From IMG/VR virus record IMGVR_UViG_3300050156_000193, positions 8,450 through 72,449 of that record: 64,000 bases of DNA, one strand, 5' to 3'. Source of the DNA: a virus. Lineage: Duplodnaviria; Caudoviricetes. The translations under genes and the position numbers were made by a program. A model generated the notes under the pieces. That model did not search any database, was not told the DNA's origin, and saw nothing but the letters and a program-made list of their open reading frames with translations. Numbering within the stretch: the first letter of the stretch is position 1; every line of letters starts with the position of its first letter. This document shows positions 1 to 64,000 of the stretch, in pieces.

Positions 1-152
1 GTAGGCTCTAAGCTGAAAACAGCTCCTGCGGCTGAGCAGCTGAGCGGAATCGGGTTCTCTTCTACTCAACCGAATACCCTTCTTTGCCGGGTTAAAGGCA
101 AATTTACACGCACCATCAAAGTCGTGTTCTAATCTTTCTACAAGGAAAAACC

Positions 153-569
153 ATGTCACAAGACCTGTTTCAAGTCGCATCGCGCAAGAAGTTTCGTTTC
201 GAGTCCCCCAAGGGCGCAATCTCGACCGAAGACCTGTGGGACCTCCCGCTGACCTCTAATACGGGCCGGGCCAATCTCGATGAGATTGCTCAAGGCCTGT
301 ACAAGGCGGTGCGGGCCAGTGCTGAGACGACTTCGTTTGTTACTCCGACGACGGCGGCATCTGCTGCTGCGGCAGAGTTGTCGGACAAGTTGGAAATTGT
401 TAAAGCTGTGATTACAGTTCGGATTGCGGAACGTGACGCCGCTTCTGCAGCTCAGGCTCGCAAGGAAGAGCGGCAGAAGATTCTGGAACTGATTGCTGAA
501 AAGAAGGAAGGCCAGTTGGCTAACTTGAGCCTGGAAGACCTTGAAGCTCGCCTGGCTTCGATTGCGTAA
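153..569 (+). CDS. Conserved phage hypothetical protein (coiled-coil C-terminus)
   Basis: SD AAGGA before ATG; terminator follows; FESPKGAISTEDLWDLPL motif of a type seen in large myophages. Confidence 0.75.
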   Translation: MSQDLFQVASRKKFRFESPKGAISTEDLWDLPLTSNTGRANLDEIAQGLYKAVRASAETTSFVTPTTAASAAAAELSDKLEIVKAVITVRIAERDAASAAQARKEERQKILELIAEKKEGQLANLSLEDLEARLASIA

Positions 570-577
570 TGCCAATT

Positions 578-608
578 AAAAAACCCAGCTTTGAGCTGGG
601 TTTTTTTT
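578..608. terminator. Bidirectional intrinsic terminator
   Basis: AAAAAA-CCCAGCT-ttg-AGCTGGG-T8 between convergent genes. Confidence 0.85.
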
Positions 609-631
609 AGACAAAAAGAGTTTACAACTGC

Positions 632-1012
632 TTAAGCTGCAGCCCGCTTCAGAAGATAATGCTGCTGGTACATCTGCCCGATAATGTCATACAGCGTTGA
701 TTGCAGAATCTTGTTTGGGCAATGATTATCCGCAATGTTACGCAAGGCATCAATGATTGTAGCTGAGTATTCAACTGGGTTTTCACTATGCAAACTGTGA
801 ACTAACTCCGGAGTTTCAGATAGGACAGCGACTTCTGAGAGAGGGTCTCCGGTAGCTTGTTCTGCAAGCCGATCCCCTGCCTCAGTTAAGAAAGAGTAAT
901 AGCTATTCAAAGCTAGATGAGTCGTGTAGCTTTGGGTTCTCAGGTGAAGGATATGCATCCAATCGCCTGCGTCTAGTAGGATTGCAATAGCAATTTGTAA
1001 TGGATCCGGCAT
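632..1012 (-). CDS. Ferritin/Dps-like four-helix-bundle protein
   Basis: HILHLRTQSYTTHLALNSYYSFLTEAGDRLAE matches the H-L-x-T-x-S-Y-x-x-H-x-A-L...D-x-L-x-E pattern of phage Dps-like proteins; TAAAAT-N6-ATG start. Confidence 0.65.
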   Translation of the reverse strand: MPDPLQIAIAILLDAGDWMHILHLRTQSYTTHLALNSYYSFLTEAGDRLAEQATGDPLSEVAVLSETPELVHSLHSENPVEYSATIIDALRNIADNHCPNKILQSTLYDIIGQMYQQHYLLKRAAA

Positions 1013-1067
1013 GCCAAGATTTTAGCATAGCGGGATCGAAGTCAACAGTGAAATTAGGAATTTCAAA

Positions 1068-1829
1068 ATGCTTAGAACCATTTCCAAGTCATCTAATAAG
1101 AAACTAGGCCCTTGCGCCTCGACCTATCGTTCCGGGAACGAGAGCGTTTACGCAACTTGTCCGACAACCTGCCAACTCAAGCCAAGTTCTGAACAAGGTT
1201 CAGGTCTTATCAATCAAGAATATTTAGATGTGGTGGTCCATGCTGTACCTAAAGAAGGCCGGAGTTGGACCTACTCTCACTTCAACTACACACTCTTGCC
1301 AATCACCGTTCCCGGCCAGACTTGTATCAACGTTTCGGCTGACACGGTAGCCGAGGCAGTAGAATCCATCCGGGCGGGGTACCCTACAGTGGTGGTGGTG
1401 CCTAAAAGCTACGATGCTAAGGTAGACAGAGTGTCTATTCCGAACGGGGAAGTCCGAATGGTTCGATGCCCTGCAGAATATCAGGATCAGACAACCTGCT
1501 ATAATTGTGGGTCTGGGAGTCCACTTTGTGCTAGGCATGAACGGGATTACGTGATCAAGTTCACCGCCCATGGGAACCAGGCTAAGAAGATTCTTATGCG
1601 GGTTGAAGGTCAGACCTCTGACACTGGAGGCTGCTACGGAAATAGCGGGCCTGTAAGGCTTCAATGGGAGAAGACTAGGGGGGTAGGTGCTGTTGGGGTA
1701 GCAGGGGGGGCTCTAGCGGGTCCTGAGGATTCTCAAAGGCCAAGCGATGCAGAGCAGTTGGCTAGGTTCGTAGAAGGGCTGCCGGAGGGGACGTTGTTGA
1801 GGCATCATGTGGTGGGAGATTTGGGGTGA
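1068..1829 (+). CDS. Cys-rich phage protein (DUF7227/gp88-like, possible Fe-S or Zn binding)
   Basis: TCPTTC, TYSH, CPA, CYNC..LC, FTAHG, GGCYG and LRHHVVGD motifs; SD AGGA. Confidence 0.55.
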   Translation: MLRTISKSSNKKLGPCASTYRSGNESVYATCPTTCQLKPSSEQGSGLINQEYLDVVVHAVPKEGRSWTYSHFNYTLLPITVPGQTCINVSADTVAEAVESIRAGYPTVVVVPKSYDAKVDRVSIPNGEVRMVRCPAEYQDQTTCYNCGSGSPLCARHERDYVIKFTAHGNQAKKILMRVEGQTSDTGGCYGNSGPVRLQWEKTRGVGAVGVAGGALAGPEDSQRPSDAEQLARFVEGLPEGTLLRHHVVGDLG

Positions 1830-1833
1830 GTAG

Positions 1834-1863
1834 TTCAATAAAACTCTCAGGTGCTGGTATAAG
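1834..1863 (+). promoter_or_regulatory. Class I phage promoter
   Basis: TTCAAT-N18-TATAAG with TGG directly before the -10; one of 10 copies. Confidence 0.7.
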
Positions 1864-1916
1864 ATGGGTAACTGTTCTAGATGGTAGTTGTATTTAATTT
1901 TTTAAAAGGTCAATAG

Positions 1917-3827
1917 ATGGGCGGAAAACGGAGAACACAAGAGTCTTTTCTTGCTGAGTTGGAGCAAAAGTTTCCAGGTGTATACAACACCAGCAAGGTT
2001 AAGTACGTTAACACGGAGACTCCTGTAGAGCTTATTTGTACTGCAAGAGGACATGAGTTAAAGCTCACCGCTGAGGGGATCTTTGGCAAGCGTAGTTACG
2101 GGTGCAAGGCCTGTAAGATGCAAAGTGTCTGGGAGGCTAAGAAAGTCTCCACCGATACTATGGCAGGTAGATTTTTAGAGGCCCATGGAACTCAGTATGG
2201 CTACGACTGGAGTACTTACAAAAGTCCCCAGGACGAAGTCAAGATCACCTGCCCAGTGCACGGTGAATTTTGGCAAGTTGCGGCTGTACACGCAAAAGGG
2301 TGTCATTGCCCAAAGTGCTCTACTAAGGAGCGATCTGAGGCGTCGATTCCTACTTACGGCAAGTTCATCCAAGAATTACACGAAGTTCACGGCAAAGATA
2401 AATTCACCCCAGAAGAAGGGACTTACTCAAAGTACACGTCTTCGATGAACTTGCTATGCAATCAATGTAATACGATATTCTCTATCCAACCTACAGTCTT
2501 ACTTTCTTCTGAGAGAAAAGGGTGCCCTGACTGTAATCGAGAGCGTGGATGGGTAGAGATGAAAGTAACTCAAGAAGAGGTGCTTGAAAGATTTGCACGG
2601 CAGCATGGGGATACCTATGACTATGATATGACCGGATATGAAACTTTAGATTCTCCCATCAAGGTGTACTGCAAGGTGGATAAGGAATGGTTCATCCAGC
2701 AGGCAAAGGTTCATGCAAAAGGGCACGGGTGTCCTAAATGTGGGGGTAGGGCTTCTTCTACCGCTAGAACGGAATCTAAAGAAGGGGCTGAAATTAGATC
2801 TAAGGCAATTCATGGGGATAAATATGAGTACCTTGAAAAAATAGGAACAGGTCCTTATGCAAAGTGGAACTTGATCTGTGAGGTGCATGGACCTTTTACT
2901 CAAAGAGTTCAGGACCATTTACGGGGAGCTGGTTGTAGCAAGTGTCCCCATCCTATCTCTAAGGGGGAGAAGGAGTTGACAGACTTTTTATCGGGGCTGG
3001 GGATAGCAGTACGTCCTCAATTTAACACGCCTAGCGGAAGATCTGTAGATATTTACTTGCCGGAATCAAATTTAGCCATAGAGTTCAACGGATTATTCTA
3101 CCATTCCAATGGTATAGGTAAATTGGGAAGTACTATGGGTAGAAGAGCGTCTCCCAGTTGGCACTTGCAAAAAACTCTGGATTGTCTTAAAGATGGAATC
3201 AGGTTGATTCATATATATGAAGATGAGTGGATGTTTCATAGAGAGAAAGTGATCAATCTGATTACAGGGGTCCTAGGAGAGACTTCTGAGAAGATAGGGG
3301 CTAGGAAATGCTACGTAAAACCTCTCTCATGGGGAGAGGCTTCTCCCTTCATAGAAAAGTATCATTTGCAAGGGGCAGGATCCCCTTGCAAGTGGATCAA
3401 GGGTCTTTTCTTCGGAGATACTCTAGTAGGGGTTATGGCATTTAAGAGCCAGGGAGAAGGGGCGGTAGAGTTGGTACGATTTGTCACTACAGGGAGAGTT
3501 CAAGGAGGATTCTCTAAGCTGTTATCTGCATTTAGAAGAGACCCTGATTTTCAATTTACTAAGATCATATCTTTCTCCGATACCAGGTGGTCACAGGGGG
3601 ATGTATACGAAAAGAATGGTTTTCATTTAGAATGTGAAATTAGACCCGACTACTACTACGTAAGGGGAAGGCGTCGGTTCCATAAACAGGGATTCAGAAG
3701 GGAGGATTTAGAAAAGATGTTGGAAAACTACAATTCAGAACTATCAGAAGTTGAGAACTGCTATAATCACAACATCTTTCAAATCTGGGATTGTGGTAAG
3801 AAAAAATGGGTCTTGGACCTGGTATAA
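1917..3827 (+). CDS. Putative homing endonuclease: Zn-ribbon repeats + Vsr/DUF559-like nuclease + GNAT-like C-domain
   Basis: Repeated CxxHG...CPxC units; DIYLPxxxLAIEFNGxxYH nuclease motif; ELVRF...GGFSKLL...ISFSDTRWS...YEKNGF; WDCG end. Confidence 0.75.
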   Translation: MGGKRRTQESFLAELEQKFPGVYNTSKVKYVNTETPVELICTARGHELKLTAEGIFGKRSYGCKACKMQSVWEAKKVSTDTMAGRFLEAHGTQYGYDWSTYKSPQDEVKITCPVHGEFWQVAAVHAKGCHCPKCSTKERSEASIPTYGKFIQELHEVHGKDKFTPEEGTYSKYTSSMNLLCNQCNTIFSIQPTVLLSSERKGCPDCNRERGWVEMKVTQEEVLERFARQHGDTYDYDMTGYETLDSPIKVYCKVDKEWFIQQAKVHAKGHGCPKCGGRASSTARTESKEGAEIRSKAIHGDKYEYLEKIGTGPYAKWNLICEVHGPFTQRVQDHLRGAGCSKCPHPISKGEKELTDFLSGLGIAVRPQFNTPSGRSVDIYLPESNLAIEFNGLFYHSNGIGKLGSTMGRRASPSWHLQKTLDCLKDGIRLIHIYEDEWMFHREKVINLITGVLGETSEKIGARKCYVKPLSWGEASPFIEKYHLQGAGSPCKWIKGLFFGDTLVGVMAFKSQGEGAVELVRFVTTGRVQGGFSKLLSAFRRDPDFQFTKIISFSDTRWSQGDVYEKNGFHLECEIRPDYYYVRGRRRFHKQGFRREDLEKMLENYNSELSEVENCYNHNIFQIWDCGKKKWVLDLV

Positions 3828-3865
3828 TTAATCCGGCCCCACTCTAGGGCCTACTTGATAAAGAC

Positions 3866-5563
3866 ATGGAAATTCAAAAGAGAAATCTGGAACTAGAAGC
3901 CGAAGTGGCCTTGGAGTTAGAGGCTGTTCACGGCAAACGATTTGTCTATGATCTAAATGGTATTCAGAATAGGGTTTCAACAATCCCTATTATTTGCCCT
4001 GAACATGGACTATTTCAGCAAACAATCTATAGACATTTGACGAGCAAACATGGCTGCCCTAAGTGTTCTCGAATTTCAGCTGTTGAAAATACAAGCAAAG
4101 GGTTTCCTTACTTTCAAGAAAAGATAGAAGGAAGATACCCGGGAGAATTCGATTTCTCTAACCCAGAGTACACAAAGGCAAGTGAGAGGTTTTTCCTAAC
4201 ACACATTCCGTGTGGGACAAGAGCCTCTTATTTGTATGAGGTTTTGATACGAAAGGACTCGGTAAGCTGCAGAGTCTGTACGCCTAGAGGTACCAAGGCG
4301 ATTTCTCAGGATGATTGTGAGAAGCGCTTCAGACAGGTTCATGGGGAAACCTATGATTATGACTTCAGTACCTATAAGAACGCCACTACGAAAATGTCCA
4401 TGATATGCAGGGAACATGGGGTGTTTGAGCAGACCCCAATGTCTCATTGGAATGGACATGGGTGTCAGAAGTGTGGGGTAGAGAAGATGGTAGATGAGAA
4501 TAGATTGCCCCGTCATGTACTGCAGGAGCGTGCATACTCTCGGTGGGGGGATGCTTTTGAGTATGACTGGGAGTCTTTTATCACAACCAACCACAAAATG
4601 AGGATATTCTGCAAGAAAAATGATCACGGTTGGTTTACTCAATCAGCAGGAGATCATCTGGCCGGTCATGGATGTAGAAAATGCGTGTCTGCACAATCCA
4701 CACCTGAAACTGAAATACTTGAGTTTATTGCATCAAGAGGATTAGAAGCAATCCATGGGTACCGAATGCAAAACAATAAAGAGATAGACATATACCTCCC
4801 TTCTCTGAGACTTGGAATAGAATATGATGGCCTGTATTACCACTCTAGCGCATTTAACAAAGATAAGAACTACCACTTAAAGAAGACGTTAGATGCGGCA
4901 AAAGAGGGGATTAGGGTTATTCACATATTTGAAGATGAGTGGGTCTATTCCAGAAGTAAAGTAGAATCCATTCTATCCATGAACTTAAAGATCTATTCGG
5001 GTCAAAAGATTTTTGCGAGGAATACAAGTGTAGTAGGGGTGCCTTGGAGTGAAGCTAAGGCGTTCTTAGAGGAGTTCCACTTACAGGGGGCAGGGGCTGC
5101 AGCTACTTGTGTAGGTCTTATCTCTCAAGGTCAAGTAGTAGCAGTGATGGGGTTTAGAAATACTGGGATCCCTTGTGAAGTTGAGCTTATTAGGTTTGTG
5201 TCTAGGGGGCAAATTGTTGGGGGGTTTTCTAAGCTCTTGAGAGCCTACCTAAAAGATCAAGAAAGTAAAGGTACTGCTTTAAGCAGAGTTGTGTCTTTCT
5301 CAGACACTAGGTGGTCTCTGGGGGACGTCTACGAAAAGAACGGGTTTCAAGTAGAGTATGAAATACCCCCAGACTACATGTATACCCGAGGTATGCGTAG
5401 GTTTCATAAAAGAGGGTTTCAGCATCAATATTTGAAAGCCAAGTTTGATAAAGGGGAACTCCCATTCTATGATCCGGAAGAGACTGAGCTGGTAAATTGT
5501 GAGAAAAACCACTACTACCAGATCTGGGATTGTGGTAAGAAAAAATGGGTTCTAGATCTGTGA
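3866..5563 (+). CDS. Paralogous putative homing endonuclease (same architecture)
   Basis: CPEHG/CPKC repeats; DIYLPSLRLGIEYDGLYYH; identical QIWDCGKKKWVLDL C-terminus. Confidence 0.75.
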   Translation: MEIQKRNLELEAEVALELEAVHGKRFVYDLNGIQNRVSTIPIICPEHGLFQQTIYRHLTSKHGCPKCSRISAVENTSKGFPYFQEKIEGRYPGEFDFSNPEYTKASERFFLTHIPCGTRASYLYEVLIRKDSVSCRVCTPRGTKAISQDDCEKRFRQVHGETYDYDFSTYKNATTKMSMICREHGVFEQTPMSHWNGHGCQKCGVEKMVDENRLPRHVLQERAYSRWGDAFEYDWESFITTNHKMRIFCKKNDHGWFTQSAGDHLAGHGCRKCVSAQSTPETEILEFIASRGLEAIHGYRMQNNKEIDIYLPSLRLGIEYDGLYYHSSAFNKDKNYHLKKTLDAAKEGIRVIHIFEDEWVYSRSKVESILSMNLKIYSGQKIFARNTSVVGVPWSEAKAFLEEFHLQGAGAAATCVGLISQGQVVAVMGFRNTGIPCEVELIRFVSRGQIVGGFSKLLRAYLKDQESKGTALSRVVSFSDTRWSLGDVYEKNGFQVEYEIPPDYMYTRGMRRFHKRGFQHQYLKAKFDKGELPFYDPEETELVNCEKNHYYQIWDCGKKKWVLDL

Positions 5564-5566
5564 AAG

Positions 5567-5593
5567 AAAAAGCCTGGCTATCCCAGGCTTTTT
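5567..5593. terminator. Bidirectional intrinsic terminator
   Basis: AAAAAGCCTGG-ctatc-CCAGGCTTTTT between convergent endonuclease and capsid genes. Confidence 0.85.
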
Positions 5594-5627
5594 AGAAAAG
5601 GCAGAGAATAACTCTGCTTTTTTTAGC

Positions 5628-6518
5628 TTAGAACGTGCAACGAACCACGGCGTTGACGTTACCAAGGCCCACACCAATCGATTCGTATACCGACCACTCC
5701 AGCATTTCCTTCTCAGCCTTGAGGAACACAGTCGCTTCTTGGAGCGAATATGCTTGACCCAAATACTGCGGGGGAGCAAACACCAGCATTTCGTTATCAG
5801 CAAGAATGTCATTCTTGTTGGTAGTGATGATGTTGTATCCGAACGGTGAAGTCAGTGAAGCTTCACCCATCCACAGGCTGGAAGCAGCAGGGCTACCAAC
5901 GTCGGTTGAGGGGAATGCCAGCAGATCCGAGTACAGGCTTTGGGTCATCAGCACGCAACCGACAGGTAGTTGCTTTTGAATCAGCTTCTTGACACCAGCC
6001 AGGAAGTTAGCCTTGGAGAATCCACCAGAGATGGCGTAGTCATTGCTTTGAGCAGCAGTGATCGTACGGATGTTGCCGTAGAAACCCACGTCTTCTTGCT
6101 TTTGGATATCCTTGATCGAATTCTCTTGCAGCACCGTGCGGATATCCGTCCGGTAAGTTAAAAGTTCGAACTTACTTTTTCTAAAATCGGCTGATGCTAA
6201 TTTTTGGAACGTCACGGGGTAGCGAGGAGTAGTCCAGTACCGAATTTCGCTACGGCCCAGGAAGGGTAAAGTAGCTGCAATCGAATCGGGTTCTTTCTCA
6301 CAAATAACCGTAGGCTCTTCTGTTAGCTGACGATCTAGTTCAGCCGCAGTAATCGGTTGGAAAGGCAAGACCTTACGAGTAAAGCCATCCTCACGAAGCT
6401 TTTGGCGAACAAAAGCCGACATGGCAACGCCAGCTTCCTTAGTCATACCCGAATCAACCTTGTCCAGGAAAGACTGGTTCAGGTATTGAACGTTGACAGT
6501 TTCAGTGTTATAACTCAT
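5628..6518 (-). CDS. Major capsid protein (HK97 fold)
   Basis: 296 aa; last gene of head operon; strong SD AGGAG; biased C/T-ending codons; E-loop-like 'RKVLPFQPITAAELDR...EKEPDS' and C-terminal 'YESIGVGLGNVNAV'. Confidence 0.75.
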   Translation of the reverse strand: MSYNTETVNVQYLNQSFLDKVDSGMTKEAGVAMSAFVRQKLREDGFTRKVLPFQPITAAELDRQLTEEPTVICEKEPDSIAATLPFLGRSEIRYWTTPRYPVTFQKLASADFRKSKFELLTYRTDIRTVLQENSIKDIQKQEDVGFYGNIRTITAAQSNDYAISGGFSKANFLAGVKKLIQKQLPVGCVLMTQSLYSDLLAFPSTDVGSPAASSLWMGEASLTSPFGYNIITTNKNDILADNEMLVFAPPQYLGQAYSLQEATVFLKAEKEMLEWSVYESIGVGLGNVNAVVRCTF

Positions 6519-6536
6519 TTTTAGTATGCTCCTGGA

Positions 6537-6983
6537 TTAGTTGAACTTGACGATGATCGAGGCATCATTCACAGCGGAGTTGGCAATCACGTCCAGGACC
6601 ACGCCAACGATAGGATCAGTACCGAAAGTACCTAGGGCCAGATAGTTCAGACCTGTACCATCCTTTTGAATGGTCACGTAGGCACCGGGAGTAAACGTCA
6701 CAGCGCTTGGCAGATTCTTGATCTGAGCGATGAAGTTCCCCCACAGAACCACAGCCTTACCGGTTGCAGCACCTGAGCCGGAGTCGCCGTTACCTTGAAT
6801 CACTAGACCAGCATTGCCAGCCTTAGAAGTGGTAGCCTTATCAACAGTGTTGTCAGCTTGCTTAACAACCCAGTCACCGTTCACCAGAGTTACGCCAGAC
6901 TTAATGGTTTCAACGCGGTCCAGCGATCCATCGAGCGGCCATCCCCGGATTATATTTACGTTTTTACCTGCATCCATTTTCAT
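6537..6983 (-). CDS. Capsid decoration/cement protein
   Basis: 148 aa beta-rich Gly-rich protein immediately upstream of the MCP; SD AAGGA. Confidence 0.6.
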   Translation of the reverse strand: MKMDAGKNVNIIRGWPLDGSLDRVETIKSGVTLVNGDWVVKQADNTVDKATTSKAGNAGLVIQGNGDSGSGAATGKAVVLWGNFIAQIKNLPSAVTFTPGAYVTIQKDGTGLNYLALGTFGTDPIVGVVLDVIANSAVNDASIIVKFN

Positions 6984-7067
6984 ATCGAAATATCCTTAAT
7001 AGGTTAGTTTTGGAAGTAAGTTGATTTATAAAAGAGAATCAACTTACGAATCTTAGTAGATGACTAT

Positions 7068-7074
7068 ATTTTAG
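7068..7074 (-). promoter_or_regulatory. Candidate -10 (CTAAAAT) for decoration/MCP transcript
   Basis: TAAAAT between the upstream terminator (7138-7156) and the decoration gene; leader contains an 11-bp inverted repeat (7016-7047). Confidence 0.4.
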
Positions 7075-7137
7075 TCGAGAAATTAAAAACAAAGCATGAA
7101 AAGCTAAATCTAAGATTTAAGAGTAGTTTTTTCATAG

Positions 7138-7156
7138 AAAAAGCCCCTTTCGGGGC
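7138..7156 (-). terminator. Intrinsic terminator
   Basis: On minus strand GCCCC-GAAA-GGGGC-TTTTT. Confidence 0.7.
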
Positions 7157-7177
7157 CTAGTTACTTCTTAGAAGAGA

Positions 7178-7786
7178 TCAGCTCAGAATAAACGCTGTAA
7201 AAGGATCCATACTGTCCCTAGCTGCGCCTGCAGACTTCCCCATCTTCCAAGGCTGTTCACTTGCGCTGGCAACCTTGGTTAACGTCGAATCCGGAAGCGC
7301 CATAAGAGCTTGAAGGTCAGCAGCCGTGAAGTCTCCGCTCTGGGCCAACTTGGAGATTTGATCAGGCATTTCTACCGGGGCGTTCTCCAATGCTGACTCT
7401 AGGCTAGCAACCTTTTCAAGAAGTTCTTGAATCTCTGCTTTGGCTTGTTCCAGCTGGGAAGCTTGCTTTTCCAGCTCGGTTACTTCACTGGCAACCTTCG
7501 TCAAGAAGTTAGCTAAAACCTCTTCATCAGTAGGTTGAGCTTTGAATTCGGCAAGGTCAGAAATCTTAATACCTGCAACCTTGATCATCGCCAAGGCTGA
7601 ATCGTAGTCGATACCCTGGGACACCAAGCCGGACGCAGCTTCCTTTTCCATCAAGCTTTGAGCAACCTCGATTCGAGCTTGGTTTTCATCTAGACCAGCT
7701 TGCTTTAGCATTTGCACAGCGGTGTATTCCATTGATTGACTGAGAATACTCTCAGCCTTTTTTAGTAAAGTCGTTGAAGTTTTCAC
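7178..7786 (-). CDS. Head scaffold-like helical protein
   Basis: Acidic coiled-coil with many K-x-A motifs and a QGIDYDSA motif shared with 8242-10155; in head operon. Confidence 0.55.
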   Translation of the reverse strand: MKTSTTLLKKAESILSQSMEYTAVQMLKQAGLDENQARIEVAQSLMEKEAASGLVSQGIDYDSALAMIKVAGIKISDLAEFKAQPTDEEVLANFLTKVASEVTELEKQASQLEQAKAEIQELLEKVASLESALENAPVEMPDQISKLAQSGDFTAADLQALMALPDSTLTKVASASEQPWKMGKSAGAARDSMDPFTAFILS

Positions 7787-8152
7787 TTAGTTGGCTCCGT
7801 GTTTGTCGATAGCTTTGTTAATTTTCACCGCTGCAAAATCCCCGAGAAGACCTAGTCCCCCACCGATTAAAGCGGCCTTTGTGGTAGGGGATGACTTGAT
7901 TCCCTGGAGAATCCCCTTGGCTTTCCCAAGTAGGCCTAGGCTAGGTCTAGCGGCGTGAGCTATTGTGCTCACTGCTCCTGACCCTACCTTTTGAGCCACA
8001 CTCTTTACTCCAGGATTCATCACCTTATGAGTTAAGGCACTAGTACCCATCCCGATGGCCCCGATAACTCCGGTTTGAGCTAGCTCTTTCTTGGAGTCAT
8101 CAGAGAGAATTCTTGCCACTTTTTCAAGGTATCGGTTTGCCATTTTATCCAA
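7787..8152 (-). CDS. Small virion-associated protein with Gly-zipper segments
   Basis: NRYLEKVA N-terminal motif; GVIGAIGMG and IGGGLGLLG hydrophobic segments; start may be ATG at 8143. Confidence 0.6.
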   Translation of the reverse strand: MDKMANRYLEKVARILSDDSKKELAQTGVIGAIGMGTSALTHKVMNPGVKSVAQKVGSGAVSTIAHAARPSLGLLGKAKGILQGIKSSPTTKAALIGGGLGLLGDFAAVKINKAIDKHGAN

Positions 8153-8241
8153 GTAACGAAATAGGTTTTCAGGAACAGGTCGAAGTCGGTGATCATATAG
8201 GTAAGGAGGTTAGAGAAAGGGCTTTTTAAGCCCCCCTCTGC

Positions 8242-10155
8242 TTAGCCTCCAAACAGCTCCTGAGACTTGGCATTCACCAATTCCACAGCTTGGTCAAAGT
8301 CAACGCCCAGGTCCATCAGACCAGCAACGGCAGCTTGCTTTTGTTGGCCAAGAGCCTTATTAGCAGCATACCCAGCACCTGCACCAATAGCAAGCTTCTT
8401 ACCTAGACCCATGCCTGGCTTAGCCAGCTTAGCGACACCAGCGGCTGCAGGGGTGGTCAGTGCACGGCCTGTAAGCTTTTGTCCAGCGTTGAGAACTTCG
8501 CCGATCAGGGCAGCCTTCTTTTCATTTCGAGCGTAGCGTTCGTTGGCTTGGTTTTTAAGGGACTCCACGACTCCGTGGCCCAGGCCAAGTGTCCCCCCTA
8601 ATAAATTACCCCCGGTAACTGCAGCACTATGGCTAATTCTCCCTCTTGAGAGAAGTGATAATCCACCCCCTGTCATCCCTCCCACCAGTGCCCCTCCCAA
8701 GGATTCGGCAACACCTCTGCCGGTAGCGCGAAGGCTCCCTACGACATTTTCTTTAGCCCTCCGCCCAATACCGGAGTTCTCTCCGCCGGTCTTATCATCA
8801 ATATGCCGATTCATCCCTGCAGGAGAAAATATCCCCCTAGCCACATCTGAGGCCCCAGCGCTAGCCTTCTTCACCAGCTCCACGGCATCTTCATAATCCA
8901 TACCCTGCTCAACCAAGCCAGTCACATAAGCAACCTTGACCTGATTAGGCACAGCATGGTCTTCAACCATACCTTCCTTATCAGCAATACCAGATACATT
9001 CACCTGATCCCCGCCAGCAGCACCTTGAGCCAGAGCATCTTGAATGATGGCATCAAACACTTCATTCATAGTACCGGTAGGCCGCAGGCCGTCAGAGGTA
9101 GGCATAGGCTTGATAACGGCATCACTCTCGGCCACAATTTGGGCGTTAGCGACTTGAGCCTTATTCGGCACAGCGCCAGGGGCAATACCAGTGGAGGAAG
9201 TGAGGTCTTCGGCAGAAGCTTGCTTGACCATTTCCACGGCAGAATCAAAGTCCACGCCACCTTCAATCAAAGTCTGCAGATAAGCGGCCTTTGTCAGAGT
9301 AGCGTCTTCTTCCGCAATCTCAGCTTCAGCTTGCTTCACCATCTCCACCGCTTGATCAAAGTCAATACCTTGTTCGATCAGGCTAGCCATGGCAGCAGCC
9401 TTTTCCATCTCATCGGCAATCTCAGCTTCAGCTTGCTTCACCAGTTCCACGGCATCGCCAAAGTCTACGCCTTGAGCAACCAGATGCGCAACTGCAGCAG
9501 CCTTTTCCACGCCAACTTGATTAGGAACGGCATGGTCTTCGACGTTACCTTCCTTATCGGCAATACCTGTCTCGTTCACCTGATCCACACCAGCGGCACC
9601 TTGAGCCAGAGCGTCTTGAATGATAGCGTCAAACACTTCATTCAGCGTACCAGTGGGGCGTAGGCCATCCGAAGTAGGCATAGGCTTCACCACAGCATCA
9701 GTCTCAGCGACCATTTGGGCATTAGCAACTTGGGCCTTATTAGGCACGGCGCCTGGAGCGATACCATTCGAAGAAGTGAGGTCTTCGGTGGAAGCCTTCT
9801 TCAGAAGAGCTTGGGCCAGGGCTTGTCCGGCAGTAGAGGCTTGCTTATTCATAGGGGTTTCAGGGGTGTTGAGTTGTAGAGCTGCAATCTTTTCAAAGAC
9901 TTCACGGGCCAGGGCGGCGCCAGCTTCCGATGCTGACTTCTCTTGGCCCTTCTCCTTATCTTCGTCGTCTTCCTTGGGTGACTTTTCTCCGTCTTCGTCG
10001 TCGCCCTTCTTTTCCTTATCTTCAGACTCCTTTTCCTTCAGGAAAGCAGGCTTACCCTTTTCCTTGTCGTCTGATTCGTCCTTTTCTGCCTCGGCAGCCG
10101 ACTTTTCCAGATTACCTTGAAGTTCGGCCAGGAGCTTGTCTAGGGTGAGATCCAT
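8242..10155 (-). CDS. Scaffold/internal head protein with internal duplication
   Basis: 637 aa, acidic, Ala-rich; ~93-aa duplication; five xQGxDFxxAVExV-type repeats; at least 14 K-x-A motifs; lies between protease and MCP. Confidence 0.65.
   Translation of the reverse strand: MDLTLDKLLAELQGNLEKSAAEAEKDESDDKEKGKPAFLKEKESEDKEKKGDDEDGEKSPKEDDEDKEKGQEKSASEAGAALAREVFEKIAALQLNTPETPMNKQASTAGQALAQALLKKASTEDLTSSNGIAPGAVPNKAQVANAQMVAETDAVVKPMPTSDGLRPTGTLNEVFDAIIQDALAQGAAGVDQVNETGIADKEGNVEDHAVPNQVGVEKAAAVAHLVAQGVDFGDAVELVKQAEAEIADEMEKAAAMASLIEQGIDFDQAVEMVKQAEAEIAEEDATLTKAAYLQTLIEGGVDFDSAVEMVKQASAEDLTSSTGIAPGAVPNKAQVANAQIVAESDAVIKPMPTSDGLRPTGTMNEVFDAIIQDALAQGAAGGDQVNVSGIADKEGMVEDHAVPNQVKVAYVTGLVEQGMDYEDAVELVKKASAGASDVARGIFSPAGMNRHIDDKTGGENSGIGRRAKENVVGSLRATGRGVAESLGGALVGGMTGGGLSLLSRGRISHSAAVTGGNLLGGTLGLGHGVVESLKNQANERYARNEKKAALIGEVLNAGQKLTGRALTTPAAAGVAKLAKPGMGLGKKLAIGAGAGYAANKALGQQKQAAVAGLMDLGVDFDQAVELVNAKSQELFGG
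8941..9795. repeat. Intragenic direct repeat (8941-9219 vs 9517-9795)
   Basis: Offset 576 nt; near-identical peptide ASxEDLTSSxGIAPGAVPNKAQ...VEDHAVPNQV with mostly synonymous changes. Confidence 0.9.
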
Positions 10156-10224
10156 GTAATATATCCTATTTAGTTAATGGGTTGTGATTGACTATCGTGT
10201 ATTTACTGCACTAACTTTGAATTA

Positions 10225-11790
10225 TCAAAGTCCTTTTAAGTTGTTGAGAAGGGAAGCTTTGACAAGTTCTTGAACTGAAATCGCTTCTTGTGCAGATTTG
10301 ACTAATACTATTTTAACAGGTGCTCTCTGATTATTCAAGGAATTTCTAGAAGCCAGTAAAGCTTGCTGTTCTTGCATCTTACTCTCTATCATCCGGGAGA
10401 GCAGCCACTTAGCAGCTACAGCAGCTCCTCCGATCATAAACAAAGTCTTTAACAAGCCTGGAGACTGGGAATCATGAGTCTCCTTTAGGGATCTATACGC
10501 CAAACGGCTATCCGGAACAACCTGTGGGCCATTGCCGATAAACCCCATGTTACCCCAAGGCATAGCATCTTCTGGATGAGGGAAGAGCACTGAAGGTGCA
10601 GCAAGTTGACCTCGACCTTCTTCCACCGATCTCTGCATAACCATTTCCGGGAACAGGGACGCTGATTTGACGAACGGGGTTAAAACATGGACCAATGAAA
10701 GCTTTGCTGCATTGACACTGGCAGAAGCTTCTTTCGCCATCATCATGTCAGGTACCGGGAGCTGTGAAGAGTCCTCTTGTAAAAGTCCTTGAACCAAATG
10801 CTCAATACCTTCTACGGATTGACCGGTCAGCTTCTGGCCTATATACTTGGCAAAAAACCCAACTGAGGGGGAGATACCTAACTCTGCCAGCGCATGGATA
10901 ACGTGGTGAATATCAAACTGAACCAATAGGTCTAAAACGTCGTCTTTCGGGTCTTTTACCTTAGCTAAAATAGAGGATAGAGTAGGAGAAGAGGACACGA
11001 TAGACCCTTCCACCTCTTTCACCAGTTCGCTGAGCTTCTTCATCTCCGCAGCCTTTTCCTGAAGGCCTTGTAGGAATGCAGACTCAGCAGAGCCTAAGAG
11101 CCCACCATGCATAAAAGCTTGGTCACTGGCAACCTTTTGTAGAACGCTGCTTGTGACATCTGCGGGGCGAAACACTATGGACATATCGAAGAAGCGCAAC
11201 GGCCCGTCATTAATGGCCATCGTCTTCTTTCCGTCAGCGTGGATCTTACCTAGTTCATCCCGGAGGTGGACGCAATACTCTCCTCGGGACCTGGCTTGGT
11301 TTCCACAGATCGAACAGGTGTCATAGGGGGTATGACAGGCCATAGAGGTTGAGGGAAACTCCCCCCGCTCAATCTTTTCGACAACGTCAGCACCCTTCTT
11401 CTTATCAATCCAGGCGATAATTTCGACCCGATGCATTCTGTCATTGTAGATAGAGAAGATTACCTGCCCAATTGCAATCTCAGGATTCTTATTAATGTGA
11501 TGCTTGAAGATGTGAGCGGGAGAGGTGGCAAAGCTCTCATGATAAATCTTGAGGTTTTCCTCGGGGAAATAGTCTGCATTACGGTTAGCTCCGTAGTATT
11601 CACCTGCACCCATCGCCAGGATATGTACGTAGATCTTGGAAGGATCTGGACTGATCTTTTCAGCGTACTGAGATATTCTGGAATCTGCGGCAGCAGACTT
11701 TACCATACCCTTGGCGTGATCGAAGTCTATGATCTGAATTACCGGCTCTTCGTGGAAGAAGGTTGGGTCGATATCAATGAGTTTTAACAT
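10225..11790 (-). CDS. Prohead (maturation) protease with Zn-finger insertion
   Basis: HK97/assemblin-like motifs: FKHH (His), TSMAC (Ser), FFDMSIVFRPAD; CSIC...YCVH zinc knuckle. Confidence 0.75.
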   Translation of the reverse strand: MLKLIDIDPTFFHEEPVIQIIDFDHAKGMVKSAAADSRISQYAEKISPDPSKIYVHILAMGAGEYYGANRNADYFPEENLKIYHESFATSPAHIFKHHINKNPEIAIGQVIFSIYNDRMHRVEIIAWIDKKKGADVVEKIERGEFPSTSMACHTPYDTCSICGNQARSRGEYCVHLRDELGKIHADGKKTMAINDGPLRFFDMSIVFRPADVTSSVLQKVASDQAFMHGGLLGSAESAFLQGLQEKAAEMKKLSELVKEVEGSIVSSSPTLSSILAKVKDPKDDVLDLLVQFDIHHVIHALAELGISPSVGFFAKYIGQKLTGQSVEGIEHLVQGLLQEDSSQLPVPDMMMAKEASASVNAAKLSLVHVLTPFVKSASLFPEMVMQRSVEEGRGQLAAPSVLFPHPEDAMPWGNMGFIGNGPQVVPDSRLAYRSLKETHDSQSPGLLKTLFMIGGAAVAAKWLLSRMIESKMQEQQALLASRNSLNNQRAPVKIVLVKSAQEAISVQELVKASLLNNLKGL

Positions 11791-11816
11791 AAGAGCCGGG
11801 GAGGAGTCGGTGTTAT

Positions 11817-12143
11817 TTACTTCTTTTTCGGAGTAACTACAGCAGTAGATTGTGGAGCTACTGGTAGTTTCTTTAACGAGTTATGAATAGAGTTCAAAGC
11901 CTTAAGAGACTTTTGTTGAAGCTCTAACTGACTCATATTAGCGTCGTTTCTAGCCTTGTTTGTCCGGTAATTGGACACCCCTAGGGCAAAAGAAGTCGCA
12001 CCCATTCCTAGGCCAACCTTAGAATGAAAGGGGGTCAATCTGATTCCCGTAGCAACAGATTGGCCTGCTTCCCCGAGCTTCTTGGCCGTAACTCCTCCCG
12101 CCTTACTAGCGTTGGATATGACCTTTTTCAGTATAGGGTTCAA
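11817..12143 (-). CDS. Small virion-associated protein
   Basis: SD AGGAGG + TTG; MNPILKKV N-terminus; hydrophobic VGLGMGATSFALGV segment. Confidence 0.6.
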   Translation of the reverse strand: MNPILKKVISNASKAGGVTAKKLGEAGQSVATGIRLTPFHSKVGLGMGATSFALGVSNYRTNKARNDANMSQLELQQKSLKALNSIHNSLKKLPVAPQSTAVVTPKKK

Positions 12144-12155
12144 AGCTCCTCCTGT

Positions 12156-12668
12156 TTAAACGTAAGACTTCGGAGAGAACATAGAGTTCTTGCGAGAATC
12201 AATCACTCGGCTTTCCAGCTCAGCTAGAGTCTTTACCGTCATAGGATCGATACCTTCCCCATGCACTGCATTGGCTAGGATAGAGCTGAGCAGATTAGGA
12301 TCTGCTGCAACGTGAGGTGCAAACTTAAAAATGGTTTCCCCGTAGGAGCGAATCTTTGCAGAGTCAGCTTGACCTAGTAAAGGGTTGGTAGAAGTGACAT
12401 GGCGGAGAGCTTCTTCGTACTTTGCACGAAGATTAGCAGTTCCAGCTGCATTGAGAGCTGAGGAGACTCCGTGAATTCCCAGGCCTAAAGCTAGACCGGT
12501 AACTCCGGTGGCAACAGCTTTGCCTGCATGACCAATTAGAAACTCCCCGAGGCCTGTAAGATTGACAGCCTCTTTCACAAAGCCCTCTACAAATTCTTGG
12601 GCTAAGTTACCATCCCCTGCAAATTTTTCCAGGCCGATTTCGTAGATTTCTTGAGTAGTTTGATCCAT
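12156..12668 (-). CDS. Virion-associated protein (probable start ATG 12668)
   Basis: MDQTTQEIYEIGLEKFAGD...; Gly/Ala hydrophobic segment; longer ORF call overlaps upstream gene. Confidence 0.6.
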   Translation of the reverse strand: MDQTTQEIYEIGLEKFAGDGNLAQEFVEGFVKEAVNLTGLGEFLIGHAGKAVATGVTGLALGLGIHGVSSALNAAGTANLRAKYEEALRHVTSTNPLLGQADSAKIRSYGETIFKFAPHVAADPNLLSSILANAVHGEGIDPMTVKTLAELESRVIDSRKNSMFSPKSYV

Positions 12669-12727
12669 GATATAGTATTTAGTATATAGGTGTGAGAGAT
12701 ATTTTGCAACCCTGGAGTAGATTAGGA

Positions 12728-13879
12728 TTAACCTTGAAGAGCTTCCCAAACGCTGCCTGAGCGATCCTTTGCAGGGTCTACTTGGGGCTTAAACATAGAA
12801 GCGTCCATAGCCGCACCTCCCGCCGCCATGCCTGCTGCGGTAATGGATAGCGCCTTCTTTGAAGGAGTAATAGTGGGAATACCCAAGTCCTTACCCTTAG
12901 TGGTGTTTGCCGCCCAGTTTTGAATCTTAGCGCCGCCTACTTTAAGAGGAGCCTTTACTGCCCCAGCTAAACCTTTACCGATCATCTTAATACCGGACCC
13001 GGCCAACGAAGCAGTGCCTCCAATAGCTTTACCGACACCAGAGCCTATTCCCTTGGCGACAGTCCCGGCAAGGGCTCCTAAGAAAGCTTCTTTTTGCATT
13101 TCCTCAGCCTGCTTTTGCAGACCGGAACGCTTTTGAAGCTCAGCTTGAATTTCTTCTGCCAAGATCAACTTATCGGACAGCTCTTCTGCGGCCTTTAGGA
13201 ATTCGGGTTTACGGAAAGATGCCGATTTCGTCATTTCTCCTACAAAGTCTAAGCTTTCCCTAGGGGTTCCATAAACCAGGCAGCTTACCTTCTTGAAATG
13301 AGCAGGGTCTAAAATTGCACAGGAGAGCTTCTCTAGGCCTAAAGGATCAGCCTTCACCTCAGAGGCAAGCTTGACCAATTGCTGAGCTAGAACTAGGCCT
13401 TCTGCTTGTAAGAACTCAACTCGACGCGCATTGGCGTGAGCTTCCTTAATGAAGAACGCTTGAAGGGCCTGCTTTTCCATAAGAGGGAAAGAGTACTGAA
13501 GAGAAGCTTCTGCTTCAACTTCCTGGGTTGCCAATGCGCCGGCTCGTTTTTCAGACCAAGTTTGATTAGACTCTTCCATAAGAGAGGCTGACTTTACTTG
13601 CTGAGGGACATCGAAGGCTTCTGGGATCGAAGCCATCTTGAGAATTTGACCATACTCAGCCAGGGGGAATTCCGAAGTACGGTCCCCAGTAACCTCTATG
13701 CTTTTAAGGTAGGTTAGGGTATTGGTAGCTTCGACAGCTCTACGCAACTGCTCAGGGTTCAGGTCTTTCTCCGAAGCCATCTTGGCCAAACCTTGGTTCA
13801 AGGAAATGCCTGAGTTTAGAAAGTCGCTTGTGCATTTAACAGCGATTTCTTGGAGATCGGAAACAGAGATACTGGCCAT
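12728..13879 (-). CDS. Virion-associated protein, K-x-A-rich with Gly-zipper C-terminus
   Basis: At least 11 K-x-A motifs; TAAAAT-N6-ATG start. Confidence 0.7.
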   Translation of the reverse strand: MASISVSDLQEIAVKCTSDFLNSGISLNQGLAKMASEKDLNPEQLRRAVEATNTLTYLKSIEVTGDRTSEFPLAEYGQILKMASIPEAFDVPQQVKSASLMEESNQTWSEKRAGALATQEVEAEASLQYSFPLMEKQALQAFFIKEAHANARRVEFLQAEGLVLAQQLVKLASEVKADPLGLEKLSCAILDPAHFKKVSCLVYGTPRESLDFVGEMTKSASFRKPEFLKAAEELSDKLILAEEIQAELQKRSGLQKQAEEMQKEAFLGALAGTVAKGIGSGVGKAIGGTASLAGSGIKMIGKGLAGAVKAPLKVGGAKIQNWAANTTKGKDLGIPTITPSKKALSITAAGMAAGGAAMDASMFKPQVDPAKDRSGSVWEALQG

Positions 13880-13902
13880 GGTTTGATTTTAAGTTTGAAA
13901 GA

Positions 13903-14079
13903 TCAATTCTTGTTACGGATGAGCTTTTTAAGCTCATGTCCTACAGAATACGCCCCTAGAAGCCCAGCCCCAGTAAGAGCAACGCCCTTTCCAAAACGAG
14001 ATTTCCCCGAAGCAGTAGAAAGATAGTCTTTCAAGTGAGACTTACTAAATAACGCGCTCCGCGCTTCATATGAGTTAAT
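13903..14079 (-). CDS. Unlisted 58-aa hydrophobic ORF (ATT start or decayed start)
   Basis: Open frame INSYEARSALFSK...GKGVALTGAGLLGAYSVGHELKKLIRNKN*; ATT overlaps the TAA of 14079-14708. Confidence 0.35.
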   Translation of the reverse strand: MNSYEARSALFSKSHLKDYLSTASGKSRFGKGVALTGAGLLGAYSVGHELKKLIRNKN

Positions 14080-14708
14080 TACAAGGCATCAAAGCCCTTG
14101 AATTCAGGATTGATTGACATGAGCGCCAGCTCGATGTCCTTTCTAGCAGCATCAGAGTCCATAACCCAGGCCTTGAGAAGACGTGCCAAGTCCATACTAA
14201 GCTTTGTCCATTTCGTAGCCTCTTTACTCCCCTCAGAAGCATTGCCTGAGAATAGAGCCTCTTTGCTCTTAAACACTGAAAGAGTGAATAGCTCTTGTAA
14301 TCCCTCTACCGGATTTAGATTAATAGTCTTACCCAGCCTCCATGCAATGAAGTCCAAACCTTGGCTTAAAGCCCAGATCTTCATACCCCTGATACTCTCT
14401 GATTCCTCCTCTTCAATAAGCTCTAAGAAACTCAGCTTATCAAACTGAGAAATATCGAAGAAGATACTTCGGTAATTGTCTAAGACTGGAACTGGGATTT
14501 CTATAATAGAGGCAATCTTAGCAAGGTCAGTGCTTGCAATCAAGCAAGCCTCGACATAACCTCGTTTAATATCGGATTTGAAAATACCCAGAGACTTTTG
14601 ATAAAGCTCGGTAACTTGAGAGTCGCCCGCAAGGATAGAGTCTACTAAGGTATCTTTACCAGTAGACTTGTTCTTGATTAGAACGTATCGGGCATACACT
14701 TCGGGCAC
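14079..14708 (-). CDS. Hypothetical protein in head module
   Basis: 209-aa helical ORF with phage-like codon use; function not recognised. Confidence 0.65.
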   Translation of the reverse strand: MPEVYARYVLIKNKSTGKDTLVDSILAGDSQVTELYQKSLGIFKSDIKRGYVEACLIASTDLAKIASIIEIPVPVLDNYRSIFFDISQFDKLSFLELIEEEESESIRGMKIWALSQGLDFIAWRLGKTINLNPVEGLQELFTLSVFKSKEALFSGNASEGSKEATKWTKLSMDLARLLKAWVMDSDAARKDIELALMSINPEFKGFDAL

Positions 14709-14784
14709 GGGAGGCTTTGCTGAATTAGAGGGGGGGCCTCTATGAGCAGATCTTAAACGAGTTTATTCAACAGCTTAGCGGATG

Positions 14785-16701
14785 TCAACCGTTGGTCTGT
14801 CCAGAGACGGTTTTCGGATCATACCCCTTATTCATGATGACGGTAGTCTTCAGCTTGGAAACACAGTCTCCAAGCATTTTATACACGTTCTTGATTTGGG
14901 CGATAATAGCAAAAACCGATTCTGAATCCATACCTTTAGACATTTGGTCTAACTTTACTCGAGTCAAGAAAAGGGTTCTACCCAGCTTGTCAACAGCCAT
15001 GTCCAACTCAGGGAGGTACTCTTCAATATGCTCCCAGAGATCTGGTACTTGTAGGAGCTGGGCAATAACGGTAGCTTCTAGGACTTGACTGTCATTCAAA
15101 CCAGCTGCATCTTGCAAGTTAGAGGCGAAGTTATTGCTTAGCGCACCATTAGGAGCAACCTTGTCAACTCTAGGAGCGACTGCACCATATTGAGGAATAG
15201 TGGCCGGGGCAAAGTCAGTACTGGCCGCTTCCGCAGACTTTGACAGGAAAACCTTGAGAAGCTTGAACTCTTCAGCCTGCTTCAAGAAGCTACCTGCATC
15301 GGTCGGATCCAAGTGCTCCTCTTCCACCAGAACCTTCAATGCCGAGGGGAATCCTCCAAGAGTCTTTCCGTTGGCAGAGAACTCGACGCCATCATGACGT
15401 AGATTGAGTTCAGCACCTAGGTATTGAGAGGCTACCAATTCCTTACCTAAAAGAGCATCATTAACGCTTCGCTCAACCTCGGAGTCAACAGATTGAGTCA
15501 AGGTAACAACGATGGCATTGTAGGGTACAAACAACGTGTCCCCAATAACATCCACTTCTTTGGTATAGTTTCTGTAACCTGAAATCTTACCGATACGCTC
15601 TGCACAAACTTGGATATCAACACCTGATTGAGTCAGAGTTACAGAATTTGCAGTGAACGGGCCTAGGGCTTCTCCGGCTGAGGTGAACAGGATGAATTCT
15701 TCCCCCCGAGCCAAGTCTCGCAGAAGCTTTGGAGGGTTAACTTCAAAGATATCAGTCAGGACCTTTTGAGTATCCAAAGGATCTCCGTTGGTCACCAGGT
15801 TTCCTCTTGCGTAAGTCCCGTCCATGAATAGACTGACAATGCTTCTATTCCCAACCGGATTTAGTCGGTGGTATTTCGGGAGATATGCAGGCTTGCTCTG
15901 ACCATTCTTGAATGCAATAGTGAAGTCCCTGCCCCCATCTGACATCGGGTTCACCTCTGTGAACTTGCCAGATTGATTGAAGGGTTGATAGGTGACTGCA
16001 ATTCTCGAGAAGGGATTGGCCCCGGTAATGACATATCCGTCTTGTGCAAAGGCTGCAGACATGACAGCATCACCTAAGCTCTGAACAGCACGAGGAGAGG
16101 TGATAACCGAAACGTCGTTAACTCGATTGATAACCGGCCCAGTTGCACCTGAGTTAATAGGCTTTCCCTGAGCTTGGGCGTTCAGGACCGAGAAGATAGC
16201 CTTGAGGCCAAACATCTTGTCAAGCTTGGAGTATAGGCTTTGTTCAGCAGCAATCTTCTCAAAGGTAAACTGCTTTACCGCTTCCGGCAGGATAGACAGG
16301 AACTCCGTCAGTCTACTGGTGGATGCATAGACAAACTTCCCAGTTCGAGGAGGATTAATCATTGCCGACACATCGGGGTTTGTCGGAACGGTATCTGGGA
16401 TCTTCTTCGACTTACCCGCAGTGGCAGAGACTGATGAGACGATCTGAGAGATCGTAGCATTCGTCAGAGGTCTAAACTGAGCCTCTGTTTCAAAAAAAGC
16501 AGAGTCAACAGGGAAGACCGTGTCCCCCTTGGCCACTACTGGGATGTACACAATTCCTAACCCAGCTCTTAGGATAAAGATACCCGCCTTTACCCCATCT
16601 TCTCCTAGGTCTTGAGTAATCTCTGAAAAGTTCAGAATCAGAGGTCCAAGTTCCGGAGCAGTCTGAAGAAACTTAGCTAGAGCAATGTCGGAAAATTCCA
16701 T
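14785..16701 (-). CDS. Large virion structural protein (unknown)
   Basis: 638 aa; K-x-A motifs; TATAAT-N6-ATG start; located in structural cluster. Confidence 0.65.
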   Translation of the reverse strand: MEFSDIALAKFLQTAPELGPLILNFSEITQDLGEDGVKAGIFILRAGLGIVYIPVVAKGDTVFPVDSAFFETEAQFRPLTNATISQIVSSVSATAGKSKKIPDTVPTNPDVSAMINPPRTGKFVYASTSRLTEFLSILPEAVKQFTFEKIAAEQSLYSKLDKMFGLKAIFSVLNAQAQGKPINSGATGPVINRVNDVSVITSPRAVQSLGDAVMSAAFAQDGYVITGANPFSRIAVTYQPFNQSGKFTEVNPMSDGGRDFTIAFKNGQSKPAYLPKYHRLNPVGNRSIVSLFMDGTYARGNLVTNGDPLDTQKVLTDIFEVNPPKLLRDLARGEEFILFTSAGEALGPFTANSVTLTQSGVDIQVCAERIGKISGYRNYTKEVDVIGDTLFVPYNAIVVTLTQSVDSEVERSVNDALLGKELVASQYLGAELNLRHDGVEFSANGKTLGGFPSALKVLVEEEHLDPTDAGSFLKQAEEFKLLKVFLSKSAEAASTDFAPATIPQYGAVAPRVDKVAPNGALSNNFASNLQDAAGLNDSQVLEATVIAQLLQVPDLWEHIEEYLPELDMAVDKLGRTLFLTRVKLDQMSKGMDSESVFAIIAQIKNVYKMLGDCVSKLKTTVIMNKGYDPKTVSGQTNG

Positions 16702-16770
16702 GATGAGATTATAGAGGATTAGGAAATAAGAATCTATCCTATTTTAGATAGAAAGCCTAAAATGCTGCGT

Positions 16771-17574
16771 TTAACAGCAGCAGCCAGGGGCAGAGACTTT
16801 GCCCAGGCCAGGGTCAGGATTGCTTGGTCCGGAAGAAGACGCTACTTGAATAGTAGAGTCTCGGATTGCAGGAGAGCTTCCATTTGCAGTTTTGTAAATA
16901 GCACCCCCTACTATGCTTGAGGCATAGGCCTCAGGAGTCATGCCGTTTCTATCTGACTTACCCAACCCTAGATAGGCGGCAATAGCTGCTGTGATTTTCG
17001 AAGGAAAGGCTCGGTTATAAGAGTCTCCATTCACCCGGTACGCACCATTTTTGAAAGATACTGCTCGATACTTTCCTTCGAGGATAACCAAACCTGCCAA
17101 GATTGCCTTGTGCATGTTTGCCTCTCCTAAGACATGACCTAGAAGATCTTGACCTGGTGCAACACAGAGCTGAGGTGCAAGGTCTGGTCTCAGTCTTTCA
17201 ATCTCACAGCTCCCGGAGGGAGATCCTCCTTTGATGAAGTTCCAACCCATCACCTGCATTAACCCCACCCCATATAGCCCTTTATTGACGTTATCAATCG
17301 CAGTAGCGCTTCCAGAGGAGAAGATGCTTTTGATTGCAGAGCTATTCAGGAAATGAAACCCTCCAGTCCCAGGAGTTGAAGCTACCTTAGGACCTATGGC
17401 GTTGGCGTTATGAGTACTCTCTAATCGGATTTGTGCATTGATGATATTTACAATATCCTGCTCCTGACCCAGAGTGCCAGCAAAGTAAGTCTCTACGTGA
17501 GACTTAATGATATCCTTGACTTTAGGGATTCTAGAAGCGTCATACCCAATCTTAGGGGCAGTTCCGATAGTCAT
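16771..17574 (-). CDS. Lysozyme/transglycosylase-like peptidoglycan hydrolase
   Basis: IRLES (catalytic Glu), GVGLMQVMGWNF and AYLG motifs of the lysozyme-like superfamily. Confidence 0.65.
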   Translation of the reverse strand: MTIGTAPKIGYDASRIPKVKDIIKSHVETYFAGTLGQEQDIVNIINAQIRLESTHNANAIGPKVASTPGTGGFHFLNSSAIKSIFSSGSATAIDNVNKGLYGVGLMQVMGWNFIKGGSPSGSCEIERLRPDLAPQLCVAPGQDLLGHVLGEANMHKAILAGLVILEGKYRAVSFKNGAYRVNGDSYNRAFPSKITAAIAAYLGLGKSDRNGMTPEAYASSIVGGAIYKTANGSSPAIRDSTIQVASSSGPSNPDPGLGKVSAPGCCC

Positions 17575-19400
17575 CAGTACTTTCCTTCTTGACCTTCTCC
17601 AAACTCATTACCAAACATGTAGCTGGTAATAGGGTCTGTGCTATGAACATGGCTCTCTGAGTGAGTTGCAGCACTCTCTTTCAAGGAATCGCGCAGGCGC
17701 GAAAAGCTAAGTTTCGAAACCCAGTCTTTATCTAGCATCTTGGCAGTCTGCAGCCCGGGAACGATAGGCTTAACCTTAAGTCCTGTAGACGAGATCGGCA
17801 CCATTTTAACCCCCAAGTCCTTTAGATCTTGAATATGGTTCCCATCTAAGAGCGTACCTGGGACCAGAGCCCCCACCCCCTTGGACAAAATGCTGCCCTC
17901 TGCATGATTGACCCCAACTTCCTTGGAGCCTTTATCTAGGTATTTACGGATGGTATTGATCTCTACCTTATCCCCGGGAAGGAGCCCGGTTGCACCAGGG
18001 TGTTCGACTTCGACGTACTTGAGAAGATTCTTAGAGATGATTTCAAAATGCCTAGGGTCCAAACCTCCTCCATAGATATTACGGAGTTCGTTTGATATAT
18101 ACTCTCGCCCTGCACCAATGCCTCGAATACTCACTAGCTTTCTAGGATTTACTGTTCCAGTAGATAACTGATCCCCCATTCTAATAGTATCACCAGGTTT
18201 TACGGAGACCCTTTGCTCGATAGGGACAAAGTGAGACTTTTCATTGATAAAAACCACAGAGTCTCCTAGCGGAGTTTTCTTAACATCGGTAACTTTACCG
18301 TTGATAGATGCAATAGTAGCTTCATCTTTGAAGTTATCAGATGGGTTATTCAGCAAGTTTGCAGCCTGCTCGTAAGCATTCCCCTTGCGCTCCCCCACGG
18401 TAGCCTTGTGCTTTGTACTCAGCATGCTTTGAGTCAGGACTTCAGACACTGACTGTGCTGCAATAACTCCTACGTTGGTTCCGATTTCAGGTAGATGCCC
18501 GGAAGCCATTAGACCGAAGCAATGCTGACACACCCCTTCTTTTGCCTCGCAAGTCATTGCGCTTCTGACTTTTAGCTTCTTCTTCCCTGCATGAGAAGCA
18601 TCTCTGATAGCAGCTTCGTCTACCAAGTGATTAGTGTCGGCAGAGTATCGACCAAGAAGACTCTTAGTATCGGTTACGTCTACGAAAATACCATTATGAG
18701 TCCCGCAATCTTGAACGGTAATAACTTCATGGAATACCGTAGGGGAAAGCTTTTTGAACAAAGCTCCGGGCAAGGCAGTACTCAGTTGGCTCATCACAGT
18801 AGATCCTCGACCCATGTAGCTAAGAGCTATGTGTTCCGCAGGGCGCATGCCTTCCGCAAAACTCCGCTCAATCACTACTGGAATTAGCTCCCCCTTAACG
18901 TTCAAAGACATTAGGGGGGTAGAGGTTCCACTAGCCAACTGGGCAGGGTTTCCTCGGGCACCGGTCTTTGCCATCTTGGCAGCAGTAGAGTTCTTTGATA
19001 GGAGGTAATCTAGGTTCTGTTTTTCGATCTTCTTGTTATAGCCCCCGGTAAGCTCTGCCAGTTCTTGGTTCTTAACGGGCTTAGTTCTATCTGACATCAT
19101 GATACGTTGTACCTTGGTGTCGTATTCCCTGATAATGGCTTGGCGCTCATCACTATCATTGATATAGTCAGATAGGGGGGTAGACGCCCCAATCTCAGTT
19201 GCAGTATTGAAGAATAGACGCCCTAAGTCATTGATATGGTGAACCGCATTTGGGCCACCGTTTTTCAATAGGTTGTTGACCACCTTAGAGACGCCTGCTT
19301 TGTCCAAAGGGTTGTGGATATCAAAAGCTTTCTTAGAAGCTTCTGTAGGCATTGAATGCTTTAGAAGTAGGGCGCCTGCAGTAGTAATCTTATCGGACAT
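17574..19400 (-). CDS. rpoC: RNA polymerase beta' C-terminal piece
   Basis: TTAG start (cf. TTVGR), GARGNPAQL, DCGT, CEAKEGVCQHCFG Zn site, GVIAAQSVSEVLTQSMLSTKH trigger loop, RHFEII. Confidence 0.9.
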   Translation of the reverse strand: MSDKITTAGALLLKHSMPTEASKKAFDIHNPLDKAGVSKVVNNLLKNGGPNAVHHINDLGRLFFNTATEIGASTPLSDYINDSDERQAIIREYDTKVQRIMMSDRTKPVKNQELAELTGGYNKKIEKQNLDYLLSKNSTAAKMAKTGARGNPAQLASGTSTPLMSLNVKGELIPVVIERSFAEGMRPAEHIALSYMGRGSTVMSQLSTALPGALFKKLSPTVFHEVITVQDCGTHNGIFVDVTDTKSLLGRYSADTNHLVDEAAIRDASHAGKKKLKVRSAMTCEAKEGVCQHCFGLMASGHLPEIGTNVGVIAAQSVSEVLTQSMLSTKHKATVGERKGNAYEQAANLLNNPSDNFKDEATIASINGKVTDVKKTPLGDSVVFINEKSHFVPIEQRVSVKPGDTIRMGDQLSTGTVNPRKLVSIRGIGAGREYISNELRNIYGGGLDPRHFEIISKNLLKYVEVEHPGATGLLPGDKVEINTIRKYLDKGSKEVGVNHAEGSILSKGVGALVPGTLLDGNHIQDLKDLGVKMVPISSTGLKVKPIVPGLQTAKMLDKDWVSKLSFSRLRDSLKESAATHSESHVHSTDPITSYMFGNEFGEGQEGKY

Positions 19401-19483
19401 GGGTCTATTTTATCCGATTTAGAAGAATGCGTCTACTTGATAAAGCAGCTACCTAAGGTTGGTAACGGTTTGCTTTCAGCCCT

Positions 19484-19528
19484 AGTTGTAAATTCCCAAA
19501 TCTGCCGTTTCTTGGTATAAGAATAGTA
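19484..19528 (+). promoter_or_regulatory. Class I phage promoter
   Basis: AGTTGTAAA-TTCCCA-N17-TATAAG-AATAGTA. Confidence 0.75.
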
Positions 19529-19553
19529 CCGAAACCTAGTTCATAGACCGAAA

Positions 19554-21203
19554 GTGACCATGTCGACCCCTACTCCACTTAATATCCCCCCTTTGGTTAT
19601 TATAGCTCGGGAGCCAATCCTTCTTGAACCAATACCCCCCACCCTGGTTCGAATCAACCCTACTTCTGAACTTGCTTCCATCCCGGTACCTACCTCCCCT
19701 CCAGTCTCTATAGAGGCTCCCCCTGAAGTGCCCGCCTCCCTGGCAGAGATCCCAGAATTAGTCCCTAAGGTAAATGCACCTAGGCTCAAAACTAAAAAAG
19801 CCGTGCCTGCACCCGTAGAAATTACTACTGCAACTGAGGAAGTAGGAGAGGCTCTTACTTACCCAGTAAAAACCCCGTTCCAACGGGCTATCCGGAGACT
19901 TGGTAACTCCTCTTCATATAAGAAAGCCATTTCCCCTGTCTTTGCGGATATTCGTAGTAAAAAGGAGTACCTGACTATAACTCAGTTTGATCCTCTATCA
20001 ACGGAGTTTCAGGAATCCTTTAACACTGCCTGGGATGCTGATAAACGATCCCGCACTCAAGCTTTCGGGGACCCGAAACAGCTCGCAGGCTTTTATCGCC
20101 GAGGCGGGGGTACCCTCTCCTCTCCTAATGGAGTACCAAGGAATTTCCCTGCTTTGCCAAATCAGAAAGGCACTAGAGAGTACCCTCTGGATTTGTCCCT
20201 AATAACTGATCAAAACCCAATTTCTCATTTCCAGGAAGCCCTTTGGGTAGATGTTCCAAGTAAGTGTACTGAGGCTCAGGTTGTAGAATTGGCAATACTC
20301 AAAGTAACAGGGTCTCCTGGCCAAGGAAACGACGTAGATCTCTCAAGCCTACTGGTCAATATATACTCTGCAGGAGAAGGGATCTGTGCAATCACCTTCT
20401 TCAAAATTGCGCACGCAGAGGGGAGAACTTACGCAGCCATGAGACCCGTGTCCCTTCATACAGTATGGGTTCTACCGTACTACGAAGATTCGGGGTTGAC
20501 CACAGAACCCTTCTTTTTGAACGGAGGGATAGTCTTCGCGTACAAGACCTTAGCGTTTCGGGAGCTGGGTCTCAAGCTAAACCTAGACGGGACAGTTCAA
20601 GCAGTCGTCCCAGACCTTGTGAATACTGGTCAGTTAAAACTAACTGACGTGCGTAAAAATCCTCGAAGGATGACTCTACCGATGTTTCCAGATGTCGTAG
20701 CGAGCGCCTCCGGGGCCAGGGCTTCTTCTATAAACCGATGGTATGGAGAAATGGCTTTTAGTAGTGAGTACTTTCCTTTCTACGTAACAGGGGCAACTGT
20801 CTCTCCTGATCATATCTATTCCTCCGGTCAGGTGAGACGATATCCTCTTCAGCCTAGCAGGTTGGGGGTGTTTACCCCGCCCACCACGTCTATGAGGCTA
20901 CAGTACGCTCTTTGGCATAAATGCATTGTCCAAGGAGGGGGGAAACATACGGAGTATAGTGTGTATGTGAGCGGTTTTACGAAAAGACAAGCTTTTCTTA
21001 AAGCCATGACTCCCTGTCTTTTGGACTTCATGCCTGAACGGCAAGAGGTCTGGAAAGAGATCCAGAGCAGGAAAACTCTCAGTCAATTCAATGCTGAACG
21101 GATAAAGCTGAATCTACCCCTGATTACGAGAGTAGATCAATTGCAAACAGAAGCTCAGCGATTGAACTTCTTATCTATTGACCGGACATCTCTACCCGGT
21201 TAA
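19554..21203 (+). CDS. Hypothetical protein with Pro-rich N-terminus
   Basis: 549-aa ORF between a class I promoter and a terminator; no family recognised. Confidence 0.7.
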   Translation: MTMSTPTPLNIPPLVIIAREPILLEPIPPTLVRINPTSELASIPVPTSPPVSIEAPPEVPASLAEIPELVPKVNAPRLKTKKAVPAPVEITTATEEVGEALTYPVKTPFQRAIRRLGNSSSYKKAISPVFADIRSKKEYLTITQFDPLSTEFQESFNTAWDADKRSRTQAFGDPKQLAGFYRRGGGTLSSPNGVPRNFPALPNQKGTREYPLDLSLITDQNPISHFQEALWVDVPSKCTEAQVVELAILKVTGSPGQGNDVDLSSLLVNIYSAGEGICAITFFKIAHAEGRTYAAMRPVSLHTVWVLPYYEDSGLTTEPFFLNGGIVFAYKTLAFRELGLKLNLDGTVQAVVPDLVNTGQLKLTDVRKNPRRMTLPMFPDVVASASGARASSINRWYGEMAFSSEYFPFYVTGATVSPDHIYSSGQVRRYPLQPSRLGVFTPPTTSMRLQYALWHKCIVQGGGKHTEYSVYVSGFTKRQAFLKAMTPCLLDFMPERQEVWKEIQSRKTLSQFNAERIKLNLPLITRVDQLQTEAQRLNFLSIDRTSLPG

Positions 21204-21243
21204 AATCCAAGAAGAAACCAGGTTAAAATCCAAGAAGAAACCA
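21198..21243. repeat. 23-bp tandem duplication
   Basis: GGTTAAAATCCAAGAAGAAACCA x2. Confidence 0.9.
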
Positions 21244-21264
21244 GGTTCTAAACCTGGTTTTTTT
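21238..21264 (+). terminator. Intrinsic terminator
   Basis: AAACCAGG-ttctaaa-CCTGGTTT-TTTT. Confidence 0.75.
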
Positions 21265-21288
21265 AGATTAATCGACCCCCGACCTTCC

Positions 21289-22263
21289 ATGCCTAATCCG
21301 TATCTTCTCAAAATTGCTGAAGCCTTTTTCCATACGACGGGGGAGGACAGCCTTAGGCGCATCTTATCTAGTGGAAAAATTAAAACACTCTCACATGTGG
21401 CGAGAGAAAACCCCGAAGAGCCTATTTCAGTGGAGGTAGGGCTCCTCCCTTTTAGAAGAGAGGTACTACCTGCGGCAAAGGCTGTAGAGGTCATGTCCGC
21501 CAGGAAAATAACAGATAAAGTATTTTTAACGCGAGGAAAATACTTACCTACATATGGGGAATACGTTATAAAAAAAGAGCTAACCCTCCCTATTAAAAGG
21601 GTATCTTTAAACTCCATTCCAGAAGAATTTATATCAAGTAGGGTACTATCTACTAATACTAATAGCGAGATCTTTGTACCTGAATCCAAAGTTTCGACTT
21701 TTCAACAAGAATACCCCAGCTTGAAGGTATATTCGAATAAGAACATCCCTGCATTTTCTCTGCTTGATCGGGTCAAGAACTACCCGACCAAAGTAAAAGA
21801 TGTATTGTTTGCGAAAGCAGCCGAGCTTAACGTCAAGCGCATCTCAAACAACGCCCTTCTAGCAGGAAGTCAAGGCTTAGGTATTAATGTTGATGCCTCT
21901 GATCTGGATGTCTTTATCCCCTACAAGTCTAAATACCAATTTGAAAAAAATATAGAAAGATTACTTTCTCAGTATCCAGGTTTAAAGCCTGGAGAATTCT
22001 CGAAAAATAAAGAATCCAAAAGAGTGTTATCTGGCAGCATTGACGGGGTGGACGTAGATCTGGCGGTAGCATACGGGCAAAAAGCCCAAGCGTTTAAAAA
22101 TGCTTTTCTAAAAGCTAAAGACGCACTATCGGAACAGGAGAAGGCAGAGATCATTAAAAAGAAAACAGAGCTAAAAAATTCATGGGTATTCCCGGAAACT
22201 AGGTATAAAATGTACAAAAATCAAGTTGCAGAAAACTTAGGCCTTAAACAAACCTACTTCTAA
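21289..22263 (+). CDS. Two-domain protein: ADP-ribosyltransferase-like N-domain + Pol-beta-type nucleotidyltransferase
   Basis: Probable start MPNPYLLKIAE; FHTT...ILSSGKIK...VFLT (ART-like, weaker); LAGS...SDLDVF...DVDLAV (GS/DxD/D NTase triad). Confidence 0.6.
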   Translation: MPNPYLLKIAEAFFHTTGEDSLRRILSSGKIKTLSHVARENPEEPISVEVGLLPFRREVLPAAKAVEVMSARKITDKVFLTRGKYLPTYGEYVIKKELTLPIKRVSLNSIPEEFISSRVLSTNTNSEIFVPESKVSTFQQEYPSLKVYSNKNIPAFSLLDRVKNYPTKVKDVLFAKAAELNVKRISNNALLAGSQGLGINVDASDLDVFIPYKSKYQFEKNIERLLSQYPGLKPGEFSKNKESKRVLSGSIDGVDVDLAVAYGQKAQAFKNAFLKAKDALSEQEKAEIIKKKTELKNSWVFPETRYKMYKNQVAENLGLKQTYF

Positions 22264-23768
22264 TGAACCCCTATATTCTCAAAATTGCCAAGCAAATTCT
22301 CAAAGATACGGAAAAGGTCCCTGAAAAAAGGGGGGTCTCCGGCAAAGGGCCTCTTCGTCCGAACCAGGAAGAAGCCTTGTCTAAGCTAGATAAGAGCCAT
22401 GGGCTACTACTACACCACAGCACTGGTAGTGGGAAGACCGTAACCTTTCTAACTGCTGCCCAACGAGCTTTGGAAAAGGATAAGACTGGCCGGGCATTGC
22501 TAGTAGCCCCTGCAAGCTTAGTTTCTAACATTGATAAAGAGTTGGATAAGCATGGCATCAAATTGGATAGAAGTCGGTTAGATGTTATGTCTTACGAAAA
22601 GGCAGTGAATCGTTCAGAAGAACTAAAGAAAAATAAGTATGCAATTGCCATCCTTGATGAAGCTCAGAAAGTTCGAAATAGTGACACAAAACGCACTCAG
22701 ATACTGGGGGATATTGTTTCCAAGGCAGACAACCGAGTTTTGGCAACTGCTACCGCAAACTACAACCATGTTGCTGACCTAGCACCTATTATGAATATGG
22801 TGGCAGGTCATGAAGTTTTGCCAAAAGACAAGAGAGCGTTTGAAAAGAGGTTCACTCAGACTTCTAAGAAACCTCAAGGTATCCTTGATAGGATTCTTCG
22901 CAAACCCCAAGAAGAGGAAACTTCTTTAAAGGGGCAGAAAGAGCTGGGCAAGCTTTTTAAAGAGCACGTCCATTACTATGATGCTAGTGAAGATAAGAGC
23001 GTTCAGGACAAATTTCCCAAGACTACTGAAAAGACCATTGAAGTAGATATGTCCCCGGAACAGAAGCGGATGTACTCTTATATGGAAGGTCAACTCCCCT
23101 CTCTTCTGAAAATGAAAGTCCGCCACGGAATGCCTCTGGACAAACAAGAAAAGGCTCAGTTGAACTCTTTCTCTGCCGGTGTTAGACAGGTGTCAAATTC
23201 TCATCGTCACCTCTCCCAAACTCCAGACAAGGTCGCATATACTCCAAAAATTGAAGCTGCGGTGAAAAGCCTTAAAGAGCGTGCAGGAAGCGATAAGAAC
23301 TTCAGGGGATTGGTGTATTCTAACTACCTAGACGCCGGGGTGTATGAGTATGCGAAGAAGTTAAAAGAAGAAGGTATTTCTCATCATATCTACACCGGGG
23401 GGCTTTCTAAGTCGGAGAAAGACGCCATGGTTAAAGACTACAATGAGGGTAAGGTAAAAGCCTTGCTAATCTCTTCTTCAGGTGCAGAAGGGTTGGATCT
23501 AAAAGGAACTAAGCTAACTCAAGTCCTAGACCCCCACTTTAACCCAAGTAAGATCAAGCAGGTAATCGGCCGTGGATCTAGATATGAAAGCCATGCTCAC
23601 TTGCCTGAAAATGAGAGGACTCATGAAGTAGAGCACTACCTTTCTACTTTGCCTAAAAACCTGATGGGTAAGGCTCCGATGAGCATCGATAAATACCTGC
23701 ATGAGAACTCTGGGGAAAAGCAGGTGATGTTTGATCAGTTAAAAGAAGTGATGAAAAAGAGTAACTAG
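22263..23768 (+). CDS. SNF2-family (poxvirus D6/D11-like) helicase
   Basis: HSTGSGKT, ILDEAQ, ATAT, SGAEGLDL, DPHFNPSKIKQVIGRGSRYESHAHLP; N-terminal NPYILKIA. Confidence 0.85.
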   Translation: MNPYILKIAKQILKDTEKVPEKRGVSGKGPLRPNQEEALSKLDKSHGLLLHHSTGSGKTVTFLTAAQRALEKDKTGRALLVAPASLVSNIDKELDKHGIKLDRSRLDVMSYEKAVNRSEELKKNKYAIAILDEAQKVRNSDTKRTQILGDIVSKADNRVLATATANYNHVADLAPIMNMVAGHEVLPKDKRAFEKRFTQTSKKPQGILDRILRKPQEEETSLKGQKELGKLFKEHVHYYDASEDKSVQDKFPKTTEKTIEVDMSPEQKRMYSYMEGQLPSLLKMKVRHGMPLDKQEKAQLNSFSAGVRQVSNSHRHLSQTPDKVAYTPKIEAAVKSLKERAGSDKNFRGLVYSNYLDAGVYEYAKKLKEEGISHHIYTGGLSKSEKDAMVKDYNEGKVKALLISSSGAEGLDLKGTKLTQVLDPHFNPSKIKQVIGRGSRYESHAHLPENERTHEVEHYLSTLPKNLMGKAPMSIDKYLHENSGEKQVMFDQLKEVMKKSN

Positions 23769-23867
23769 TGCAATTTCTTAATTTAATCCTGAAAGATACG
23801 ACGATTACGATAACAGTCTTTTGTGTCCTCATAGCAACAATTCTAGTGTTCTTCCAAGACTGAATCT

Positions 23868-23896
23868 AAAGCGTCACCCCCTAGGCGCTTTTTTTT
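23868..23896 (+). terminator. Intrinsic terminator
   Basis: AAAGCGTC...GGCGCTTT followed by T-run. Confidence 0.65.
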
Positions 23897-23910
23897 AGTT
23901 AGATATGAGT

Positions 23911-23949
23911 TAGTTGTAAATTCAACATTTTGCAAGAACGTGGTATAAG
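23911..23949 (+). promoter_or_regulatory. Class I phage promoter
   Basis: TAGTTGTAAA-TTCAAC-N17-TATAAG; 38/39 identical to 49850-49888. Confidence 0.8.
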
Positions 23950-24008
23950 GGGGTTGTAAATAGAATCCTTTCTATTTAGCCGAGTTTCCCCCAACTGAAA
24001 GGCTCTTA

Positions 24009-25280
24009 ATGACCACGTTTTTCGCTCAGTCCGGTTCCACTTTTTCAATTCAGAACGACCTGAACTCTGTTATTCACGACAAACTTCCTGCTGGAAATTA
24101 CGCCGTAAAACAAAATCCTATGACAGGTGCTTTTTATTTAGAAAGCACTGAGAACTTTGAAGCCCCCGGCAAGATTTATGGGGACCCAATTCGTTACGCC
24201 AATCGCATTCTGAACACATTTCAGGATAAAAATAAGAGCTTAGGCACTCTCCTGGCAGGAGAGAAGGGTTCTGGGAAAAGCATGCTGTGCAGGGAAATCT
24301 GTCGACTTGGGTATGCATTGGAGTACCCAACCTTGATTATCACCAGCCCAATGCGAGGGGATGGATTCTTTCAATTTCTGCATGCCATCTCTCAGCCCAC
24401 CATCGTTTTCTTCGATGAGTTTGAGAAGGTCTACGACCGAGACGAGCAGCAGGGTTTGCTGACCTTGCTGGATGGAGTGTTCCCTTCCAAGAAGCTTTGG
24501 CTCTTGACCTGCAACGATAAGTGGCGGCTGGATTCTCACATGCGGAATCGACCTGGCCGAATTCACTATATGATCGAATTCCAAGGCTTAGATATGGCAT
24601 TCATCAAAGAGTACTGCGAAGATCGCCTGGACGACAAAACCCAGATCGACGGGGTCCTTTCCGCCTTGAGCATTTTCCATACAGTAAACTTCGATACCTT
24701 ACAGGCACTAGTATCGGAAATGAATTTGTACAAAGAATCTGCTTTGGATTCTCTTGAGCTGCTTAACGCACGCCCGGATAGTGACGATAAGAACGCTTAT
24801 TCAGTCAGCTTGGTGCATCAGGCTACCGGCATTACTTGGGGGGATGCCCCTGGTCAGGGCGAGGGGAAGTCCTTTTCTATGGACGGTAGTAGGATTGACA
24901 AATCGCCTTTGCATTTGCAAAATCACTTCGTCCAGTTCTATAATGTAGATCTGGACGATTTGGCGAAAGCAGGGAAAACCTTCGAACAAGTTAAAGAGTT
25001 GGCTGCAAGTTGTGGGCTATTGACTGAACAGCTTTTGGAAAGTGAGGGGCTTTTCTATAAGCTGCAATCTGGTGTGAAGCTGACTGACGAAGAGGAAGAT
25101 CTGAAGTACCTTAAAGCATTCCGAAATAAGAGTATCAGCCTTAGCAGTAAAGACCTCCTTGGCGCTGACCTTGAAGCTGGGGTGTTTGAATTCAAAGCCG
25201 ATCCAGGGTTTGTTATCAAGGTAAAGCGCAACGTCTCCCCAGGCCTTTCTATTCGGGAAGCAATGGGTCTGCTGGTCTAA
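24009..25280 (+). CDS. AAA+ ATPase
   Basis: Walker A GEKGSGKS, Walker B IVFFDEFEK, sensor TCN, RPGR. Confidence 0.9.
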   Translation: MTTFFAQSGSTFSIQNDLNSVIHDKLPAGNYAVKQNPMTGAFYLESTENFEAPGKIYGDPIRYANRILNTFQDKNKSLGTLLAGEKGSGKSMLCREICRLGYALEYPTLIITSPMRGDGFFQFLHAISQPTIVFFDEFEKVYDRDEQQGLLTLLDGVFPSKKLWLLTCNDKWRLDSHMRNRPGRIHYMIEFQGLDMAFIKEYCEDRLDDKTQIDGVLSALSIFHTVNFDTLQALVSEMNLYKESALDSLELLNARPDSDDKNAYSVSLVHQATGITWGDAPGQGEGKSFSMDGSRIDKSPLHLQNHFVQFYNVDLDDLAKAGKTFEQVKELAASCGLLTEQLLESEGLFYKLQSGVKLTDEEEDLKYLKAFRNKSISLSSKDLLGADLEAGVFEFKADPGFVIKVKRNVSPGLSIREAMGLLV

Positions 25281-25283
25281 AAA

Positions 25284-25508
25284 ATGACCCTCTCCCGTGT
25301 TCGAAAAACCGGGGCAGGGTATTTCTGGGCCGAGGAGGAGAAGGCTCTACTGACTTCTATTTATAGAACTGGTGGAAGCTTTTCTCTTTCTCGTGCGGTA
25401 GAAGCCCTGGCTCCTAAAAGCAGAAGTACCATTGCAGCTCAAGCCAGTCGCTTGAAGTTGACCGTTCCCAGGCCCAGGAAGACCCTTTCAACCGACGACA
25501 AGGATTAG
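25284..25508 (+). CDS. Small Myb/SANT-like HTH protein
   Basis: WAEEEKALL...RSTIAAQASRLKL pattern. Confidence 0.5.
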   Translation: MTLSRVRKTGAGYFWAEEEKALLTSIYRTGGSFSLSRAVEALAPKSRSTIAAQASRLKLTVPRPRKTLSTDDKD

Positions 25509-25510
25509 AA

Positions 25511-25774
25511 ATGCTAGCAAATAAAGAAGTCTCAGCTTCGATCTCAGAAGCACTTGATGCCTTAGAGGATAGTCTAGGTAGCAACTCGGAGTTTGACGTT
25601 GTGGTGATATTTTTGCCCAAAACCATTCGACAAAACGACTCTGACCTCAGAGAGATCTTAGAAGAAGACCCCCCGCTTCTGGTCTACACCGACAGTGCTC
25701 GACTAGAGGAAGCGGAAATGGCTATCAAATCAGAAGCCTATTATCTACACCAAGAACACGTCCTAGTGGGTTAA
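25511..25774 (+). CDS. Hypothetical acidic protein
   Basis: Closely spaced ORF ending just before terminator. Confidence 0.55.
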   Translation: MLANKEVSASISEALDALEDSLGSNSEFDVVVIFLPKTIRQNDSDLREILEEDPPLLVYTDSARLEEAEMAIKSEAYYLHQEHVLVG

Positions 25775-25775
25775 C

Positions 25776-25805
25776 AAAAAAACCTAGTCCCCACTAGGTT
25801 TTTTT
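25776..25805. terminator. Bidirectional intrinsic terminator
   Basis: A7-CCTAGT-cccc-ACTAGG-T7. Confidence 0.85.
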
Positions 25806-25808
25806 AGC

Positions 25809-26951
25809 TTATCCAATAGTAATAGGAGTGTTCACTTTAATCGCCCCGGACTTTAGCGCAGCCAAAGCTTCTTCTTCGGTCTTGAAATGAACCTGTTTTT
25901 GCTCATGATCAGGCTCTGTTAAATGCATAGACCCTAGAATAGCTTCATGTCCAGGGGCTACCAGACTGTTCCCTAAGCCCTTTCGGAAGTCATAGATATG
26001 AGACTCTGGTAAGAGCTTCTTCCTAGCTTCGACAATAGCCTCATCCGAAATAGGAACATGAACCGTTAACGCATCCCCGTCGTAGTCTCCTGCAAATAGA
26101 CTCAAGTGAAGAGGGCTTATCCCTAGAGTCTTCCCCGGAATAGGCTTTGGGTAAGCTGCTGTTACGTTAGACAACATCAAAGTAGGGGCACGGTTTAACA
26201 AAATAGGGATTTGCTTGATCAACTTATTATAGCTAGCCTGTGCAGCAGTAGTCCTGGCAGTAACAGCCTTCTTTGCTTCCGGGTAGGTGTATCCGTTTTT
26301 GACCAAGTCTCTAATAATGTGGTACTCGTACATGGTCCATATCATTTCGCTAGGTACTGCAGCTTCGTTAAAACCTAGATTAGGCTCAGCATAGATTGTA
26401 GCTCGACCTGAAAAGTCCTGCTTCTTGGATAGGATCTTGCTTTGAAAGAAGCCGGTCTTAGGCCCCCCTTCTCCTCCAATCTGTTTCAAGAAACCCTTCA
26501 GTCCTTCCCCGCGAGATGAACCCTTGATGGCCTCTCCTACCCCAAAGATAGCCTTGGCCCCGTTATAGAGATCTCTACGCTCTCCTGCAAGCATGTCATC
26601 CCCGAAGAATTCCTTAGCTTCACCGAGCTTGGAATTCACAAGCATATGATCCTGGTAAAGCTTATTAGCGTCCGGATATTTGATTCTATTCCCGGCCTGT
26701 TGAATAGGGGGCCTACAAATCGGGGGAATTACCGGCATATGGTTAATAATGAAAGACTCTTCCGGCTTAGTCCCAGAGCTATCTAACGCAGCCAAGTACT
26801 TGATCTGCTTCACCATATCGTCACGTTTAGCTGCGCTCTTAACTTCGTGAATATCCTTCTTCAGCGCCCCCAGCTGTTCCTTAATGTTTACAGCGGAGAG
26901 CATATCGTGAAATGCTTGACCTCCAGTAATGATAGAATCTTCGTTTTCCAT
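25809..26951 (-). CDS. rpoC: RNA polymerase beta' middle piece (catalytic)
   Basis: MPVIPPICRP, DANKLY, KKQDFSGRATI, LLNRAPTL, catalytic AGDYDGD, PGHEAILG. Confidence 0.92.
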   Translation of the reverse strand: MENEDSIITGGQAFHDMLSAVNIKEQLGALKKDIHEVKSAAKRDDMVKQIKYLAALDSSGTKPEESFIINHMPVIPPICRPPIQQAGNRIKYPDANKLYQDHMLVNSKLGEAKEFFGDDMLAGERRDLYNGAKAIFGVGEAIKGSSRGEGLKGFLKQIGGEGGPKTGFFQSKILSKKQDFSGRATIYAEPNLGFNEAAVPSEMIWTMYEYHIIRDLVKNGYTYPEAKKAVTARTTAAQASYNKLIKQIPILLNRAPTLMLSNVTAAYPKPIPGKTLGISPLHLSLFAGDYDGDALTVHVPISDEAIVEARKKLLPESHIYDFRKGLGNSLVAPGHEAILGSMHLTEPDHEQKQVHFKTEEEALAALKSGAIKVNTPITIG

Positions 26952-26988
26952 GGTTCAATTTTAGATAGAAGGGGCCAGAGCCCCTGGG

Positions 26989-29900
26989 TCAATCTTCTTT
27001 TTCAGCTTCAACTTCGTCTTCGATCACAGGCCTTGCTTTAAGAGAGTTCACTTGGATGGAGCGTAGCTTTTTCCCAGATTCGATATCATGCAAATGAAAG
27101 GTGTCCCCTTGCTTCTTAACCCCGATCTTTCCGTAAGCAATCCCTTCGAATTCCTTAGTAGATAAACCGAGAATAGACTTGATAGGTCTTTCCATCAAAG
27201 GATTGGCAATAGGCTCACTCAGAGAGTAATGCCCCCATTTGTTACCTCTCATGCCTCCTAGGATGGCAGGGTCAAACAGGCCTCCCTTTTCCGGCTCCAA
27301 GTTCTTTGCGGAAATCATAGAGGGCTCCTTAACCTCGCCATTAGACATAGACAGAATATCCTTATCCGTCAAGGGGGACGCCGTCAAGGTTCCATTACTG
27401 AGCGTAGTTTTAATCCCTGCAGCGGTCAAGTAATTGATGAACTTTTGAGTTGCAAAAGTAACCTTAGGCTTTGGCAAAGGTTGACCTGTCAAGAACTTAT
27501 CCCAGTACTCAGGGCTATTTTCACTCTTAGTGGTGGCAATTTCTTTCAAGTTCTTTCGGGCATTCGATCCCATCAGGCCTAGCATTTCCATATAACCAAC
27601 GCTCTTAGACCCCTCTTCTCCACCCTTACTAGGTTGACCGTTAGCATCGTAGCTTCCTGTATTTCTAGCAGACCAGTTCTGGTCCGAGGTCTTGTAGAGT
27701 TTCAGGAAATACTGAGGACCGTTCAGGACTTTGCCTAACACTTTTTGAGTGGTAGGGTCTACCAGTTCTTCTGAGTCTTGAAGACCGTGGGCTTCCAGTT
27801 CCTTTTTTAGCCCGACAACGTTAGAAGCCTTGCTGAAGTTGTGGATTAAGTAAGGAGTTCCAGTTTTCTTAGCAATCTTTGCAGCAGCAGTTTCCATAAG
27901 CTGACCAAGATTCACTCGAGAAGTTACTGATGCAGGATTCAGTAGGATATCAACCGGCTTACCCTCACCTTTAAGGTAAGGCATTTCATGGTCTTCCAGG
28001 ATCAGGGATACGATCCCCTTATTGCCGTGAAGGCCGGTCAGCTTGTCCCCAACCTCTAGGTGCTTCACAGACCTGATGATAAAACGAACCTGACGGCTTG
28101 CTGTATGAGCGTCCACCACCTCTCCGTTTTCTTCATGGTTCCAGGGCTCCATAACAAGCCTATAAGGGGTCACCAAGGTCTTATGGAGTCTGCCTAGCAT
28201 CTTATCCTCAGGAGTCGGCTCCTTGTGTTCTAAGACGGCATATACAGGGTCCCCATGCTTAAGGATTGCACCCTGCTTAGCAAAGCCTCGATCATCTAAG
28301 TTATCAAGCTGCTCGCGGGTGATCTTACCTGGGAAATATCTAGCAATCAGAGACTTCTTAGGCACAGACATTTCGTTGATTTCGTAGTCAACCTTATAAG
28401 CATGGTGACTGGACAAACTCTGAGCTGCGCTTCTGCTAATAACCAATCCGTCCTCGTGGTTATAACCCTTCCACGGAATGTAAGCTGCATGAAGGTTTCT
28501 ACCTAAAGCCAAGGTACCGTCTTTAGTGTAGTTACTATCAAACAGGACTGTTCCAGGCTTAACTCGATCTCCAACTTTCACCAAAGGCTTTTCGTCATCG
28601 TGAAAGCCCTTCATATTGAAAGGTAGATTCTTGACAGCTTGGATTGTTTCCTTTTTACCATCCGGGGTTTGAATAACGACCTTCAATCCGTCCACGGCAG
28701 TAATAACCCCCTCCACCGGAGAAGTCGTCCCTACTACGGCTGCAAGCTGTTTGGCAAAAGAAACCCCATGTTCATTCACTGTTTGAACCAGAGGAGCTTC
28801 TCTGTTTACCAAGCTCAATGCTTGGGGGATAGCTTTGCCAGCCATGGTCAAGCGCCCTGGGTGGTTACTATTCAGGAATGGGACCAGATTAGTGGTCACC
28901 GTATACATGTCAGTAGTATCTGCTAACCAATAGTCGATGTCTTTTGCAGGACACTTCCCAAGTTCTCCATGTATTTGAGCCTGAACCTCCTTCATTCCAT
29001 CTTGGTGGGGGAATCCGATGTTCTTTGTCATCATCTCATGGACGCTGAGGAAATGGTACTTACCAGAGTTATCCTTTACTCGTGAGTAAAGGTTCCCCTC
29101 CTCGTCTCTACGTGCAGTCACCGTGAATCGCTGGTCGATACCCGCATGACCGCTTTCCGGAGTACGGCTAGGGTCAATAATGCCTAAGTGGGACGGGTCA
29201 ATGTCTCGGGCAGACATCGGTACTCCTCTGTCAGAGGCAATACCCCCCTCTCCTGCACCCAGTACCGTTACCTTAGCGACGTTTTCAACTGACTCGATAG
29301 GGTTGGTTTCTGACGGAGTAGAGACTAGATTACTATCCATCAAGTAATTAGAGAAGAACTTGTTGAAGGGCTTAGGAACCATACTCCCTTTTAGCTTAGG
29401 CTTCAAAGGGTCCATTCGGTCCAATTCACGGACTACTCTACCCTTCACTAGCTTAACGACCTGATGTTCCTTGGCAAACCGAGTCTTTAAAAAGTCTGGG
29501 AGGTTCTGTACTCTCTTGAACTGTAGAGAGTCCCGATTGTCTTCTTGACGTTTACCAGAGTGAGTATCGACGAGGTTCTTCAAGGAAAGGAGGATGGCGT
29601 CGTGATTGACTCCAACCAGAGCCTTACCTAAGGTTGACTGAGTTGTTTGCGGGTGCAGAGAAGACTCCTCTAGGGACTTCTTTAGTTGCATCGCCATCCC
29701 TTCCGGGGAAGCATTTGCTTCTTGCTTAGAAGTGGAAACCATTCTGTGATAAATATCACTCAAGTACTTGTTTTCTTTACCTTTGACAAAAGCCAGATTA
29801 TCATTCCACACTTCAGGAGGGACGTAGTTACTAACTTCTTTCGGCCCAATACCAAAGACCTTTGTTAATAGCGGGGCTGCAGGAATTTTTGAGCTACCAA

Positions 29901-30393
29901 CTTCTAGGTAAAAGATCCCGGTTTGCGGCTCCAAGGTTAGAGAAAAGCTGCGGCCAGTACCCGTGTTAAAGTGGCTCTCCAGCTCCCCAGTGTCCCGAAA
30001 GCGGGTGTATACGCCTGGGCGAAGTTGAAGCTGATTTGCAACCGAGTAGTTGTTCCCCTTGTAGACAAGGGTATGCTTCCCAGTTAAATGAAAAGAGTCC
30101 ATCAACGTAAAGTCTTGATGGGTATCCAGGACCTTACCGGTGAGCTTATCCACTAACTTTAGGTCTGCTTTGATAGGGTAGGTGAGGCTGCGACTCTCCA
30201 GGATCGCCTTCTTCTCATCCCCATGTCCAATAGGGTTTCTCTCAGCCCGCACATTATCGATCTCTAGGCGAAACTGTTTCCCCTCAATCGGGAATTGATT
30301 CTTCAGCCCATGAATCAGAGCGGAGTCGACTCTTTCACTGACTTCATCAGGAGATGAAAAGATCCGCGTTAGGCTTTCAGCTGAGGTAGGCAT
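26989..30393 (-). CDS. rpoB: RNA polymerase beta subunit fused to beta' N-terminal segment
   Basis: QLQLRPGVY, PSRTPESGHAG, GYNHEDG, GDKLTGLHGNKG, DILLNPASVTSRVNLGQ, YFLKL; last 132 aa carry LTASP...NGEVK...GLFDP...WGHYSL (beta' region A). Confidence 0.92.
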   Translation of the reverse strand: MPTSAESLTRIFSSPDEVSERVDSALIHGLKNQFPIEGKQFRLEIDNVRAERNPIGHGDEKKAILESRSLTYPIKADLKLVDKLTGKVLDTHQDFTLMDSFHLTGKHTLVYKGNNYSVANQLQLRPGVYTRFRDTGELESHFNTGTGRSFSLTLEPQTGIFYLEVGSSKIPAAPLLTKVFGIGPKEVSNYVPPEVWNDNLAFVKGKENKYLSDIYHRMVSTSKQEANASPEGMAMQLKKSLEESSLHPQTTQSTLGKALVGVNHDAILLSLKNLVDTHSGKRQEDNRDSLQFKRVQNLPDFLKTRFAKEHQVVKLVKGRVVRELDRMDPLKPKLKGSMVPKPFNKFFSNYLMDSNLVSTPSETNPIESVENVAKVTVLGAGEGGIASDRGVPMSARDIDPSHLGIIDPSRTPESGHAGIDQRFTVTARRDEEGNLYSRVKDNSGKYHFLSVHEMMTKNIGFPHQDGMKEVQAQIHGELGKCPAKDIDYWLADTTDMYTVTTNLVPFLNSNHPGRLTMAGKAIPQALSLVNREAPLVQTVNEHGVSFAKQLAAVVGTTSPVEGVITAVDGLKVVIQTPDGKKETIQAVKNLPFNMKGFHDDEKPLVKVGDRVKPGTVLFDSNYTKDGTLALGRNLHAAYIPWKGYNHEDGLVISRSAAQSLSSHHAYKVDYEINEMSVPKKSLIARYFPGKITREQLDNLDDRGFAKQGAILKHGDPVYAVLEHKEPTPEDKMLGRLHKTLVTPYRLVMEPWNHEENGEVVDAHTASRQVRFIIRSVKHLEVGDKLTGLHGNKGIVSLILEDHEMPYLKGEGKPVDILLNPASVTSRVNLGQLMETAAAKIAKKTGTPYLIHNFSKASNVVGLKKELEAHGLQDSEELVDPTTQKVLGKVLNGPQYFLKLYKTSDQNWSARNTGSYDANGQPSKGGEEGSKSVGYMEMLGLMGSNARKNLKEIATTKSENSPEYWDKFLTGQPLPKPKVTFATQKFINYLTAAGIKTTLSNGTLTASPLTDKDILSMSNGEVKEPSMISAKNLEPEKGGLFDPAILGGMRGNKWGHYSLSEPIANPLMERPIKSILGLSTKEFEGIAYGKIGVKKQGDTFHLHDIESGKKLRSIQVNSLKARPVIEDEVEAEKED

Positions 30394-30710
30394 TACTCCG
30401 TCTCCTCCATATACTGAATCAAGATCATGAGTTTCTCCATGAAGATAAACTCCTTTTTACTAAGCACGAATGTCCCTTGGTTACGAATAGCCCGAGTCTC
30501 AATCAGCTCCAGCTCTGTAATATCGGAGGGATTGTCCATATCCAATTTCTGATATCGAATACGGTAGTTATCCATTGACTTCTCAGTCTTACGCTTTCCC
30601 GCCAGGATATCTGGAAGAGCGGCAGGGTCGTTAAAAACAGTGCCCTTTTCAGGCTTAGCATCCAAGTTAGCAAGCGAAGAGAGTGACGGTGAGTTTAAAG
30701 AAGTAGCCAT
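30393..30710 (-). CDS. Small hypothetical protein translationally coupled to beta
   Basis: TAA overlaps the beta ATG. Confidence 0.6.
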   Translation of the reverse strand: MATSLNSPSLSSLANLDAKPEKGTVFNDPAALPDILAGKRKTEKSMDNYRIRYQKLDMDNPSDITELELIETRAIRNQGTFVLSKKEFIFMEKLMILIQYMEETE

Positions 30711-30752
30711 TGAGGTTTTTTCAAAAATAGTAGTTGGCAGACGCGCTTGTGC

Positions 30753-32570
30753 TTACATTGCCGGTGCAGCGCTTTGATCGGGCGGGGCACCACCCACTTC
30801 AGTAGTCCCAGCCTCCCCTATATTAGGGGGAGGGGTCGTGCTTTGAGCCAAAGCCTGCTGCTGCATTTCTGATTGTACTTGATGAGTCTGATTTGTGCGA
30901 CCTTCTTCTACAAGTTTCGAGACCATCAGCCACTTGGCGTAGTCCTGAACCTGCAACTGATTGAGCACAGTCCGGGTAGTAGTAGGGTCTGCATTGATCA
31001 GCTGTTCAGCAATTTGCTGACATTCAGTCAAAGCGGACTGGTAAGAGTCATCCTTGGTGTTTTGCTTAGCAATGGCCAGGCCCTCAAGGTATTTAGCTTG
31101 CTCAACCGTAAATTGGATTCTGACGTCAGACTGAGCCTTCATCTTTGCATCCTTTTCGATTCGAACAAGCTCGTCTTCGTAAGACCTGCCTAGGGACTCA
31201 TATATAGTGGTCATAGACACATTCCCTCCCTGAGCGAGGTTCATTAAGACGCTCTTCAGGGCATCGTCATCAGTCAGCTGGAATGGGGTTAGTCCGATTT
31301 CACAGGGCTCCCAAGCCTGATACGCTGCAACCTTGGTGGTAATCCAATCCAGCAGCTCCTGGATTTGACCCACATAACTGCTAAGCGTATTTTTTAGCAT
31401 ACGCAAGCCGACAGTAGAGCTGGTCCAATTAGTAGAACCTGAGAGAAGCTCTCGACTGACCCCTAAGCTAAGCAGAAGCGATTCTTCTGCCTGGGCAATT
31501 TCTTGGTTAACCAGTAAGGTTTTCCCTTCCCCGCTGATAGCTTGATACCCTACTGGGAGAGGGGCAATGAGGACATGGTTATTGTCTTGCTTATGCTTAA
31601 CCATCGCCTCTTCCATTTTGGAGACGAAGTTTCGCATAGAGATAGCAGTGACCGGGTCAGAGTTCCCAGACTGGGCTTGAGGGAAGAGGACTCGCATCGG
31701 TGCCATGAAGTCCGTAGCGATGCTTTCGTTGGCCTTCCGAAGCGTGGCTTGGTAAAACACTAAGTTATAGTGACTGATCAGTGGGGGAATTGACACTCCG
31801 TTAACTGAAAAGCCTAGGTCTACGTTTCTGAGATGGAAGACATAGTCATCCTCAAATTGAAAGTCTTTCTGATCTTTGATCGCCTCGATAAACTCCCAAG
31901 GAATAGAGTCGATGAGGAGTCTATCCCCTGCCAAAACTCTACGCTTGATATCGTTAGGGACCTTGTAGTAGTACTGACTCTTACCTGTGATCGGGTTATG
32001 GTTGACGGTAATGTTCAGAGGGTCCCAAACGATCAAGTTCATGTCGTTCAGATTCGTAGACTTCGTGTCGTTACGAATGAACGTACCTGAACCTCCGCAC
32101 TTCGGGCAAGTTCCGCTCAGATTAAAGTCTCGATACTTTAGGAAATTGGCGGAGTTTGCACCATAGGCAGAAGCACAGTGAGGACAGGTGTAGGTCCGTG
32201 TAACTGGAAAGTGGATGCTGATAAACACATTCCCAATCGTGAAGTACTGGAAACCGATGTCGTGAAGAGCTGACTTGAGTCGAAAGCTCTTAGTCAACCG
32301 CTTATACCGATCTACTGTAGAAGGGTCGGTTGCAGAGTAGGTAAACTCGGTGATCGGGTAGGTAGCTAGCTTCCGTAAGACCTCTGTCGTTACAGGGCTG
32401 TGTAGGGTGATAAATCTTACCCAGCGAATGACATCGTTCAAGTTTCTAGGTAGAAACTGGTTACTGATCGAGAAAAAAGGGTTTCTAGTTTGAGCTTGGT
32501 TGGTAGCCCCGATGTTGGATTGCTGCCCTCCAAAACCTGGAGTTAGAGGTGGGTAATAGGTAGAGGTCAT
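30753..32570 (-). CDS. Portal protein with Zn-ribbon insertion
   Basis: 605 aa; IGFQYFTIGNVF, WDPLNI, GVSIPPL...LRKANESIA, LLLSLGVSRELLSG portal-like motifs; CPHC...CPKC. Confidence 0.7.
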   Translation of the reverse strand: MTSTYYPPLTPGFGGQQSNIGATNQAQTRNPFFSISNQFLPRNLNDVIRWVRFITLHSPVTTEVLRKLATYPITEFTYSATDPSTVDRYKRLTKSFRLKSALHDIGFQYFTIGNVFISIHFPVTRTYTCPHCASAYGANSANFLKYRDFNLSGTCPKCGGSGTFIRNDTKSTNLNDMNLIVWDPLNITVNHNPITGKSQYYYKVPNDIKRRVLAGDRLLIDSIPWEFIEAIKDQKDFQFEDDYVFHLRNVDLGFSVNGVSIPPLISHYNLVFYQATLRKANESIATDFMAPMRVLFPQAQSGNSDPVTAISMRNFVSKMEEAMVKHKQDNNHVLIAPLPVGYQAISGEGKTLLVNQEIAQAEESLLLSLGVSRELLSGSTNWTSSTVGLRMLKNTLSSYVGQIQELLDWITTKVAAYQAWEPCEIGLTPFQLTDDDALKSVLMNLAQGGNVSMTTIYESLGRSYEDELVRIEKDAKMKAQSDVRIQFTVEQAKYLEGLAIAKQNTKDDSYQSALTECQQIAEQLINADPTTTRTVLNQLQVQDYAKWLMVSKLVEEGRTNQTHQVQSEMQQQALAQSTTPPPNIGEAGTTEVGGAPPDQSAAPAM

Positions 32571-32837
32571 TCGAGTCTAGGGGGAGGTGGAAGGATTGAA
32601 TCTAAGATCAAAAGGTTTGGCTTGAAGAATTGTACTACGATTTTAGAGAAACTCAAAGCTCAACTTAAAATATCTAGGACTTGAAAAGTCGAAGACTGAT
32701 CGAAGTTCATGTGCAGAAGATGCCGGCCCGCTTCGGATTTCAATCCCCGTTGAGCTAGGATCGAACTTTGTTTAGAGCTTTGGATTTTCTACCCCCACAT
32801 TTTCCAGTAAACACTCCAGAATCCCCAGAACCCAAAA

Positions 32838-34055
32838 ATGAGTTACAAAAACATTGCCACCCTTACCTCTGCCCAGCAAGCTGCTGGGGTGACCGGCGTA
32901 GCTGGGGTGAAGTCTGACGGAAGTCTTATCGGACCTTCTGGAGCCCCGGTGTCAGCGGGCGGGATAAAGCGCGCCGAACTATCAACCGTGCGCGCTGCAG
33001 GCAACAGTTACGACGCAGGCGCGGGCGCAAGCACCACTACTAAGCGGTACACCTCGCTCGTGGCAGCGTCCAAGGGTTGGACAGAAATCAACATTGCGAC
33101 GGGCGGCTCAACCATTGCCGGATGGATGGACGCTCAAGTCGGAAGCGCCGTGGTGTTGGCTGGTGATAACTGGACGTTCAGCGGTTCGCTCAACGACCTG
33201 TGCAGATGCGGGCCGAGCCCGCTCAAACTGAAGCAGTTTGAGTCCTGCCTTTACGCATTGCTGTCGTTTTGCGCGATTCCTGACACCAAAAAGGTGTTCC
33301 CTGCGACCAATTCAGGTTCTTCGCAGCTAAACACAGCCCAAGTGACTTACACGCCTGGATCTGCTCAATGGCCCCTGATTTCGACAATTTTCGCGGGCAA
33401 GGCCGCCTATTCACGAATGTTCGTCTACAGCGCGACGAATGGAGCAACGGCCACTGCCACAGTCACGGGCGATACCGTGATGTTCTGGTATGGGCAGGTA
33501 ATCAACACCGCCTCCTATTACCTAGTCAGCGTTGACGGTGTGACTTACGGAAACGGGAAACTTGGCACGCAGCCGGTGGCTGATACATCCAAAGATGATG
33601 GCGGCTGGATGATGGCGTGCCAGCGAATCGGCGGGCTTTCGAATGGGCCACACACAGTGACTGTCACCGTAGTAGGGAGCACAAACGTGGTACTCGGGTG
33701 CTTTGCTGGATACGACTCCAAGAGCCTCATCGGTGCAAACGTGTACTGCGGCAACATCGTCCCGCTGACTGCAGCAGGCTGGACCGCGAACGTGGGCAAG
33801 AACGCTGCAGCTGCTGCAGTCACAGACGGCCAGTCATCTTGGCTGTATGAATCGACCGCATGCGGGCAGTGGAACAACGTGATTGCCAGTGTGTGCAACA
33901 GGCTCAAGTCCGAGGGGCTGAACGTCAACTTGGTGGACGTTGCGTCTGTGGTGAACATCCTCGGCGCTGATGCTGACAACATCCACCTGGCCGACCCACA
34001 ACACTGGCAATTCGCACAGCAAGTGCTCCGCGTCATCAATATGATCACGGTCTGA
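32838..34055 (+). CDS. SGNH/GDSL hydrolase-domain protein (possible tail spike/fibre esterase)
   Basis: AAGNSYDAG (block I), ATGGST (II), GDN (III), DNIH (V); GC-rich body after ~40 phage-like codons. Confidence 0.75.
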   Translation: MSYKNIATLTSAQQAAGVTGVAGVKSDGSLIGPSGAPVSAGGIKRAELSTVRAAGNSYDAGAGASTTTKRYTSLVAASKGWTEINIATGGSTIAGWMDAQVGSAVVLAGDNWTFSGSLNDLCRCGPSPLKLKQFESCLYALLSFCAIPDTKKVFPATNSGSSQLNTAQVTYTPGSAQWPLISTIFAGKAAYSRMFVYSATNGATATATVTGDTVMFWYGQVINTASYYLVSVDGVTYGNGKLGTQPVADTSKDDGGWMMACQRIGGLSNGPHTVTVTVVGSTNVVLGCFAGYDSKSLIGANVYCGNIVPLTAAGWTANVGKNAAAAAVTDGQSSWLYESTACGQWNNVIASVCNRLKSEGLNVNLVDVASVVNILGADADNIHLADPQHWQFAQQVLRVINMITV

Positions 34056-34154
34056 TTTCAACCCCCTGCCGGTGGGGATTGGGTTTTGAAAGATGCGCCA
34101 CCTGTGCGCCAGTGAGGAATGAGGTGGGGGATTGAGTTTTATTGTTTAGACGGG

Positions 34155-34181
34155 GACCTCGAAAGAGGTCTTTGTTTTTTT
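34155..34181 (+). terminator. Intrinsic terminator
   Basis: GACCTC-GAAA-GAGGTC-TTTGTTTTTTT. Confidence 0.8.
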
Positions 34182-34217
34182 AGCTCGTCTTAGCCCCAAC
34201 TAGGATATAATCCTACT

Positions 34218-35384
34218 ATGCTCTCCAACCCTGCTCGACCAGATCCTAACAAAGATGAAGGTACAGTTCTCCAAGTAGACGCCGTTCGTTGTCTTTGCAA
34301 AGTTAGAACCTTGAAAGGTCAAGTCCTAAGCCCTGTAAGTTGGACGACCTCTTTTGGGGGGTCTACTCGAGGTTCTGATCGAAGTACCCCTCACGTAGGA
34401 GATCGCGTTTTCCTAGACTTTGGGTTAGGGTACCCCGTCATCACAGGGTTTCTCCCCAAGCTGCAACTCGCAGACGGAGCTACTCCTTTAAGTATCAATT
34501 CAGGAGATGAATTGGTCGATACGGGTAGCTACAGCCCCAACGGATCCTCTACTAAAGGAGATCAGAACCGACCCTTAGATACCCTTCTAGGAGATAGGCT
34601 CTTCTCTTCAATAGGTGGAGCGTTCCTAGGTTTACTACGAGGTGGCTCAGTAGTATTGCGCTCTTCCAGAGTTTCCGAGATCTTCTTGTCAAAGTTCGAT
34701 AGCCTAGTCAGGGTAGTGTCCCGGAACTGGGAGCATTACACTGACGTAAGCTCGGAAATCATCCGAAATTACAAGGGTAGAGTCTATCAATACTCCGGGT
34801 ATGCTAGCACCTACCTTAAATCCAAGATCGAAGACTATAACCTACATTTCTATTACGGAGATGTGAAAGCTGCAGAAGCTGTTAAAACCAACATCCACTC
34901 CGGTCTAACTCCTCCTGCCCAGGACAGCATTATCTATAAAGAGCAGATCACCGACGCCCCTCCCGGGTCTGCTACTAGAGAGCTAATGCACAGAACCTTG
35001 AACCTTTCCGGGAATGAAGAAGTTTGGATTTTCAACGGTTCTCATTTTACCAGGGTAATAAGTACCGCAGAAGAACTTCGTTTAACTTGGAATGACCAAA
35101 ATATACTCTCTATCACAGAGACAAGTATCCATGCTTTTCACAAGGATGGGTCAGATCTGATCTTAGATTCTGCTGGGGTTAGAGCTTCGTTTAAAGATGG
35201 GTTAGTGAAGATAGAAGATGGGAAAACCTCAGTGAAGTACGGGGCTAGTAGTATAGAACTTACCACGTCCGGAATCACTGGTACTTCTGGATCAGGGGCG
35301 TACCAAGTAACCCCGACCCAAACCACGATTTCAAATAGTGGGCATCAGGTGACAGTAGGCCCTGGTGGGGTTAATATTAGCTAG
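34218..35384 (+). CDS. Baseplate spike/hub protein (gpV/gp5-like)
   Basis: N-terminal OB-fold-like segment (EGTVLQVD...CKVR...PHVGDRVFLDF...PVITGF) and C-terminal beta-strand repeats; TATAAT-N6-ATG start. Confidence 0.65.
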   Translation: MLSNPARPDPNKDEGTVLQVDAVRCLCKVRTLKGQVLSPVSWTTSFGGSTRGSDRSTPHVGDRVFLDFGLGYPVITGFLPKLQLADGATPLSINSGDELVDTGSYSPNGSSTKGDQNRPLDTLLGDRLFSSIGGAFLGLLRGGSVVLRSSRVSEIFLSKFDSLVRVVSRNWEHYTDVSSEIIRNYKGRVYQYSGYASTYLKSKIEDYNLHFYYGDVKAAEAVKTNIHSGLTPPAQDSIIYKEQITDAPPGSATRELMHRTLNLSGNEEVWIFNGSHFTRVISTAEELRLTWNDQNILSITETSIHAFHKDGSDLILDSAGVRASFKDGLVKIEDGKTSVKYGASSIELTTSGITGTSGSGAYQVTPTQTTISNSGHQVTVGPGGVNIS

Positions 35385-35412
35385 GCTTAGGGGTCGGGGT
35401 TGATTCGAGGGT

Positions 35413-35458
35413 AGTTGTAAATTCAATATTCACTGTATTTCTTGGTATAAGAATAGTA
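35413..35458 (+). promoter_or_regulatory. Class I phage promoter
   Basis: AGTTGTAAA-TTCAAT-N18-TATAAG-AATAGTA. Confidence 0.8.
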
Positions 35459-35505
35459 CAGAAGGAGACACCCCTTTCCACTTCTGAACCCCCAATATAG
35501 GAGCC

Positions 35506-35721
35506 TTGATGACAACCCCATTAAACATTCTCCCCGGCATGAACTCGGTGTGGTGCCCCTCCGCCAAGGGCGGCCCGGTGTGCAGGGTCATATGTATCGC
35601 CAATGAGGGCAGTATGGAAGAAGATTTCCCGGTGACTGTGGTGTACAGTGACTTGGAAGATTTCCTCACCCGGTCGCAACCCCTTCGGGACTGGGTTAAA
35701 AACATGATTGAAATCGTGTAG
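35506..35721 (+). CDS. Small hypothetical protein (DUF1653-like)
   Basis: VICIANE...VTVVYSD pattern; first gene after promoter. Confidence 0.45.
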   Translation: MMTTPLNILPGMNSVWCPSAKGGPVCRVICIANEGSMEEDFPVTVVYSDLEDFLTRSQPLRDWVKNMIEIV

Positions 35722-35775
35722 TAAGTAAACCCCTTAGGTGCCTAATACCCGGCACCTACTAAACCGGAGACTTCC

Positions 35776-36117
35776 ATGTCTGACCAATCTGTTCCCAGCT
35801 CTGATGACCTTTCACGTAACGTAGAAGATCTTCTCCGTGACGTGGAGAAGTTGCAAGGAAACAAGGCTGAAGCCTCTTACACGCAATCCCACCGGGTGTC
35901 TGACGATGAGGATGAAGTTGTTCACATCGAGATCAAGATTCAAGGGAATGAGGCTGCTGCGGCCCCGTCCTTGAATTCACTGATTGGAAGCGTTCGCCTA
36001 GGTAAGGATATCGTCCTTCCCATCGTTGGTTTCATCGCTGCCACCGCAGGTTTCTGCTTTGTGACAAACTACGCAGCCAAGAGTGGTGAGCTTCTTGGCA
36101 GCAAAATGTTTAAGTAG
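35776..36117 (+). CDS. Small membrane protein
   Basis: SD GGAG; C-terminal TM helix IVLPIVGFIAATAGFCFV. Confidence 0.65.
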   Translation: MSDQSVPSSDDLSRNVEDLLRDVEKLQGNKAEASYTQSHRVSDDEDEVVHIEIKIQGNEAAAAPSLNSLIGSVRLGKDIVLPIVGFIAATAGFCFVTNYAAKSGELLGSKMFK

Positions 36118-36198
36118 GCCGCCGTAACCCTTCCGCCTGCATCTGAGAAGCCTCCCTGTCCCCCGCCAATTCGGCAAACTTTCTTCAAAGGAAATTCC

Positions 36199-36498
36199 AT
36201 GTCTACGACTCAAACCCAAGACCAAACCCAAGACCAAACCCAAGACCAAACCCAAGACCAAACCCAAGACCAAACCCAAGACCAAACCCAAGACCAAACC
36301 CAAGACCAAACCCAAGCCCCCAAGATCCGCTCGGAGGAAGTCCAAATCTCTCCTCCCGCCTGGAGCGAGCGTCACCCCGCCCTGGCCTCCGTCCTGGCGG
36401 TGAGTTCGTTCGTAGCTGGGGTAGCCTTGATGGGCCTGGCTGCAGGATTCTCTGCTAAGGCAGGTGAAAATCTGGCCAATCGCCACTTTGGTGGCTAA
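36199..36498 (+). CDS. Small membrane protein with (QTQD)n repeat
   Basis: SD AAAGGA; TM helix LASVLAVSSFVAGVALMGL. Confidence 0.75.
   Translation: MSTTQTQDQTQDQTQDQTQDQTQDQTQDQTQDQTQDQTQAPKIRSEEVQISPPAWSERHPALASVLAVSSFVAGVALMGLAAGFSAKAGENLANRHFGG
36211..36318. repeat. 12-bp tandem repeat
   Basis: CAAACCCAAGAC x8 plus one variant unit. Confidence 0.95.
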
Positions 36499-36547
36499 GA
36501 TTTGGACTTGGGGGTAATTCCCCAAGTCTCTTTCCTGGAGATTTTCC

Positions 36548-36751
36548 ATGCAATACTTCGGATTCGGATTCATCATTATATGGGTCCGAGCCCTCATCGG
36601 TTGGGTTCTGAACCTCAATCACCTCTTTACTGCCGCGACCTCAGGTGGCACGTTGGCAAACCTTGGCGCCATCGTAATTCTTCAAATCTTCGGCGTCTTG
36701 GTCGCCCCAGTCGGGGCAGTGCTGGGATGGATCCAGGCCTTCACAGGTTGA
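36548..36751 (+). CDS. Small two-TM membrane protein
   Basis: SD GGAG; two hydrophobic helices. Confidence 0.65.
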   Translation: MQYFGFGFIIIWVRALIGWVLNLNHLFTAATSGGTLANLGAIVILQIFGVLVAPVGAVLGWIQAFTG

Positions 36752-36810
36752 CCTGGCCGATCTCTCAGCCTCCCTCCCTCTCAATTCACTCTTTTCTCAA
36801 AGGAACTCTC

Positions 36811-37035
36811 ATGTCTGACGCTCAATTCACCCGAGCTGCCCAATCCACCGCTCAAACCGCTGCTTCGGCCGCAAACCCGACCCCGCTGGTGATGCAAACT
36901 GGCGTGGTCCTGGGCGCCTTCCTGGCTACCACTCTTCTGGCCGGCTTCATCGGCTATAAGATGGGCGTCAAGGACGGGGCTGCCTCTGCAGCTGACGCCC
37001 AGTTGTCCGATGTCCCAGTCACCGAAGCTGCCTAA
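36811..37035 (+). CDS. Small membrane protein (true start of the 36502 ORF)
   Basis: SD AAAGGA + ATG at 36811; TM helix VVLGAFLATTLLAGFIGY. Confidence 0.7.
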   Translation: MSDAQFTRAAQSTAQTAASAANPTPLVMQTGVVLGAFLATTLLAGFIGYKMGVKDGAASAADAQLSDVPVTEAA

Positions 37036-37360
37036 TCAGGCCAGAGTCGGGATTCTTGCAGGGGTCACCAGCCGACCCCTGCCCCCGTGGCTCATCTCTC
37101 AGGTTATTAACATGCAGCAAGACTTTCCCGACAATTTGGCACAGGCTGGTTTCAACGGTATCAACGTCCAGTTCACCTTGACAGAGGAGGAACGGGAAAA
37201 GATGATCAATCACTGTATTAAGATGCAGGAGCTGACAGAGAAACGAGAGATGATCGGTATCGTATCTTCAGTTGCCTCCGTTGCTTTGACCATCGTCGGT
37301 ATCGTTGCCATCGGGTTCTCCATTTCTGCTGGTGCAAAGCATGAAATCGGTCAGTTCTAA
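37010..37360 (+). CDS. Small membrane protein
   Basis: C-terminal TM helix; start uncertain (37010 or 37112). Confidence 0.5.
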   Translation: MSQSPKLPNQARVGILAGVTSRPLPPWLISQVINMQQDFPDNLAQAGFNGINVQFTLTEEEREKMINHCIKMQELTEKREMIGIVSSVASVALTIVGIVAIGFSISAGAKHEIGQF

Positions 37361-37372
37361 AGAACTGAATTG

Positions 37373-37405
37373 AAAAGACAAGCTAAGTTCAGCCTGTCTT
37401 TTTTT
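37373..37405 (+). terminator. Intrinsic terminator
   Basis: AAAAGACA-aGCT...AGCc-TGTCTTTTTTT. Confidence 0.7.
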
Positions 37406-37445
37406 GGTTAAACCAAAGTAAATACTGAAATTAAGAGATTTTTAA

Positions 37446-38468
37446 ATGGGTGGAAATGCACTTTCATTGCCGTCCGTCAGGCTTTGTGCCGACGTCTATT
37501 TCAAGGTAGAAGACAGCTGTGTACAAAGTCTTCGTAAAGCTTTTCCAGACTGCAGAGTAGAGCCTATCTTGGCCTACCGGGAAAAGAGGAGCTTTGGGGA
37601 CTTGGATATTCTGGTCTCAAGAGAAGGATTTGATCCTGTAGCAGCTTCAAGCGCTTTTTCCCAACCTTCTCACTTTGAAACAGTTAGAAATGGGCCAGTG
37701 ACTTCCTATGGTATCCGAGTAGGTCCTGAGCCTTTCGGAATCTTCCAAGTCGACATCATCACAGCCCCTGCAGACCAGTTTGAAGCAGCGTTGAACTATT
37801 TCAATTACAACGACTTGGGTAATCTTCTAGGTAGAATTGCTCACTCAATGGGTGGGCTGAAGCTGGGTCATGATGGGCTCACTTACCCAGTCCGTGCAGG
37901 GGACGGTAATCACGTCCTCGGAATCATTCCTATCTACACGGATTATTCCAAGATCATCCCCCTGATTGGACTAGACTACTCAAGGTTCCAAGCCGGGTTT
38001 GATAGCTTAGAACAGATCTTTGAATTTGTAGCAAGCAGCACTTACTTCAATTCAGATATCTATCTACTGCATAATCGGAATGCCACAGGTCGTATCAGAG
38101 ATAAGAAGAGAAAGACTTATATGGACTTCTTAACTTGGCTGGAGAGGCGTCCCAATCTTTCCAAGAAAGACGAAGTCCGACCTTCCCGGTCTGATTGGCT
38201 GGCGAAGTTCAAGCAAGAAATCCCAGGATTCGAATCTAAATACGAGGAAATCATGGAAGAACGCCGTTTAAACGAAGCCTTAAAACTGAAATTCAACGGG
38301 AATCTGATCTCAGAATGGACGGAGTTAGAAGGCAAACCTCTTGGTCAGTTCATGGCAGCATTCAATGCTCTTTTCGCTTCCAAGCAAGACATGCGAAGTT
38401 GCCTGCTAAGCTGTAGTCCTGAAAAGATCAAGCAGACAGTCCTTGATTTCCACTCCGTTTTCAAGTAG
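37446..38468 (+). CDS. Pol-beta-superfamily nucleotidyltransferase
   Basis: KRSFGDLDILV and FQVDII (DxD...D). Confidence 0.75.
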   Translation: MGGNALSLPSVRLCADVYFKVEDSCVQSLRKAFPDCRVEPILAYREKRSFGDLDILVSREGFDPVAASSAFSQPSHFETVRNGPVTSYGIRVGPEPFGIFQVDIITAPADQFEAALNYFNYNDLGNLLGRIAHSMGGLKLGHDGLTYPVRAGDGNHVLGIIPIYTDYSKIIPLIGLDYSRFQAGFDSLEQIFEFVASSTYFNSDIYLLHNRNATGRIRDKKRKTYMDFLTWLERRPNLSKKDEVRPSRSDWLAKFKQEIPGFESKYEEIMEERRLNEALKLKFNGNLISEWTELEGKPLGQFMAAFNALFASKQDMRSCLLSCSPEKIKQTVLDFHSVFK

Positions 38469-38477
38469 AATTTACCC

Positions 38478-38816
38478 ATGCCGATCCTAGATTTAACTTT
38501 GACCAACCCTTCTGTAAAAGCCTTTATGGAGGGGCATTCCGACATCCCTCCCGTAGGGGAGCTTCTGTGGATCCATTCCCACTTTATGGAAGACAACTTC
38601 CTATCCGAAATCGAAGTCATGGTAGCCATGGCGGAGCAGGTCATCCTGGAAAACCCTAAAAAGAAGGGGATAGCCGCAAAGCTGGTATCTTTGGCGGAGA
38701 AGTTTGCAACTCAAATCGGCACGATAAATGAGCAGACTGCACCAGAGATACTCATGACTTTAAGAGAGATTTTTCGAGTATGCACAAGGATTCTTCATGT
38801 TGTTAATAAAAGTTAA
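38478..38816 (+). CDS. Hypothetical protein
   Basis: In-operon ORF. Confidence 0.55.
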   Translation: MPILDLTLTNPSVKAFMEGHSDIPPVGELLWIHSHFMEDNFLSEIEVMVAMAEQVILENPKKKGIAAKLVSLAEKFATQIGTINEQTAPEILMTLREIFRVCTRILHVVNKS

Positions 38817-39318
38817 GCAGACTGGTGATACGGTTCGTCTGAATTGCTGGGTATGGCTGGCCGGTGCCTTAGGGTTTTCAAAAAGCCTTAACCTAGCTTA
38901 TCACAGCGAAAAGTACAACTTCTCCTTCTCCTCCTTTTCTCAGTATTGGGAGGAGATTGGGAAGAGGGAGGCTTTGGCAGAAGTCATTGCTTCCAACTTG
39001 GAAATCAAAGGGATCTCTACTTCAGAGATGATCTCTTTGGCTGCAAGGTACTCTTTTGGCCGTCGCCCAGGAGTAGTCCTGTTTAACATTGACCTCTCCT
39101 CGGTAGGTAGAATCAAGGATAGGCTCCCAGGTGCAAACATCACGCCTTTCCTGCAAAGCTTCGTGATGATCCCTGCTAAGAATCGAGAGCATGCTCTGAA
39201 AATACTAGGTAGAATCCCGGAAACTCTAGCAGAAGGTATTGCTATTGATGATGGGTTTATCATTGATACGAACCGGTCAGAGTCTTTCAAAGCTTCGGGA
39301 CAAGAGGGTTTGCTGTGA
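38797..39318 (+). CDS. Hypothetical protein
   Basis: In-operon ORF. Confidence 0.55.
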   Translation: MLLIKVKQTGDTVRLNCWVWLAGALGFSKSLNLAYHSEKYNFSFSSFSQYWEEIGKREALAEVIASNLEIKGISTSEMISLAARYSFGRRPGVVLFNIDLSSVGRIKDRLPGANITPFLQSFVMIPAKNREHALKILGRIPETLAEGIAIDDGFIIDTNRSESFKASGQEGLL

Positions 39319-39623
39319 AAGGGTACGTGTACTCAGATCTAGACGATAACCTCTTCGTCCTCCTTGCAAGCTACATTGATGAGGTTGACCCTGGGTACTG
39401 GAGTCGCAACCATGCTTCCATCAATTCGGTTTGGAAGTTTGATACCGAAGATGATGAGGTAATGACTCGGCTTCTGGCAAGTATCAGTCGACATGAGTTT
39501 CCTCAACATAAAGTCCTACTGTTGTGCTCTGCTATGAACTTCGACTTAGCAGCTTTCATTGATAGGGTCCGAGCTAGATCCCAGCCAAACAACCCTATCC
39601 CCGTTGAACCCGATGGTGAATAG
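39315..39623 (+). CDS. Hypothetical protein
   Basis: GTGA overlap with the upstream stop. Confidence 0.55.
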   Translation: MKGYVYSDLDDNLFVLLASYIDEVDPGYWSRNHASINSVWKFDTEDDEVMTRLLASISRHEFPQHKVLLLCSAMNFDLAAFIDRVRARSQPNNPIPVEPDGE

Positions 39624-39631
39624 CTGAACCA

Positions 39632-41401
39632 ATGCGTATTGCTTTTACTCAAGATAGAGCTAATTTGGTACTGATCGAGGAGGGTATTGATGACTACAAG
39701 TCAATCTCCGGCTTCCCTGCATTTACCAAGATTGGGGTTAGTACAACAATCCCTGCAATTCTCCCCGTTGCCTACAACGTTGTAAACCGGGTTTTAGCAT
39801 CGTTTAAGAAGGTAAGGGTGGATCCTGAGGTCCAAGCTTGGCTAAGTCAGGACTTTAAGTTGAAGCCTCTACCGGAGAGTTTCAATTTCCATACAAGCCC
39901 AAAGGACTTTCAAGAGATCTCTTTGCGGTTCCTATACACCCTGGGAAGTGCAGGGCTGCTACTGGATCCTGGAATGGGGAAGTCCAAGGTAGTCCTAGAC
40001 TACATCCATTTAATGGGGTTTCAAAAGGTTGCCATCGTATGTCCCAAGGCACTGCTGTTCGTCTGGGAAGATGAGATTGCCAAGCATCGCCCTGAACTGA
40101 ACTTTTACACCTTGAAGAGTACTGACTGGGATCAGGAAAAGGCGGGAGTACTAGCTGCTCAGGTGGTAATCCTCAACTATAACAAAGCCGTTACTTTGAA
40201 GCATCGCCTCAAGGAGGTAGCTTTTGAGTTCCTCCATGTAGACGAGTTCCTAATCAAGGCACACTCTACCCAACGAACCTTGGCAATCACGGAGTGGTCA
40301 AAGAAGGTACCCTTTAGGTGTGGAGGTTCCGGCACTTTGATTAATAACACCCCCCTGGACGCCTTTGCCCCTATTCGGTATCTTCAGCCTGCATTGGTAG
40401 GTGGGAACTTCCATAACTTTGAGAATCGGTACACGGTCAAGAAAGAGTCTAAGGATAGAACTACGGGGAAGTCCCGGAAGATCATTGTGAACTTCAAAGG
40501 TCAGAACGAAGTTCGATCTATGCTTGAGAGTTGCTGTATCGTGATGACTAAAGAGCATTGGTTAAAGCTGCCGGAGAAGCACTTTCACGATATCTACGTT
40601 CAAATGGGAGAGGAACAGAAAGCTGCATATTACCAGCTTGCCCATAACTACTATTTGAACATAGCAAGTAAGGACGTTGTTGTAGACAACCCGCTGGTGA
40701 TGCTCTCTAAGCTGTATCAGATCTCGAACGGGTTTTTGTATCTGAGTGAAGAGTCAGAGGGCGATGCACTTTCTTGGTTACTTCCGGTATCAGAAGAGTC
40801 TGGGGTAAAACCTGCTAAGAAGAAGCCTGGGAAAAGAGAGATCCATTTCTTCCCAGACAACCCAAAGATCTCCTCATTACGTAAGTTGCTTACCGAGACG
40901 ATTCCAAGTAGAAAGGCACTTATTTGGTTTAACCTTGAGGGGGAGTATCTCCTCATTAAGGATCTACTGGATGAGCTAGGCAGGCCATTTCTTACCATTA
41001 GAGGGGGAGAGAAGGACGTCGGAGGGAAGGTTCGGGAGTTTAATAAGAACCCTGAGATCCCTTGGCTACTATGCCAGTCAAAGTCTGTGAACTATGGGAT
41101 TACTGTGATGGGGTCTAGGGTAGAGGACCTTGAAGCTGAGGGGTTAACCGTTTTACCTGATGTGGACACCTCAGTCTACACAGAGGTCTTCTTCAGTCTT
41201 AATTTCAGCTTGGAGGTATTCTTGCAACAACAAGATAGAATCCACAGATTGGGACAAGAGCATGACTGTGATTACTACCGCCTATTTACCAATAGTCCAG
41301 TTGAGATGAAGATCCGGCAAGCGATCTCTGATAAGATGTCGATCAAGGAAGAGATGCTGGTGGATGTGGCGGAAACTGTGCTGAAAAGCAAAATTCTATG
41401 A
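39632..41401 (+). CDS. SNF2-family helicase
   Basis: LLLDPGMGKS, HVDE, GSGT, VNYGIT, QQQDRIHRLGQ. Confidence 0.9.
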   Translation: MRIAFTQDRANLVLIEEGIDDYKSISGFPAFTKIGVSTTIPAILPVAYNVVNRVLASFKKVRVDPEVQAWLSQDFKLKPLPESFNFHTSPKDFQEISLRFLYTLGSAGLLLDPGMGKSKVVLDYIHLMGFQKVAIVCPKALLFVWEDEIAKHRPELNFYTLKSTDWDQEKAGVLAAQVVILNYNKAVTLKHRLKEVAFEFLHVDEFLIKAHSTQRTLAITEWSKKVPFRCGGSGTLINNTPLDAFAPIRYLQPALVGGNFHNFENRYTVKKESKDRTTGKSRKIIVNFKGQNEVRSMLESCCIVMTKEHWLKLPEKHFHDIYVQMGEEQKAAYYQLAHNYYLNIASKDVVVDNPLVMLSKLYQISNGFLYLSEESEGDALSWLLPVSEESGVKPAKKKPGKREIHFFPDNPKISSLRKLLTETIPSRKALIWFNLEGEYLLIKDLLDELGRPFLTIRGGEKDVGGKVREFNKNPEIPWLLCQSKSVNYGITVMGSRVEDLEAEGLTVLPDVDTSVYTEVFFSLNFSLEVFLQQQDRIHRLGQEHDCDYYRLFTNSPVEMKIRQAISDKMSIKEEMLVDVAETVLKSKIL

Positions 41402-41438
41402 TTCAATAATTGGATTGAAACTTGGTATAAGAATAGTA
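41402..41438 (+). promoter_or_regulatory. Class I phage promoter
   Basis: TTCAAT-N18-TATAAG-AATAGTA. Confidence 0.8.
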
Positions 41439-41459
41439 GAAACAACTAAAGGATATCCA

Positions 41460-41717
41460 ATGAATGCGACTCTTAGTCTCAATCATTACTTGGTGGAGAT
41501 TGTTCTAGATCCTCTCGTTTGTCTTTTTCCAAATAGGGAAAAGCACGTCTGTTATGAAGAGGTCTTATCTGAGAATATGGGCGATGCCAAGAAGCGGGCA
41601 TACGAGCAATTCAGACGTAGATGTGAATATGAACCCGCCATGCATCAGAAGATGGCATCTAGAAAGTTGATCTACTATTTCTGCAAAGCAGGAGAAGCCG
41701 TTTGCTTGGACGACTAA
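41460..41717 (+). CDS. Hypothetical protein
   Basis: SD AAAGGA + ATG at 41460. Confidence 0.6.
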   Translation: MNATLSLNHYLVEIVLDPLVCLFPNREKHVCYEEVLSENMGDAKKRAYEQFRRRCEYEPAMHQKMASRKLIYYFCKAGEAVCLDD

Positions 41718-41718
41718 C

Positions 41719-41946
41719 ATGTCCACCACCGTTCTTTCATATCTATCATCTCTCCGCCCAGCCATTCCGTTCTCCGTTGAACCCCCCTGCACCTTAATGA
41801 GTGGTGGCGAATTAAAACGTCACCTCCAACAAGGCGGTGTTTTGATCAATGGTGAAAAGTGCCTGCCGCAAGAACCTCTCGATTTCCCAGTGTTTTCACT
41901 GGTATTTTTCCCTAAGTCTAAAACTCGACGTTGTACGTTGGTTTGA
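41719..41946 (+). CDS. Stand-alone S4-like RNA-binding domain protein
   Basis: SGGELKRHLQQGGVLINGE resembles the S4 motif of the TyrRS C-terminal domain. Confidence 0.55.
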   Translation: MSTTVLSYLSSLRPAIPFSVEPPCTLMSGGELKRHLQQGGVLINGEKCLPQEPLDFPVFSLVFFPKSKTRRCTLV

Positions 41947-41980
41947 GACTCTTCTCCCCTCTCTCCTTAAAGGAACCCTC

Positions 41981-42724
41981 ATGCCCCCGCTTCAACTCCC
42001 AGTCACCCCTCAAGCCCGCCGAGCCCGAATCGAAGCTCTGGCGAAGTTCGGCATCGCTGCCGCAGTGATTATCGGGGTTGCCCCGTTCGTATTCCTGCTC
42101 GTCAAGGGGGTTGTCGGACTGGCGATCTCTGCAGCAGTAGGGTTTACCGCCATCCAGTTTGCGCCGGTCTTTGCCATGAAAATCGCCAACTGGAAACTGA
42201 AAGCTATTAAAGTAGAAGCTTCTCAAAATCCAATCGAAACATTGGAGAATTTACTGATAGAACGTAAAGCTGCGCTGACTGCTGCGAAGCAAAACCTTGC
42301 TCAGATCATGGCTCAAATTGACAGCTTCATTGAGAAAGCTGAAGGGTTTGTCCGAAAGCAACCTCAGACTGCGGAGAAATGGCAAGAACGAATCCAGAAA
42401 GCCAGGACTATGCGCGCCAGCAAAGCTCGGGCTTTGGAACAGGCAGGTCAAGCAGTTCAGCAGTTCGAAAAAGAGGTCGACGTTGCCCGAGTGGAATGGG
42501 ACCTTGTTCTGGCTGAGCAAGCTATGAACAAGTCCTTGAATATCATGAGCGGCGACCCTATGGACCTGCTAAAAGAACGTACCGCCATTGACTCTGTGCG
42601 GGGCCAAATGAACGCTGCATTTGCTAGCCTGGACGTCGAGCTTTTGCTCGAAGATCAGAGCCAAGATGGAATCTTTGTTCCCCTGTCTACTCAAAAACCT
42701 GAACTCTTGGAGCGCGTGTCGTGA
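41981..42724 (+). CDS. Membrane-anchored PspA/IM30-like coiled-coil protein
   Basis: SD AAAGGA; two N-terminal TM helices; NPIETLENLL followed by long coiled coil. Confidence 0.55.
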   Translation: MPPLQLPVTPQARRARIEALAKFGIAAAVIIGVAPFVFLLVKGVVGLAISAAVGFTAIQFAPVFAMKIANWKLKAIKVEASQNPIETLENLLIERKAALTAAKQNLAQIMAQIDSFIEKAEGFVRKQPQTAEKWQERIQKARTMRASKARALEQAGQAVQQFEKEVDVARVEWDLVLAEQAMNKSLNIMSGDPMDLLKERTAIDSVRGQMNAAFASLDVELLLEDQSQDGIFVPLSTQKPELLERVS

Positions 42725-42900
42725 AGTTTCGAATCCTTGCAACCTTTCTCCTGGCTGTTGTGCTGGCCGGGCTTTACCTGGCCTCTGATTCCGGTCAAAG
42801 CCAGGGTCAAGATTTAAGCTCTTCTGCTCAGCCGATGGACTCTGTCAGCCCGAGCCAAAGTGCAAATGACGCTGCACTCCGGTCGTTGAAGATTGATTGA
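42721..42900 (+). CDS. Small secreted/anchored Ser-rich protein (unlisted ORF)
   Basis: GTGA overlap; MKFRILATFLLAVVLAGLYL signal/TM segment. Confidence 0.55.
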   Translation: MKFRILATFLLAVVLAGLYLASDSGQSQGQDLSSSAQPMDSVSPSQSANDAALRSLKID

Positions 42901-42965
42901 ATTCAGTTCTTCCATCCGTTTCACCTTCCACCCCCTACTCTCTACTCTCTACTGGAGATTTTCAA

Positions 42966-43892
42966 ATGAAACGTTGTTTTGCATTCCTATTTGCCCTGGC
43001 GTTCTCGCTGAGCGCCTTTTCTCAACAATTGGTAGTGTCTACGGGTGCTCCCAGTGGAACCTACTCAAAGATGTTCAAAGAGCTTTCGGCAGAGTGTACT
43101 CCAGTGATGAGCGTGCCTTTGATCGAAAAGAACTCCGGAGGGTCGGTGGATAACATCGACAAAATCCTGGCCAACGAAGTCAATGCCGGTATTGTCCAAA
43201 CAGACGTCTTGTTCTTCCGGGCGAAGACTGATGATTTAAGCCGGGTTAAGACTTTGGTAACTTTGTTTCCGGAAGAAGTTCATATTCTTGCCCTGTCTGC
43301 CAACCGTAAGGAGGGGGGCGTGATGGGTATGGGTGCCAAAGAAATCTCGGTGAATACTCTGTCTGATTTGAATGGTCGCAAGGTCGGGTCTTGGGGCGGC
43401 AGCTTTGTTACTGCCCAGGTGGTCCGGCTGCAATCCGAAGTTGCGTTCTCCACAGTTGAATTCCCAGACCAAAAGTCTGCTTTAGCAGCCTTGACCGCTG
43501 GCCAAGTAGATGCTATTCTTGCAGTAGGAGGTGCCCCTTTGGACTGGGTAAAGTCTCTGTCTCGTGCATACAAGCTGGTAGATATCCGGGAAGCCTTCGT
43601 AGGTAAGCTGAAAGGCATCTACAAGCCTGCCAAAGTCAGCTACCCTAACCTGGGCCAGTCTGGCGTGTCGACGGTCTCTACGGACTCTATTCTTGTCACC
43701 CGCGAGTATAAGACTCCTCGGTTTGTGGAATCTCTGAGTGCACTGCGTTCTTGCTTCCGGACGAATATCGAGGACCTCCAAGAGAAGCCCGGCAACCATG
43801 CCAAGTGGATGCTGGTGGATCCTAATACAGTGCCGAAGTGGCCTGCATACGTCTTGCCGGAAACTTCGGTAGGTACGAGTAAGAAGAAGTAA
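42966..43892 (+). CDS. TAXI-family TRAP transporter solute-binding protein
   Basis: Signal peptide; STGAPSGTYS, SGGSVDNI, GIVQTDV, LFPEEVHIL, DLNGRKV, GQVDA. Confidence 0.85.
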   Translation: MKRCFAFLFALAFSLSAFSQQLVVSTGAPSGTYSKMFKELSAECTPVMSVPLIEKNSGGSVDNIDKILANEVNAGIVQTDVLFFRAKTDDLSRVKTLVTLFPEEVHILALSANRKEGGVMGMGAKEISVNTLSDLNGRKVGSWGGSFVTAQVVRLQSEVAFSTVEFPDQKSALAALTAGQVDAILAVGGAPLDWVKSLSRAYKLVDIREAFVGKLKGIYKPAKVSYPNLGQSGVSTVSTDSILVTREYKTPRFVESLSALRSCFRTNIEDLQEKPGNHAKWMLVDPNTVPKWPAYVLPETSVGTSKKK

Positions 43893-43904
43893 AGAGCTAA
43901 ATCT

Positions 43905-43932
43905 GGGAGGGGCTTCGGCCTCTCTCTTCTTT
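43905..43932 (+). terminator. Intrinsic terminator
   Basis: GGGAGGGGC-TTCG-GCCTCTCTC-TTCTTT. Confidence 0.7.
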
Positions 43933-43943
43933 GAAAGATCCCC

Positions 43944-44200
43944 GTCAATAACCCTGGGTTAAAACCCAGGGCTTGTGAAGAACTAAGCTAACCACTTAGT
44001 TTCAACAAGACTAAACAATTGACTAGACTACGGGACTGGTTGACTCCAGAGCCCAAACTAGCTAACTAGGCATGGTAGCCTAAAGCATGTAGAGAATGTC
44101 ACGCTAGTTCTCTTCCACTGTGTTAGTGAGTGTCGAAGCGTAATAATCACAAGTGCTAAGATTGAGATTTATTTCAGTTGACCCCTTGACTTACCGTTAG
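43944..44200 (+). ncRNA. omegaRNA scaffold (guide predicted from 5' flank ~43924-43943)
   Basis: ~260-nt non-coding stretch between left end and isrB with IscB/IsrB-type blocks TTGACTAGACT, GCTAGTTC and GTCGAAGCG; boundaries approximate. Confidence 0.7.
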
Positions 44201-44206
44201 GAATTC

Positions 44207-45256
44207 ATGACTGTTTATGTTTTTGTAGTAAATGCTGAAGGGGTACCTCTGATGCCCACCAGCCCATCTAGGGCAAGGCGTTGGATAAAGTCCGGAAAAG
44301 CTACTGCCTTTTTTCGGAAGGGGGTCTTTTGTGTTCGTCTTAATGTTGAACCTAGTGACTCTAAGACTCAAGAGATTGTAGTAGGGATCGACCCTGGTTC
44401 TAAAAAAGAGGCCTTTACCATCAAGTCTGAGGCCCATACTTTTCTTAGTATCCAGACTGATGCTGTGACTTGGGTTAAAGATAAAATAGAGACCCGACGA
44501 AACATGCGAAGAACTCGTAGGACTAGAAAAACCCCCTATCGAAAATGCCGCTGGAATAGAACTAAAAAGTACACACTAGACAACCCACGCCTTTCCCCTA
44601 GTACAAGAGCCCGTTGGGGTTTAAAGATTAGGATTTCAACGTGGATTAAGTCCTTCTGTCCAGTGTCGTGTTTTGTAGTAGAAGACATTAAGGCTAGAAC
44701 AAGGCCGGGTACACACCGGGGGGCTAGACATTGGAATTGTAACTTCAGCCCCTTAGAAGTCGGAAAGCATTGGTTCTACAGAAGCTTACGAAAGCTTGCT
44801 AGAGTTGAAACTCAAGAGGGACATGAGACCTACGAGATGAGAAGATCTGCTGGCTTGAGTAAATCTAGCCAAAAGCTTTCCAATAACTTCAACGCTCACT
44901 GTGTAGACTCTTGGGTTTTGGCAAACTGGTGGGTAGGTGGGGGAATCAAGCCTGAGAACTTTTGGCGGATCATTTTGAAGCCTGCTCAGTTTTTCAGGCG
45001 GCAGCTTCATACGCTTCAACCCGCCAAAGGGGGCTTGCGTAGGAATTATGGTTCCACTAGAAGCCTCGGGTTTAAACGGATGAGTTTAGTTACTCATCCT
45101 AAATTTGGACTGGTTACGATTGGTGGCACTTCTAACGGAAGGGTTTCTCTTCATGATATTTCTAGAAACAAAAGGCTTGCTCAAAATGCGAAAATAGAAG
45201 ACATTAGTTTTCTGTCGTTCTTACCTTGGTCCTATTTCTACTTAGATGCTGAATAG
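44207..45256 (+). CDS. isrB: IsrB RNA-guided nickase (HNH-less IscB relative)
   Basis: PLMP domain, RuvC-I GIDPG, Arg-rich bridge helix, RuvC-II VVEDI, RuvC-III HCVD; no HNH; 349 aa. Confidence 0.85.
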   Translation: MTVYVFVVNAEGVPLMPTSPSRARRWIKSGKATAFFRKGVFCVRLNVEPSDSKTQEIVVGIDPGSKKEAFTIKSEAHTFLSIQTDAVTWVKDKIETRRNMRRTRRTRKTPYRKCRWNRTKKYTLDNPRLSPSTRARWGLKIRISTWIKSFCPVSCFVVEDIKARTRPGTHRGARHWNCNFSPLEVGKHWFYRSLRKLARVETQEGHETYEMRRSAGLSKSSQKLSNNFNAHCVDSWVLANWWVGGGIKPENFWRIILKPAQFFRRQLHTLQPAKGGLRRNYGSTRSLGFKRMSLVTHPKFGLVTIGGTSNGRVSLHDISRNKRLAQNAKIEDISFLSFLPWSYFYLDAE

Positions 45257-45324
45257 AAATAGGTTTAATCTGCTCCCTGGACTAAAGTCCAGGGTTTCAC
45301 GCGCTTTGCGCTTATTTTGATGAA
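45221..45324. repeat. Right-end copy 1 (paired with 46216-46319)
   Basis: 104-nt direct repeat with 5 mismatches. Confidence 0.9.
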
Positions 45325-45490
45325 CAACAAGCTCCTAATCATAATCGCCTTTGTTGCTGGCATCGTAGGGGGCTTTACTAGTATCGCGCTGAACACGTAC
45401 CTGGTAGAGCCCAATCCCTTCCTAATGCCGAAAACCTCAAAGCTTCCATTAATGAGTCCGACTCCTGCATCAGGGAAGTCGACTCATTGA
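45320..45490 (+). CDS. Small membrane protein interrupted at its start by the element (unlisted ORF)
   Basis: MNNKLLIIIAFVAGIVGGFTSIAL..., 56 aa. Confidence 0.55.
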   Translation: MNNKLLIIIAFVAGIVGGFTSIALNTYLVEPNPFLMPKTSKLPLMSPTPASGKSTH

Positions 45491-45517
45491 AAGCCCATCT
45501 GGGCTTTTTAATTTAAC

Positions 45518-45931
45518 TTGGAAAATCAAATGGATACTGGAAAAACTGGTAGATATTGGTACTGTGTAACCTCTTACGGGGCTGCGACGCTTTGTGTGGA
45601 TGAGGATAACGCCCATCAAGTTGCCAGGGACTGCGACATACGTTGGCCTCAAAACGGTCCGCACCAAGTGGTGCAGCTGGTTGATGTCAAAGATCTTGAC
45701 GCTTTAGAAGCCAGGGCAACTGACGCAGAGGCTGAGCGCGATAACTTGCGTGCAAAAATGGATGAGCTGTACGCACAGAAGCCTGTCGGATTTGTGGTAA
45801 GCCTTGATTGGAAAGGTAGGGAATCAGAAACAATCCTGAAAATCACGCGGGAACGGCAGGCAGGGTACGGGTTTATCCAGCCGCTATACACACCCCTCCC
45901 GACGGCGGGCACTGCTACATGTTTGAAGTAG
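45518..45931 (+). CDS. Hypothetical phage protein
   Basis: TTG start; coiled coil AEAERDNLRAKM of a type seen in temperate-phage early proteins. Confidence 0.5.
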   Translation: MENQMDTGKTGRYWYCVTSYGAATLCVDEDNAHQVARDCDIRWPQNGPHQVVQLVDVKDLDALEARATDAEAERDNLRAKMDELYAQKPVGFVVSLDWKGRESETILKITRERQAGYGFIQPLYTPLPTAGTATCLK

Positions 45932-46215
45932 CCCCGACAGGGGTACACACAGGATGGGTGGCGAAGACGCCTACGACCAGAGGCCAACGCATGCGTGACG
46001 CGGGCTACACACGTAGACTAAGCGCCAAGAGCCTGCCGAGCGATGAGTGAATTAACCTGCCCGCTACGCACGGGCCACAGGGGTAATGATGAACAACTTT
46101 GGTGACGAATACCCAAACTCCGGCAGCTCCAAACTGAATACGCCGGTCGACTGGTCGGTTGTATTGGCAGCATTGGCGCTTGTCAGCCTTATATTGCTGG
46201 CGGTGTGGGGCGGGT

Positions 46216-46319
46216 TTACCTTGGTCCTATTTCTATCTAGATGCTAAGTAGAAATAGGTTTAATCTGCTCCCTGGACTAAAGTCCTGGGTTTCACGCGCT
46301 TTGCGCTTATTTTGATGAA
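46216..46319 (+). mobile_element. Orphan right end of an isrB element
   Basis: 95% identical to 45221-45324; includes the last isrB codons and the hairpin (one mismatch); followed by ATGA. Confidence 0.8.
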
Positions 46320-46501
46320 GCCGTTCAAATGCCCCACGTGTAGTAGCCATTACTTTGGCCCGCTCTACGACGGGAAAGAGCACGTTGGGCGCTATTGTAA
46401 AGGGTGGCCCAGAGGGCACGACCGCAGTTATATTGAATGCCCTGGAAAGTACGAAGAACTCTTTGAGTTCACAAACCTTGTAATCACTAAGAGATTTAAC
46501 A

Positions 46502-46957
46502 ATGACCCTCAACACCATCACCTTGCAACAAATCCAAACCGCATACGCCGAACTGGGTGAAATGATCGAGAAGTTCAAGGCCCAGGCCAGTACGCTGTTG
46601 AGCCTGCCGGCGGCAACCATTGAGCTGCGGCCAGGCGAGCGCTATGCCGGCCTGATCTTGGGTACTGACGGCAAGCCCAGCCATCACCTGATCCTGCTGC
46701 CCGGCGAGGCTGAAGACGTGAACTGGAAGAGCGCCCTGGCCTGGGCAGAGAAGGCCGGCGGCGAGCTGCCATCGCGCAATGAACAAGCCCTTCTCTTCGC
46801 CAACCTGAAGAGCGAGTTCAAGGGCGACTGGTACTGGTCTGGTGAGCAGTACTCCGAGTCCTCTACCTTCGGTCAGAACTTCTACGACGGCAGCCAGTAC
46901 TACGGCTACAAGAGCGCTGAGGCCCGCGAGCGGGCTATACGACGTGTTTTCCTGTGA
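46502..46957 (+). CDS. DUF1566/Lcl-like C-type-lectin-fold protein
   Basis: YAGLI...HHLILLPG...W..ALAWA...GELPSR.E..LL...YWS...RAIRR; GC-rich. Confidence 0.7.
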   Translation: MTLNTITLQQIQTAYAELGEMIEKFKAQASTLLSLPAATIELRPGERYAGLILGTDGKPSHHLILLPGEAEDVNWKSALAWAEKAGGELPSRNEQALLFANLKSEFKGDWYWSGEQYSESSTFGQNFYDGSQYYGYKSAEARERAIRRVFL

Positions 46958-46966
46958 GGATGTCGA

Positions 46967-47170
46967 ATGCCAAATATTGACCAAATAAAGCTGACCGTTC
47001 TCACCATGGCAGTGCTATTATCTGGATGCCCGCAGACGGATATTGATGTTGTCGAAAAGTTCTGCGGCGAGCCGATCAGTAAAGTTCAAAGGTTCGATAG
47101 TAGTATGCCTCTTAGCGTCTATGCGACATGCTCAGACGGTAAAAAAGTGAGTTTTAGAAAATCGTTTTAA
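46967..47170 (+). CDS. Small putative lipoprotein
   Basis: Lipobox-like LLSGC after hydrophobic stretch. Confidence 0.5.
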   Translation: MPNIDQIKLTVLTMAVLLSGCPQTDIDVVEKFCGEPISKVQRFDSSMPLSVYATCSDGKKVSFRKSF

Positions 47171-47172
47171 GA

Positions 47173-47403
47173 GTGCCGACAATGACAGCCGACTCCTCCC
47201 ACGAAAAGGTCCCCGTGACTATTGCCGTTGCAGTCAGTGAATCAGGCTTAGTGCGAGTTGCTGTCGCCAATACGCATTGGATTCAACAGGAACGGGAACA
47301 TACTAAGATGCTGGAAGAAATTCGCGGCGACAAACAACTATGGTCGTTGAAGTACATCAATACGACCGTACCCTACCCGATAAGCAAGGAAGATCAACTG
47401 TGA
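47173..47403 (+). CDS. Hypothetical protein
   Basis: In-operon ORF. Confidence 0.4.
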   Translation: MPTMTADSSHEKVPVTIAVAVSESGLVRVAVANTHWIQQEREHTKMLEEIRGDKQLWSLKYINTTVPYPISKEDQL

Positions 47404-47723
47404 CTACTGATATACTTTCCGTTCCCCGGTCAGAACTTCAGGCGCTACGAGAAGCCTTGAACAATCTTATTTCCTGCCGCGAAGAACCCCTTTGCCCAGC
47501 AGTGGAAATAGGACAAGACGCAGTTCTTTTAATAGATGAACTCTTGGTGCGAGAGGACTTGCCTGAGCGCAAGCTTTTCGAACAATGGTACGAAAGTAAC
47601 GCCTTGCCTGCCGAATCGGACTGGTTTAGGCTAGAGGTGGATGGCGATTATTTCCACTCTGACACTGCTGCCGCTTGGGAAGGCTGGTCGGCCAGATCTA
47701 ATCTTTGTTTAGGAAACTTCTAA
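47340..47723 (+). CDS. Hypothetical protein
   Basis: FEQWY...Y....TAAAWEGW motif of a type seen in small phage proteins; start uncertain. Confidence 0.45.
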   Translation: MVVEVHQYDRTLPDKQGRSTVTTDILSVPRSELQALREALNNLISCREEPLCPAVEIGQDAVLLIDELLVREDLPERKLFEQWYESNALPAESDWFRLEVDGDYFHSDTAAAWEGWSARSNLCLGNF

Positions 47724-47725
47724 TC

Positions 47726-48058
47726 ATGACTCAAACCCAGCAACCCTCATTAATTCATGACTGCCCTGAATGTGGCAATGGTTACTTGGCAATTCGCACC
47801 GATATCCACAAAGATAAACGGGAATTCGTCTATTGTGATATCTGCGGTGCCCTGGCCAGTCGAAATCTCTGGCAAAAAGCCTCAGTCGTCTCAGGATATG
47901 TAGACGGCATCAATGTCCAAGCCTTGTCCAAAGCTTTACTCAAACTTGGCTGCGCTTCAGGTGGTCAAGAAGAGGTGGCTGCTAAGCTGAGTGATCACAT
48001 CAACCGGCTTATCCGAGCTGTTGAAGATCTGAACTTTCAACCAGGATCTCAACCGTGA
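47726..48058 (+). CDS. Zn-ribbon protein (Lar-like)
   Basis: CPECG...VYCDICGA; SD AGGA. Confidence 0.5.
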   Translation: MTQTQQPSLIHDCPECGNGYLAIRTDIHKDKREFVYCDICGALASRNLWQKASVVSGYVDGINVQALSKALLKLGCASGGQEEVAAKLSDHINRLIRAVEDLNFQPGSQP

Positions 48059-48208
48059 ATGGACTTTTCGAATTACTGCTACTGGGCCTGTGGGTGGCGG
48101 GAATCGTCCTCGCTTCTGGTGGGTGGACACTCTTAGCTATAGCCTTCCCATTCTATAGTTTCTACCTAGTCGTAGAAAAGCTCTTAACCTTGATGGGTTG
48201 GGTTTAAG

Positions 48209-48418
48209 ATGAAATGTCTTTCCGATCTGGCCTCAGAAGACTTAGATAAAGCCTTCCGGGCACTCCAAGCTTTTCGAAAATCCCAGCAACAACCCGCAGT
48301 CCCCCTAGGCGTTTGCCCGGATTGTAAGGGTGCCGGATTCCTAGGTGGGCAGTTCACTTGCGGGGAAATCCCTTGTGAACTTTGTGCTGGTCGTGGTACA
48401 CTTGCACAAAACCCATAA
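48209..48418 (+). CDS. Small Zn-finger protein
   Basis: CPDCKGAG...CELCAGRG (DnaJ-type CxxCxGxG pair). Confidence 0.5.
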   Translation: MKCLSDLASEDLDKAFRALQAFRKSQQQPAVPLGVCPDCKGAGFLGGQFTCGEIPCELCAGRGTLAQNP

Positions 48419-48419
48419 A

Positions 48420-49262
48420 ATGCCCAAGTTCCTACGAATCACCTCCGATCTGCACTTCGAGTTCAGAGCGAAGTTCAACACCCCGTACTTCGCCAGCGAT
48501 ACTAGCAAGGCCTGCGCAAAGCTCATCCCCCCTGACGAAAAGGACAAGGATTCGATCTTAGTTTTAGCAGGGGACACTACTTGTTACAAGGATCAGTTTC
48601 AAATCTTGCTCCCCATCCTTGCTGAAAGATTTGAGCAAGTCGTCGTTATTCCGGGGAACCATGAACATTACGGTTCCTCTTTAGATAACTGGGAAAGCTG
48701 GCAAGAACAAGTTAGCATCCCGGGAATCACCATTGTTTCTTGTAGGGAAGCATTGACAATTCCTCTGACTGAAAAAGTCAACCTAATAGCTGCCACTCTT
48801 TGGACCAGCTGTGAAAGAGTTCCTCTATTTTCAGGGTTTAATGACTTTAACCAAATCCGGGACCATTCTGTAGAAAGATGTGTTGACCTTTTCAACCATG
48901 CATCTTCTGAGATTGAGAAGTTGTTGATTGAAAACGGAAGGAATGGGGTAACTTCCTTGGTTGCAACTCATCACCTACCTTCGTTTAGTCTTTGTGACCC
49001 TAGGTACACCCCTAGCCTTCTAGACGGGTTCTATGCTTCCAACTTAAACCACCTGCTTTCTGGCGAAAATGCGCCTAAGCTTTGGGTTCACGGGCATAGT
49101 CATGCAATCCAAGATTGCAGGCTGGGGGATAGCTGGATTCTTTGTAACCCCAGCGGGTACCCCAATGAGCTGAAATACAAGAAAGGTAGACATAAGGTTT
49201 TCTGGGATATCGAACTTGGCGAAGTTTGGCAACCAAAAGACTTGACTTCTGCCATAGACTAA
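48420..49262 (+). CDS. Calcineurin-like metallophosphoesterase
   Basis: SDLH, LAGD, PGNHE, THH, HGHSH; probable ATG at 48420. Confidence 0.9.
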   Translation: MPKFLRITSDLHFEFRAKFNTPYFASDTSKACAKLIPPDEKDKDSILVLAGDTTCYKDQFQILLPILAERFEQVVVIPGNHEHYGSSLDNWESWQEQVSIPGITIVSCREALTIPLTEKVNLIAATLWTSCERVPLFSGFNDFNQIRDHSVERCVDLFNHASSEIEKLLIENGRNGVTSLVATHHLPSFSLCDPRYTPSLLDGFYASNLNHLLSGENAPKLWVHGHSHAIQDCRLGDSWILCNPSGYPNELKYKKGRHKVFWDIELGEVWQPKDLTSAID

Positions 49263-49270
49263 GCTATAAT
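49242..49270 (+). promoter_or_regulatory. Host sigma70-type promoter for tRNA cluster
   Basis: TTGACT-N17-TATAAT. Confidence 0.8.
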
Positions 49271-49279
49271 AACGTCTTC

Positions 49280-49355
49280 GCGGTCATAACTCAATTGGTA
49301 GAGTACCTGCCTTCCAAGCAGGATGTTGTCGGTTCGAGCCCGACTGGCCGCTCCA
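49280..49355 (+). tRNA. trnG: tRNA-Gly (UCC)
   Basis: GCGGTCA/TGGCCGC acceptor stem, anticodon TCC, GGTTCGA T-arm, encoded CCA. Confidence 0.95.
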
Positions 49356-49356
49356 T

Positions 49357-49441
49357 CCACAAGTGGCGAAATTGGTAGACGCACCAGGTTTAGGTCCTGA
49401 TGTCGAAAGACGTGAGAGTTCGAGTCTCTCCTTGTGGACCA
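49357..49441 (+). tRNA. trnL: tRNA-Leu (UAG)
   Basis: CCACAAG/CTTGTGG stem, anticodon TAG, long variable arm, CCA. Confidence 0.93.
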
Positions 49442-49448
49442 GTATTTC

Positions 49449-49538
49449 GGAAGAGTAGCCAAGTGGTTTACGGCAGCAGTCTTGAAAACTGCCGGGGTGG
49501 AAACACCTCCGTGGGTTCGAATCCCACCTCTTCCTCCA
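49449..49538 (+). tRNA. trnS: tRNA-Ser (UGA)
   Basis: GGAAGAG/CTCTTCC stem, anticodon TGA, long variable arm, CCA. Confidence 0.93.
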
Positions 49539-49548
49539 CCTCCTCCTA

Positions 49549-49624
<76 letters not shown>

Positions 49625-49660
49625 CCTCCCCACCTCCTAGATCTAGGACCGGAACCTCCC

Positions 49661-49852
49661 GTGAATCCCCTCATCACAAAGTCCGACATTCGGAAAATCC
49701 AGTTCCAAGTTTTCCTACTTTTCTGTACGCTACTATTAGGCCTGTACAGTACAGAACCTACCGTGCGGCATATCTGTTTCGGCGCAACTGGCTGGTTTTT
49801 TTCAATGGCCAGCTATGCTCTGCATAGTCTAAAAGATCGCATCCCTAATTAG
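49661..49852 (+). CDS. Small membrane protein
   Basis: Two hydrophobic segments. Confidence 0.45.
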   Translation: MNPLITKSDIRKIQFQVFLLFCTLLLGLYSTEPTVRHICFGATGWFFSMASYALHSLKDRIPN

Positions 49853-49888
49853 TTGTAAATTCAACATTTTGCAAAAACGTGGTATAAG
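49850..49888 (+). promoter_or_regulatory. Class I phage promoter
   Basis: TAGTTGTAAA-TTCAAC-N17-TATAAG. Confidence 0.8.
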
Positions 49889-49971
49889 AGAATTGTAAAG
49901 AGGATTTATATTCTCATTACATCCACTTCTTAAGCCTGCAGGCTTTCCCCATCGCGCAAAGGAAACGCAAC

Positions 49972-50799
49972 ATGTCCAATTTCAATTCCAACAAGATCCT
50001 GAACCGTATGTTCCGCCGTATCCACGGCCTGGTCTGGGACCTGTCCACTGGTAGCATCGGTGTCAAGACTGAGTCTGGCATTGTCAGCCTGACCCAGGAC
50101 CTCTCGGATTCCGCTGAAGGTGAAGCTCCTACCATCGTGTATGGCACCAGCATCAATCCCTTCGACGGATTCGGTACCCCGATCCCTGCATTTGCCACTC
50201 AGACCGCCCAGGAAAATGTCAAGGACGGTGACCTGATCGTGGGTGACAAGAACATCATCGGCTGGGTCATTGGCCGCACCGCTTCTGCCTTCAAGGTGCT
50301 GGACCACAACGGCAACACCAAGACCTACACCCCTCCGAAGGTTGCCATCATGAACACTCAAGGTGTTCTGGTGGTGCAGAACCTGATGAACCTGGCTGGC
50401 GGCCAGGCTGGTCTCGGTGGTCTGGCAGGAGGTTTGATGCCCCTGCTGATGCTGGGTGGGAGTGAAGACAAGCTGGAGAAGATTCTCCCCATCCTTCTGA
50501 TGCAGCAATCGATGGCTCCAGCTACTGCAGGTGCCGCCCCCGCTGCTAACCCGATGGTAGCCATGATGCCTCTGATGCTGATGAAGCAGCTCTCCGGGGA
50601 AAAGGGTGGCAAGAGCGACATCGACCCGATGATGTTGATGGCCATGTCCGGTGGTCTGGGCGGCGGTGCAGGTGGCATGAACCCGATGATGATGCTTGCC
50701 CTGCTGGGTGAAGGTGGTCTGGACGGTGTGCTGGGTGGCAGCGCCTCCCCCACCCCTCTGCCGGCCCCGGGTATCCCCCCGCTGCAACGTCTGCGGTAA
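49972..50799 (+). CDS. Hypothetical protein with Met/Gly-rich C-terminus
   Basis: SD AAAGGA; strongly C-ending codons; own promoter and terminator. Confidence 0.8.
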   Translation: MSNFNSNKILNRMFRRIHGLVWDLSTGSIGVKTESGIVSLTQDLSDSAEGEAPTIVYGTSINPFDGFGTPIPAFATQTAQENVKDGDLIVGDKNIIGWVIGRTASAFKVLDHNGNTKTYTPPKVAIMNTQGVLVVQNLMNLAGGQAGLGGLAGGLMPLLMLGGSEDKLEKILPILLMQQSMAPATAGAAPAANPMVAMMPLMLMKQLSGEKGGKSDIDPMMLMAMSGGLGGGAGGMNPMMMLALLGEGGLDGVLGGSASPTPLPAPGIPPLQRLR

Positions 50800-50806
50800 C
50801 TCAAAC

Positions 50807-50833
50807 AAAAACCAGGCTTGTCCTGGTTTTTTT
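50807..50833 (+). terminator. Intrinsic terminator
   Basis: AAAAACCAGG-cttgt-CCTGG-T7. Confidence 0.85.
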
Positions 50834-50849
50834 AGCCAACTTTACACCG

Positions 50850-50879
50850 TTCAACAATATGCTTGAATTGTGGTATAAG
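50850..50879 (+). promoter_or_regulatory. Class I phage promoter
   Basis: TTCAAC-N18-TATAAG. Confidence 0.75.
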
Positions 50880-50944
50880 ATTAGTGTAGACAGAAAAGTC
50901 TAAAATAATCAACCACTTAACTAAAATAAAGGACTCTTAGCGTT

Positions 50945-51541
50945 TTGTTCACCAAATCTTTTACCCCTAACTTCTCCAGATTCTTCTGCCCTTTTCGAAA
51001 CTTTCGAGCTTTGCTGGTAGGCGTCCTTGTCTTATTGGCTTGCCCGTTACTGACAATCGGACAAGATCAAATCCCAGCCCCTTCTCAAAGCACTCGCAGC
51101 ACCTACCAAGTTACTTCTGAGTTCATAGAGTACTTGTCAGACAGGTACGGCAGGCCAGCCCACGAAGTCTCTTTTATCGTCAAAGAGGTGCTGAAAGTGG
51201 CTAAAGACGTAGAAGAAGCTGCGACGATCCTTGGGATCATCTCAGTAGAGTCTGCGTTTAACCCTAAAGCTCGGTCTCAAGGGAACGTCGGGTTAATGCA
51301 GGTGAATGCTTCGGTCCATGGGGGCCAGGGATTAGCCGATCCAAAGAAGAACATAGAAAAGGGTGCAGGGATACTTCGAGAGTATCATGCAGGGAACCTT
51401 GAGTACACCTTGGCCTCTTACAACCAAGGTCCGGGAAACGCAAAGAGAATTTGTGCTTCTAAGACTAAGTGTAAAACTAAGTACGTACAGAAGGTACTGG
51501 AGAAACGTAAAGAATTCTTGCCTTTCCTGGCTTCCCTTTGA
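50945..51541 (+). CDS. Soluble lytic transglycosylase (SLT) domain protein, N-terminally anchored
   Basis: IISVESAFNPKA, GLMQVN, ASYNQG. Confidence 0.85.
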   Translation: MFTKSFTPNFSRFFCPFRNFRALLVGVLVLLACPLLTIGQDQIPAPSQSTRSTYQVTSEFIEYLSDRYGRPAHEVSFIVKEVLKVAKDVEEAATILGIISVESAFNPKARSQGNVGLMQVNASVHGGQGLADPKKNIEKGAGILREYHAGNLEYTLASYNQGPGNAKRICASKTKCKTKYVQKVLEKRKEFLPFLASL

Positions 51542-51892
51542 AGGACGACCATGCAGCCTACTATCATTGTACCGCCCCTCTCTTCTGCAAGCATAGACGT
51601 CTTTCGACGCTTGCTCGAAGATTCCAGCTACGCTTCAACTTTCACTTCTGTGGAAAACTACCGCTTGAATCTTCTCAAGCTTCTTAATCTTCTACTGGAG
51701 GATTCCGGTTCAACGACCCCCTAACCTAGGAGCTACCATGCTCTCTTTCATATTCGTCGTGCTGTGCGCCGGCATAGCTGTCCTAAGCCTGTTGGCACTG
51801 TGTCTTATTCTATTCATGAAAGTCTACACGGCCGGTAACTCTGCCTTGGGCGACTTTATCTGTGGTAGTGGGGATCGGCAGGGGGACAACAA

Positions 51893-52270
51893 GTGACTCT
51901 ACATCTCGGAAGCCAAGCACTTGTTACTGATCAGGATCCTTCCCCGAGCTTTGACGCCCCTCTTCAAGGCTCTACCCGAGCCTATACCCATGTACTGGGT
52001 TTTGGAGACCAGGTCTCCTACGTCGTAGTCAAAGATGAGATTGTGTACTGCGTAGACTTGATAGATAATGAGGTCTCAATCGCCCCTGCTATCAAAGCTT
52101 TTGAAGTGCCTCAGTTTGTCCAGAAAGGGTCCTGGATAGAGATTCCTGTCCCGGATGGAACCGAAGCGTTGATCTTGAAGTCCAACCCTTCACAACCCAC
52201 TCTAGGCACCAATCCGGGTGTCCTCAAGAATGTCACAGAAGCCAAACACAAGTCCAGAAAATGGCCCTGA
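51893..52270 (+). CDS. Hypothetical protein
   Basis: GTGA overlap with a small upstream ORF. Confidence 0.5.
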   Translation: MTLHLGSQALVTDQDPSPSFDAPLQGSTRAYTHVLGFGDQVSYVVVKDEIVYCVDLIDNEVSIAPAIKAFEVPQFVQKGSWIEIPVPDGTEALILKSNPSQPTLGTNPGVLKNVTEAKHKSRKWP

Positions 52271-52502
52271 TTTAAATCAGGCAAATCCACCTCCGCCCCC
52301 ACCTCCACCTTCCCCTCCTGAAGTTCTCCGGTCTGCACTCCTCAGCCTTCAACACGCAGCCCTCTTGTCCAGGAATCCAAACATCGACCCTCGCCGGGTC
52401 GTTGCTGTTTATCAAGTTACCGAAGAAGAGGCTCGAAAGCTAGACTTGGCTTGTCTACAGCACCAACTTCCAAAGTTCCCCTGGGAACCCCCACTTTCCT
52501 GA
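52218..52502 (+). CDS. Hypothetical Pro-rich protein
   Basis: In-operon ORF; start uncertain. Confidence 0.4.
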   Translation: MSSRMSQKPNTSPENGPDLNQANPPPPPPPPSPPEVLRSALLSLQHAALLSRNPNIDPRRVVAVYQVTEEEARKLDLACLQHQLPKFPWEPPLS

Positions 52503-52511
52503 AAGACTACC

Positions 52512-53054
52512 ATGCAAGATTTGATTTTCAAAGCCTCCAAGTCCCTAGTTACCTACCCAGAGGAAGACCTGAATGATATCGACTCTCTGGTAGCTAAAAC
52601 CCTGGTTAGCAGCTCAGCTTCTTTGACCGCTCTGAGTCAGGCGGGGATCCAACTTCGTGGTAAAAAGGTAACTGTCAAGAAGCAGGAGGAGCTTGGCCGG
52701 CTAATCAGCAAGATTCTCTATGAGGCCTGTATCCTGATTTCCCTTCTGGATATTGACCCAGAAGGGTTTTCTGTAGGCAACCTAACCGAGCTGTCGGACC
52801 AGTTCTATGAGGAGTACCAGCAAGACAGCGTCATGTGTAGCATGAGCACTCACCGCAGCTACATCTACATCATGGACGTCTACTTCTGCAGCCCTCAAGA
52901 CCTAGAAGACGACCCTCCTGGTGATTTTGAAAACATCGAAGAAGCCTTGGCTTTCATCTTTGCTTCATGTATCATCCTGTGTGAACGCTTTGATCTGGAT
53001 CTGGAGAATATCATCTGGAATGCCGGATTGATCAATCAACCGGAAGCGGAATAG
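52512..53054 (+). CDS. Acidic all-helical protein (possibly MazG-like fold)
   Basis: EELG..I..IL and A..F....LCERFDLDLENII helical pattern; catalytic residues not convincing. Confidence 0.45.
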   Translation: MQDLIFKASKSLVTYPEEDLNDIDSLVAKTLVSSSASLTALSQAGIQLRGKKVTVKKQEELGRLISKILYEACILISLLDIDPEGFSVGNLTELSDQFYEEYQQDSVMCSMSTHRSYIYIMDVYFCSPQDLEDDPPGDFENIEEALAFIFASCIILCERFDLDLENIIWNAGLINQPEAE

Positions 53055-53069
53055 ATACTGCGTTTTCAT

Positions 53070-53105
53070 TTCCGTTTTCTGCAGAAACGTGGTATAAGAA
53101 TAGTA
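53070..53105 (+). promoter_or_regulatory. Class I phage promoter
   Basis: TTCCGT-N17-TATAAG-AATAGTA. Confidence 0.75.
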
Positions 53106-53157
53106 CAGGCAGGTATTTCACTTGCACTAAGAACGGTAATCTCGCCGTTCTTTTTTT
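53106..53157 (+). ncRNA. Candidate ~50-nt two-hairpin small RNA or attenuator
   Basis: Promoter followed by GCAGGT/ACTTGC hairpin and AAGAACGG/CCGTTC-T7 terminator. Confidence 0.4.
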
Positions 53158-53176
53158 AATAAATACAAGGTTTTCC

Positions 53177-53620
53177 ATGGAAATAAAGATTAAGGCCCTA
53201 GTTCCTCACGCAGTCGCTCCTACCTATGCCACTTCTGGAAGCGGGGCGTTTGATCTCTATGCAACTTCAATGTATTCTCAAGTAGACTACAAAGACCCTG
53301 TTATCGTAAACACTGGGTTAGCTTTCGAGATCCCTCAAGATCACGTCATGCTGGTCTTTTCCCGTAGTGGTCATGGCTTCAAGGATGACGTCCGGCTTTC
53401 GAATTGCGTCGGAGTAATCGACTCTGATTATAGAGGGGAAGTAAAGGTGAAACTCACTCGAGACGATAACGTCAATCATACCTCACCCTTTGCAGTCAAG
53501 GCGGGGGATCGAATTGCTCAGGCAATGATTATCAAAATAGACCAAGTGACTTTCACTTGGGTAGATGAACTGTCAAATACTGACCGAGACCTGTCCGGTT
53601 TTGGTAGCACGGGGGTCTGA
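53177..53620 (+). CDS. dut: dUTPase (trimeric)
   Basis: SGAFDL, SRSG, GVIDSDYRGE, GDRIAQ, GFGSTG. Confidence 0.95.
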   Translation: MEIKIKALVPHAVAPTYATSGSGAFDLYATSMYSQVDYKDPVIVNTGLAFEIPQDHVMLVFSRSGHGFKDDVRLSNCVGVIDSDYRGEVKVKLTRDDNVNHTSPFAVKAGDRIAQAMIIKIDQVTFTWVDELSNTDRDLSGFGSTGV

Positions 53621-53622
53621 CC

Positions 53623-53931
53623 ATGGGTGTACTGCTTTCAAGCCTTTCTCCTTCTGAGTTGGAGAGGTTGGCCTACATTAAGAATTGGCCAAATAAGGAT
53701 CTACTCTTTGAGAGTGCCCTACGAGACTCTCGATGGGTACCTGAGCGGGTTGTGGAAGAAGACCTCTTGCACCAACTCAACAGCCATTACCAGGGCCAAA
53801 TTGAGGTTTTGAAACAGCGGGTTTTGTTTCTAGCGACGGAGTCCGAAGTTCTCGGTAGCTATCAAAGAGAAACCACGTTTGTGGAGCAGCTTAAACCCGC
53901 TCCAGAGATCCTCTCCCGGAGGCAGAGTTGA
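53623..53931 (+). CDS. Hypothetical protein
   Basis: In-operon ORF. Confidence 0.5.
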   Translation: MGVLLSSLSPSELERLAYIKNWPNKDLLFESALRDSRWVPERVVEEDLLHQLNSHYQGQIEVLKQRVLFLATESEVLGSYQRETTFVEQLKPAPEILSRRQS

Positions 53932-55625
53932 CCGAACCTTTACCAATCCCAGAAGCTCAGCCTACTAACCAAGGCATCCTCCAGTACTTCCCCCTTCCTT
54001 CTGCTCGCAAAAGCCAAGAAGCCGTTATCAAGGAAATTGATAGAGTCTTCAAGGAAGGTAAGCGTATCGTTATCCTTGAAGCCCCTGTGGGTTCCGGTAA
54101 GAGTGCGATTGCTATGACTCATGCTCTAGCAGAGGGTGGGTTGATTGAAGGTGCCGGTGGGGCTCACCTCTTGACCCCTCGAAAAGGTCTTCAAGCACAG
54201 TACTATGAAGACTTTGGAAAGGATTTGGTCCTGATGAAGGGTCGGAGTTCTTACCCCTGCGTTTTTGATACCCCATACAAGCACTATACGCCTATCCTAG
54301 ACGCTGTAGCGCAAGGTAGGGTACGTCACCCAGGGTGGAATGAACCTAACTGCGCAGAAGGGCCTTGTAAGGACAATCTAGAAGTTTACAAGATGTGTGT
54401 AGACGAGCGGCCTTGCCCGTACTCTCTTGCCATCAAAGTAGCTCAGGAAAGTCCCGTCATCGTCCACAACCTGCATTCCTTCATCTTCCAAACCAATTTT
54501 GGAGATAAGTTCCAACAACGCCCACTTCTGATCGTGGACGAGGCCCATGAAATTGAAGGGATGGTCCGAGAGTTCATCACAAAGAAGGTTGTAGTCAGGA
54601 CTCGGCTGTCTGATGCCGATATCCAAGCCCTTCAAGGTAATGAGGGGAAGTGTGCTCCGGTGAAAGCTTGGGTAGACTTTCTGCTTCAAGACAAGTTTGT
54701 GCCGGCAATCTCCGAGAGAGACTTGGCCTTAAAAGCTGCTGACCCAGAATACGTCTCAGAACGAGATGAGTACCTGACTAAAGTATCTTCTCTGGAAGAC
54801 AGGGACTACCTCTCTAAAGGCTTTTCAGTAGAAGTTTCTCCTACGTTTAAGCCGGGATCCCAAACTCCGTCTGGAGCAGTGCTCTCCTTCATCCCTCACT
54901 GGGTAGGCTCAGCAGTAGGAAGGCTTTTGCTTGATTACGGAGAGAAAGTCTTGCTCATGTCCGGCACTATCTACAATATGGAAACATATTGTAAAAACCT
55001 AGGAATCAATCTCAGTGATGCCCATATGATCAGGATTGGATCATCCTTCCCTAAGGAAAACCGTCCTATCTATGCCAAGCCGAAGTACCAGGTTAACACT
55101 TCTCATGCAACTTGGAATGAGAACTTCCCGGAGGTCATTGAAAAGATCCAAAGCATCATGGAGATTTTCAAAGATGCCAAGGGACTGATCCACGCTCCAA
55201 GCTATTCCGCAGCGGTGCAAATCACCAATGCTCTGAATAGTCCCAGAGTGGTTTCTCATGAAGCTGACGACTTCCAATCAAAGTTGGAGTCGTTTTATGA
55301 AGACCCTGAGCCCAAGGTTTTCGTGTCCCCTATCTGCCAACAAGGGGTTGACTTCAAAGGGGACCGGGCAAGATTTCAGATTGCAGTCCGGGTACCTTAC
55401 ATGGGGATGGGGTCTAAGTTCGTAGAGGACAAGGTTAAGTCTGACTTCCCCTGGTACAACTACCAGGCCTTGGTAGTGTTTGGCCAAATCATTGGCCGAG
55501 TAAACCGTAGTGAGGACGATTACGGGGCGACCTTCCTTCTCGATGAGCGATTTAACAAGTTCATCCAAAGAAATGGCAAGGCTTTACCTAACTGGGTAAA
55601 AGAAGCTATTATCTGGAAAAACTGA
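53928..55625 (+). CDS. DinG/XPD-like SF2 helicase
   Basis: EAPVGSGKS, Cys cluster, IVDEAH, LLMSGT, QIIGRVNRSEDDYG. Confidence 0.88.
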   Translation: MTEPLPIPEAQPTNQGILQYFPLPSARKSQEAVIKEIDRVFKEGKRIVILEAPVGSGKSAIAMTHALAEGGLIEGAGGAHLLTPRKGLQAQYYEDFGKDLVLMKGRSSYPCVFDTPYKHYTPILDAVAQGRVRHPGWNEPNCAEGPCKDNLEVYKMCVDERPCPYSLAIKVAQESPVIVHNLHSFIFQTNFGDKFQQRPLLIVDEAHEIEGMVREFITKKVVVRTRLSDADIQALQGNEGKCAPVKAWVDFLLQDKFVPAISERDLALKAADPEYVSERDEYLTKVSSLEDRDYLSKGFSVEVSPTFKPGSQTPSGAVLSFIPHWVGSAVGRLLLDYGEKVLLMSGTIYNMETYCKNLGINLSDAHMIRIGSSFPKENRPIYAKPKYQVNTSHATWNENFPEVIEKIQSIMEIFKDAKGLIHAPSYSAAVQITNALNSPRVVSHEADDFQSKLESFYEDPEPKVFVSPICQQGVDFKGDRARFQIAVRVPYMGMGSKFVEDKVKSDFPWYNYQALVVFGQIIGRVNRSEDDYGATFLLDERFNKFIQRNGKALPNWVKEAIIWKN

Positions 55626-55634
55626 AATTCGGAA

Positions 55635-55671
55635 ATCAACTTTTCGTCAATTTCATGGTATAAGAATAGTA
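55635..55671 (+). promoter_or_regulatory. Class I phage promoter
   Basis: ATCAAC-N18-TATAAG-AATAGTA; 11-bp inverted repeat at 55665-55693. Confidence 0.75.
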
Positions 55672-55727
55672 GAGACAGGAAATCTCTACTATTCCAACTC
55701 AACTGTTCTATAACCTAGGAGCCAACT

Positions 55728-55976
55728 TTGGCAAACCTAAATTCAGCCGTTTCATCGATCCCCCTAACCTCCCCGGCCTCCTTTGGCACAAGAACCTTGC
55801 AGGCTGTAGGTATTCGGCGACGGGTGGTTTTGCATACCTTGGATCCAGTCGAGGAGGACGATCTTGGTCTCAAGGATCATCTCTCTTTAGATGATTTGTC
55901 CTCTCTGGGTATCGGTGAAGATGTTGTCTGGGATTATCAAAAGTCTAAGGCCGGACTCTCCCCGGTGCTTTTCTAA
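55728..55976 (+). CDS. Small hypothetical protein
   Basis: SD TAGGAG + TTG after promoter. Confidence 0.5.
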   Translation: MANLNSAVSSIPLTSPASFGTRTLQAVGIRRRVVLHTLDPVEEDDLGLKDHLSLDDLSSLGIGEDVVWDYQKSKAGLSPVLF

Positions 55977-56142
55977 AAAGGATCAGGATCTATGTGGAAT
56001 TGGCAATTCTGGCCAGGGGACACTCAACCCTGCAAACCGGTATCAAAGCCCTTTCGGTTTGTCCAGCAACCTACAGTTGTGACCAAGGGTCCGGCCTCTC
56101 TAGCTGCAACCCCAGTAATCGGAGCGCACGCCAAGAAACCTC

Positions 56143-56940
56143 CTAAGTTCCTGCAAGCCCAGACAGAGAAGCGTCTCCGATCAACTCTCGGATTCTAGCT
56201 AGACCTGCATTCTTGTAACTACGAACTTGGTCTTTGGTTAGACCAAGTTCTCTTGCAATATCTAGAGGTTTTTTTTCGTCTCCATCGAGAAGGCCGAAAG
56301 ATAGGAAGATAACCTTGTTCATTGGGTCGGGAAGCTCCCGGATGACTTTGTGAAGCTTTTCCCGATCTAGTCTAGCATCGACTTCATCTTCTATAGGGTT
56401 TATCTCGAACGAGGAGTCTTCTTGCATGTCCTCTATGTAGAAAGTCAAGTACCGAGTCTGGTACATTTCGAAAAGGACTTTCTCAGGGACGTCTGGGAAC
56501 AGCGGCTTGAGTTCTTCAAAGCTAAGACCATCATTGGCATCAATAGCCTTTTGAATCTTAGTGCCCAGCTGCTGTTTCCAAGTAGGAAGCGACACGATAC
56601 GCTGAGTACTCATCCGCTCTAGAATCCGTTGCTTTACCCACCAGCCTGCATAGGTGAGGAATCGGTACCCTTCTTGCGGTAGGAATTTCTCAATACCTAC
56701 AATCAAGCCTTCGTTGCCGGCGCCGATGAGTTCTTCGAACATCTCAGGGTCACTCTTGCTAAAGTGCTTTGCCTGCTTGAAGACAAATCTAAGATTTGCC
56801 CGAATGATTCGGTCTCGAATCTCTGCCCGTCTGGCCTCTGTGATGCCTTCATCTTGGTACTCCAAGAAAAGGTCAAACTCCTCCTCTTTACCCAAAAGAG
56901 GTTCTTCCATAATCTTGTCGTAGTATTTTCCGATTGACAT
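56143..56940 (-). CDS. Sigma70-family RNA polymerase sigma factor (probable start 56940)
   Basis: Region 1.2 PLLGKEEE; region 2 ANLRFV...GNEGLI.GIEKF...GYRFLTYAGWWVKQ; region 4 HTH; TACAAT-N6-ATG start. Confidence 0.9.
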   Translation of the reverse strand: MSIGKYYDKIMEEPLLGKEEEFDLFLEYQDEGITEARRAEIRDRIIRANLRFVFKQAKHFSKSDPEMFEELIGAGNEGLIVGIEKFLPQEGYRFLTYAGWWVKQRILERMSTQRIVSLPTWKQQLGTKIQKAIDANDGLSFEELKPLFPDVPEKVLFEMYQTRYLTFYIEDMQEDSSFEINPIEDEVDARLDREKLHKVIRELPDPMNKVIFLSFGLLDGDEKKPLDIARELGLTKDQVRSYKNAGLARIRELIGDASLSGLAGT

Positions 56941-57006
56941 GCTTGGATTGTACGATACAATCTGAAAGTATTCAACTATTTTTGTTCGAAAGGTCCTAAT
57001 AGTTTT

Positions 57007-57219
57007 ATGATTAAAGTCGAATCCCAACTGATCAAGGAACGAGGCATTGTTGCTTTTCGTTTTGAGTCTTCGTCTGCAGCAGATTTGCCTGCACTGGATC
57101 TGCTGGTAAGCTGTCTGTATGGCAAGCAAGATACTGAGGTTGCGTACACCTCAAGTAACGTGGTCTTGGCTCATTTCCGGGGGATGCCTGCGGATATCTT
57201 TGAAGATCCGCATGGTTGA
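57007..57219 (+). CDS. Small hypothetical protein
   Basis: Divergent from sigma gene. Confidence 0.45.
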   Translation: MIKVESQLIKERGIVAFRFESSSAADLPALDLLVSCLYGKQDTEVAYTSSNVVLAHFRGMPADIFEDPHG

Positions 57220-57249
57220 CAACGGTTGATAGAAACCGACCGCCTTCAA

Positions 57250-57278
57250 TTCAACAATTCCGCAAACCTTGGTATAAG
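57250..57278 (+). promoter_or_regulatory. Class I phage promoter
   Basis: TTCAAC-N17-TATAAG. Confidence 0.75.
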
Positions 57279-57316
57279 AAAATTGCCAAGCAAACACTAG
57301 CTTTTGAGGTGCTACC

Positions 57317-57481
57317 ATGCTAGAAAAAACCGGGGCTTTGATTCTGACTCGTTCAGAGCTAAGCCAAATCCAATCAGGTCAAGTACCTGACAGAATCGCT
57401 CAGACTTGGGGGTTGTCTCTTCCTGAACTTAGTGCTATAATTGCGTCCAGTCAGTACACACTGTTGGATTCTTTAACCTAA
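57317..57481 (+). CDS. Small hypothetical protein (unlisted ORF)
   Basis: SD GAGGT + ATG; 54 aa. Confidence 0.5.
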   Translation: MLEKTGALILTRSELSQIQSGQVPDRIAQTWGLSLPELSAIIASSQYTLLDSLT

Positions 57482-57538
57482 CCTCTCAAGTCTTGCCAAA
57501 AGTCAAGCTTCATCCTTTTTACTTTTTGGAAACATACA

Positions 57539-58408
57539 ATGCAAAATCTCGATAATCTCAAAGTCCTAGCGGAGAACCTCCCCGACGAGCTTAAAGCAAA
57601 TGCCCTGGCACTCATTGAAGAAATGGGCGCTGTCATTGAAGGTGTTGGGGACGACCCGGTTACCTGGAAGCCCCCTTTCCTCCGCCTGGTCCAAGGCACC
57701 ACCGACCGCAGCGCTATCCCGAAGGGGACAGCTATCGGCGACTTCGTTATGGGGGAGGTAAAGGTGGAGCAACCTCTTAAGTTCATCCCTATTCGTATCT
57801 GGGATGCTCGTCAATACTGGGACCCCGATCAAACTAACAGCCGTATGTTATGCTGGAGCCCTGACGCAAAGTTTGGGGCTATCGGCCAGAACTGTAAAGC
57901 CTGCCCTCATGCTGTTTGGCGAGAGGAAGGTGGATCTGACTGCGGTAAAATCAAGGCCATCCTTGCCATCACAGCCGACCTTACCAAAGTCTTTACGGTG
58001 AACTTTAGTAAGTCTGGGTTCAAGGTTGGCATGGAGCTGGAAAGCCTGATGAAGAAGGCTGGAGTTTCCCCTTATAAGCGAACCTACGGTCTGAAGAGTG
58101 AAACCAGCTCGACGGCAAAGAATGTTGAGGTATTCAAGATTGAGGTCCTTGATGAAAAGTCTCGTAAAACTCCAGATGCTTTAGTACCCTTCCTAGAAGC
58201 GCTCTTTTCCGCAGTCTCATCGGATCGCAAGGAAATGATTGACCATTTCTATGAAAATGCCAAGCTCCGTGCTGAGCAACTGGCGTTGTCGGCCCCTGCG
58301 ACTGAAGATCCTGTTGCGGACAATACCTCTACCCTGCAAATTGCAGAGGAGGTGACGGATGTGACTCCTAAGTCGGTGAGCCCCTTAGCTAAGAGCTACA
58401 GCGTTTAA
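57539..58408 (+). CDS. Probable ssDNA-binding/recombination protein
   Basis: PPFLRLVQ...C.SPD...C..CP..W...C pattern; acidic flexible tail; replication context. Confidence 0.5.
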   Translation: MQNLDNLKVLAENLPDELKANALALIEEMGAVIEGVGDDPVTWKPPFLRLVQGTTDRSAIPKGTAIGDFVMGEVKVEQPLKFIPIRIWDARQYWDPDQTNSRMLCWSPDAKFGAIGQNCKACPHAVWREEGGSDCGKIKAILAITADLTKVFTVNFSKSGFKVGMELESLMKKAGVSPYKRTYGLKSETSSTAKNVEVFKIEVLDEKSRKTPDALVPFLEALFSAVSSDRKEMIDHFYENAKLRAEQLALSAPATEDPVADNTSTLQIAEEVTDVTPKSVSPLAKSYSV

Positions 58409-58437
58409 ACGCTGCTAGTGCCAAGTTTAGCTTAGAC

Positions 58438-58468
58438 AAGAGCCTGTATCCCTACAGGCTCTTTTTTT
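58438..58468 (+). terminator. Intrinsic terminator
   Basis: AAGAGCCTGTA-tccc-TACAGGCTC-T7. Confidence 0.9.
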
Positions 58469-58494
58469 AGACCGATCCACTTAAAAACCAAATC

Positions 58495-59310
58495 ATGTCA
58501 AAAACCCCTAGCCTAAATACTGGATTCACATTCCTAGATCCTTCAGTGGAAGATCTTGAAAATGAAGATCATCAAGAGCCTTTGGGAGATGAGTGGGTTG
58601 ATATTAAAAGCTTACCTCTTCTAGAAACCCTTTCAGAACCCCCACCCAAGAACGTATCTAAAGACGAAGCTACTTTTATTCAGGAATTGCAGCAGCTCCT
58701 GGATCCTTCTCCTCGGTATGCCTCTGGGAAGAAACTGAGTATTCGATGCTTCATGATGCCAAATAGTAAGGTTTTTCTTGGGTTCTTACTTCAAGAAATT
58801 GAAGATAGTTTCGTGGTGGCGTTACCCTCCGTTTTGGCAGAAGATCAACTAGGTCTCCAGTTTACTGTAGACATTCCATTCTCCCCCATCGTGAGACTTT
58901 CTAAAAGCGGCGCCATGGTAGGGATCCCTAACTTGGAAACTATGCACACTTTCCTGGTAGGATCTCAATCTAAGCTAGGATCCATTCCCGGTTTCTTCAA
59001 TGAAGCCCGTAAGGAGCAAATACGGACTTTAATAGAGAAGTTGGAACAGACCCCGGGAGTCCAAAACAAGAGGTTATCTGAGAAATTCATTGATGAGGCT
59101 AGGGAAATCGGAAAGACTAGATCTGACGGTAAGAACCTTAGAGGTCGTGGTAGAGATACTGAGTCTCACATTGAGGCAATAGCAGACCTCATTCAATCCG
59201 CCTCCGAAAAGGGTTTGGATATAAGCATGCTAGATCTTGACGGTCCAGAAGAAGACGAGTATGATTCTGCAACTAGATTCAAACCTCCTACTTCTAAATA
59301 CCGCCATTAA
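58495..59310 (+). CDS. Hypothetical protein
   Basis: 271-aa acidic ORF. Confidence 0.6.
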   Translation: MSKTPSLNTGFTFLDPSVEDLENEDHQEPLGDEWVDIKSLPLLETLSEPPPKNVSKDEATFIQELQQLLDPSPRYASGKKLSIRCFMMPNSKVFLGFLLQEIEDSFVVALPSVLAEDQLGLQFTVDIPFSPIVRLSKSGAMVGIPNLETMHTFLVGSQSKLGSIPGFFNEARKEQIRTLIEKLEQTPGVQNKRLSEKFIDEAREIGKTRSDGKNLRGRGRDTESHIEAIADLIQSASEKGLDISMLDLDGPEEDEYDSATRFKPPTSKYRH

Positions 59311-59315
59311 ATATC

Positions 59316-60473
59316 ATGTCTAATCCCGAAGATCCTACCCCCAGCGCTGTAAATCCTAAAGAAAACTCTTCCAAGGTTATACAGACAAACAAAACCTCTT
59401 TTTATGGAGGTATGGATCTTCCGCCCTGGGATGAAATTGGGGTGCCCACCTCTAAACCTAATAAAGGATCGTCAGTGACCGATCAAACCCTCCTCTCAGG
59501 GACTGCCGATGCTGTAGCCGCACCTTCAGAGCCCTTGGCTCCTAAAACTGAACTGTCTGAAGAAGAGCTTGCAGAGTTTGCAAAACTCATTGCAGACTTA
59601 GACGGAGAGGTGCCTGCTCCTAAGATTGACCTGGTTTCCCTAGGTCCTTGGAGTACCTCTAAATACAAGACTTTAAAGAAGTGCCCGTTCCAGTTCTACC
59701 TTAAGTACATTCTTAAGCTCAAGATCCCGGAGCATTTTCAACTCCAAAGCGACCCCGTATCTGCTAATGTAGGTAAGGCTGCTCACGAGATCCTTGAGAA
59801 TGTGCTCCTGGGGAAAAGCGTGGATGCCTCCTACGCCAAAGTTCGAAAGAACTACGTAGATAAGAAGGTTCTCAGTGCTGAATTGTGGGAAGAGAAGGTT
59901 ACCGTCCTTTACTACAACATCACTCAGTTCAAAGAACGAATCGAGGCTTTTGGCCGTCAGAATAAGATTAAACGAGTACTAACTGAATTGCGAATCGGGA
60001 TTACCCGAGACTTCCAAACAGCTGGGTTCTTTGATGACGATGTCTGGCTCCGAGGCGTCATTGACTTAGTCATTATGCTCGAGAATGGGGATATCATCAT
60101 CTTTGACCATAAGACTGGTGGAGGCCAAGGCTCGGTCAAGATGTATCAAGACCAGCTAGACTGGTACAAGATCCTATTTCACTTCGGCATTAATAAGATT
60201 GAAGGTGCCCAGACCGGAGTACACTTCATTGCTGCCGGGGAGGTGAAAATGGCGGAGTACTCTCATCATACAGAGATTGAGAGTAAGCTTAAAAACACCA
60301 TGGAGATGAGTATTGAAGGTGCCATTGATAGTATGCTTGAGAAAGGCTACTTCAAGCATGTCCGAGGCTCCTATTGTAAGTGGTGTGATTACGACAACAT
60401 GGGCTGCAAGTCTGGAGCCCTTAAACCCATAGAGTTAGGAACTAAGAAATGGATTCCGATCCGACAAGCATAG
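59316..60473 (+). CDS. Cas4/RecB-like PD-(D/E)xK exonuclease
   Basis: S.SK...CP..F, GKAAHEILE, RGVIDL...DHKTG, CKWC...C Fe-S ligands. Confidence 0.85.
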   Translation: MSNPEDPTPSAVNPKENSSKVIQTNKTSFYGGMDLPPWDEIGVPTSKPNKGSSVTDQTLLSGTADAVAAPSEPLAPKTELSEEELAEFAKLIADLDGEVPAPKIDLVSLGPWSTSKYKTLKKCPFQFYLKYILKLKIPEHFQLQSDPVSANVGKAAHEILENVLLGKSVDASYAKVRKNYVDKKVLSAELWEEKVTVLYYNITQFKERIEAFGRQNKIKRVLTELRIGITRDFQTAGFFDDDVWLRGVIDLVIMLENGDIIIFDHKTGGGQGSVKMYQDQLDWYKILFHFGINKIEGAQTGVHFIAAGEVKMAEYSHHTEIESKLKNTMEMSIEGAIDSMLEKGYFKHVRGSYCKWCDYDNMGCKSGALKPIELGTKKWIPIRQA

Positions 60474-60565
60474 CCACTAGGCAGGACATTCTATAGTCTA
60501 CTGGACAGAAAAGCACGGGCAAGATAAAATGCCCGCTCCTTCAACTTTTCTAGAGATACCTTTGA

Positions 60566-63500
60566 ATGTTTAGTCTAATTAAAAACCAAGTCCCCCTTCT
60601 TGCCGAGTTAGAGAAAGACTTAAGTGTAACGTTTCGTCAGATGGGGGACAAGAATTGGATTATTGAAGGAGATGCTCTTTCCGAATCCTGCCCTTTCTGC
60701 GGCCACCATGATTGCTTCAGAGTACATGCACCAGAAGGTGATAACTCCGCCGCCTTTTATAAATGCTTCTCGTGTGGGGAACACGGGGATGTTATCTCTT
60801 GGAGGGCTAAACACAAGAGCCTGTCAGTCGCAGAAGCAGTCAGAGAACTCGCCAAAGAGTACGATATTAAGCTTCCATTTGACTACAGCCCAGTGCAGCA
60901 AGTCTTTAATCTTGCTGCTGACTATTACCACGCCTGTTTAAACGAAGCTTGTGACAAACCTACCCCGTTACTAGGGGGGTTAACTCCGTTACGATACCAG
61001 ACGGAAGTCCGTAAGCGGCTACCAGCTACCCTGACCCGTTGTAAGGTGGGGTTCTCGGACGGGAAGCTTTGTGAGTACTTGGATAGTCTTGGTATCGACC
61101 AGGAAGTTATCTTAGAGTCCGGCTTAATGAACAAGAAGACCGGTCGGGACTACCTGCCGGAAAACTGTTTCATTTACCCCCACTTTATCAAGGGTAAGGT
61201 TAGTCACTTTACTTTCAAGGATCCGCTCAAGAAGCGGGAATACCAGCTCCCAAAGAAGTTCTCTTTGAACGGATACCTATTCTATGGCCAGGACTCTTTC
61301 TCAGAGTCTGACGCCCTGGTACTGGTTGAAGGAGAGAACGACCGCTTAGCCGTCCTGGAAGCAGGAGGGGGTCTGGGCGTTTTTGCTATCATCGGCCAAA
61401 TCTCAGGGGAGCAGCTGGACTGGCTCCGTCTGAACTGCAAGACTAAGAAGATTGTTACGATCTTCGATCCGGACTCTGCTGGGGATAAGTATAGAGAAAA
61501 GGTAGAAGGTCTTCGAAAGTTCTTCGCTGGGCTTGCTCACGTCTATCCCCCAGAAGACAAGGACATTGATGAACTGTTGGTGGGTGGCGGAAACCTAGGG
61601 GAGATCGTCAAGAATAACCTTGTCAAAGTAGATCTGAACAAGGTTAAGCCTACTCCCTTGGACGGGGTTTGGGGGGAGGGTTCTAGTTCTACCGAGTCTT
61701 CGTCAAATCCGACTCAACCTTCCCAAACCTATCCTACGGCACCAACCCCCGGGAATACTACTGGAGTCATTGGCGTTGTGGAAGACGCTTCTATTCTAGG
61801 TTCACAGGAGGTTCCTGCCCCTGCCTCCTCCGCCTCTTCTGCACCCTGGGAATCCTCTGGGTCAAACGAGGTGGAGGTACTTCAACCTGCGCCTCCTCAG
61901 ATTGCCAGCTATATTCCTCCGAACGTACCTTCTGAGCAAGACCCGGACTCTGATGAGTCTACAGAGTTGGTTGAGCTTGAAGACTGTCCAATCATTCAAC
62001 GAAAAGGTTGCTATTGGCGGGTACGGTATAAGGACGGGGTGGCTGACTATTTCCGACTCAGTAACTTCATCATCGAATTGAAGAACGTTTTCCAGGATGA
62101 AGAAGGGGATCGTCTACGTGAAGTCGTCGTCCGTCGTCAAGACGGTAGTCGAAGCAAGCCTTTCTTCATCGATTCAGAAACTAAGGTTTCCAGTAAGCCT
62201 TTCCGAGTATTGGCCGCTAGAAACCTAGACTGTGAATGGATGGGTAAGGATTCTGATCTCGATGGTATGTGGAGATTAGTCTATGACCAATTTCCGGATG
62301 TTACTATTAATATCCCCAAGCATGTAGGGAGACATGCCGGAAATAAGTGTTGGATATTCCAGAATATCCTTATTACTGATAATGGGGTGGTGGTTAAGCC
62401 TGATGATAATAACGTATTTTGGATATCTGGAAAAAGCGTAGGTATTCGTCCACAGAGTATTGTGCAAGCAGAATCTGCAGAGGGTATCCCTTCATTATGC
62501 ACTTCTCTTAGCCGAGAAGAATCCTCTGACCTTTTACAGGGGGCTATTCAGCAGCTGGGTAATAATTTAGGGAATCTAGGTGTTGCATTAACCTGTGTGG
62601 GATGGATTCAATCCAATGCATATTCCGACTTAATATTCAAGGCCAATAACGGCTTTGGTATTTTGATGTTTTGGGGTATTGGTGGTCAAGGTAAATCTAC
62701 GGTGATTAAATGGCTGCAACATTTCTTTGGGCTTAAAGAGAAAATGGCTAGTACTGCAGTTCAGCAGCTTCGAAGCGGGATCGGGTTTATGCGGAAGGGT
62801 GCATATTACAGCTCAATACCTCTGGTACTGGATGAGCTTAGAAGTGATGAGCTAAGTAATAGCTACCTGGGGATGATCCGATCCTGGTATGACAGAGAAG
62901 GTCGAACCGTAGCCACTGCCAATGATCAGGTCAAGGTTCTACCTATTCGGTCAACTTTGATCCTAGCAGGAGAGGATCTTCCTGCAGACCCTGCTACTCG
63001 GGAGCGCTGTATCTCTGTTCGGGTTCCCAGAACTGGGAGAGAGATGCAAGAAAGCTATGAATGGTACGAGGACAACCTCCAATCTCTAAGCAATATCTTC
63101 TACTACTGGATCCTAGAGTCTTGCAACGCAGGTAGGCAGACTGAAGTATTAGCCGGGATAAAGGACTTAGATAAGGAGTTGGTGAAGGCTGGGTGCTCGA
63201 AGCGGGTCAGCAAGGTCTGGGCTACAGCAGGGTACTTCGGTATGGAGATGGCCAAAAAGTACTTCCCAGAGTTTGATTACCTGGCATACCTAGTGGAGGC
63301 ATGTGAGATAGAACAATCCCAGCAGGTAGATGATTCCACTCTCTCTTCGTTCTTTGAGAGTCTTGCAGCTATGATTGCTCGGGAGAACTCTGTGATCACC
63401 GGGGCGCACATCCGGAAGGAAGGAGACCTCCTTCATATCTGGTACCCAGCTGTATTCAAAGAAGTGAAGAGTGACTCTCGAGGAGGACTGACCTTCTCGA

Positions 63501-63661
63501 AGAACATGCTTCTCAGAGCCATCAGAGAAGAGGGTTACTTTGTAGCAGATGACCGAAAGGTTCAAATGGGGCTATCCGGGACCAGGAGAACTGTCCTTAC
63601 CTTGGACCTTACCAAGGCACCTTCGTTGGTGATTTCCATTGCCGAGAGCATGGATGACTAG
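60566..63661 (+). CDS. Primase-helicase fusion (CHC2 Zn finger + DnaG-type Toprim + DUF927-like + NTPase)
   Basis: CPFCGH...CFSC, LVEGEND, FDPDSAG, DIDE; GIGGQGKST Walker A, LVLDE Walker B; Pro/Ser-rich linker. Confidence 0.85.
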   Translation: MFSLIKNQVPLLAELEKDLSVTFRQMGDKNWIIEGDALSESCPFCGHHDCFRVHAPEGDNSAAFYKCFSCGEHGDVISWRAKHKSLSVAEAVRELAKEYDIKLPFDYSPVQQVFNLAADYYHACLNEACDKPTPLLGGLTPLRYQTEVRKRLPATLTRCKVGFSDGKLCEYLDSLGIDQEVILESGLMNKKTGRDYLPENCFIYPHFIKGKVSHFTFKDPLKKREYQLPKKFSLNGYLFYGQDSFSESDALVLVEGENDRLAVLEAGGGLGVFAIIGQISGEQLDWLRLNCKTKKIVTIFDPDSAGDKYREKVEGLRKFFAGLAHVYPPEDKDIDELLVGGGNLGEIVKNNLVKVDLNKVKPTPLDGVWGEGSSSTESSSNPTQPSQTYPTAPTPGNTTGVIGVVEDASILGSQEVPAPASSASSAPWESSGSNEVEVLQPAPPQIASYIPPNVPSEQDPDSDESTELVELEDCPIIQRKGCYWRVRYKDGVADYFRLSNFIIELKNVFQDEEGDRLREVVVRRQDGSRSKPFFIDSETKVSSKPFRVLAARNLDCEWMGKDSDLDGMWRLVYDQFPDVTINIPKHVGRHAGNKCWIFQNILITDNGVVVKPDDNNVFWISGKSVGIRPQSIVQAESAEGIPSLCTSLSREESSDLLQGAIQQLGNNLGNLGVALTCVGWIQSNAYSDLIFKANNGFGILMFWGIGGQGKSTVIKWLQHFFGLKEKMASTAVQQLRSGIGFMRKGAYYSSIPLVLDELRSDELSNSYLGMIRSWYDREGRTVATANDQVKVLPIRSTLILAGEDLPADPATRERCISVRVPRTGREMQESYEWYEDNLQSLSNIFYYWILESCNAGRQTEVLAGIKDLDKELVKAGCSKRVSKVWATAGYFGMEMAKKYFPEFDYLAYLVEACEIEQSQQVDDSTLSSFFESLAAMIARENSVITGAHIRKEGDLLHIWYPAVFKEVKSDSRGGLTFSKNMLLRAIREEGYFVADDRKVQMGLSGTRRTVLTLDLTKAPSLVISIAESMDD

Positions 63662-63697
63662 CTTAGTTCAGGCTTGGCCTGAACCTTTGAGAACTTC

Positions 63698-63723
63698 GAC
63701 CCGCCTAGTGCGGGTCTTTTTTT
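63698..63723 (+). terminator. Intrinsic terminator
   Basis: GACCCGC-ctagt-GCGGGTC-T7. Confidence 0.85.
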
Positions 63724-63875
63724 AGCCTACCTATCCCTACCCTCACCCTAACTTTCCACGAAGGAGGTCTCAGTGCCTCTTTGGAGGGGTCTGGCAAAGA
63801 GGTTGGTGGAGGGCCCGCCAACCTCTCCGACAACTTTTCCACCGTCCGGTTTCCTGGGCAGCTCTGGGTCGGAAA

Positions 63876-63986
63876 GTCTAAAAAGTCCAAAAATAATTGG
63901 ACATGTCCAAAAATGTCCAATTTTGTGTCCAAAAATAATTTTTCAAAACTCCAGAGTTTACTGGTGTTTCGAGAGTGTCCAAAAAT
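63876..63986. repeat. GTCCAAAAAT iteron-like cluster (candidate replication origin)
   Basis: GTCCAAAAAT at 63885, 63905, 63927 and 63977; partial/inverted copies at 63876, 63897 and 63915; AT-rich. Confidence 0.6.
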
Positions 63987-64000
63987 TTTGGCAATTTTAT

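Follow-up and report, generated by a model that had tools for sequence, protein, structure and literature searches.

The Thermus phages phiYS40 and P23-45 produce leaderless middle and late transcripts, and their late promoters lack a -35 element. Phage N4 injects an RNAP for its early genes and leaves late promoters with a poor -35 element to host RNAP plus an activator, while the late promoter of T4, TATAAATA, has a -10 element only and is read by gp55/gp33/gp45, which include a sigma-like phage factor; neither N4 nor T4 is known to rely generally on leaderless mRNAs for its late genes. Without help, sigma70 initiates only very weakly at promoters reduced to a -10 element, with no TG and no -35, and leaderless genes are rare in Salmonella and Vibrio, the hosts of the cultured relatives of the phage analyzed here. 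Bacterial leaderless or 'TA-led' genes, described in Actinobacteria and Deinococcus-Thermus, are recognized by a TANNNT box that begins about 12 bp ahead of the start; in these genes the -10 box adjoins the ORF (PMC3160421, PMC12340547). Multisubunit phage RNAPs are known from phiKZ and AR9. Each of these has one virion and one non-virion RNAP set, in which both beta and beta' are split, and neither has a sigma of the sigma70 family; their RNAP genes are expressed with late/virion genes and the enzyme is thought to be injected at the start of infection (PMC7598289). AR9 was rejected as a leaderless precedent, its published UTRs measuring 26-491 nt.

The nearest described relatives are Salmonella phage Arash (OQ632216; PMC10585845) and Vibrio phages D69, D148 and D181, which resemble our phage in RNAP, sigma, portal, major capsid protein (MCP) and gene order; the cultured Arash-like genomes span 181-187 kb. 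Mass spectrometry (MS) of Arash virions detected beta, beta', the sigma factor gp10 and the SNF2 helicase gp217, in a proteome of 116 proteins that includes RNR, primase and ligase (PMC10585845). The phage of the 2025 'moraphage' paper belongs to a different lineage without RNAP.

The window, i.e. the whole stretch of DNA that was analyzed, comprises 64,000 nt of a 72-kb contig, which is a fragment of an Arash-like phage with its own bacterial-type RNAP (beta 52% identical to that of Arash). In the following, class II denotes the box [c/t]TAAAAT(a), with no conserved -35 and no TG, which heads virion and RNAP operons, whereas class I denotes the pattern ATTCAAC-N16/17-TGGTATAAG, which heads non-structural genes of the + strand. 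The features of interest are these:

632-1012, - strand: DUF5856 (Dps-like) gene, matching the profiles DUF5856/phrog_858; box 1010..1024, TGcTAAAAT-N6-ATG, with TTGACT 15 nt upstream
5628..6518, - strand: MCP ortholog, 49% to Arash gp226, SD-led (AGGAG)
12728-13879, - strand: 383-aa virion protein, ortholog of Arash gp220 (MS-detected there); box 13877..13891, class II TAAAAT-N6-ATG
14785-16701, - strand: 638-aa virion protein, ortholog of Arash gp218 (MS-detected there); box 16699..16713, TATAAT-N6-ATG
17574-19400, - strand: beta' C-terminal piece (beta'C); box 19398..19412, class II TAAAAT-N6-ATG
19489..19528, + strand: class I promoter example, ATTCAAC-like box - 16/17 nt - TGGTATAAGaatagta
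25809-26951, - strand: beta' middle piece; box 26949..26963, class II TAAAAT-N6-ATG, directly preceded by a GGGGC-tctg-GCCCC hairpin
26989..30393, - strand: fusion of beta with the beta' N-terminal part, 1134 aa; shares an operon with portal and a 105-aa gene
30753..32570, - strand: portal gene; class II box CTAAAATC at 32639-32646, 76 nt upstream
34218-35384, + strand: 388-aa baseplate/spike-region protein, ortholog of Arash gp238, which adjoins the PAAR protein; box 34206..34220, TATAAT-N6-ATG, following a T-rich terminator-like stretch and without -35
38478-38816, + strand: 112-aa gene; box 38466..38480, TAGAAT-N6-ATG, TTGATT at 17 nt
56143..56940, - strand: sigma factor, 265 aa, regions 2-4, ortholog of Arash gp196
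56938..56975, - strand: sigma gene promoter, TTGAAT-17-TACAAT-N6-ATG, host sigma70-like
-6607, 1856, 19514, 23942, 35444, 41424, 49881, 50872, 53091, 55657 and 57271, + strand: class I copies

The preliminary description of this DNA had listed seven genes that start exactly 6 nt after a TAnAAT hexamer and lack an SD sequence. All seven sites read as claimed, and a count against shuffled sequence shows the motif to be strongly enriched: the window has 12 copies of TANAAT-N6-ATG, whereas 100 dinucleotide shuffles gave 1.60 +/- 1.25 and 0/100 reached 12. The enrichment is specific to this spacing, since over the 72-kb contig N6 gave 12 matches, of which 9/12 are the starts of ORFs 80 aa or longer, and every other spacing within 3-10 gave only 0-2. 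Eight matches are the starts of real ORFs, namely the seven listed sites and 38478(+); at 7/8 of these the ATG is the first possible start of the ORF, with an in-frame stop 1-14 codons upstream. The anti-SD duplex energies at the eight sites, +1.8 to -4.0 kcal/mol, agree with the absence of an SD sequence. SD use is weak overall in this phage, AGGA at -13 to -9 being present in about 30% of its other genes.

The same spacing prevails among uncultured relatives, where 393 kb of dereplicated sequence yielded 17 ORF starts at N6 vs 0-5 at other spacings, the box of these N6 starts being TAAAAT in every case. The codon following the N6 box is ATG in 24 instances vs two others (GTG 1, TTG 1, CTG 0), and a pyrimidine occupies -1 in 24/25 sites (P about 5e-7), together with A at +1, with the qualification that the ten beta'C sites are orthologous and hence not independent counts. 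Upstream of beta'C the class II box is nearly universal across relatives: [c/t]TAAAAT stands at N6 in nine distinct relatives, at N7 in two and ahead of leaders of 19-35 nt in the rest, and the N6 spacing is kept across nine lineages though the six nucleotides themselves differ. The gene at the beta' split site is likewise predicted to be leaderless with N6 in L003/L006 (CTATAAT) and L026 (TAAAAT), and the ortholog of 13879(-) has TTAAAAT-N6-ATG in L002 and a box at 39-nt spacing in L003/L006. Leaderless use is less certain at 16701(-), because it is a second box lying upstream (CTAAAATA, at 16740-16747), and not the proximal spacing, that is conserved in relatives; their proximal TATAA(T/C) lies at N4 in L002 and at N3 in L005. 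When the phage collection was searched by megablast, the RNAP region gave no match, and relatives exist at the protein level only; there are more than 540 beta' homologs, and metagenomes from sludge, soil and freshwater are rich in this lineage.

In Arash and D69 the class II box stands 14-55 nt ahead of SD-led starts, and the genes bearing it there are orthologous and structural. That these phages keep the box upstream of SD-led starts argues for a promoter element and not a ribosome site. Non-conservation in Arash, where the exact pattern has only 3 matches, was considered and discarded, being explained by the longer leaders. The hexamer thus appears to act as a -10 element, given a spacing that outlasts sequence divergence, the preference for ATG, the pyrimidine at -1 and the SD-led boxes of the relatives. 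Since this -10 box stands exactly six bases before pyrimidine-ATG, transcription most likely begins at the A of ATG, so that the messages would open directly with the start codon. The likeness to TA-led genes lies in a TAnnnT whose first T is 12 nt before AUG at exactly N6, in the lack of SD and in a promoter that would double as the signal for translation start; the differences are a near-invariant TAAAAT and its tie to a phage lineage with its own RNAP and sigmas. The cultured relatives, in Salmonella and Vibrio hosts, use SD leaders, unlike the N6 sites of the window.

In all probability not every promoter of this phage is of one kind, and at least three kinds are likely to be in use: host sigma70-like, class I and class II. 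The sigma gene (TTGAAT-17-TACAAT) and the tRNA array (TTGACT-17-TATAAT) each have a TTGACA-like -35 at 16-18 nt, which the class II sites 13879, 26951, 34218 and 16701 lack. A scan of 12.6-32.6 kb for consensus sigma70 promoters showed no enrichment (20 vs 22.3), so class II sites are not ordinary full sigma70 promoters, and with neither -35 nor TG they are unlikely to be read by unaided sigma70. We give phage RNAP with a phage sigma a little less than an even chance of being the reader of class II; for host RNAP assisted by a phage factor the chance is slightly smaller. The terminator scan of the same region was not enriched either (24 vs 19.5), which makes terminators unusable statistically, and generic k-mer over-representation recovered no motifs beyond TGGTATA. 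The eleven class I copies are intergenic or near-start and all on the + strand, heading small early-looking genes, replication genes and the tRNA-rich arm; in Arash, class I GGTATAAG is present 30 times on the - strand vs once on the + strand. The window shares its class I boxes (GGTATAAG / GTTATAAG) as well as those of class II (TAAAAT) with Arash and Vibrio phages D69/D148/D181. Since the TATAAG of class I does not obey TAnnnT, class I would need a special sigma.

The sigma factor of the window is closest to principal/RpoS-type sigmas (group-1/2-like) and 42% identical to Arash gp196. Its start at ATG 56940 is supported by the N-termini of homologs, which, together with upstream stops in L008, exclude a start at the upstream TTG 57129. 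It had been assigned to the same promoter class as the virion genes, which proved incorrect: its promoter has a -35 at 17 nt, and so do the orthologous promoters of Arash (TTGACT-17-TACTAT, with a GGAG leader) and L009 (TTGCAT-17-TACATT). The seven sites therefore mix at least two promoter kinds, and the host-type promoter on the sigma gene indicates that host RNAP acts at some point of the infection. The sigma found in the Arash virion, gp10, is unrelated to that of the window and has no ortholog in the 72-kb contig, while gp196 is missing from the published table of Arash virion proteins (PMC10585845).

Most gene identities given in the preliminary description are borne out by Pfam, PDB and Arash orthologs, including the beta' pieces, which Pfam and PDB confirm; Pfam gave no match for the 267-, 105-, 209- and 112-aa class II-linked proteins. 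The RNAP is laid out as beta fused to beta'-N followed by two further beta' pieces, whereas in Arash beta, beta'-N and beta'-mid are fused (gp206, 1525 aa); the split of the window is served by a predicted leaderless promoter. As had been stated, these genes lie between portal and capsid genes, the latter represented by the MCP ortholog; the portal transcript has a leader, its class II box being 76 nt upstream of the start. The contig holds one RNAP set and each Arash record one beta match. This single set, with its beta-beta' fusion, canonical sigmas and sigma-type promoters, differs from phiKZ/AR9, and neither a second RNAP set nor sigma-independent recognition was found in the contig or the Arash records. 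Nor is the RNAP a single-subunit giant virion enzyme as in N4, being of beta/beta' type by Pfam and PDB.

Co-expression of RNAP and sigma with virion genes, as previously proposed, finds support for the beta' pieces, which share class II, and not for sigma, with its sigma70-like promoter. The idea of a packaged holoenzyme is similarly divided: carriage of RNAP in the virions of Arash-like phages is plausible from Arash proteomics, and a sigma of gp196 type is not among the proteins reported there. RNAP is the top MS hit in Arash, with near-equal spectra per residue for beta, beta'C, gp10 and gp217 (2.0-2.4), compared with 1.5 for portal and 0.9-1.4 for RNR, primase and ligase. Because the latter three are also listed, carry-over is possible in the Arash proteome, as its authors say likewise (PMC10585845).

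These data bear unequally on the ways in which the locus may work. The scheme originally put forward, in which RNAP is packaged with the window sigma to read class I and host sigma70 alone makes the late leaderless transcripts in N4-like fashion, draws on the position of the RNAP genes in a late/structural module under class II, on the RNAP and a sigma in Arash virions, and on the fact that class II obeys TAnnnT, readable by a primary sigma, whereas class I breaks it. We nevertheless consider it unlikely, for the packaged sigma of Arash is gp10 and not the ortholog of the window sigma, the sigma gene has a sigma70-type -35 that class II lacks, and -10-only promoters of this kind are very weak for sigma70 without help. 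It is no more probable that the RNAP stays out of the virion. In that case host RNAP, guided by sigma70 or by a phage factor, would read the sigma gene and class II (RNAP genes included), newly made phage RNAP with phage sigma would then read class I, and the Arash MS data would reflect carry-over of an abundant protein. The many replication enzymes in the Arash preparation and the host-type sigma promoter, which implies host RNAP at some stage, would fit such an order; yet the early-looking, replication and tRNA-arm genes of class I would then follow the structural genes, and RNAP exceeds portal in spectra per residue.

Far less credible is that TAAAAT at -12 to -7 serves as an A/U-rich non-SD translation enhancer, of the ribosomal protein S1 type, inside longer transcripts. 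The box does occupy the usual SD position in a phage with weak overall SD use, but it recurs 14-76 nt before SD-bearing starts (Arash, D69, L003/L006 and the window portal), its invariant T, A and final T mirror -10 recognition by sigma, and the sites follow hairpins or, between divergent genes, lie back-to-back with class I boxes; moreover, N6 is exact, whereas an enhancer should tolerate variation in spacing.

The reading we favor, and regard as probable, is that of an Arash-like phage with one RNAP plus sigma and the three promoter kinds described, in which the N6 boxes give leaderless mRNAs. Many class II boxes of this sub-lineage, like its sigma promoter, stand at exactly N6 from a pyrimidine-ATG, and would yield 5'-AUG messages translated without SD. 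Class II would be the late class, and the RNAP made from it would be the packaged one. Judging from Arash, the packaged sigma would be of gp10 type and encoded outside the 72-kb contig, and the gp196-type sigma of the window may be an early product; its region 4 is intact and would fit class I promoters with their -35, a pairing of sigma with promoter class based on domain content only. More tentatively, a widespread lineage of uncultured phages of ~170-190 kb might be self-sufficient, injecting one bacterial-type RNAP that works with a virion sigma of gp10 type first and is then redirected by the window sigma, made early, with a leaderless, -10-only late regulon that would include the RNAP genes themselves. 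If this is true, late genes would be expressed independently of host promoter recognition and of SD-dependent initiation alike.

Unlike the sigma-free, two-set phiKZ/AR9, the lineage has one beta-beta' enzyme that goes together with canonical sigmas and with promoter classes that are readable, and Arash offers a tractable system for asking whether a sigma-dependent holoenzyme is injected. The repeated shift of the late -10 box to N6, as against the SD leaders of sister phages, amounts to a natural experiment on the payoff of leaderless translation. As to single sites, 38478(+) is the eighth one, missing from the list of the preliminary description; the preceding gene stops 10 nt before it, and the site could be either a chance match or an internal promoter. 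The sigma promoter overlaps an inverted repeat, ATTGTA-N3-TACAAT.

The window covers bases 8450-72449 of one 72,449-bp contig, for which no nucleotide-level relative was found among deposited phages. Its 1134-aa beta protein matches over the full length, with 52% identity, proteins of Salmonella phage Arash (180.8 kb) and the Vibrio phages D69, D181 and D148 (about 187 kb); because of these Arash-type matches, the contig is taken as a fragment of a genome whose size is probably about 180 kb. (No terminal repeat joins the two contig ends, and tandem copies of the 12-mer CGGGTTCAACAA occupy contig bases 1-80, outside the window.) Pfam and PDB searches identified the following pieces of the RNA polymerase (RNAP):

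26989-30393, beta fused to the N-terminal part of beta'
25809-26951, middle piece of beta', carrying the catalytic region
17574-19400, C-terminal piece of beta' (beta'C)

By tblastn, 23 window ORFs were mapped on Arash, among them the portal (gp204), the MCP (gp226, 49% identity), orthologs of the virion proteins gp218, gp220, gp221 and gp222, and counterparts of gp238 (spike region), gp217 (SNF2 helicase) and gp196 (sigma). The resulting gene order bears out the earlier placement of the RNAP genes between portal and capsid genes. A 23-bp direct repeat, GGTTAAAATCCAAGAAGAAACCA, is present in two copies at 21198-21245 (+), at the junction of ORFs of 549 and 361 aa.

All seven TA(A/T/C)AAT-N6-ATG sites of the preliminary description, in which six nucleotides separate hexamer and ATG, read as described, and an eighth lies at 38478 (+). 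There are 12 matches to TANAAT-N6-ATG, where shuffled sequence gives 1.6 +/- 1.25 (at least 12 in 0 of 100 shuffles), and other spacings give 0-2 matches each. At seven of the eight sites no earlier start codon comes between the ATG and an in-frame stop that lies 1-14 codons before it; the sigma start at 56940 is set by homolog N-termini (MSIGKYY, MGLTKYY, MDLSKYY) and also by upstream stops in the related locus L008. The Shine-Dalgarno (SD) sequence is absent from all eight, as had been claimed for the first seven; AGGA is found at -13 to -9 in about 30% of other genes. An internal, in-frame TACAAT-N6-ATG at 11434-11448 (-), preceded by the class II-type context tctctatc, lies within the 521-aa gp222-like virion gene, and could start an N-terminally truncated 403-aa isoform or be due to chance.

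To judge from related loci, the N6 pattern is one that reaches much beyond the window. The beta'C family has >540 members at E<=1e-20, and we fetched 5 IMG/VR and 36 metagenome loci encoding orthologs with 50-77% identity. A -35-less box, [c/t]TAAAAT(a), hereafter class II, precedes beta'C in almost every lineage, and a reverse-complement class I box (CTTATACC) generally lies 20-40 nt away from it. The class II box stands 6 nt from the ATG in nine distinct lineages, in which the six intervening bases differ, 7 in two and 19-35 in the rest, with only a secondary TACAAT (L018) and TAGAAT (L033), both at 10 nt, in between. In 393 kb of dereplicated relatives, N6 leads to 17 bona fide ORF starts and any other spacing to 0-5; the hexamer is TAAAAT in 17/17, and the genes are beta'C (10), gp220-like, beta' middle piece, gp222-like, gp217-like helicase and four unknowns. 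The codon after box and N6 is ATG in 24 cases, GTG in one, TTG in one and CTG in none. In Arash and D69, by comparison, TAAAAT lies 14-55 nt 5' of the start codons of orthologous or structural genes, starts that are SD-led, and the portal operon of the window has its class II box 76 nt upstream. Since N6 is conserved and ATG-specific, and the box is also found 5' of SD-led starts, the hexamer is a transcription element. The N6 arrangement would place +1 on the A of the ATG, matching the published signature of leaderless genes, a TANNNT box with its first T about 12 nt before the start (PMC3160421; PMC12340547). The comparative evidence gives good support to the proposed reading of these boxes as late promoters of leaderless genes. 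A pyrimidine occupies -1 in 24 of 25 sites (P about 5e-7), in agreement with the preference of bacterial RNAPs for Y(-1)R(+1).

The seven sites do not, as previously supposed, form one class, for the sigma gene bears a -35 (TTGAAT-17-TACAAT-N6-ATG) whereas the TAAAAT/TATAAT sites do not: when 16 window sites are aligned, these share no -35, just a T/C-rich run such as ttctatC. Arash gp196 has TTGACT-17-TACTAT followed by a GGAG leader, and the sigma ortholog of L009 has TTGCAT-17-TACATT. (Given conservation, the GGAG SD and this promoter, the annotated gp196 start, L001 10564-10741, probably precedes the real one by about 59 codons, Met60 being favoured.) Site 38478 has TTGATT at 17 nt, and site 1012 has TTGACT at 15 nt plus TG. 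The structural region shows no excess of full sigma70-type promoters. A near-consensus sigma70 promoter (TTGACT-17-TATAAT, 11/12) ends 9 nt before a four-tRNA array, so true host-type promoters are also present on the phage:

49236-49624 (+), this promoter and tRNA genes Gly-TCC, Leu-TAG, Ser-TGA and Thr-TGT

Class I promoters, ATTCAAC-N16/17-TGGTATAAG, head eleven plus-strand units; in Arash the strand of non-structural genes has 30 copies of the box and the other strand one. Because its TATAAG does not end in T as TAnnnT does, class I probably needs a dedicated sigma.

Class II sites fit TAnnnT and have neither -35 nor TG, and unaided sigma70 uses -10 sites of this kind poorly; the proposal that the host sigma70 enzyme makes the late leaderless transcripts is not supported. 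TAAAAT hardly varies among hosts that range from Salmonella and Vibrio to soil and sludge bacteria, a hint that a co-evolving phage factor reads class II, which we give somewhat less than an even chance. Host RNAP with a phage activator, as in N4, would be equally workable and is given only slightly less. Back-to-back class II boxes at 32634-32672 (CTAAAATC on the minus and TTAAAATA on the plus strand), inside the 267 nt that separate the divergent portal and 405-aa GDSL-like genes, mark a predicted bidirectional late control region. At 50872-50945 (+), one class I box and then two tandem CTAAAATA boxes precede the same gene, which suggests expression from both promoter classes.

The window sigma has regions 2-4, is nearest to principal and RpoS-type sigmas, and shares 42% identity with gp196; it is unrelated to Arash gp10. 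Co-expression with virion genes, proposed for RNAP and sigma alike, is supported for RNAP but not for this sigma, a gp196 ortholog that is apparently made early, from a host-type promoter. Judged by domain content, the sigma would be suited to the class I promoters, which bear a -35, as its region 4 is complete. Its promoter overlaps a perfect inverted repeat, ATTGTA-N3-TACAAT, and the -35 of a strong opposite-strand promoter (TTGACA-16-TACAAT, 11/12) spans its ATG; this stretch (56925-56975) resembles an operator or a switch between divergent promoters.

Packaging of RNAP in the virion is plausible by analogy with Arash, for which it was already suggested in print: gp206 (beta) was the most-detected protein of virion preparations, which also contained gp216 (beta'), gp10 (sigma, 100% coverage) and gp217 (helicase), and the authors considered injection for early transcription or carry-over (PMC10585845). 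Normalised from the published counts, beta, beta'C, gp10 and gp217 give 2.0-2.4 spectra per residue, the portal 1.5, and RNR, primase and ligase 0.9-1.4, which is suggestive but not clean. Gp196 is not named in the text or table of that paper (PMC10585845). Since gp10 belongs to the virion set and lies within a virion-protein operon, and gp196 is absent from the table, the sigma of a packaged holoenzyme, if there is one, would be of the gp10 type, of which this contig has no ortholog, and not the window sigma. The gp217 ortholog, an SNF2-family ATPase at 22263-23768 (+) (Pfam SNF2-rel_dom, 1.5e-21), is a possible RapA-like partner of the phage enzyme; in Arash, gp217 shares a transcript with beta'C and equals RNAP in abundance in virion MS. 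In L029 the gp217-like gene has an N-terminal extension fused on and is itself leaderless class II.

Follow-up and report, generated by a model that had tools for sequence, protein, structure and literature searches.

A bacterial-type RNA polymerase core encoded in three genes with a shifted beta/beta' boundary in an uncultured relative of Salmonella phage Arash

The closest described systems are those of the cultured Salmonella phage Arash (gp206 + gp216; OQ632216; PMC10585845) and the Vibrio phages D69, D148, and D181, in which beta and the N-terminal half of beta' (beta'N) form a single 1525-aa protein. In the Arash paper, gp206 is labelled merely "beta subunit" and the fusion is unrecognised (PMC10585845). 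Mass spectrometry of Arash virions gave 3516 spectra for gp206, the top protein, 1210 for gp216, and 467 for the sigma factor gp10; 116 of 272 proteins were listed as virion-associated, and the authors allow for carry-over of abundant non-structural proteins (PMC10585845). Another group, mReC, comprises metagenomic tailed phages with genomes of about 100–300 kb and bacterial-like, divergent beta and beta' genes; its filter demanded a beta' match of at least 800 aa (COG0086) and the motif NADxDGD, its table gives separate beta (about 1000–1560 aa) and unsplit beta' (about 900–1300 aa), and fusion, splitting, sigma, alpha, and zinc are unmentioned (Weinheimer and Aylward 2020, PMC7481178). The phiKZ- and AR9-type phages have two multisubunit polymerase sets without alpha, omega, or a sigma homologue, with beta in two or three pieces and beta' split after the catalytic barrel, one of these sets being carried in the virion and injected (PMC7598289). 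In cells, a beta::beta' fusion has been reported for Helicobacteraceae and Wolbachia (Zakharova et al. 1999; Lane and Darst 2010, cited in PMC7483510), and in cyanobacteria and plastids beta' is carried by two genes (gamma/RpoC1 and RpoC2), broken after the catalytic barrel.

The DNA analysed here (the window, 64,000 nucleotides) is from an IMG/VR phage fragment that is 39% complete and present in leaf-litter metagenomes, and the phage is an uncultured relative of Arash. Three genes, all on the minus strand, encode one bacterial-type RNA polymerase core: beta with a tail of beta' region A (26989-30393, 1134 aa, P0001), a middle piece of beta' with the catalytic barrel (25809-26951, 380 aa, P0002), and the C-terminal half of beta' (17574-19400, 608 aa, P0003). 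Such a three-piece polymerase had been proposed in the initial annotation, and every element of it is present in the sequence where it had been placed. The enzyme of Arash, D69, D148, and D181 is orthologous and 50–54% identical to it; the two share a missing zinc ribbon, Ala at the position of N458, a beta' split after the catalytic barrel, the portal-to-polymerase gene order, a sigma gene, and the absence of any detected alpha or omega gene. They differ in that Arash gp206 and D69 0261 are each one ORF of about 1525 aa (52–54% identical to the window pieces), whereas the window has 1134 + 380 aa, and in that the R425 position holds Arg in Arash but Leu in the window.

The other described systems are more distant. 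Like mReC, the window combines a tailed-phage origin in metagenomes with divergent bacterial-like genes, but its beta' pieces of 133, 380, and 608 aa, fused and split rather than separate and unsplit, and its motif AGDYDGD fail the mReC criteria; the type lies outside the published set because of that filter. The link to mReC is loose, and the phylogenetic relation has not been tested. The window's clade resembles the phiKZ/AR9 type in its multisubunit enzyme without alpha or omega and in the beta' split after the barrel, with low similarity (24–26%, loci L012 and L013); unlike that type, it has an intact, extended beta (one ORF, about 1000 aa in continuous alignment), one or two sigma homologues, and a single polymerase set, each genome yielding just one group of beta and beta' matches. 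In Helicobacteraceae and Wolbachia, the C-terminus of beta is likewise joined covalently to the N-terminus of beta', and this natural fusion shows that a tether is compatible with function; there, however, the whole beta' is fused and the zinc ribbon, alpha, and omega are kept, while the window's beta bears 133 beta' residues only. The window thus does not hold whole beta and beta' in one polypeptide; only beta' residues ~17–170 are on beta.

Beta proper occupies aa 1 to about 1002 of P0001 (27388..30393, minus strand), behind a GGAGG ribosome-binding site. Pfam matched Rpb2_6 (PF00562, E 2.5e-54) and Rpb2_3 (PF04565), so the beta barrel (Rpb2 domain 6) and flanking domains expected of a core subunit are present. 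In a PDB search, about 1000 residues of the Arash orthologue aligned with bacterial beta (E 7e-72); the alignment reaches the C-terminus of bacterial beta, with residue 1011 of the orthologue corresponding to residue 1266/1269 of 8dkc_C. In P0001, beta extends to about aa 1001 and the tail comprises aa 1002–1134. This tail (26989..27387, minus strand; ~133 aa and the TGA stop, in frame on beta) had been read initially as region A of beta', the N-terminal segment, and the reading is supported by a weak Rpb1_1 match in Pfam (aa 1008–1045 against profile positions 12–49), by profile alignment, and by fused orthologues. In a profile of fused sequences, positions 18–63 correspond to beta' residues 18–63, residues 64–173 are skipped, and the alignment picks up again at beta' 174 of the E. 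coli and Francisella chains (E 1e-62). A single ORF of Arash, and likewise of Vibrio phage D69, runs without a break from the homologue of this tail into the beta' N-half. The initially noted loss of the N-terminal zinc ribbon was also confirmed: CxC...CxxC is absent and the segment lacks Cys in 55 of the 55 related loci examined, whereas the motif is kept in all bacterial beta' matches. A short loop without Cys takes the place of the ribbon in the tail, and a three-stranded beta-meander closes the segment. An AlphaFold model of a fused orthologue has pLDDT 85–90 across the region A domain, and its best Foldseek matches are bacterial beta' and gamma chains.

In PDB alignments, the first residue of the middle piece P0002 corresponds to E. 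coli beta' residue ~170–177, and the piece as a whole covers residues ~170–550. The clamp helices and the catalytic double-psi barrel both lie in it, and Pfam matched Rpb1_1 (profile positions 158–253) and Rpb1_2 (PF00623, E 2.4e-16). The sequence AGDYDGD, noted initially in place of NADFDGD, stands at aa 287–293 and retains the three aspartates of the DxDGD metal site. Within the clade, AGDFDGD (18), AADYDGD (16), and AGDYDGD (14) are found, Y versus F being polymorphic; the consistent change is at the N458 position, which is A, G, or S. It has been reported that R425 and N458, described as universally conserved, contact the ribose 2'-OH of the NTP, and that changing R425 to Leu in E. coli strongly impairs processive transcription (PMC7862312). 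In P0002, the corresponding residues are L260 and A287, so both of these active-site-cavity residues, and with them the complete set of NADFDGD with Arg425, are missing from the window enzyme; across the clade, the R425 position is R in 32, K in 10, Q in 6, A in 2, and L in 1. Since Leu at this position is impairing in E. coli, full activity of the window enzyme is not guaranteed.

The C-terminal half P0003 begins with TTAG behind the start signal TAAAAT-N6-ATG and lies, as first described, 6.4 kb from the second gene, beyond a plus-strand block (19554..25774 in the ORF list). It matched Rpb1_5 (PF04998, E 2.8e-16) in Pfam and bacterial beta' residues 614–1098 in PDB (phmmer, E 5e-40). The bridge helix and trigger loop region, including the TQ...H trigger-loop residues, are present, and the second beta' zinc site is retained (C232, C284, C291, and C294). 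PDB and profile alignments agree that beta' is split near but not at the cyanobacterial site: the phage break is upstream, the middle piece ending at about gamma residue 551–556 of 617–626, and the C-half begins about 18 residues before the start of RpoC2, its residue 32 being aligned with residue 14–15 of cyanobacterial RpoC2. In cyanobacteria, moreover, the beta' N-terminus stays on gamma, whereas in the window it is on beta.

The polymerase genes sit in a virion module, because the portal protein gene (30753..32570, minus strand; phrog_2739, phrog_16240) is immediately upstream, an order matching Arash gp204–gp206. Between portal and beta lies a 105-aa ORF (30393..30710, minus strand), the stop of which overlaps the beta start; its position is conserved, with tblastn matches immediately ahead of beta at 32 related loci, but it has no Pfam or PHROG match and no link to the polymerase has been shown. 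Downstream of the beta' C-half are two minus-strand genes (14785..17574): a 267-aa ORF (16771-17574), the start of which overlaps the stop of the C-half, and a 638-aa protein (14785-16701) orthologous to the Arash virion protein gp218. The plus-strand block carries an SNF2 helicase (22263-23768) with 42% identity to gp217, a protein abundant in virions of Arash (PMC10585845), an AAA ATPase (24009-25280), a 549-aa unknown ORF, a DUF4269/nucleotidyltransferase-like ORF, and an 87-aa ORF.

Between the first and second polymerase genes there is a spacer of 37 nt (26952..26988, minus strand), a product of fission. It contains a GC hairpin, AGGGGC-TCTG-GCCCCT, followed by TAAAAT 6 nt before the next ATG; its fold energy is -13.6 kcal/mol, compared with -6.5 ± 2.5 in shuffled sequences, of which 3 in 300 were as low. 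The start motif TAnAAT-N5-7-ATG was searched for across the window and occurs 15 times, 9 of them at the starts of ORFs of at least 60 aa; it precedes both free beta' pieces and the sigma gene, and is conserved ahead of the beta' genes of relatives. Given that the closest cultured relatives have a single ORF and that the two window ORFs, in different frames, are just 37 nt apart, the stop could be taken for a fault of sequencing or assembly, a pseudogenising mutation of recent date, or a programmed frameshift site, with a fusion of ~1515 aa as the true product. We give this reading almost no credence, and it was rejected as contradicted by recurrent splits, the repeated junction, the stop, and the start signal. 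The split is found at the same linker in 35 of the 54 IMG/VR relatives on the tree, namely nine others besides the 26 that make up the window's clade, with gaps ranging from overlapping stop and start codons to 8.2 kb holding other genes; contigs from other runs, among them one of run X5, not flagged as a source, show exactly this junction; a TGA stands in the downstream frame 6 nt ahead of the second gene's ATG; the spacer hairpin is joined to a TAAAAT-N6-ATG signal shared with the beta' C-half gene; and a search for introns in the window and in the relatives with gaps at the split gave none. The split is real, because it recurs in relatives, the same junction appears in another run, and the downstream gene has its own TAAAAT-N6-ATG. 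On another reading, the layout in three pieces is primitive and modular, a state in which ancient separate subunits were only later joined in cells. It has been argued that the polymerase pieces of jumbo phages are early-branching rather than split cellular subunits (Iyer et al., PMC7824862), and the mReC authors also argued for a deep origin of phage polymerases (PMC7481178). For the window, this seems very improbable, although not as remote as an erroneous stop: within this phage group, the fused forms lie at the base and the split ones nest beside fused sisters, the break interrupts a segment that is unbroken in all cellular beta' subunits, and its nucleotide context varies among subclades (overlap, 4 nt, 37 nt, or kilobases).

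The same beta::beta'N fusion is found in many uncultured phages; more than 100 database clusters of 1440–1600 aa have PF00562, PF04997, and PF00623 together, and in P0100, P0108, and P0109 (~1990 aa) all beta and beta' domains are in one protein. On the tree rooted on distant fused forms, the window's split clade of 26 rows (SH-aLRT 98) adjoins the fused protein P0006. Because this outgroup-rooted tree places fused forms at its base, it shows that the beta::beta'N fusion is ancestral in the phage group and the window's clade derived by re-splitting. The proposal of a distinct fusion/fission arrangement therefore holds, in the form of an ancestral fusion cut again ~133 residues inside beta'. 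The tree requires three changes, at least two of them forced by well-supported branches; it comes from a quick search on about 390 columns, and the number of independent fissions at the linker, two to three, is not firm. The ancestral set was two genes, a beta::beta'N fusion of ~1500 aa, in which the C-terminus of beta leads straight into about residue 17 of beta' and the zinc ribbon is gone, and a separate beta' C-half. The later cut fell in a linker on the surface, at the counterpart of E. coli beta' residue ~170; it left the first 133 beta' residues on beta and made the remainder its own gene behind the hairpin and start signal. A 280-aa insertion is found at this linker in Thermus beta', profile position 143 being residue 174 of E. 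coli-type beta' but 452 of Thermus beta', which marks the linker as a permissive site. It had been noted initially that novelty would be lowered if the same split were already the described standard in close relatives. It is indeed standard in the window's uncultured subclade, but no paper describing it, or a three-gene architecture with a shifted subunit boundary, was found in the literature.

A sigma-70-family factor of 265 aa (56143..56940, minus strand; Sigma70_r2 E 7.7e-11; phrog_351 E 7e-31), with the start TACAAT-N6-ATG, is likely the specificity subunit; Sigma70_r2 is also found in relatives. The initial remark that no alpha or omega gene is visible was upheld and extended: no match at E ≤ 1 to PF01000, PF01193, or PF01192 was obtained in the 72-kb record or in three complete relatives (Arash, D69, and a 165-kb relative), and the models were positive in 14 of 14 control genomes. 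A very divergent alpha or omega would escape the Pfam models, and an alpha-like gene could lie outside the record because the record is 39% complete. Alpha-independent assembly is consistent with this evidence; it is untested, and host alpha is not excluded. The core may, in other words, not be self-sufficient but form a hybrid on a borrowed host alpha dimer, perhaps with omega. The subunits are clearly bacterial-type, with bacterial beta and beta' as the best PDB matches, and alpha is highly conserved among bacteria; in addition, host alpha in the Arash particle cannot be excluded because the virion proteome was searched against phage proteins only. Against this, phiKZ- and AR9-type polymerases are active without alpha or omega and so give a precedent for an alpha-less core (PMC7598289), a beta–beta' tether would be expected, by inference, to relax the need for an assembly platform, and only about 25–32% identity is shared with beta or beta' of any bacterium, so that conserved alpha-contact surfaces are not assured. 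A hybrid with host alpha is thus considered unlikely, though it remains the rival to be taken most seriously.

The explanation we favour for these observations jointly, and regard as probable though not certain, is a three-gene core without alpha or omega, derived from a re-split beta::beta'N fusion, reassembled, served by its own sigma factor, and packaged in the virion. The three chains would reassemble into a normal core, in which the beta' segment borne by beta would fold with the middle piece to make up the whole clamp; chains interlocked in this way, or joined covalently as in the fused relatives, may stand in for the alpha dimer and omega in part of their cellular assembly role. Promoters would be recognised by the phage's sigma-70-family factor, bound to the beta flap and to the clamp helices of the middle piece. 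On the analogy of Arash, the enzyme would be made late, alongside the structural proteins, and enter the virion, to be injected for the transcription of early genes; the single core may also serve later stages with a second sigma. Packaging is inferred from gene context, the polymerase genes being flanked by the portal gene and orthologues of virion proteins, and from shared start signals; assembly, activity, sigma dependence, and alpha independence of the three-chain enzyme are likewise inferred and have not been shown. The locus presents a small polymerase without an alpha or omega gene that is open to laboratory testing.

The three genes encode a phage multisubunit RNA polymerase, a known kind of system of which the present arrangement is a variant. 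All three lie on the minus strand: P0001 (26989–30393, 1134 aa) matches Pfam Rpb2 domains 6 and 3, P0002 (25809–26951, 380 aa) matches Rpb1 domain 1 (profile positions 158–253) and domain 2, and P0003 (17574–19400, 608 aa) matches Rpb1 domain 5; a sub-threshold Rpb1 domain 1 match was also found at aa 1008–1045 of P0001. These ORFs and domains confirm the three-piece polymerase proposed in the initial annotation. In PHROGs, two families of unknown function, 1191 aa and 1216 aa long, outscore the families of phiKZ-type "RNA polymerase beta subunit". The source IMG/VR record, of which the window is bases 8450–72449, is 72.4 kb long and is rated 39% complete by CheckV, and several leaf-litter metagenome runs hold contigs near-identical to the window. 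The closest cultured relatives are the Salmonella phage Arash and the Vibrio phages D69, D148 and D181, with 51–53% identity across the whole of P0001; no phage in the collection searched matched the 14-kb region by megablast, and relatives are detectable at the protein level only. P0001 and P0002 correspond, end to end, to one ORF of about 1525 aa in Arash (gp206) and in D69 (0261).

The nature of the P0001 tail can be read from these fused orthologues. In phmmer searches against the PDB, residues ~30–1028 of Arash gp206 align to bacterial beta up to its last residues, and residues 1144–1497 align to E. coli beta' 177–521. When 12 natural fused sequences were made into a profile, its positions 18–63 aligned to beta' residues 18–63, with the block GEVKKPETINYRTFKPE(R/K)DGLF, and the alignment resumed at position 143, equivalent to residue 174 of the Francisella and E. 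coli chains (E 1e-62); about 79 profile positions stand in for beta' residues 64–173, and the zinc ribbon is absent there. The beta' N-terminal segment is free of cysteine in 55 of 55 loci, and CxC...CxxC is kept in every bacterial beta' recovered. An AlphaFold model of a fused orthologue has a mean pLDDT of 69.5, with 85–90 in the post-ribbon domain and a drop to ~62 at the linker ahead of the middle piece (residues ~131–140); Foldseek matches it best to chains of cyanobacterial gamma and bacterial beta' (E 2e-25). In P0001, the end of beta lies near aa 1001 and aa 1002–1134 are the beta' segment, with about 17 N-terminal beta' residues absent at the joint.

The remaining boundaries were placed in the same way. 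P0002 starts at the equivalent of E. coli beta' residue ~170–177, the "MGAEAI" position, and ends near residue 550 in bacterial numbering, which corresponds to residue 551–556 of the 617–626 residues of cyanobacterial gamma; P0003 begins with ITTAG, and its residue 32 aligns to residue 14–15 of cyanobacterial RpoC2. By these alignments, the phage break lies a short way upstream of the split found in cyanobacteria and in phiKZ-type enzymes. P0003 retains the second zinc site (C232, C284, C291 and C294) as well as the trigger-loop Gln and His. The initial annotation had described a beta extension that aligns to beta' region A without its zinc ribbon, a second gene opening at "MGAEAI", a C-terminal half opening at TTAG, and a break near but not at the cyanobacterial one; each of these descriptions holds, and its tail coordinates agree with aa 1002–1134 of P0001.

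Whether one or two genes carry these domains varies among relatives. Fifty-five related loci were gathered from IMG/VR and the pieces were placed by tblastn; beta and the beta' N-half form one ORF in 21 classified rows (19 IMG/VR loci, Arash and D69) and are separate in 35 (34 IMG/VR loci and the window). Every split falls at the same linker, with junctions that vary between loci: overlapping GTGA or ATGA, 4 nt, 37 nt in the window, 170–430 nt, 1.3–3.5 kb with co-directional genes, or 8.2 kb, and in three loci beta is not found within 10 kb. Beyond these loci, the wider protein database contains over 100 clusters of fused proteins of 1440–1600 aa with PF00562, PF04997 and PF00623. They comprise an Arash-like group (43–60% identity, A[AG]D[YF]DGD) and a distant one (33–39% identity, N[AL]DYDGD); a few distant relatives of ~1990 aa (P0100, P0108 and P0109) are complete beta::beta' fusions, with all domains in one polypeptide. 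One full fusion of this length is labelled as a protein of a Halobacteriota MAG and is probably viral; in the database protein P0103 (1007 aa), which recalls the ~1005-aa beta' class of mReC, a phage group with a multisubunit polymerase, beta' is unsplit and NADFDGD stands at position 352. A tree of the middle piece was rooted on the distant fused group, and fused forms are basal in it. The tree needs three changes to the split state, at least two of them forced by well-supported branches, and the window falls within an all-split clade of 26 rows (SH-aLRT 98); next to this clade, as its sister, stands a fused protein that is 60% identical to P0002. Hence the fusion came first and the three-gene state arose from it more than once, which supports and extends the earlier suggestion of a fusion/fission origin by giving the order of the two events.

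The linker is a surface site that tolerates interruption; it is where Thermus beta' carries a large insertion, profile position 143 corresponding to Thermus residue 452 as against 174 in E. coli-type chains. An artefactual junction in the window is excluded on four grounds: contigs from runs that are not flagged as the source show an identical junction, a TGA stop precedes the ATG of the downstream frame by 6 nt, no intron is found, and the polymerase genes of the group attract mobile elements. Frameshifting or read-through across the junction, by which the two ORFs would still give one product, was ruled out because of the in-frame stops. Rfam models detected no intron in the window, only four tRNAs, which form a cluster at 49280–49621 on the plus strand, and none in seven relatives with kilobase gaps, so that the gaps hold ordinary genes; Pfam searches of ten gap ORFs returned one RRXRR (HNH-associated) protein and weak DnaJ and glycine-zipper matches, and nothing for the rest. 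As for mobile elements, the beta part of the fused gene is interrupted in the related locus L058 (L058:7172–8084) by a group I intron (Rfam RF00028, 107.7 bits) and the 205-aa ORF that comes after it, homing endonuclease genes lie inside the fused polymerase gene match of the Vibrio phages D181 and D148, intein domains occur in two database relatives, P0059 and P0105, and the RRXRR protein sits in one of the gaps. Such elements suggest a route by which linkers may be opened.

The mReC survey demanded a beta' of at least 800 aa with NADxDGD (Weinheimer and Aylward 2020, PMC7481178), filters that exclude the type found in the window by design; it lists beta and an unsplit beta' as separate proteins and is silent on fusion, splitting, sigma and alpha (PMC7481178). 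None of the IMG sample numbers of the related loci was matched among the mReC contig names, probably owing to a different naming scheme. The jumbo-phage enzymes of the phiKZ/AR9 type are alike in having no alpha or omega and a split beta', but differ in their split beta, the lack of sigma and the presence of two polymerase sets. Helicobacter and Wolbachia fuse whole beta and beta' (PMC7483510). Literature searches returned no description of a separate gene in which beta carries beta' region A, nor of an Arash-like fusion of beta with the beta' N-half; a paper on a "moraphage" proved to be unrelated.

Pfam models of the alpha N-terminal domain (PF01000, PF01193) and omega (PF01192) gave no match at E ≤ 1 in the record, Arash, D69 or a complete 165-kb relative with terminal repeats, while 14 of 14 control genomes scored; the earlier remark that neither gene is visible thus stands. 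There is one set of beta/beta' matches per genome. A sigma-70-family gene is present in the window (56143–56940) and in complete relatives, and was not found in G002, a record that is 65% complete. It has been reported from mass spectrometry of Arash virions that gp206 has the most spectra of any protein (3516), against 1210 for the beta' C-half gp216, ~1150 each for the neighbouring helicase gp217 and protein gp218, and 467 for the sigma factor gp10 (PMC10585845); gp217 and gp218 are as abundant in virions as the beta' C-half. The search database of that study contained phage proteins alone, and 116 proteins were deemed virion-associated (PMC10585845), so host alpha is not excluded and some carry-over is possible. 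Assembly without alpha, dependence of the enzyme on sigma, and packaging in the virion of the window's own phage are inferences that have not been tested.

The 37-nt spacer between P0001 and P0002 contains a GC hairpin of −13.6 kcal/mol (−6.5 ± 2.5 in shuffles) and TAAAAT 6 nt ahead of the ATG. TAnAAT-N5-7-ATG has 15 occurrences in the window, and nine of these stand at the starts of ORFs of at least 60 aa (26951, 19400, 56940, 16701, 13879, 11436 and 1012 on the minus strand; 34218 and 38478 on the plus strand); among those ORFs are the two free beta' pieces, sigma and an orthologue of one of the Arash virion proteins. The signal also precedes beta' genes in many relatives; in Arash-like genomes, TAAAATA lies ~35 nt upstream, with a ribosome-binding site. 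The pattern suggests leaderless or near-leaderless transcripts from a phage-specific promoter. A scan of 16.5–33 kb for sigma-70 promoters and terminators found sites no commoner than in shuffled sequence, the spacer hairpin was not among its calls, and the 12-mer TCTATCTAAAAT has only two exact copies, an enrichment that is not significant. The beta gene differs in having a GGAGG site and in overlapping the stop of a conserved 105-aa ORF (30393–30710, minus) that follows the portal gene and lies directly upstream of beta in 32 related loci; weighed as an omega-like subunit, this ORF has no family match, is poorly conserved and shares 17–26% identity with its Arash and D69 counterparts; it may be either a head protein or a small polymerase subunit.

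Two neighbouring genes are orthologues of the abundant Arash virion proteins: an SNF2 helicase (22263–23768, plus; gp217) and a 638-aa protein (14785–16701, minus; gp218). Bacterial RapA is an SNF2 protein associated with RNA polymerase, and a packaged SNF2 ATPase beside polymerase genes recalls such proteins, which is an idea only, without a test. The motif M(x)N(P/R)Y(I/L)xK(I/V)A is found at the N-terminus of three window proteins, the helicase (22263, plus), a 324-aa DUF4269-containing ORF (21289, plus) and a 118-aa ORF (8143, minus); similar N-termini, MNKYLEKIAE and MNKYLCKLAE, occur on ORFs inserted in the polymerase cluster of the related loci L007/L041 and L008/L042, and Arash gp217 lacks the motif.

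At the active site, the window does have the DYDGD noted in the initial annotation, but both F and Y occur at that position across the clade; what is constant is the replacement of Asn458 by Ala, Gly or Ser. Arg425 is also replaced in the window, by Leu (NRAPTLM-L-SN). The two substituted residues are L260 and A287 of P0002 (26172–26174 and 26091–26093, minus), and contigs from three runs agree in the Leu codon. Arg or Lys is retained at position 425 in most of the clade; Gln, Ala and Leu occur only in the window's immediate relatives. Makinen et al. described Arg425 and Asn458, which contact the NTP 2'-OH, as conserved universally, and Arg425 as the main determinant of sugar selection; in E. 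coli, R425L abolishes the pause before dGMP incorporation and leaves processive transcription strongly defective (PMC7862312). It can be proposed that the large subunits, being tethered or interlocked through the clamp piece borne by beta, would need neither alpha nor omega, that the enzyme would be carried in the virion and start infection, and that in the window's own lineage, having lost both 2'-OH-sensing residues, it may select sugars differently or less strictly. Taken whole, this reading of a minimal, virion-carried beta/beta'/sigma polymerase without need of alpha or omega, in which R425L and N458A in the window may make sugar selection different from or looser than that of any characterised multisubunit polymerase, is tentative, and we consider it rather unlikely to be right in all its parts.

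Subunit boundaries are among the most conserved features of gene organisation in cellular RNA polymerases. Here, fusion and then fission have moved a boundary by 133 residues, and the cut was made more than once at a single permissive loop on the surface. Length and motif filters have caused a large group to be overlooked in the published surveys of phage polymerases. In this clade, several features come together that are not known in combination: large subunits of bacterial type are accompanied by a sigma factor, genes for alpha and omega are lacking, beta' has no zinc ribbon, the NADFDGD motif is altered, and packaging in the virion is probable. Since Arash grows on Salmonella Typhimurium, three questions can be tested directly in a small natural enzyme, namely what purpose the alpha platform and the zinc ribbon serve, in what way sigma acts on a minimal core, and how much weight R425 and N458 carry in sugar selection.
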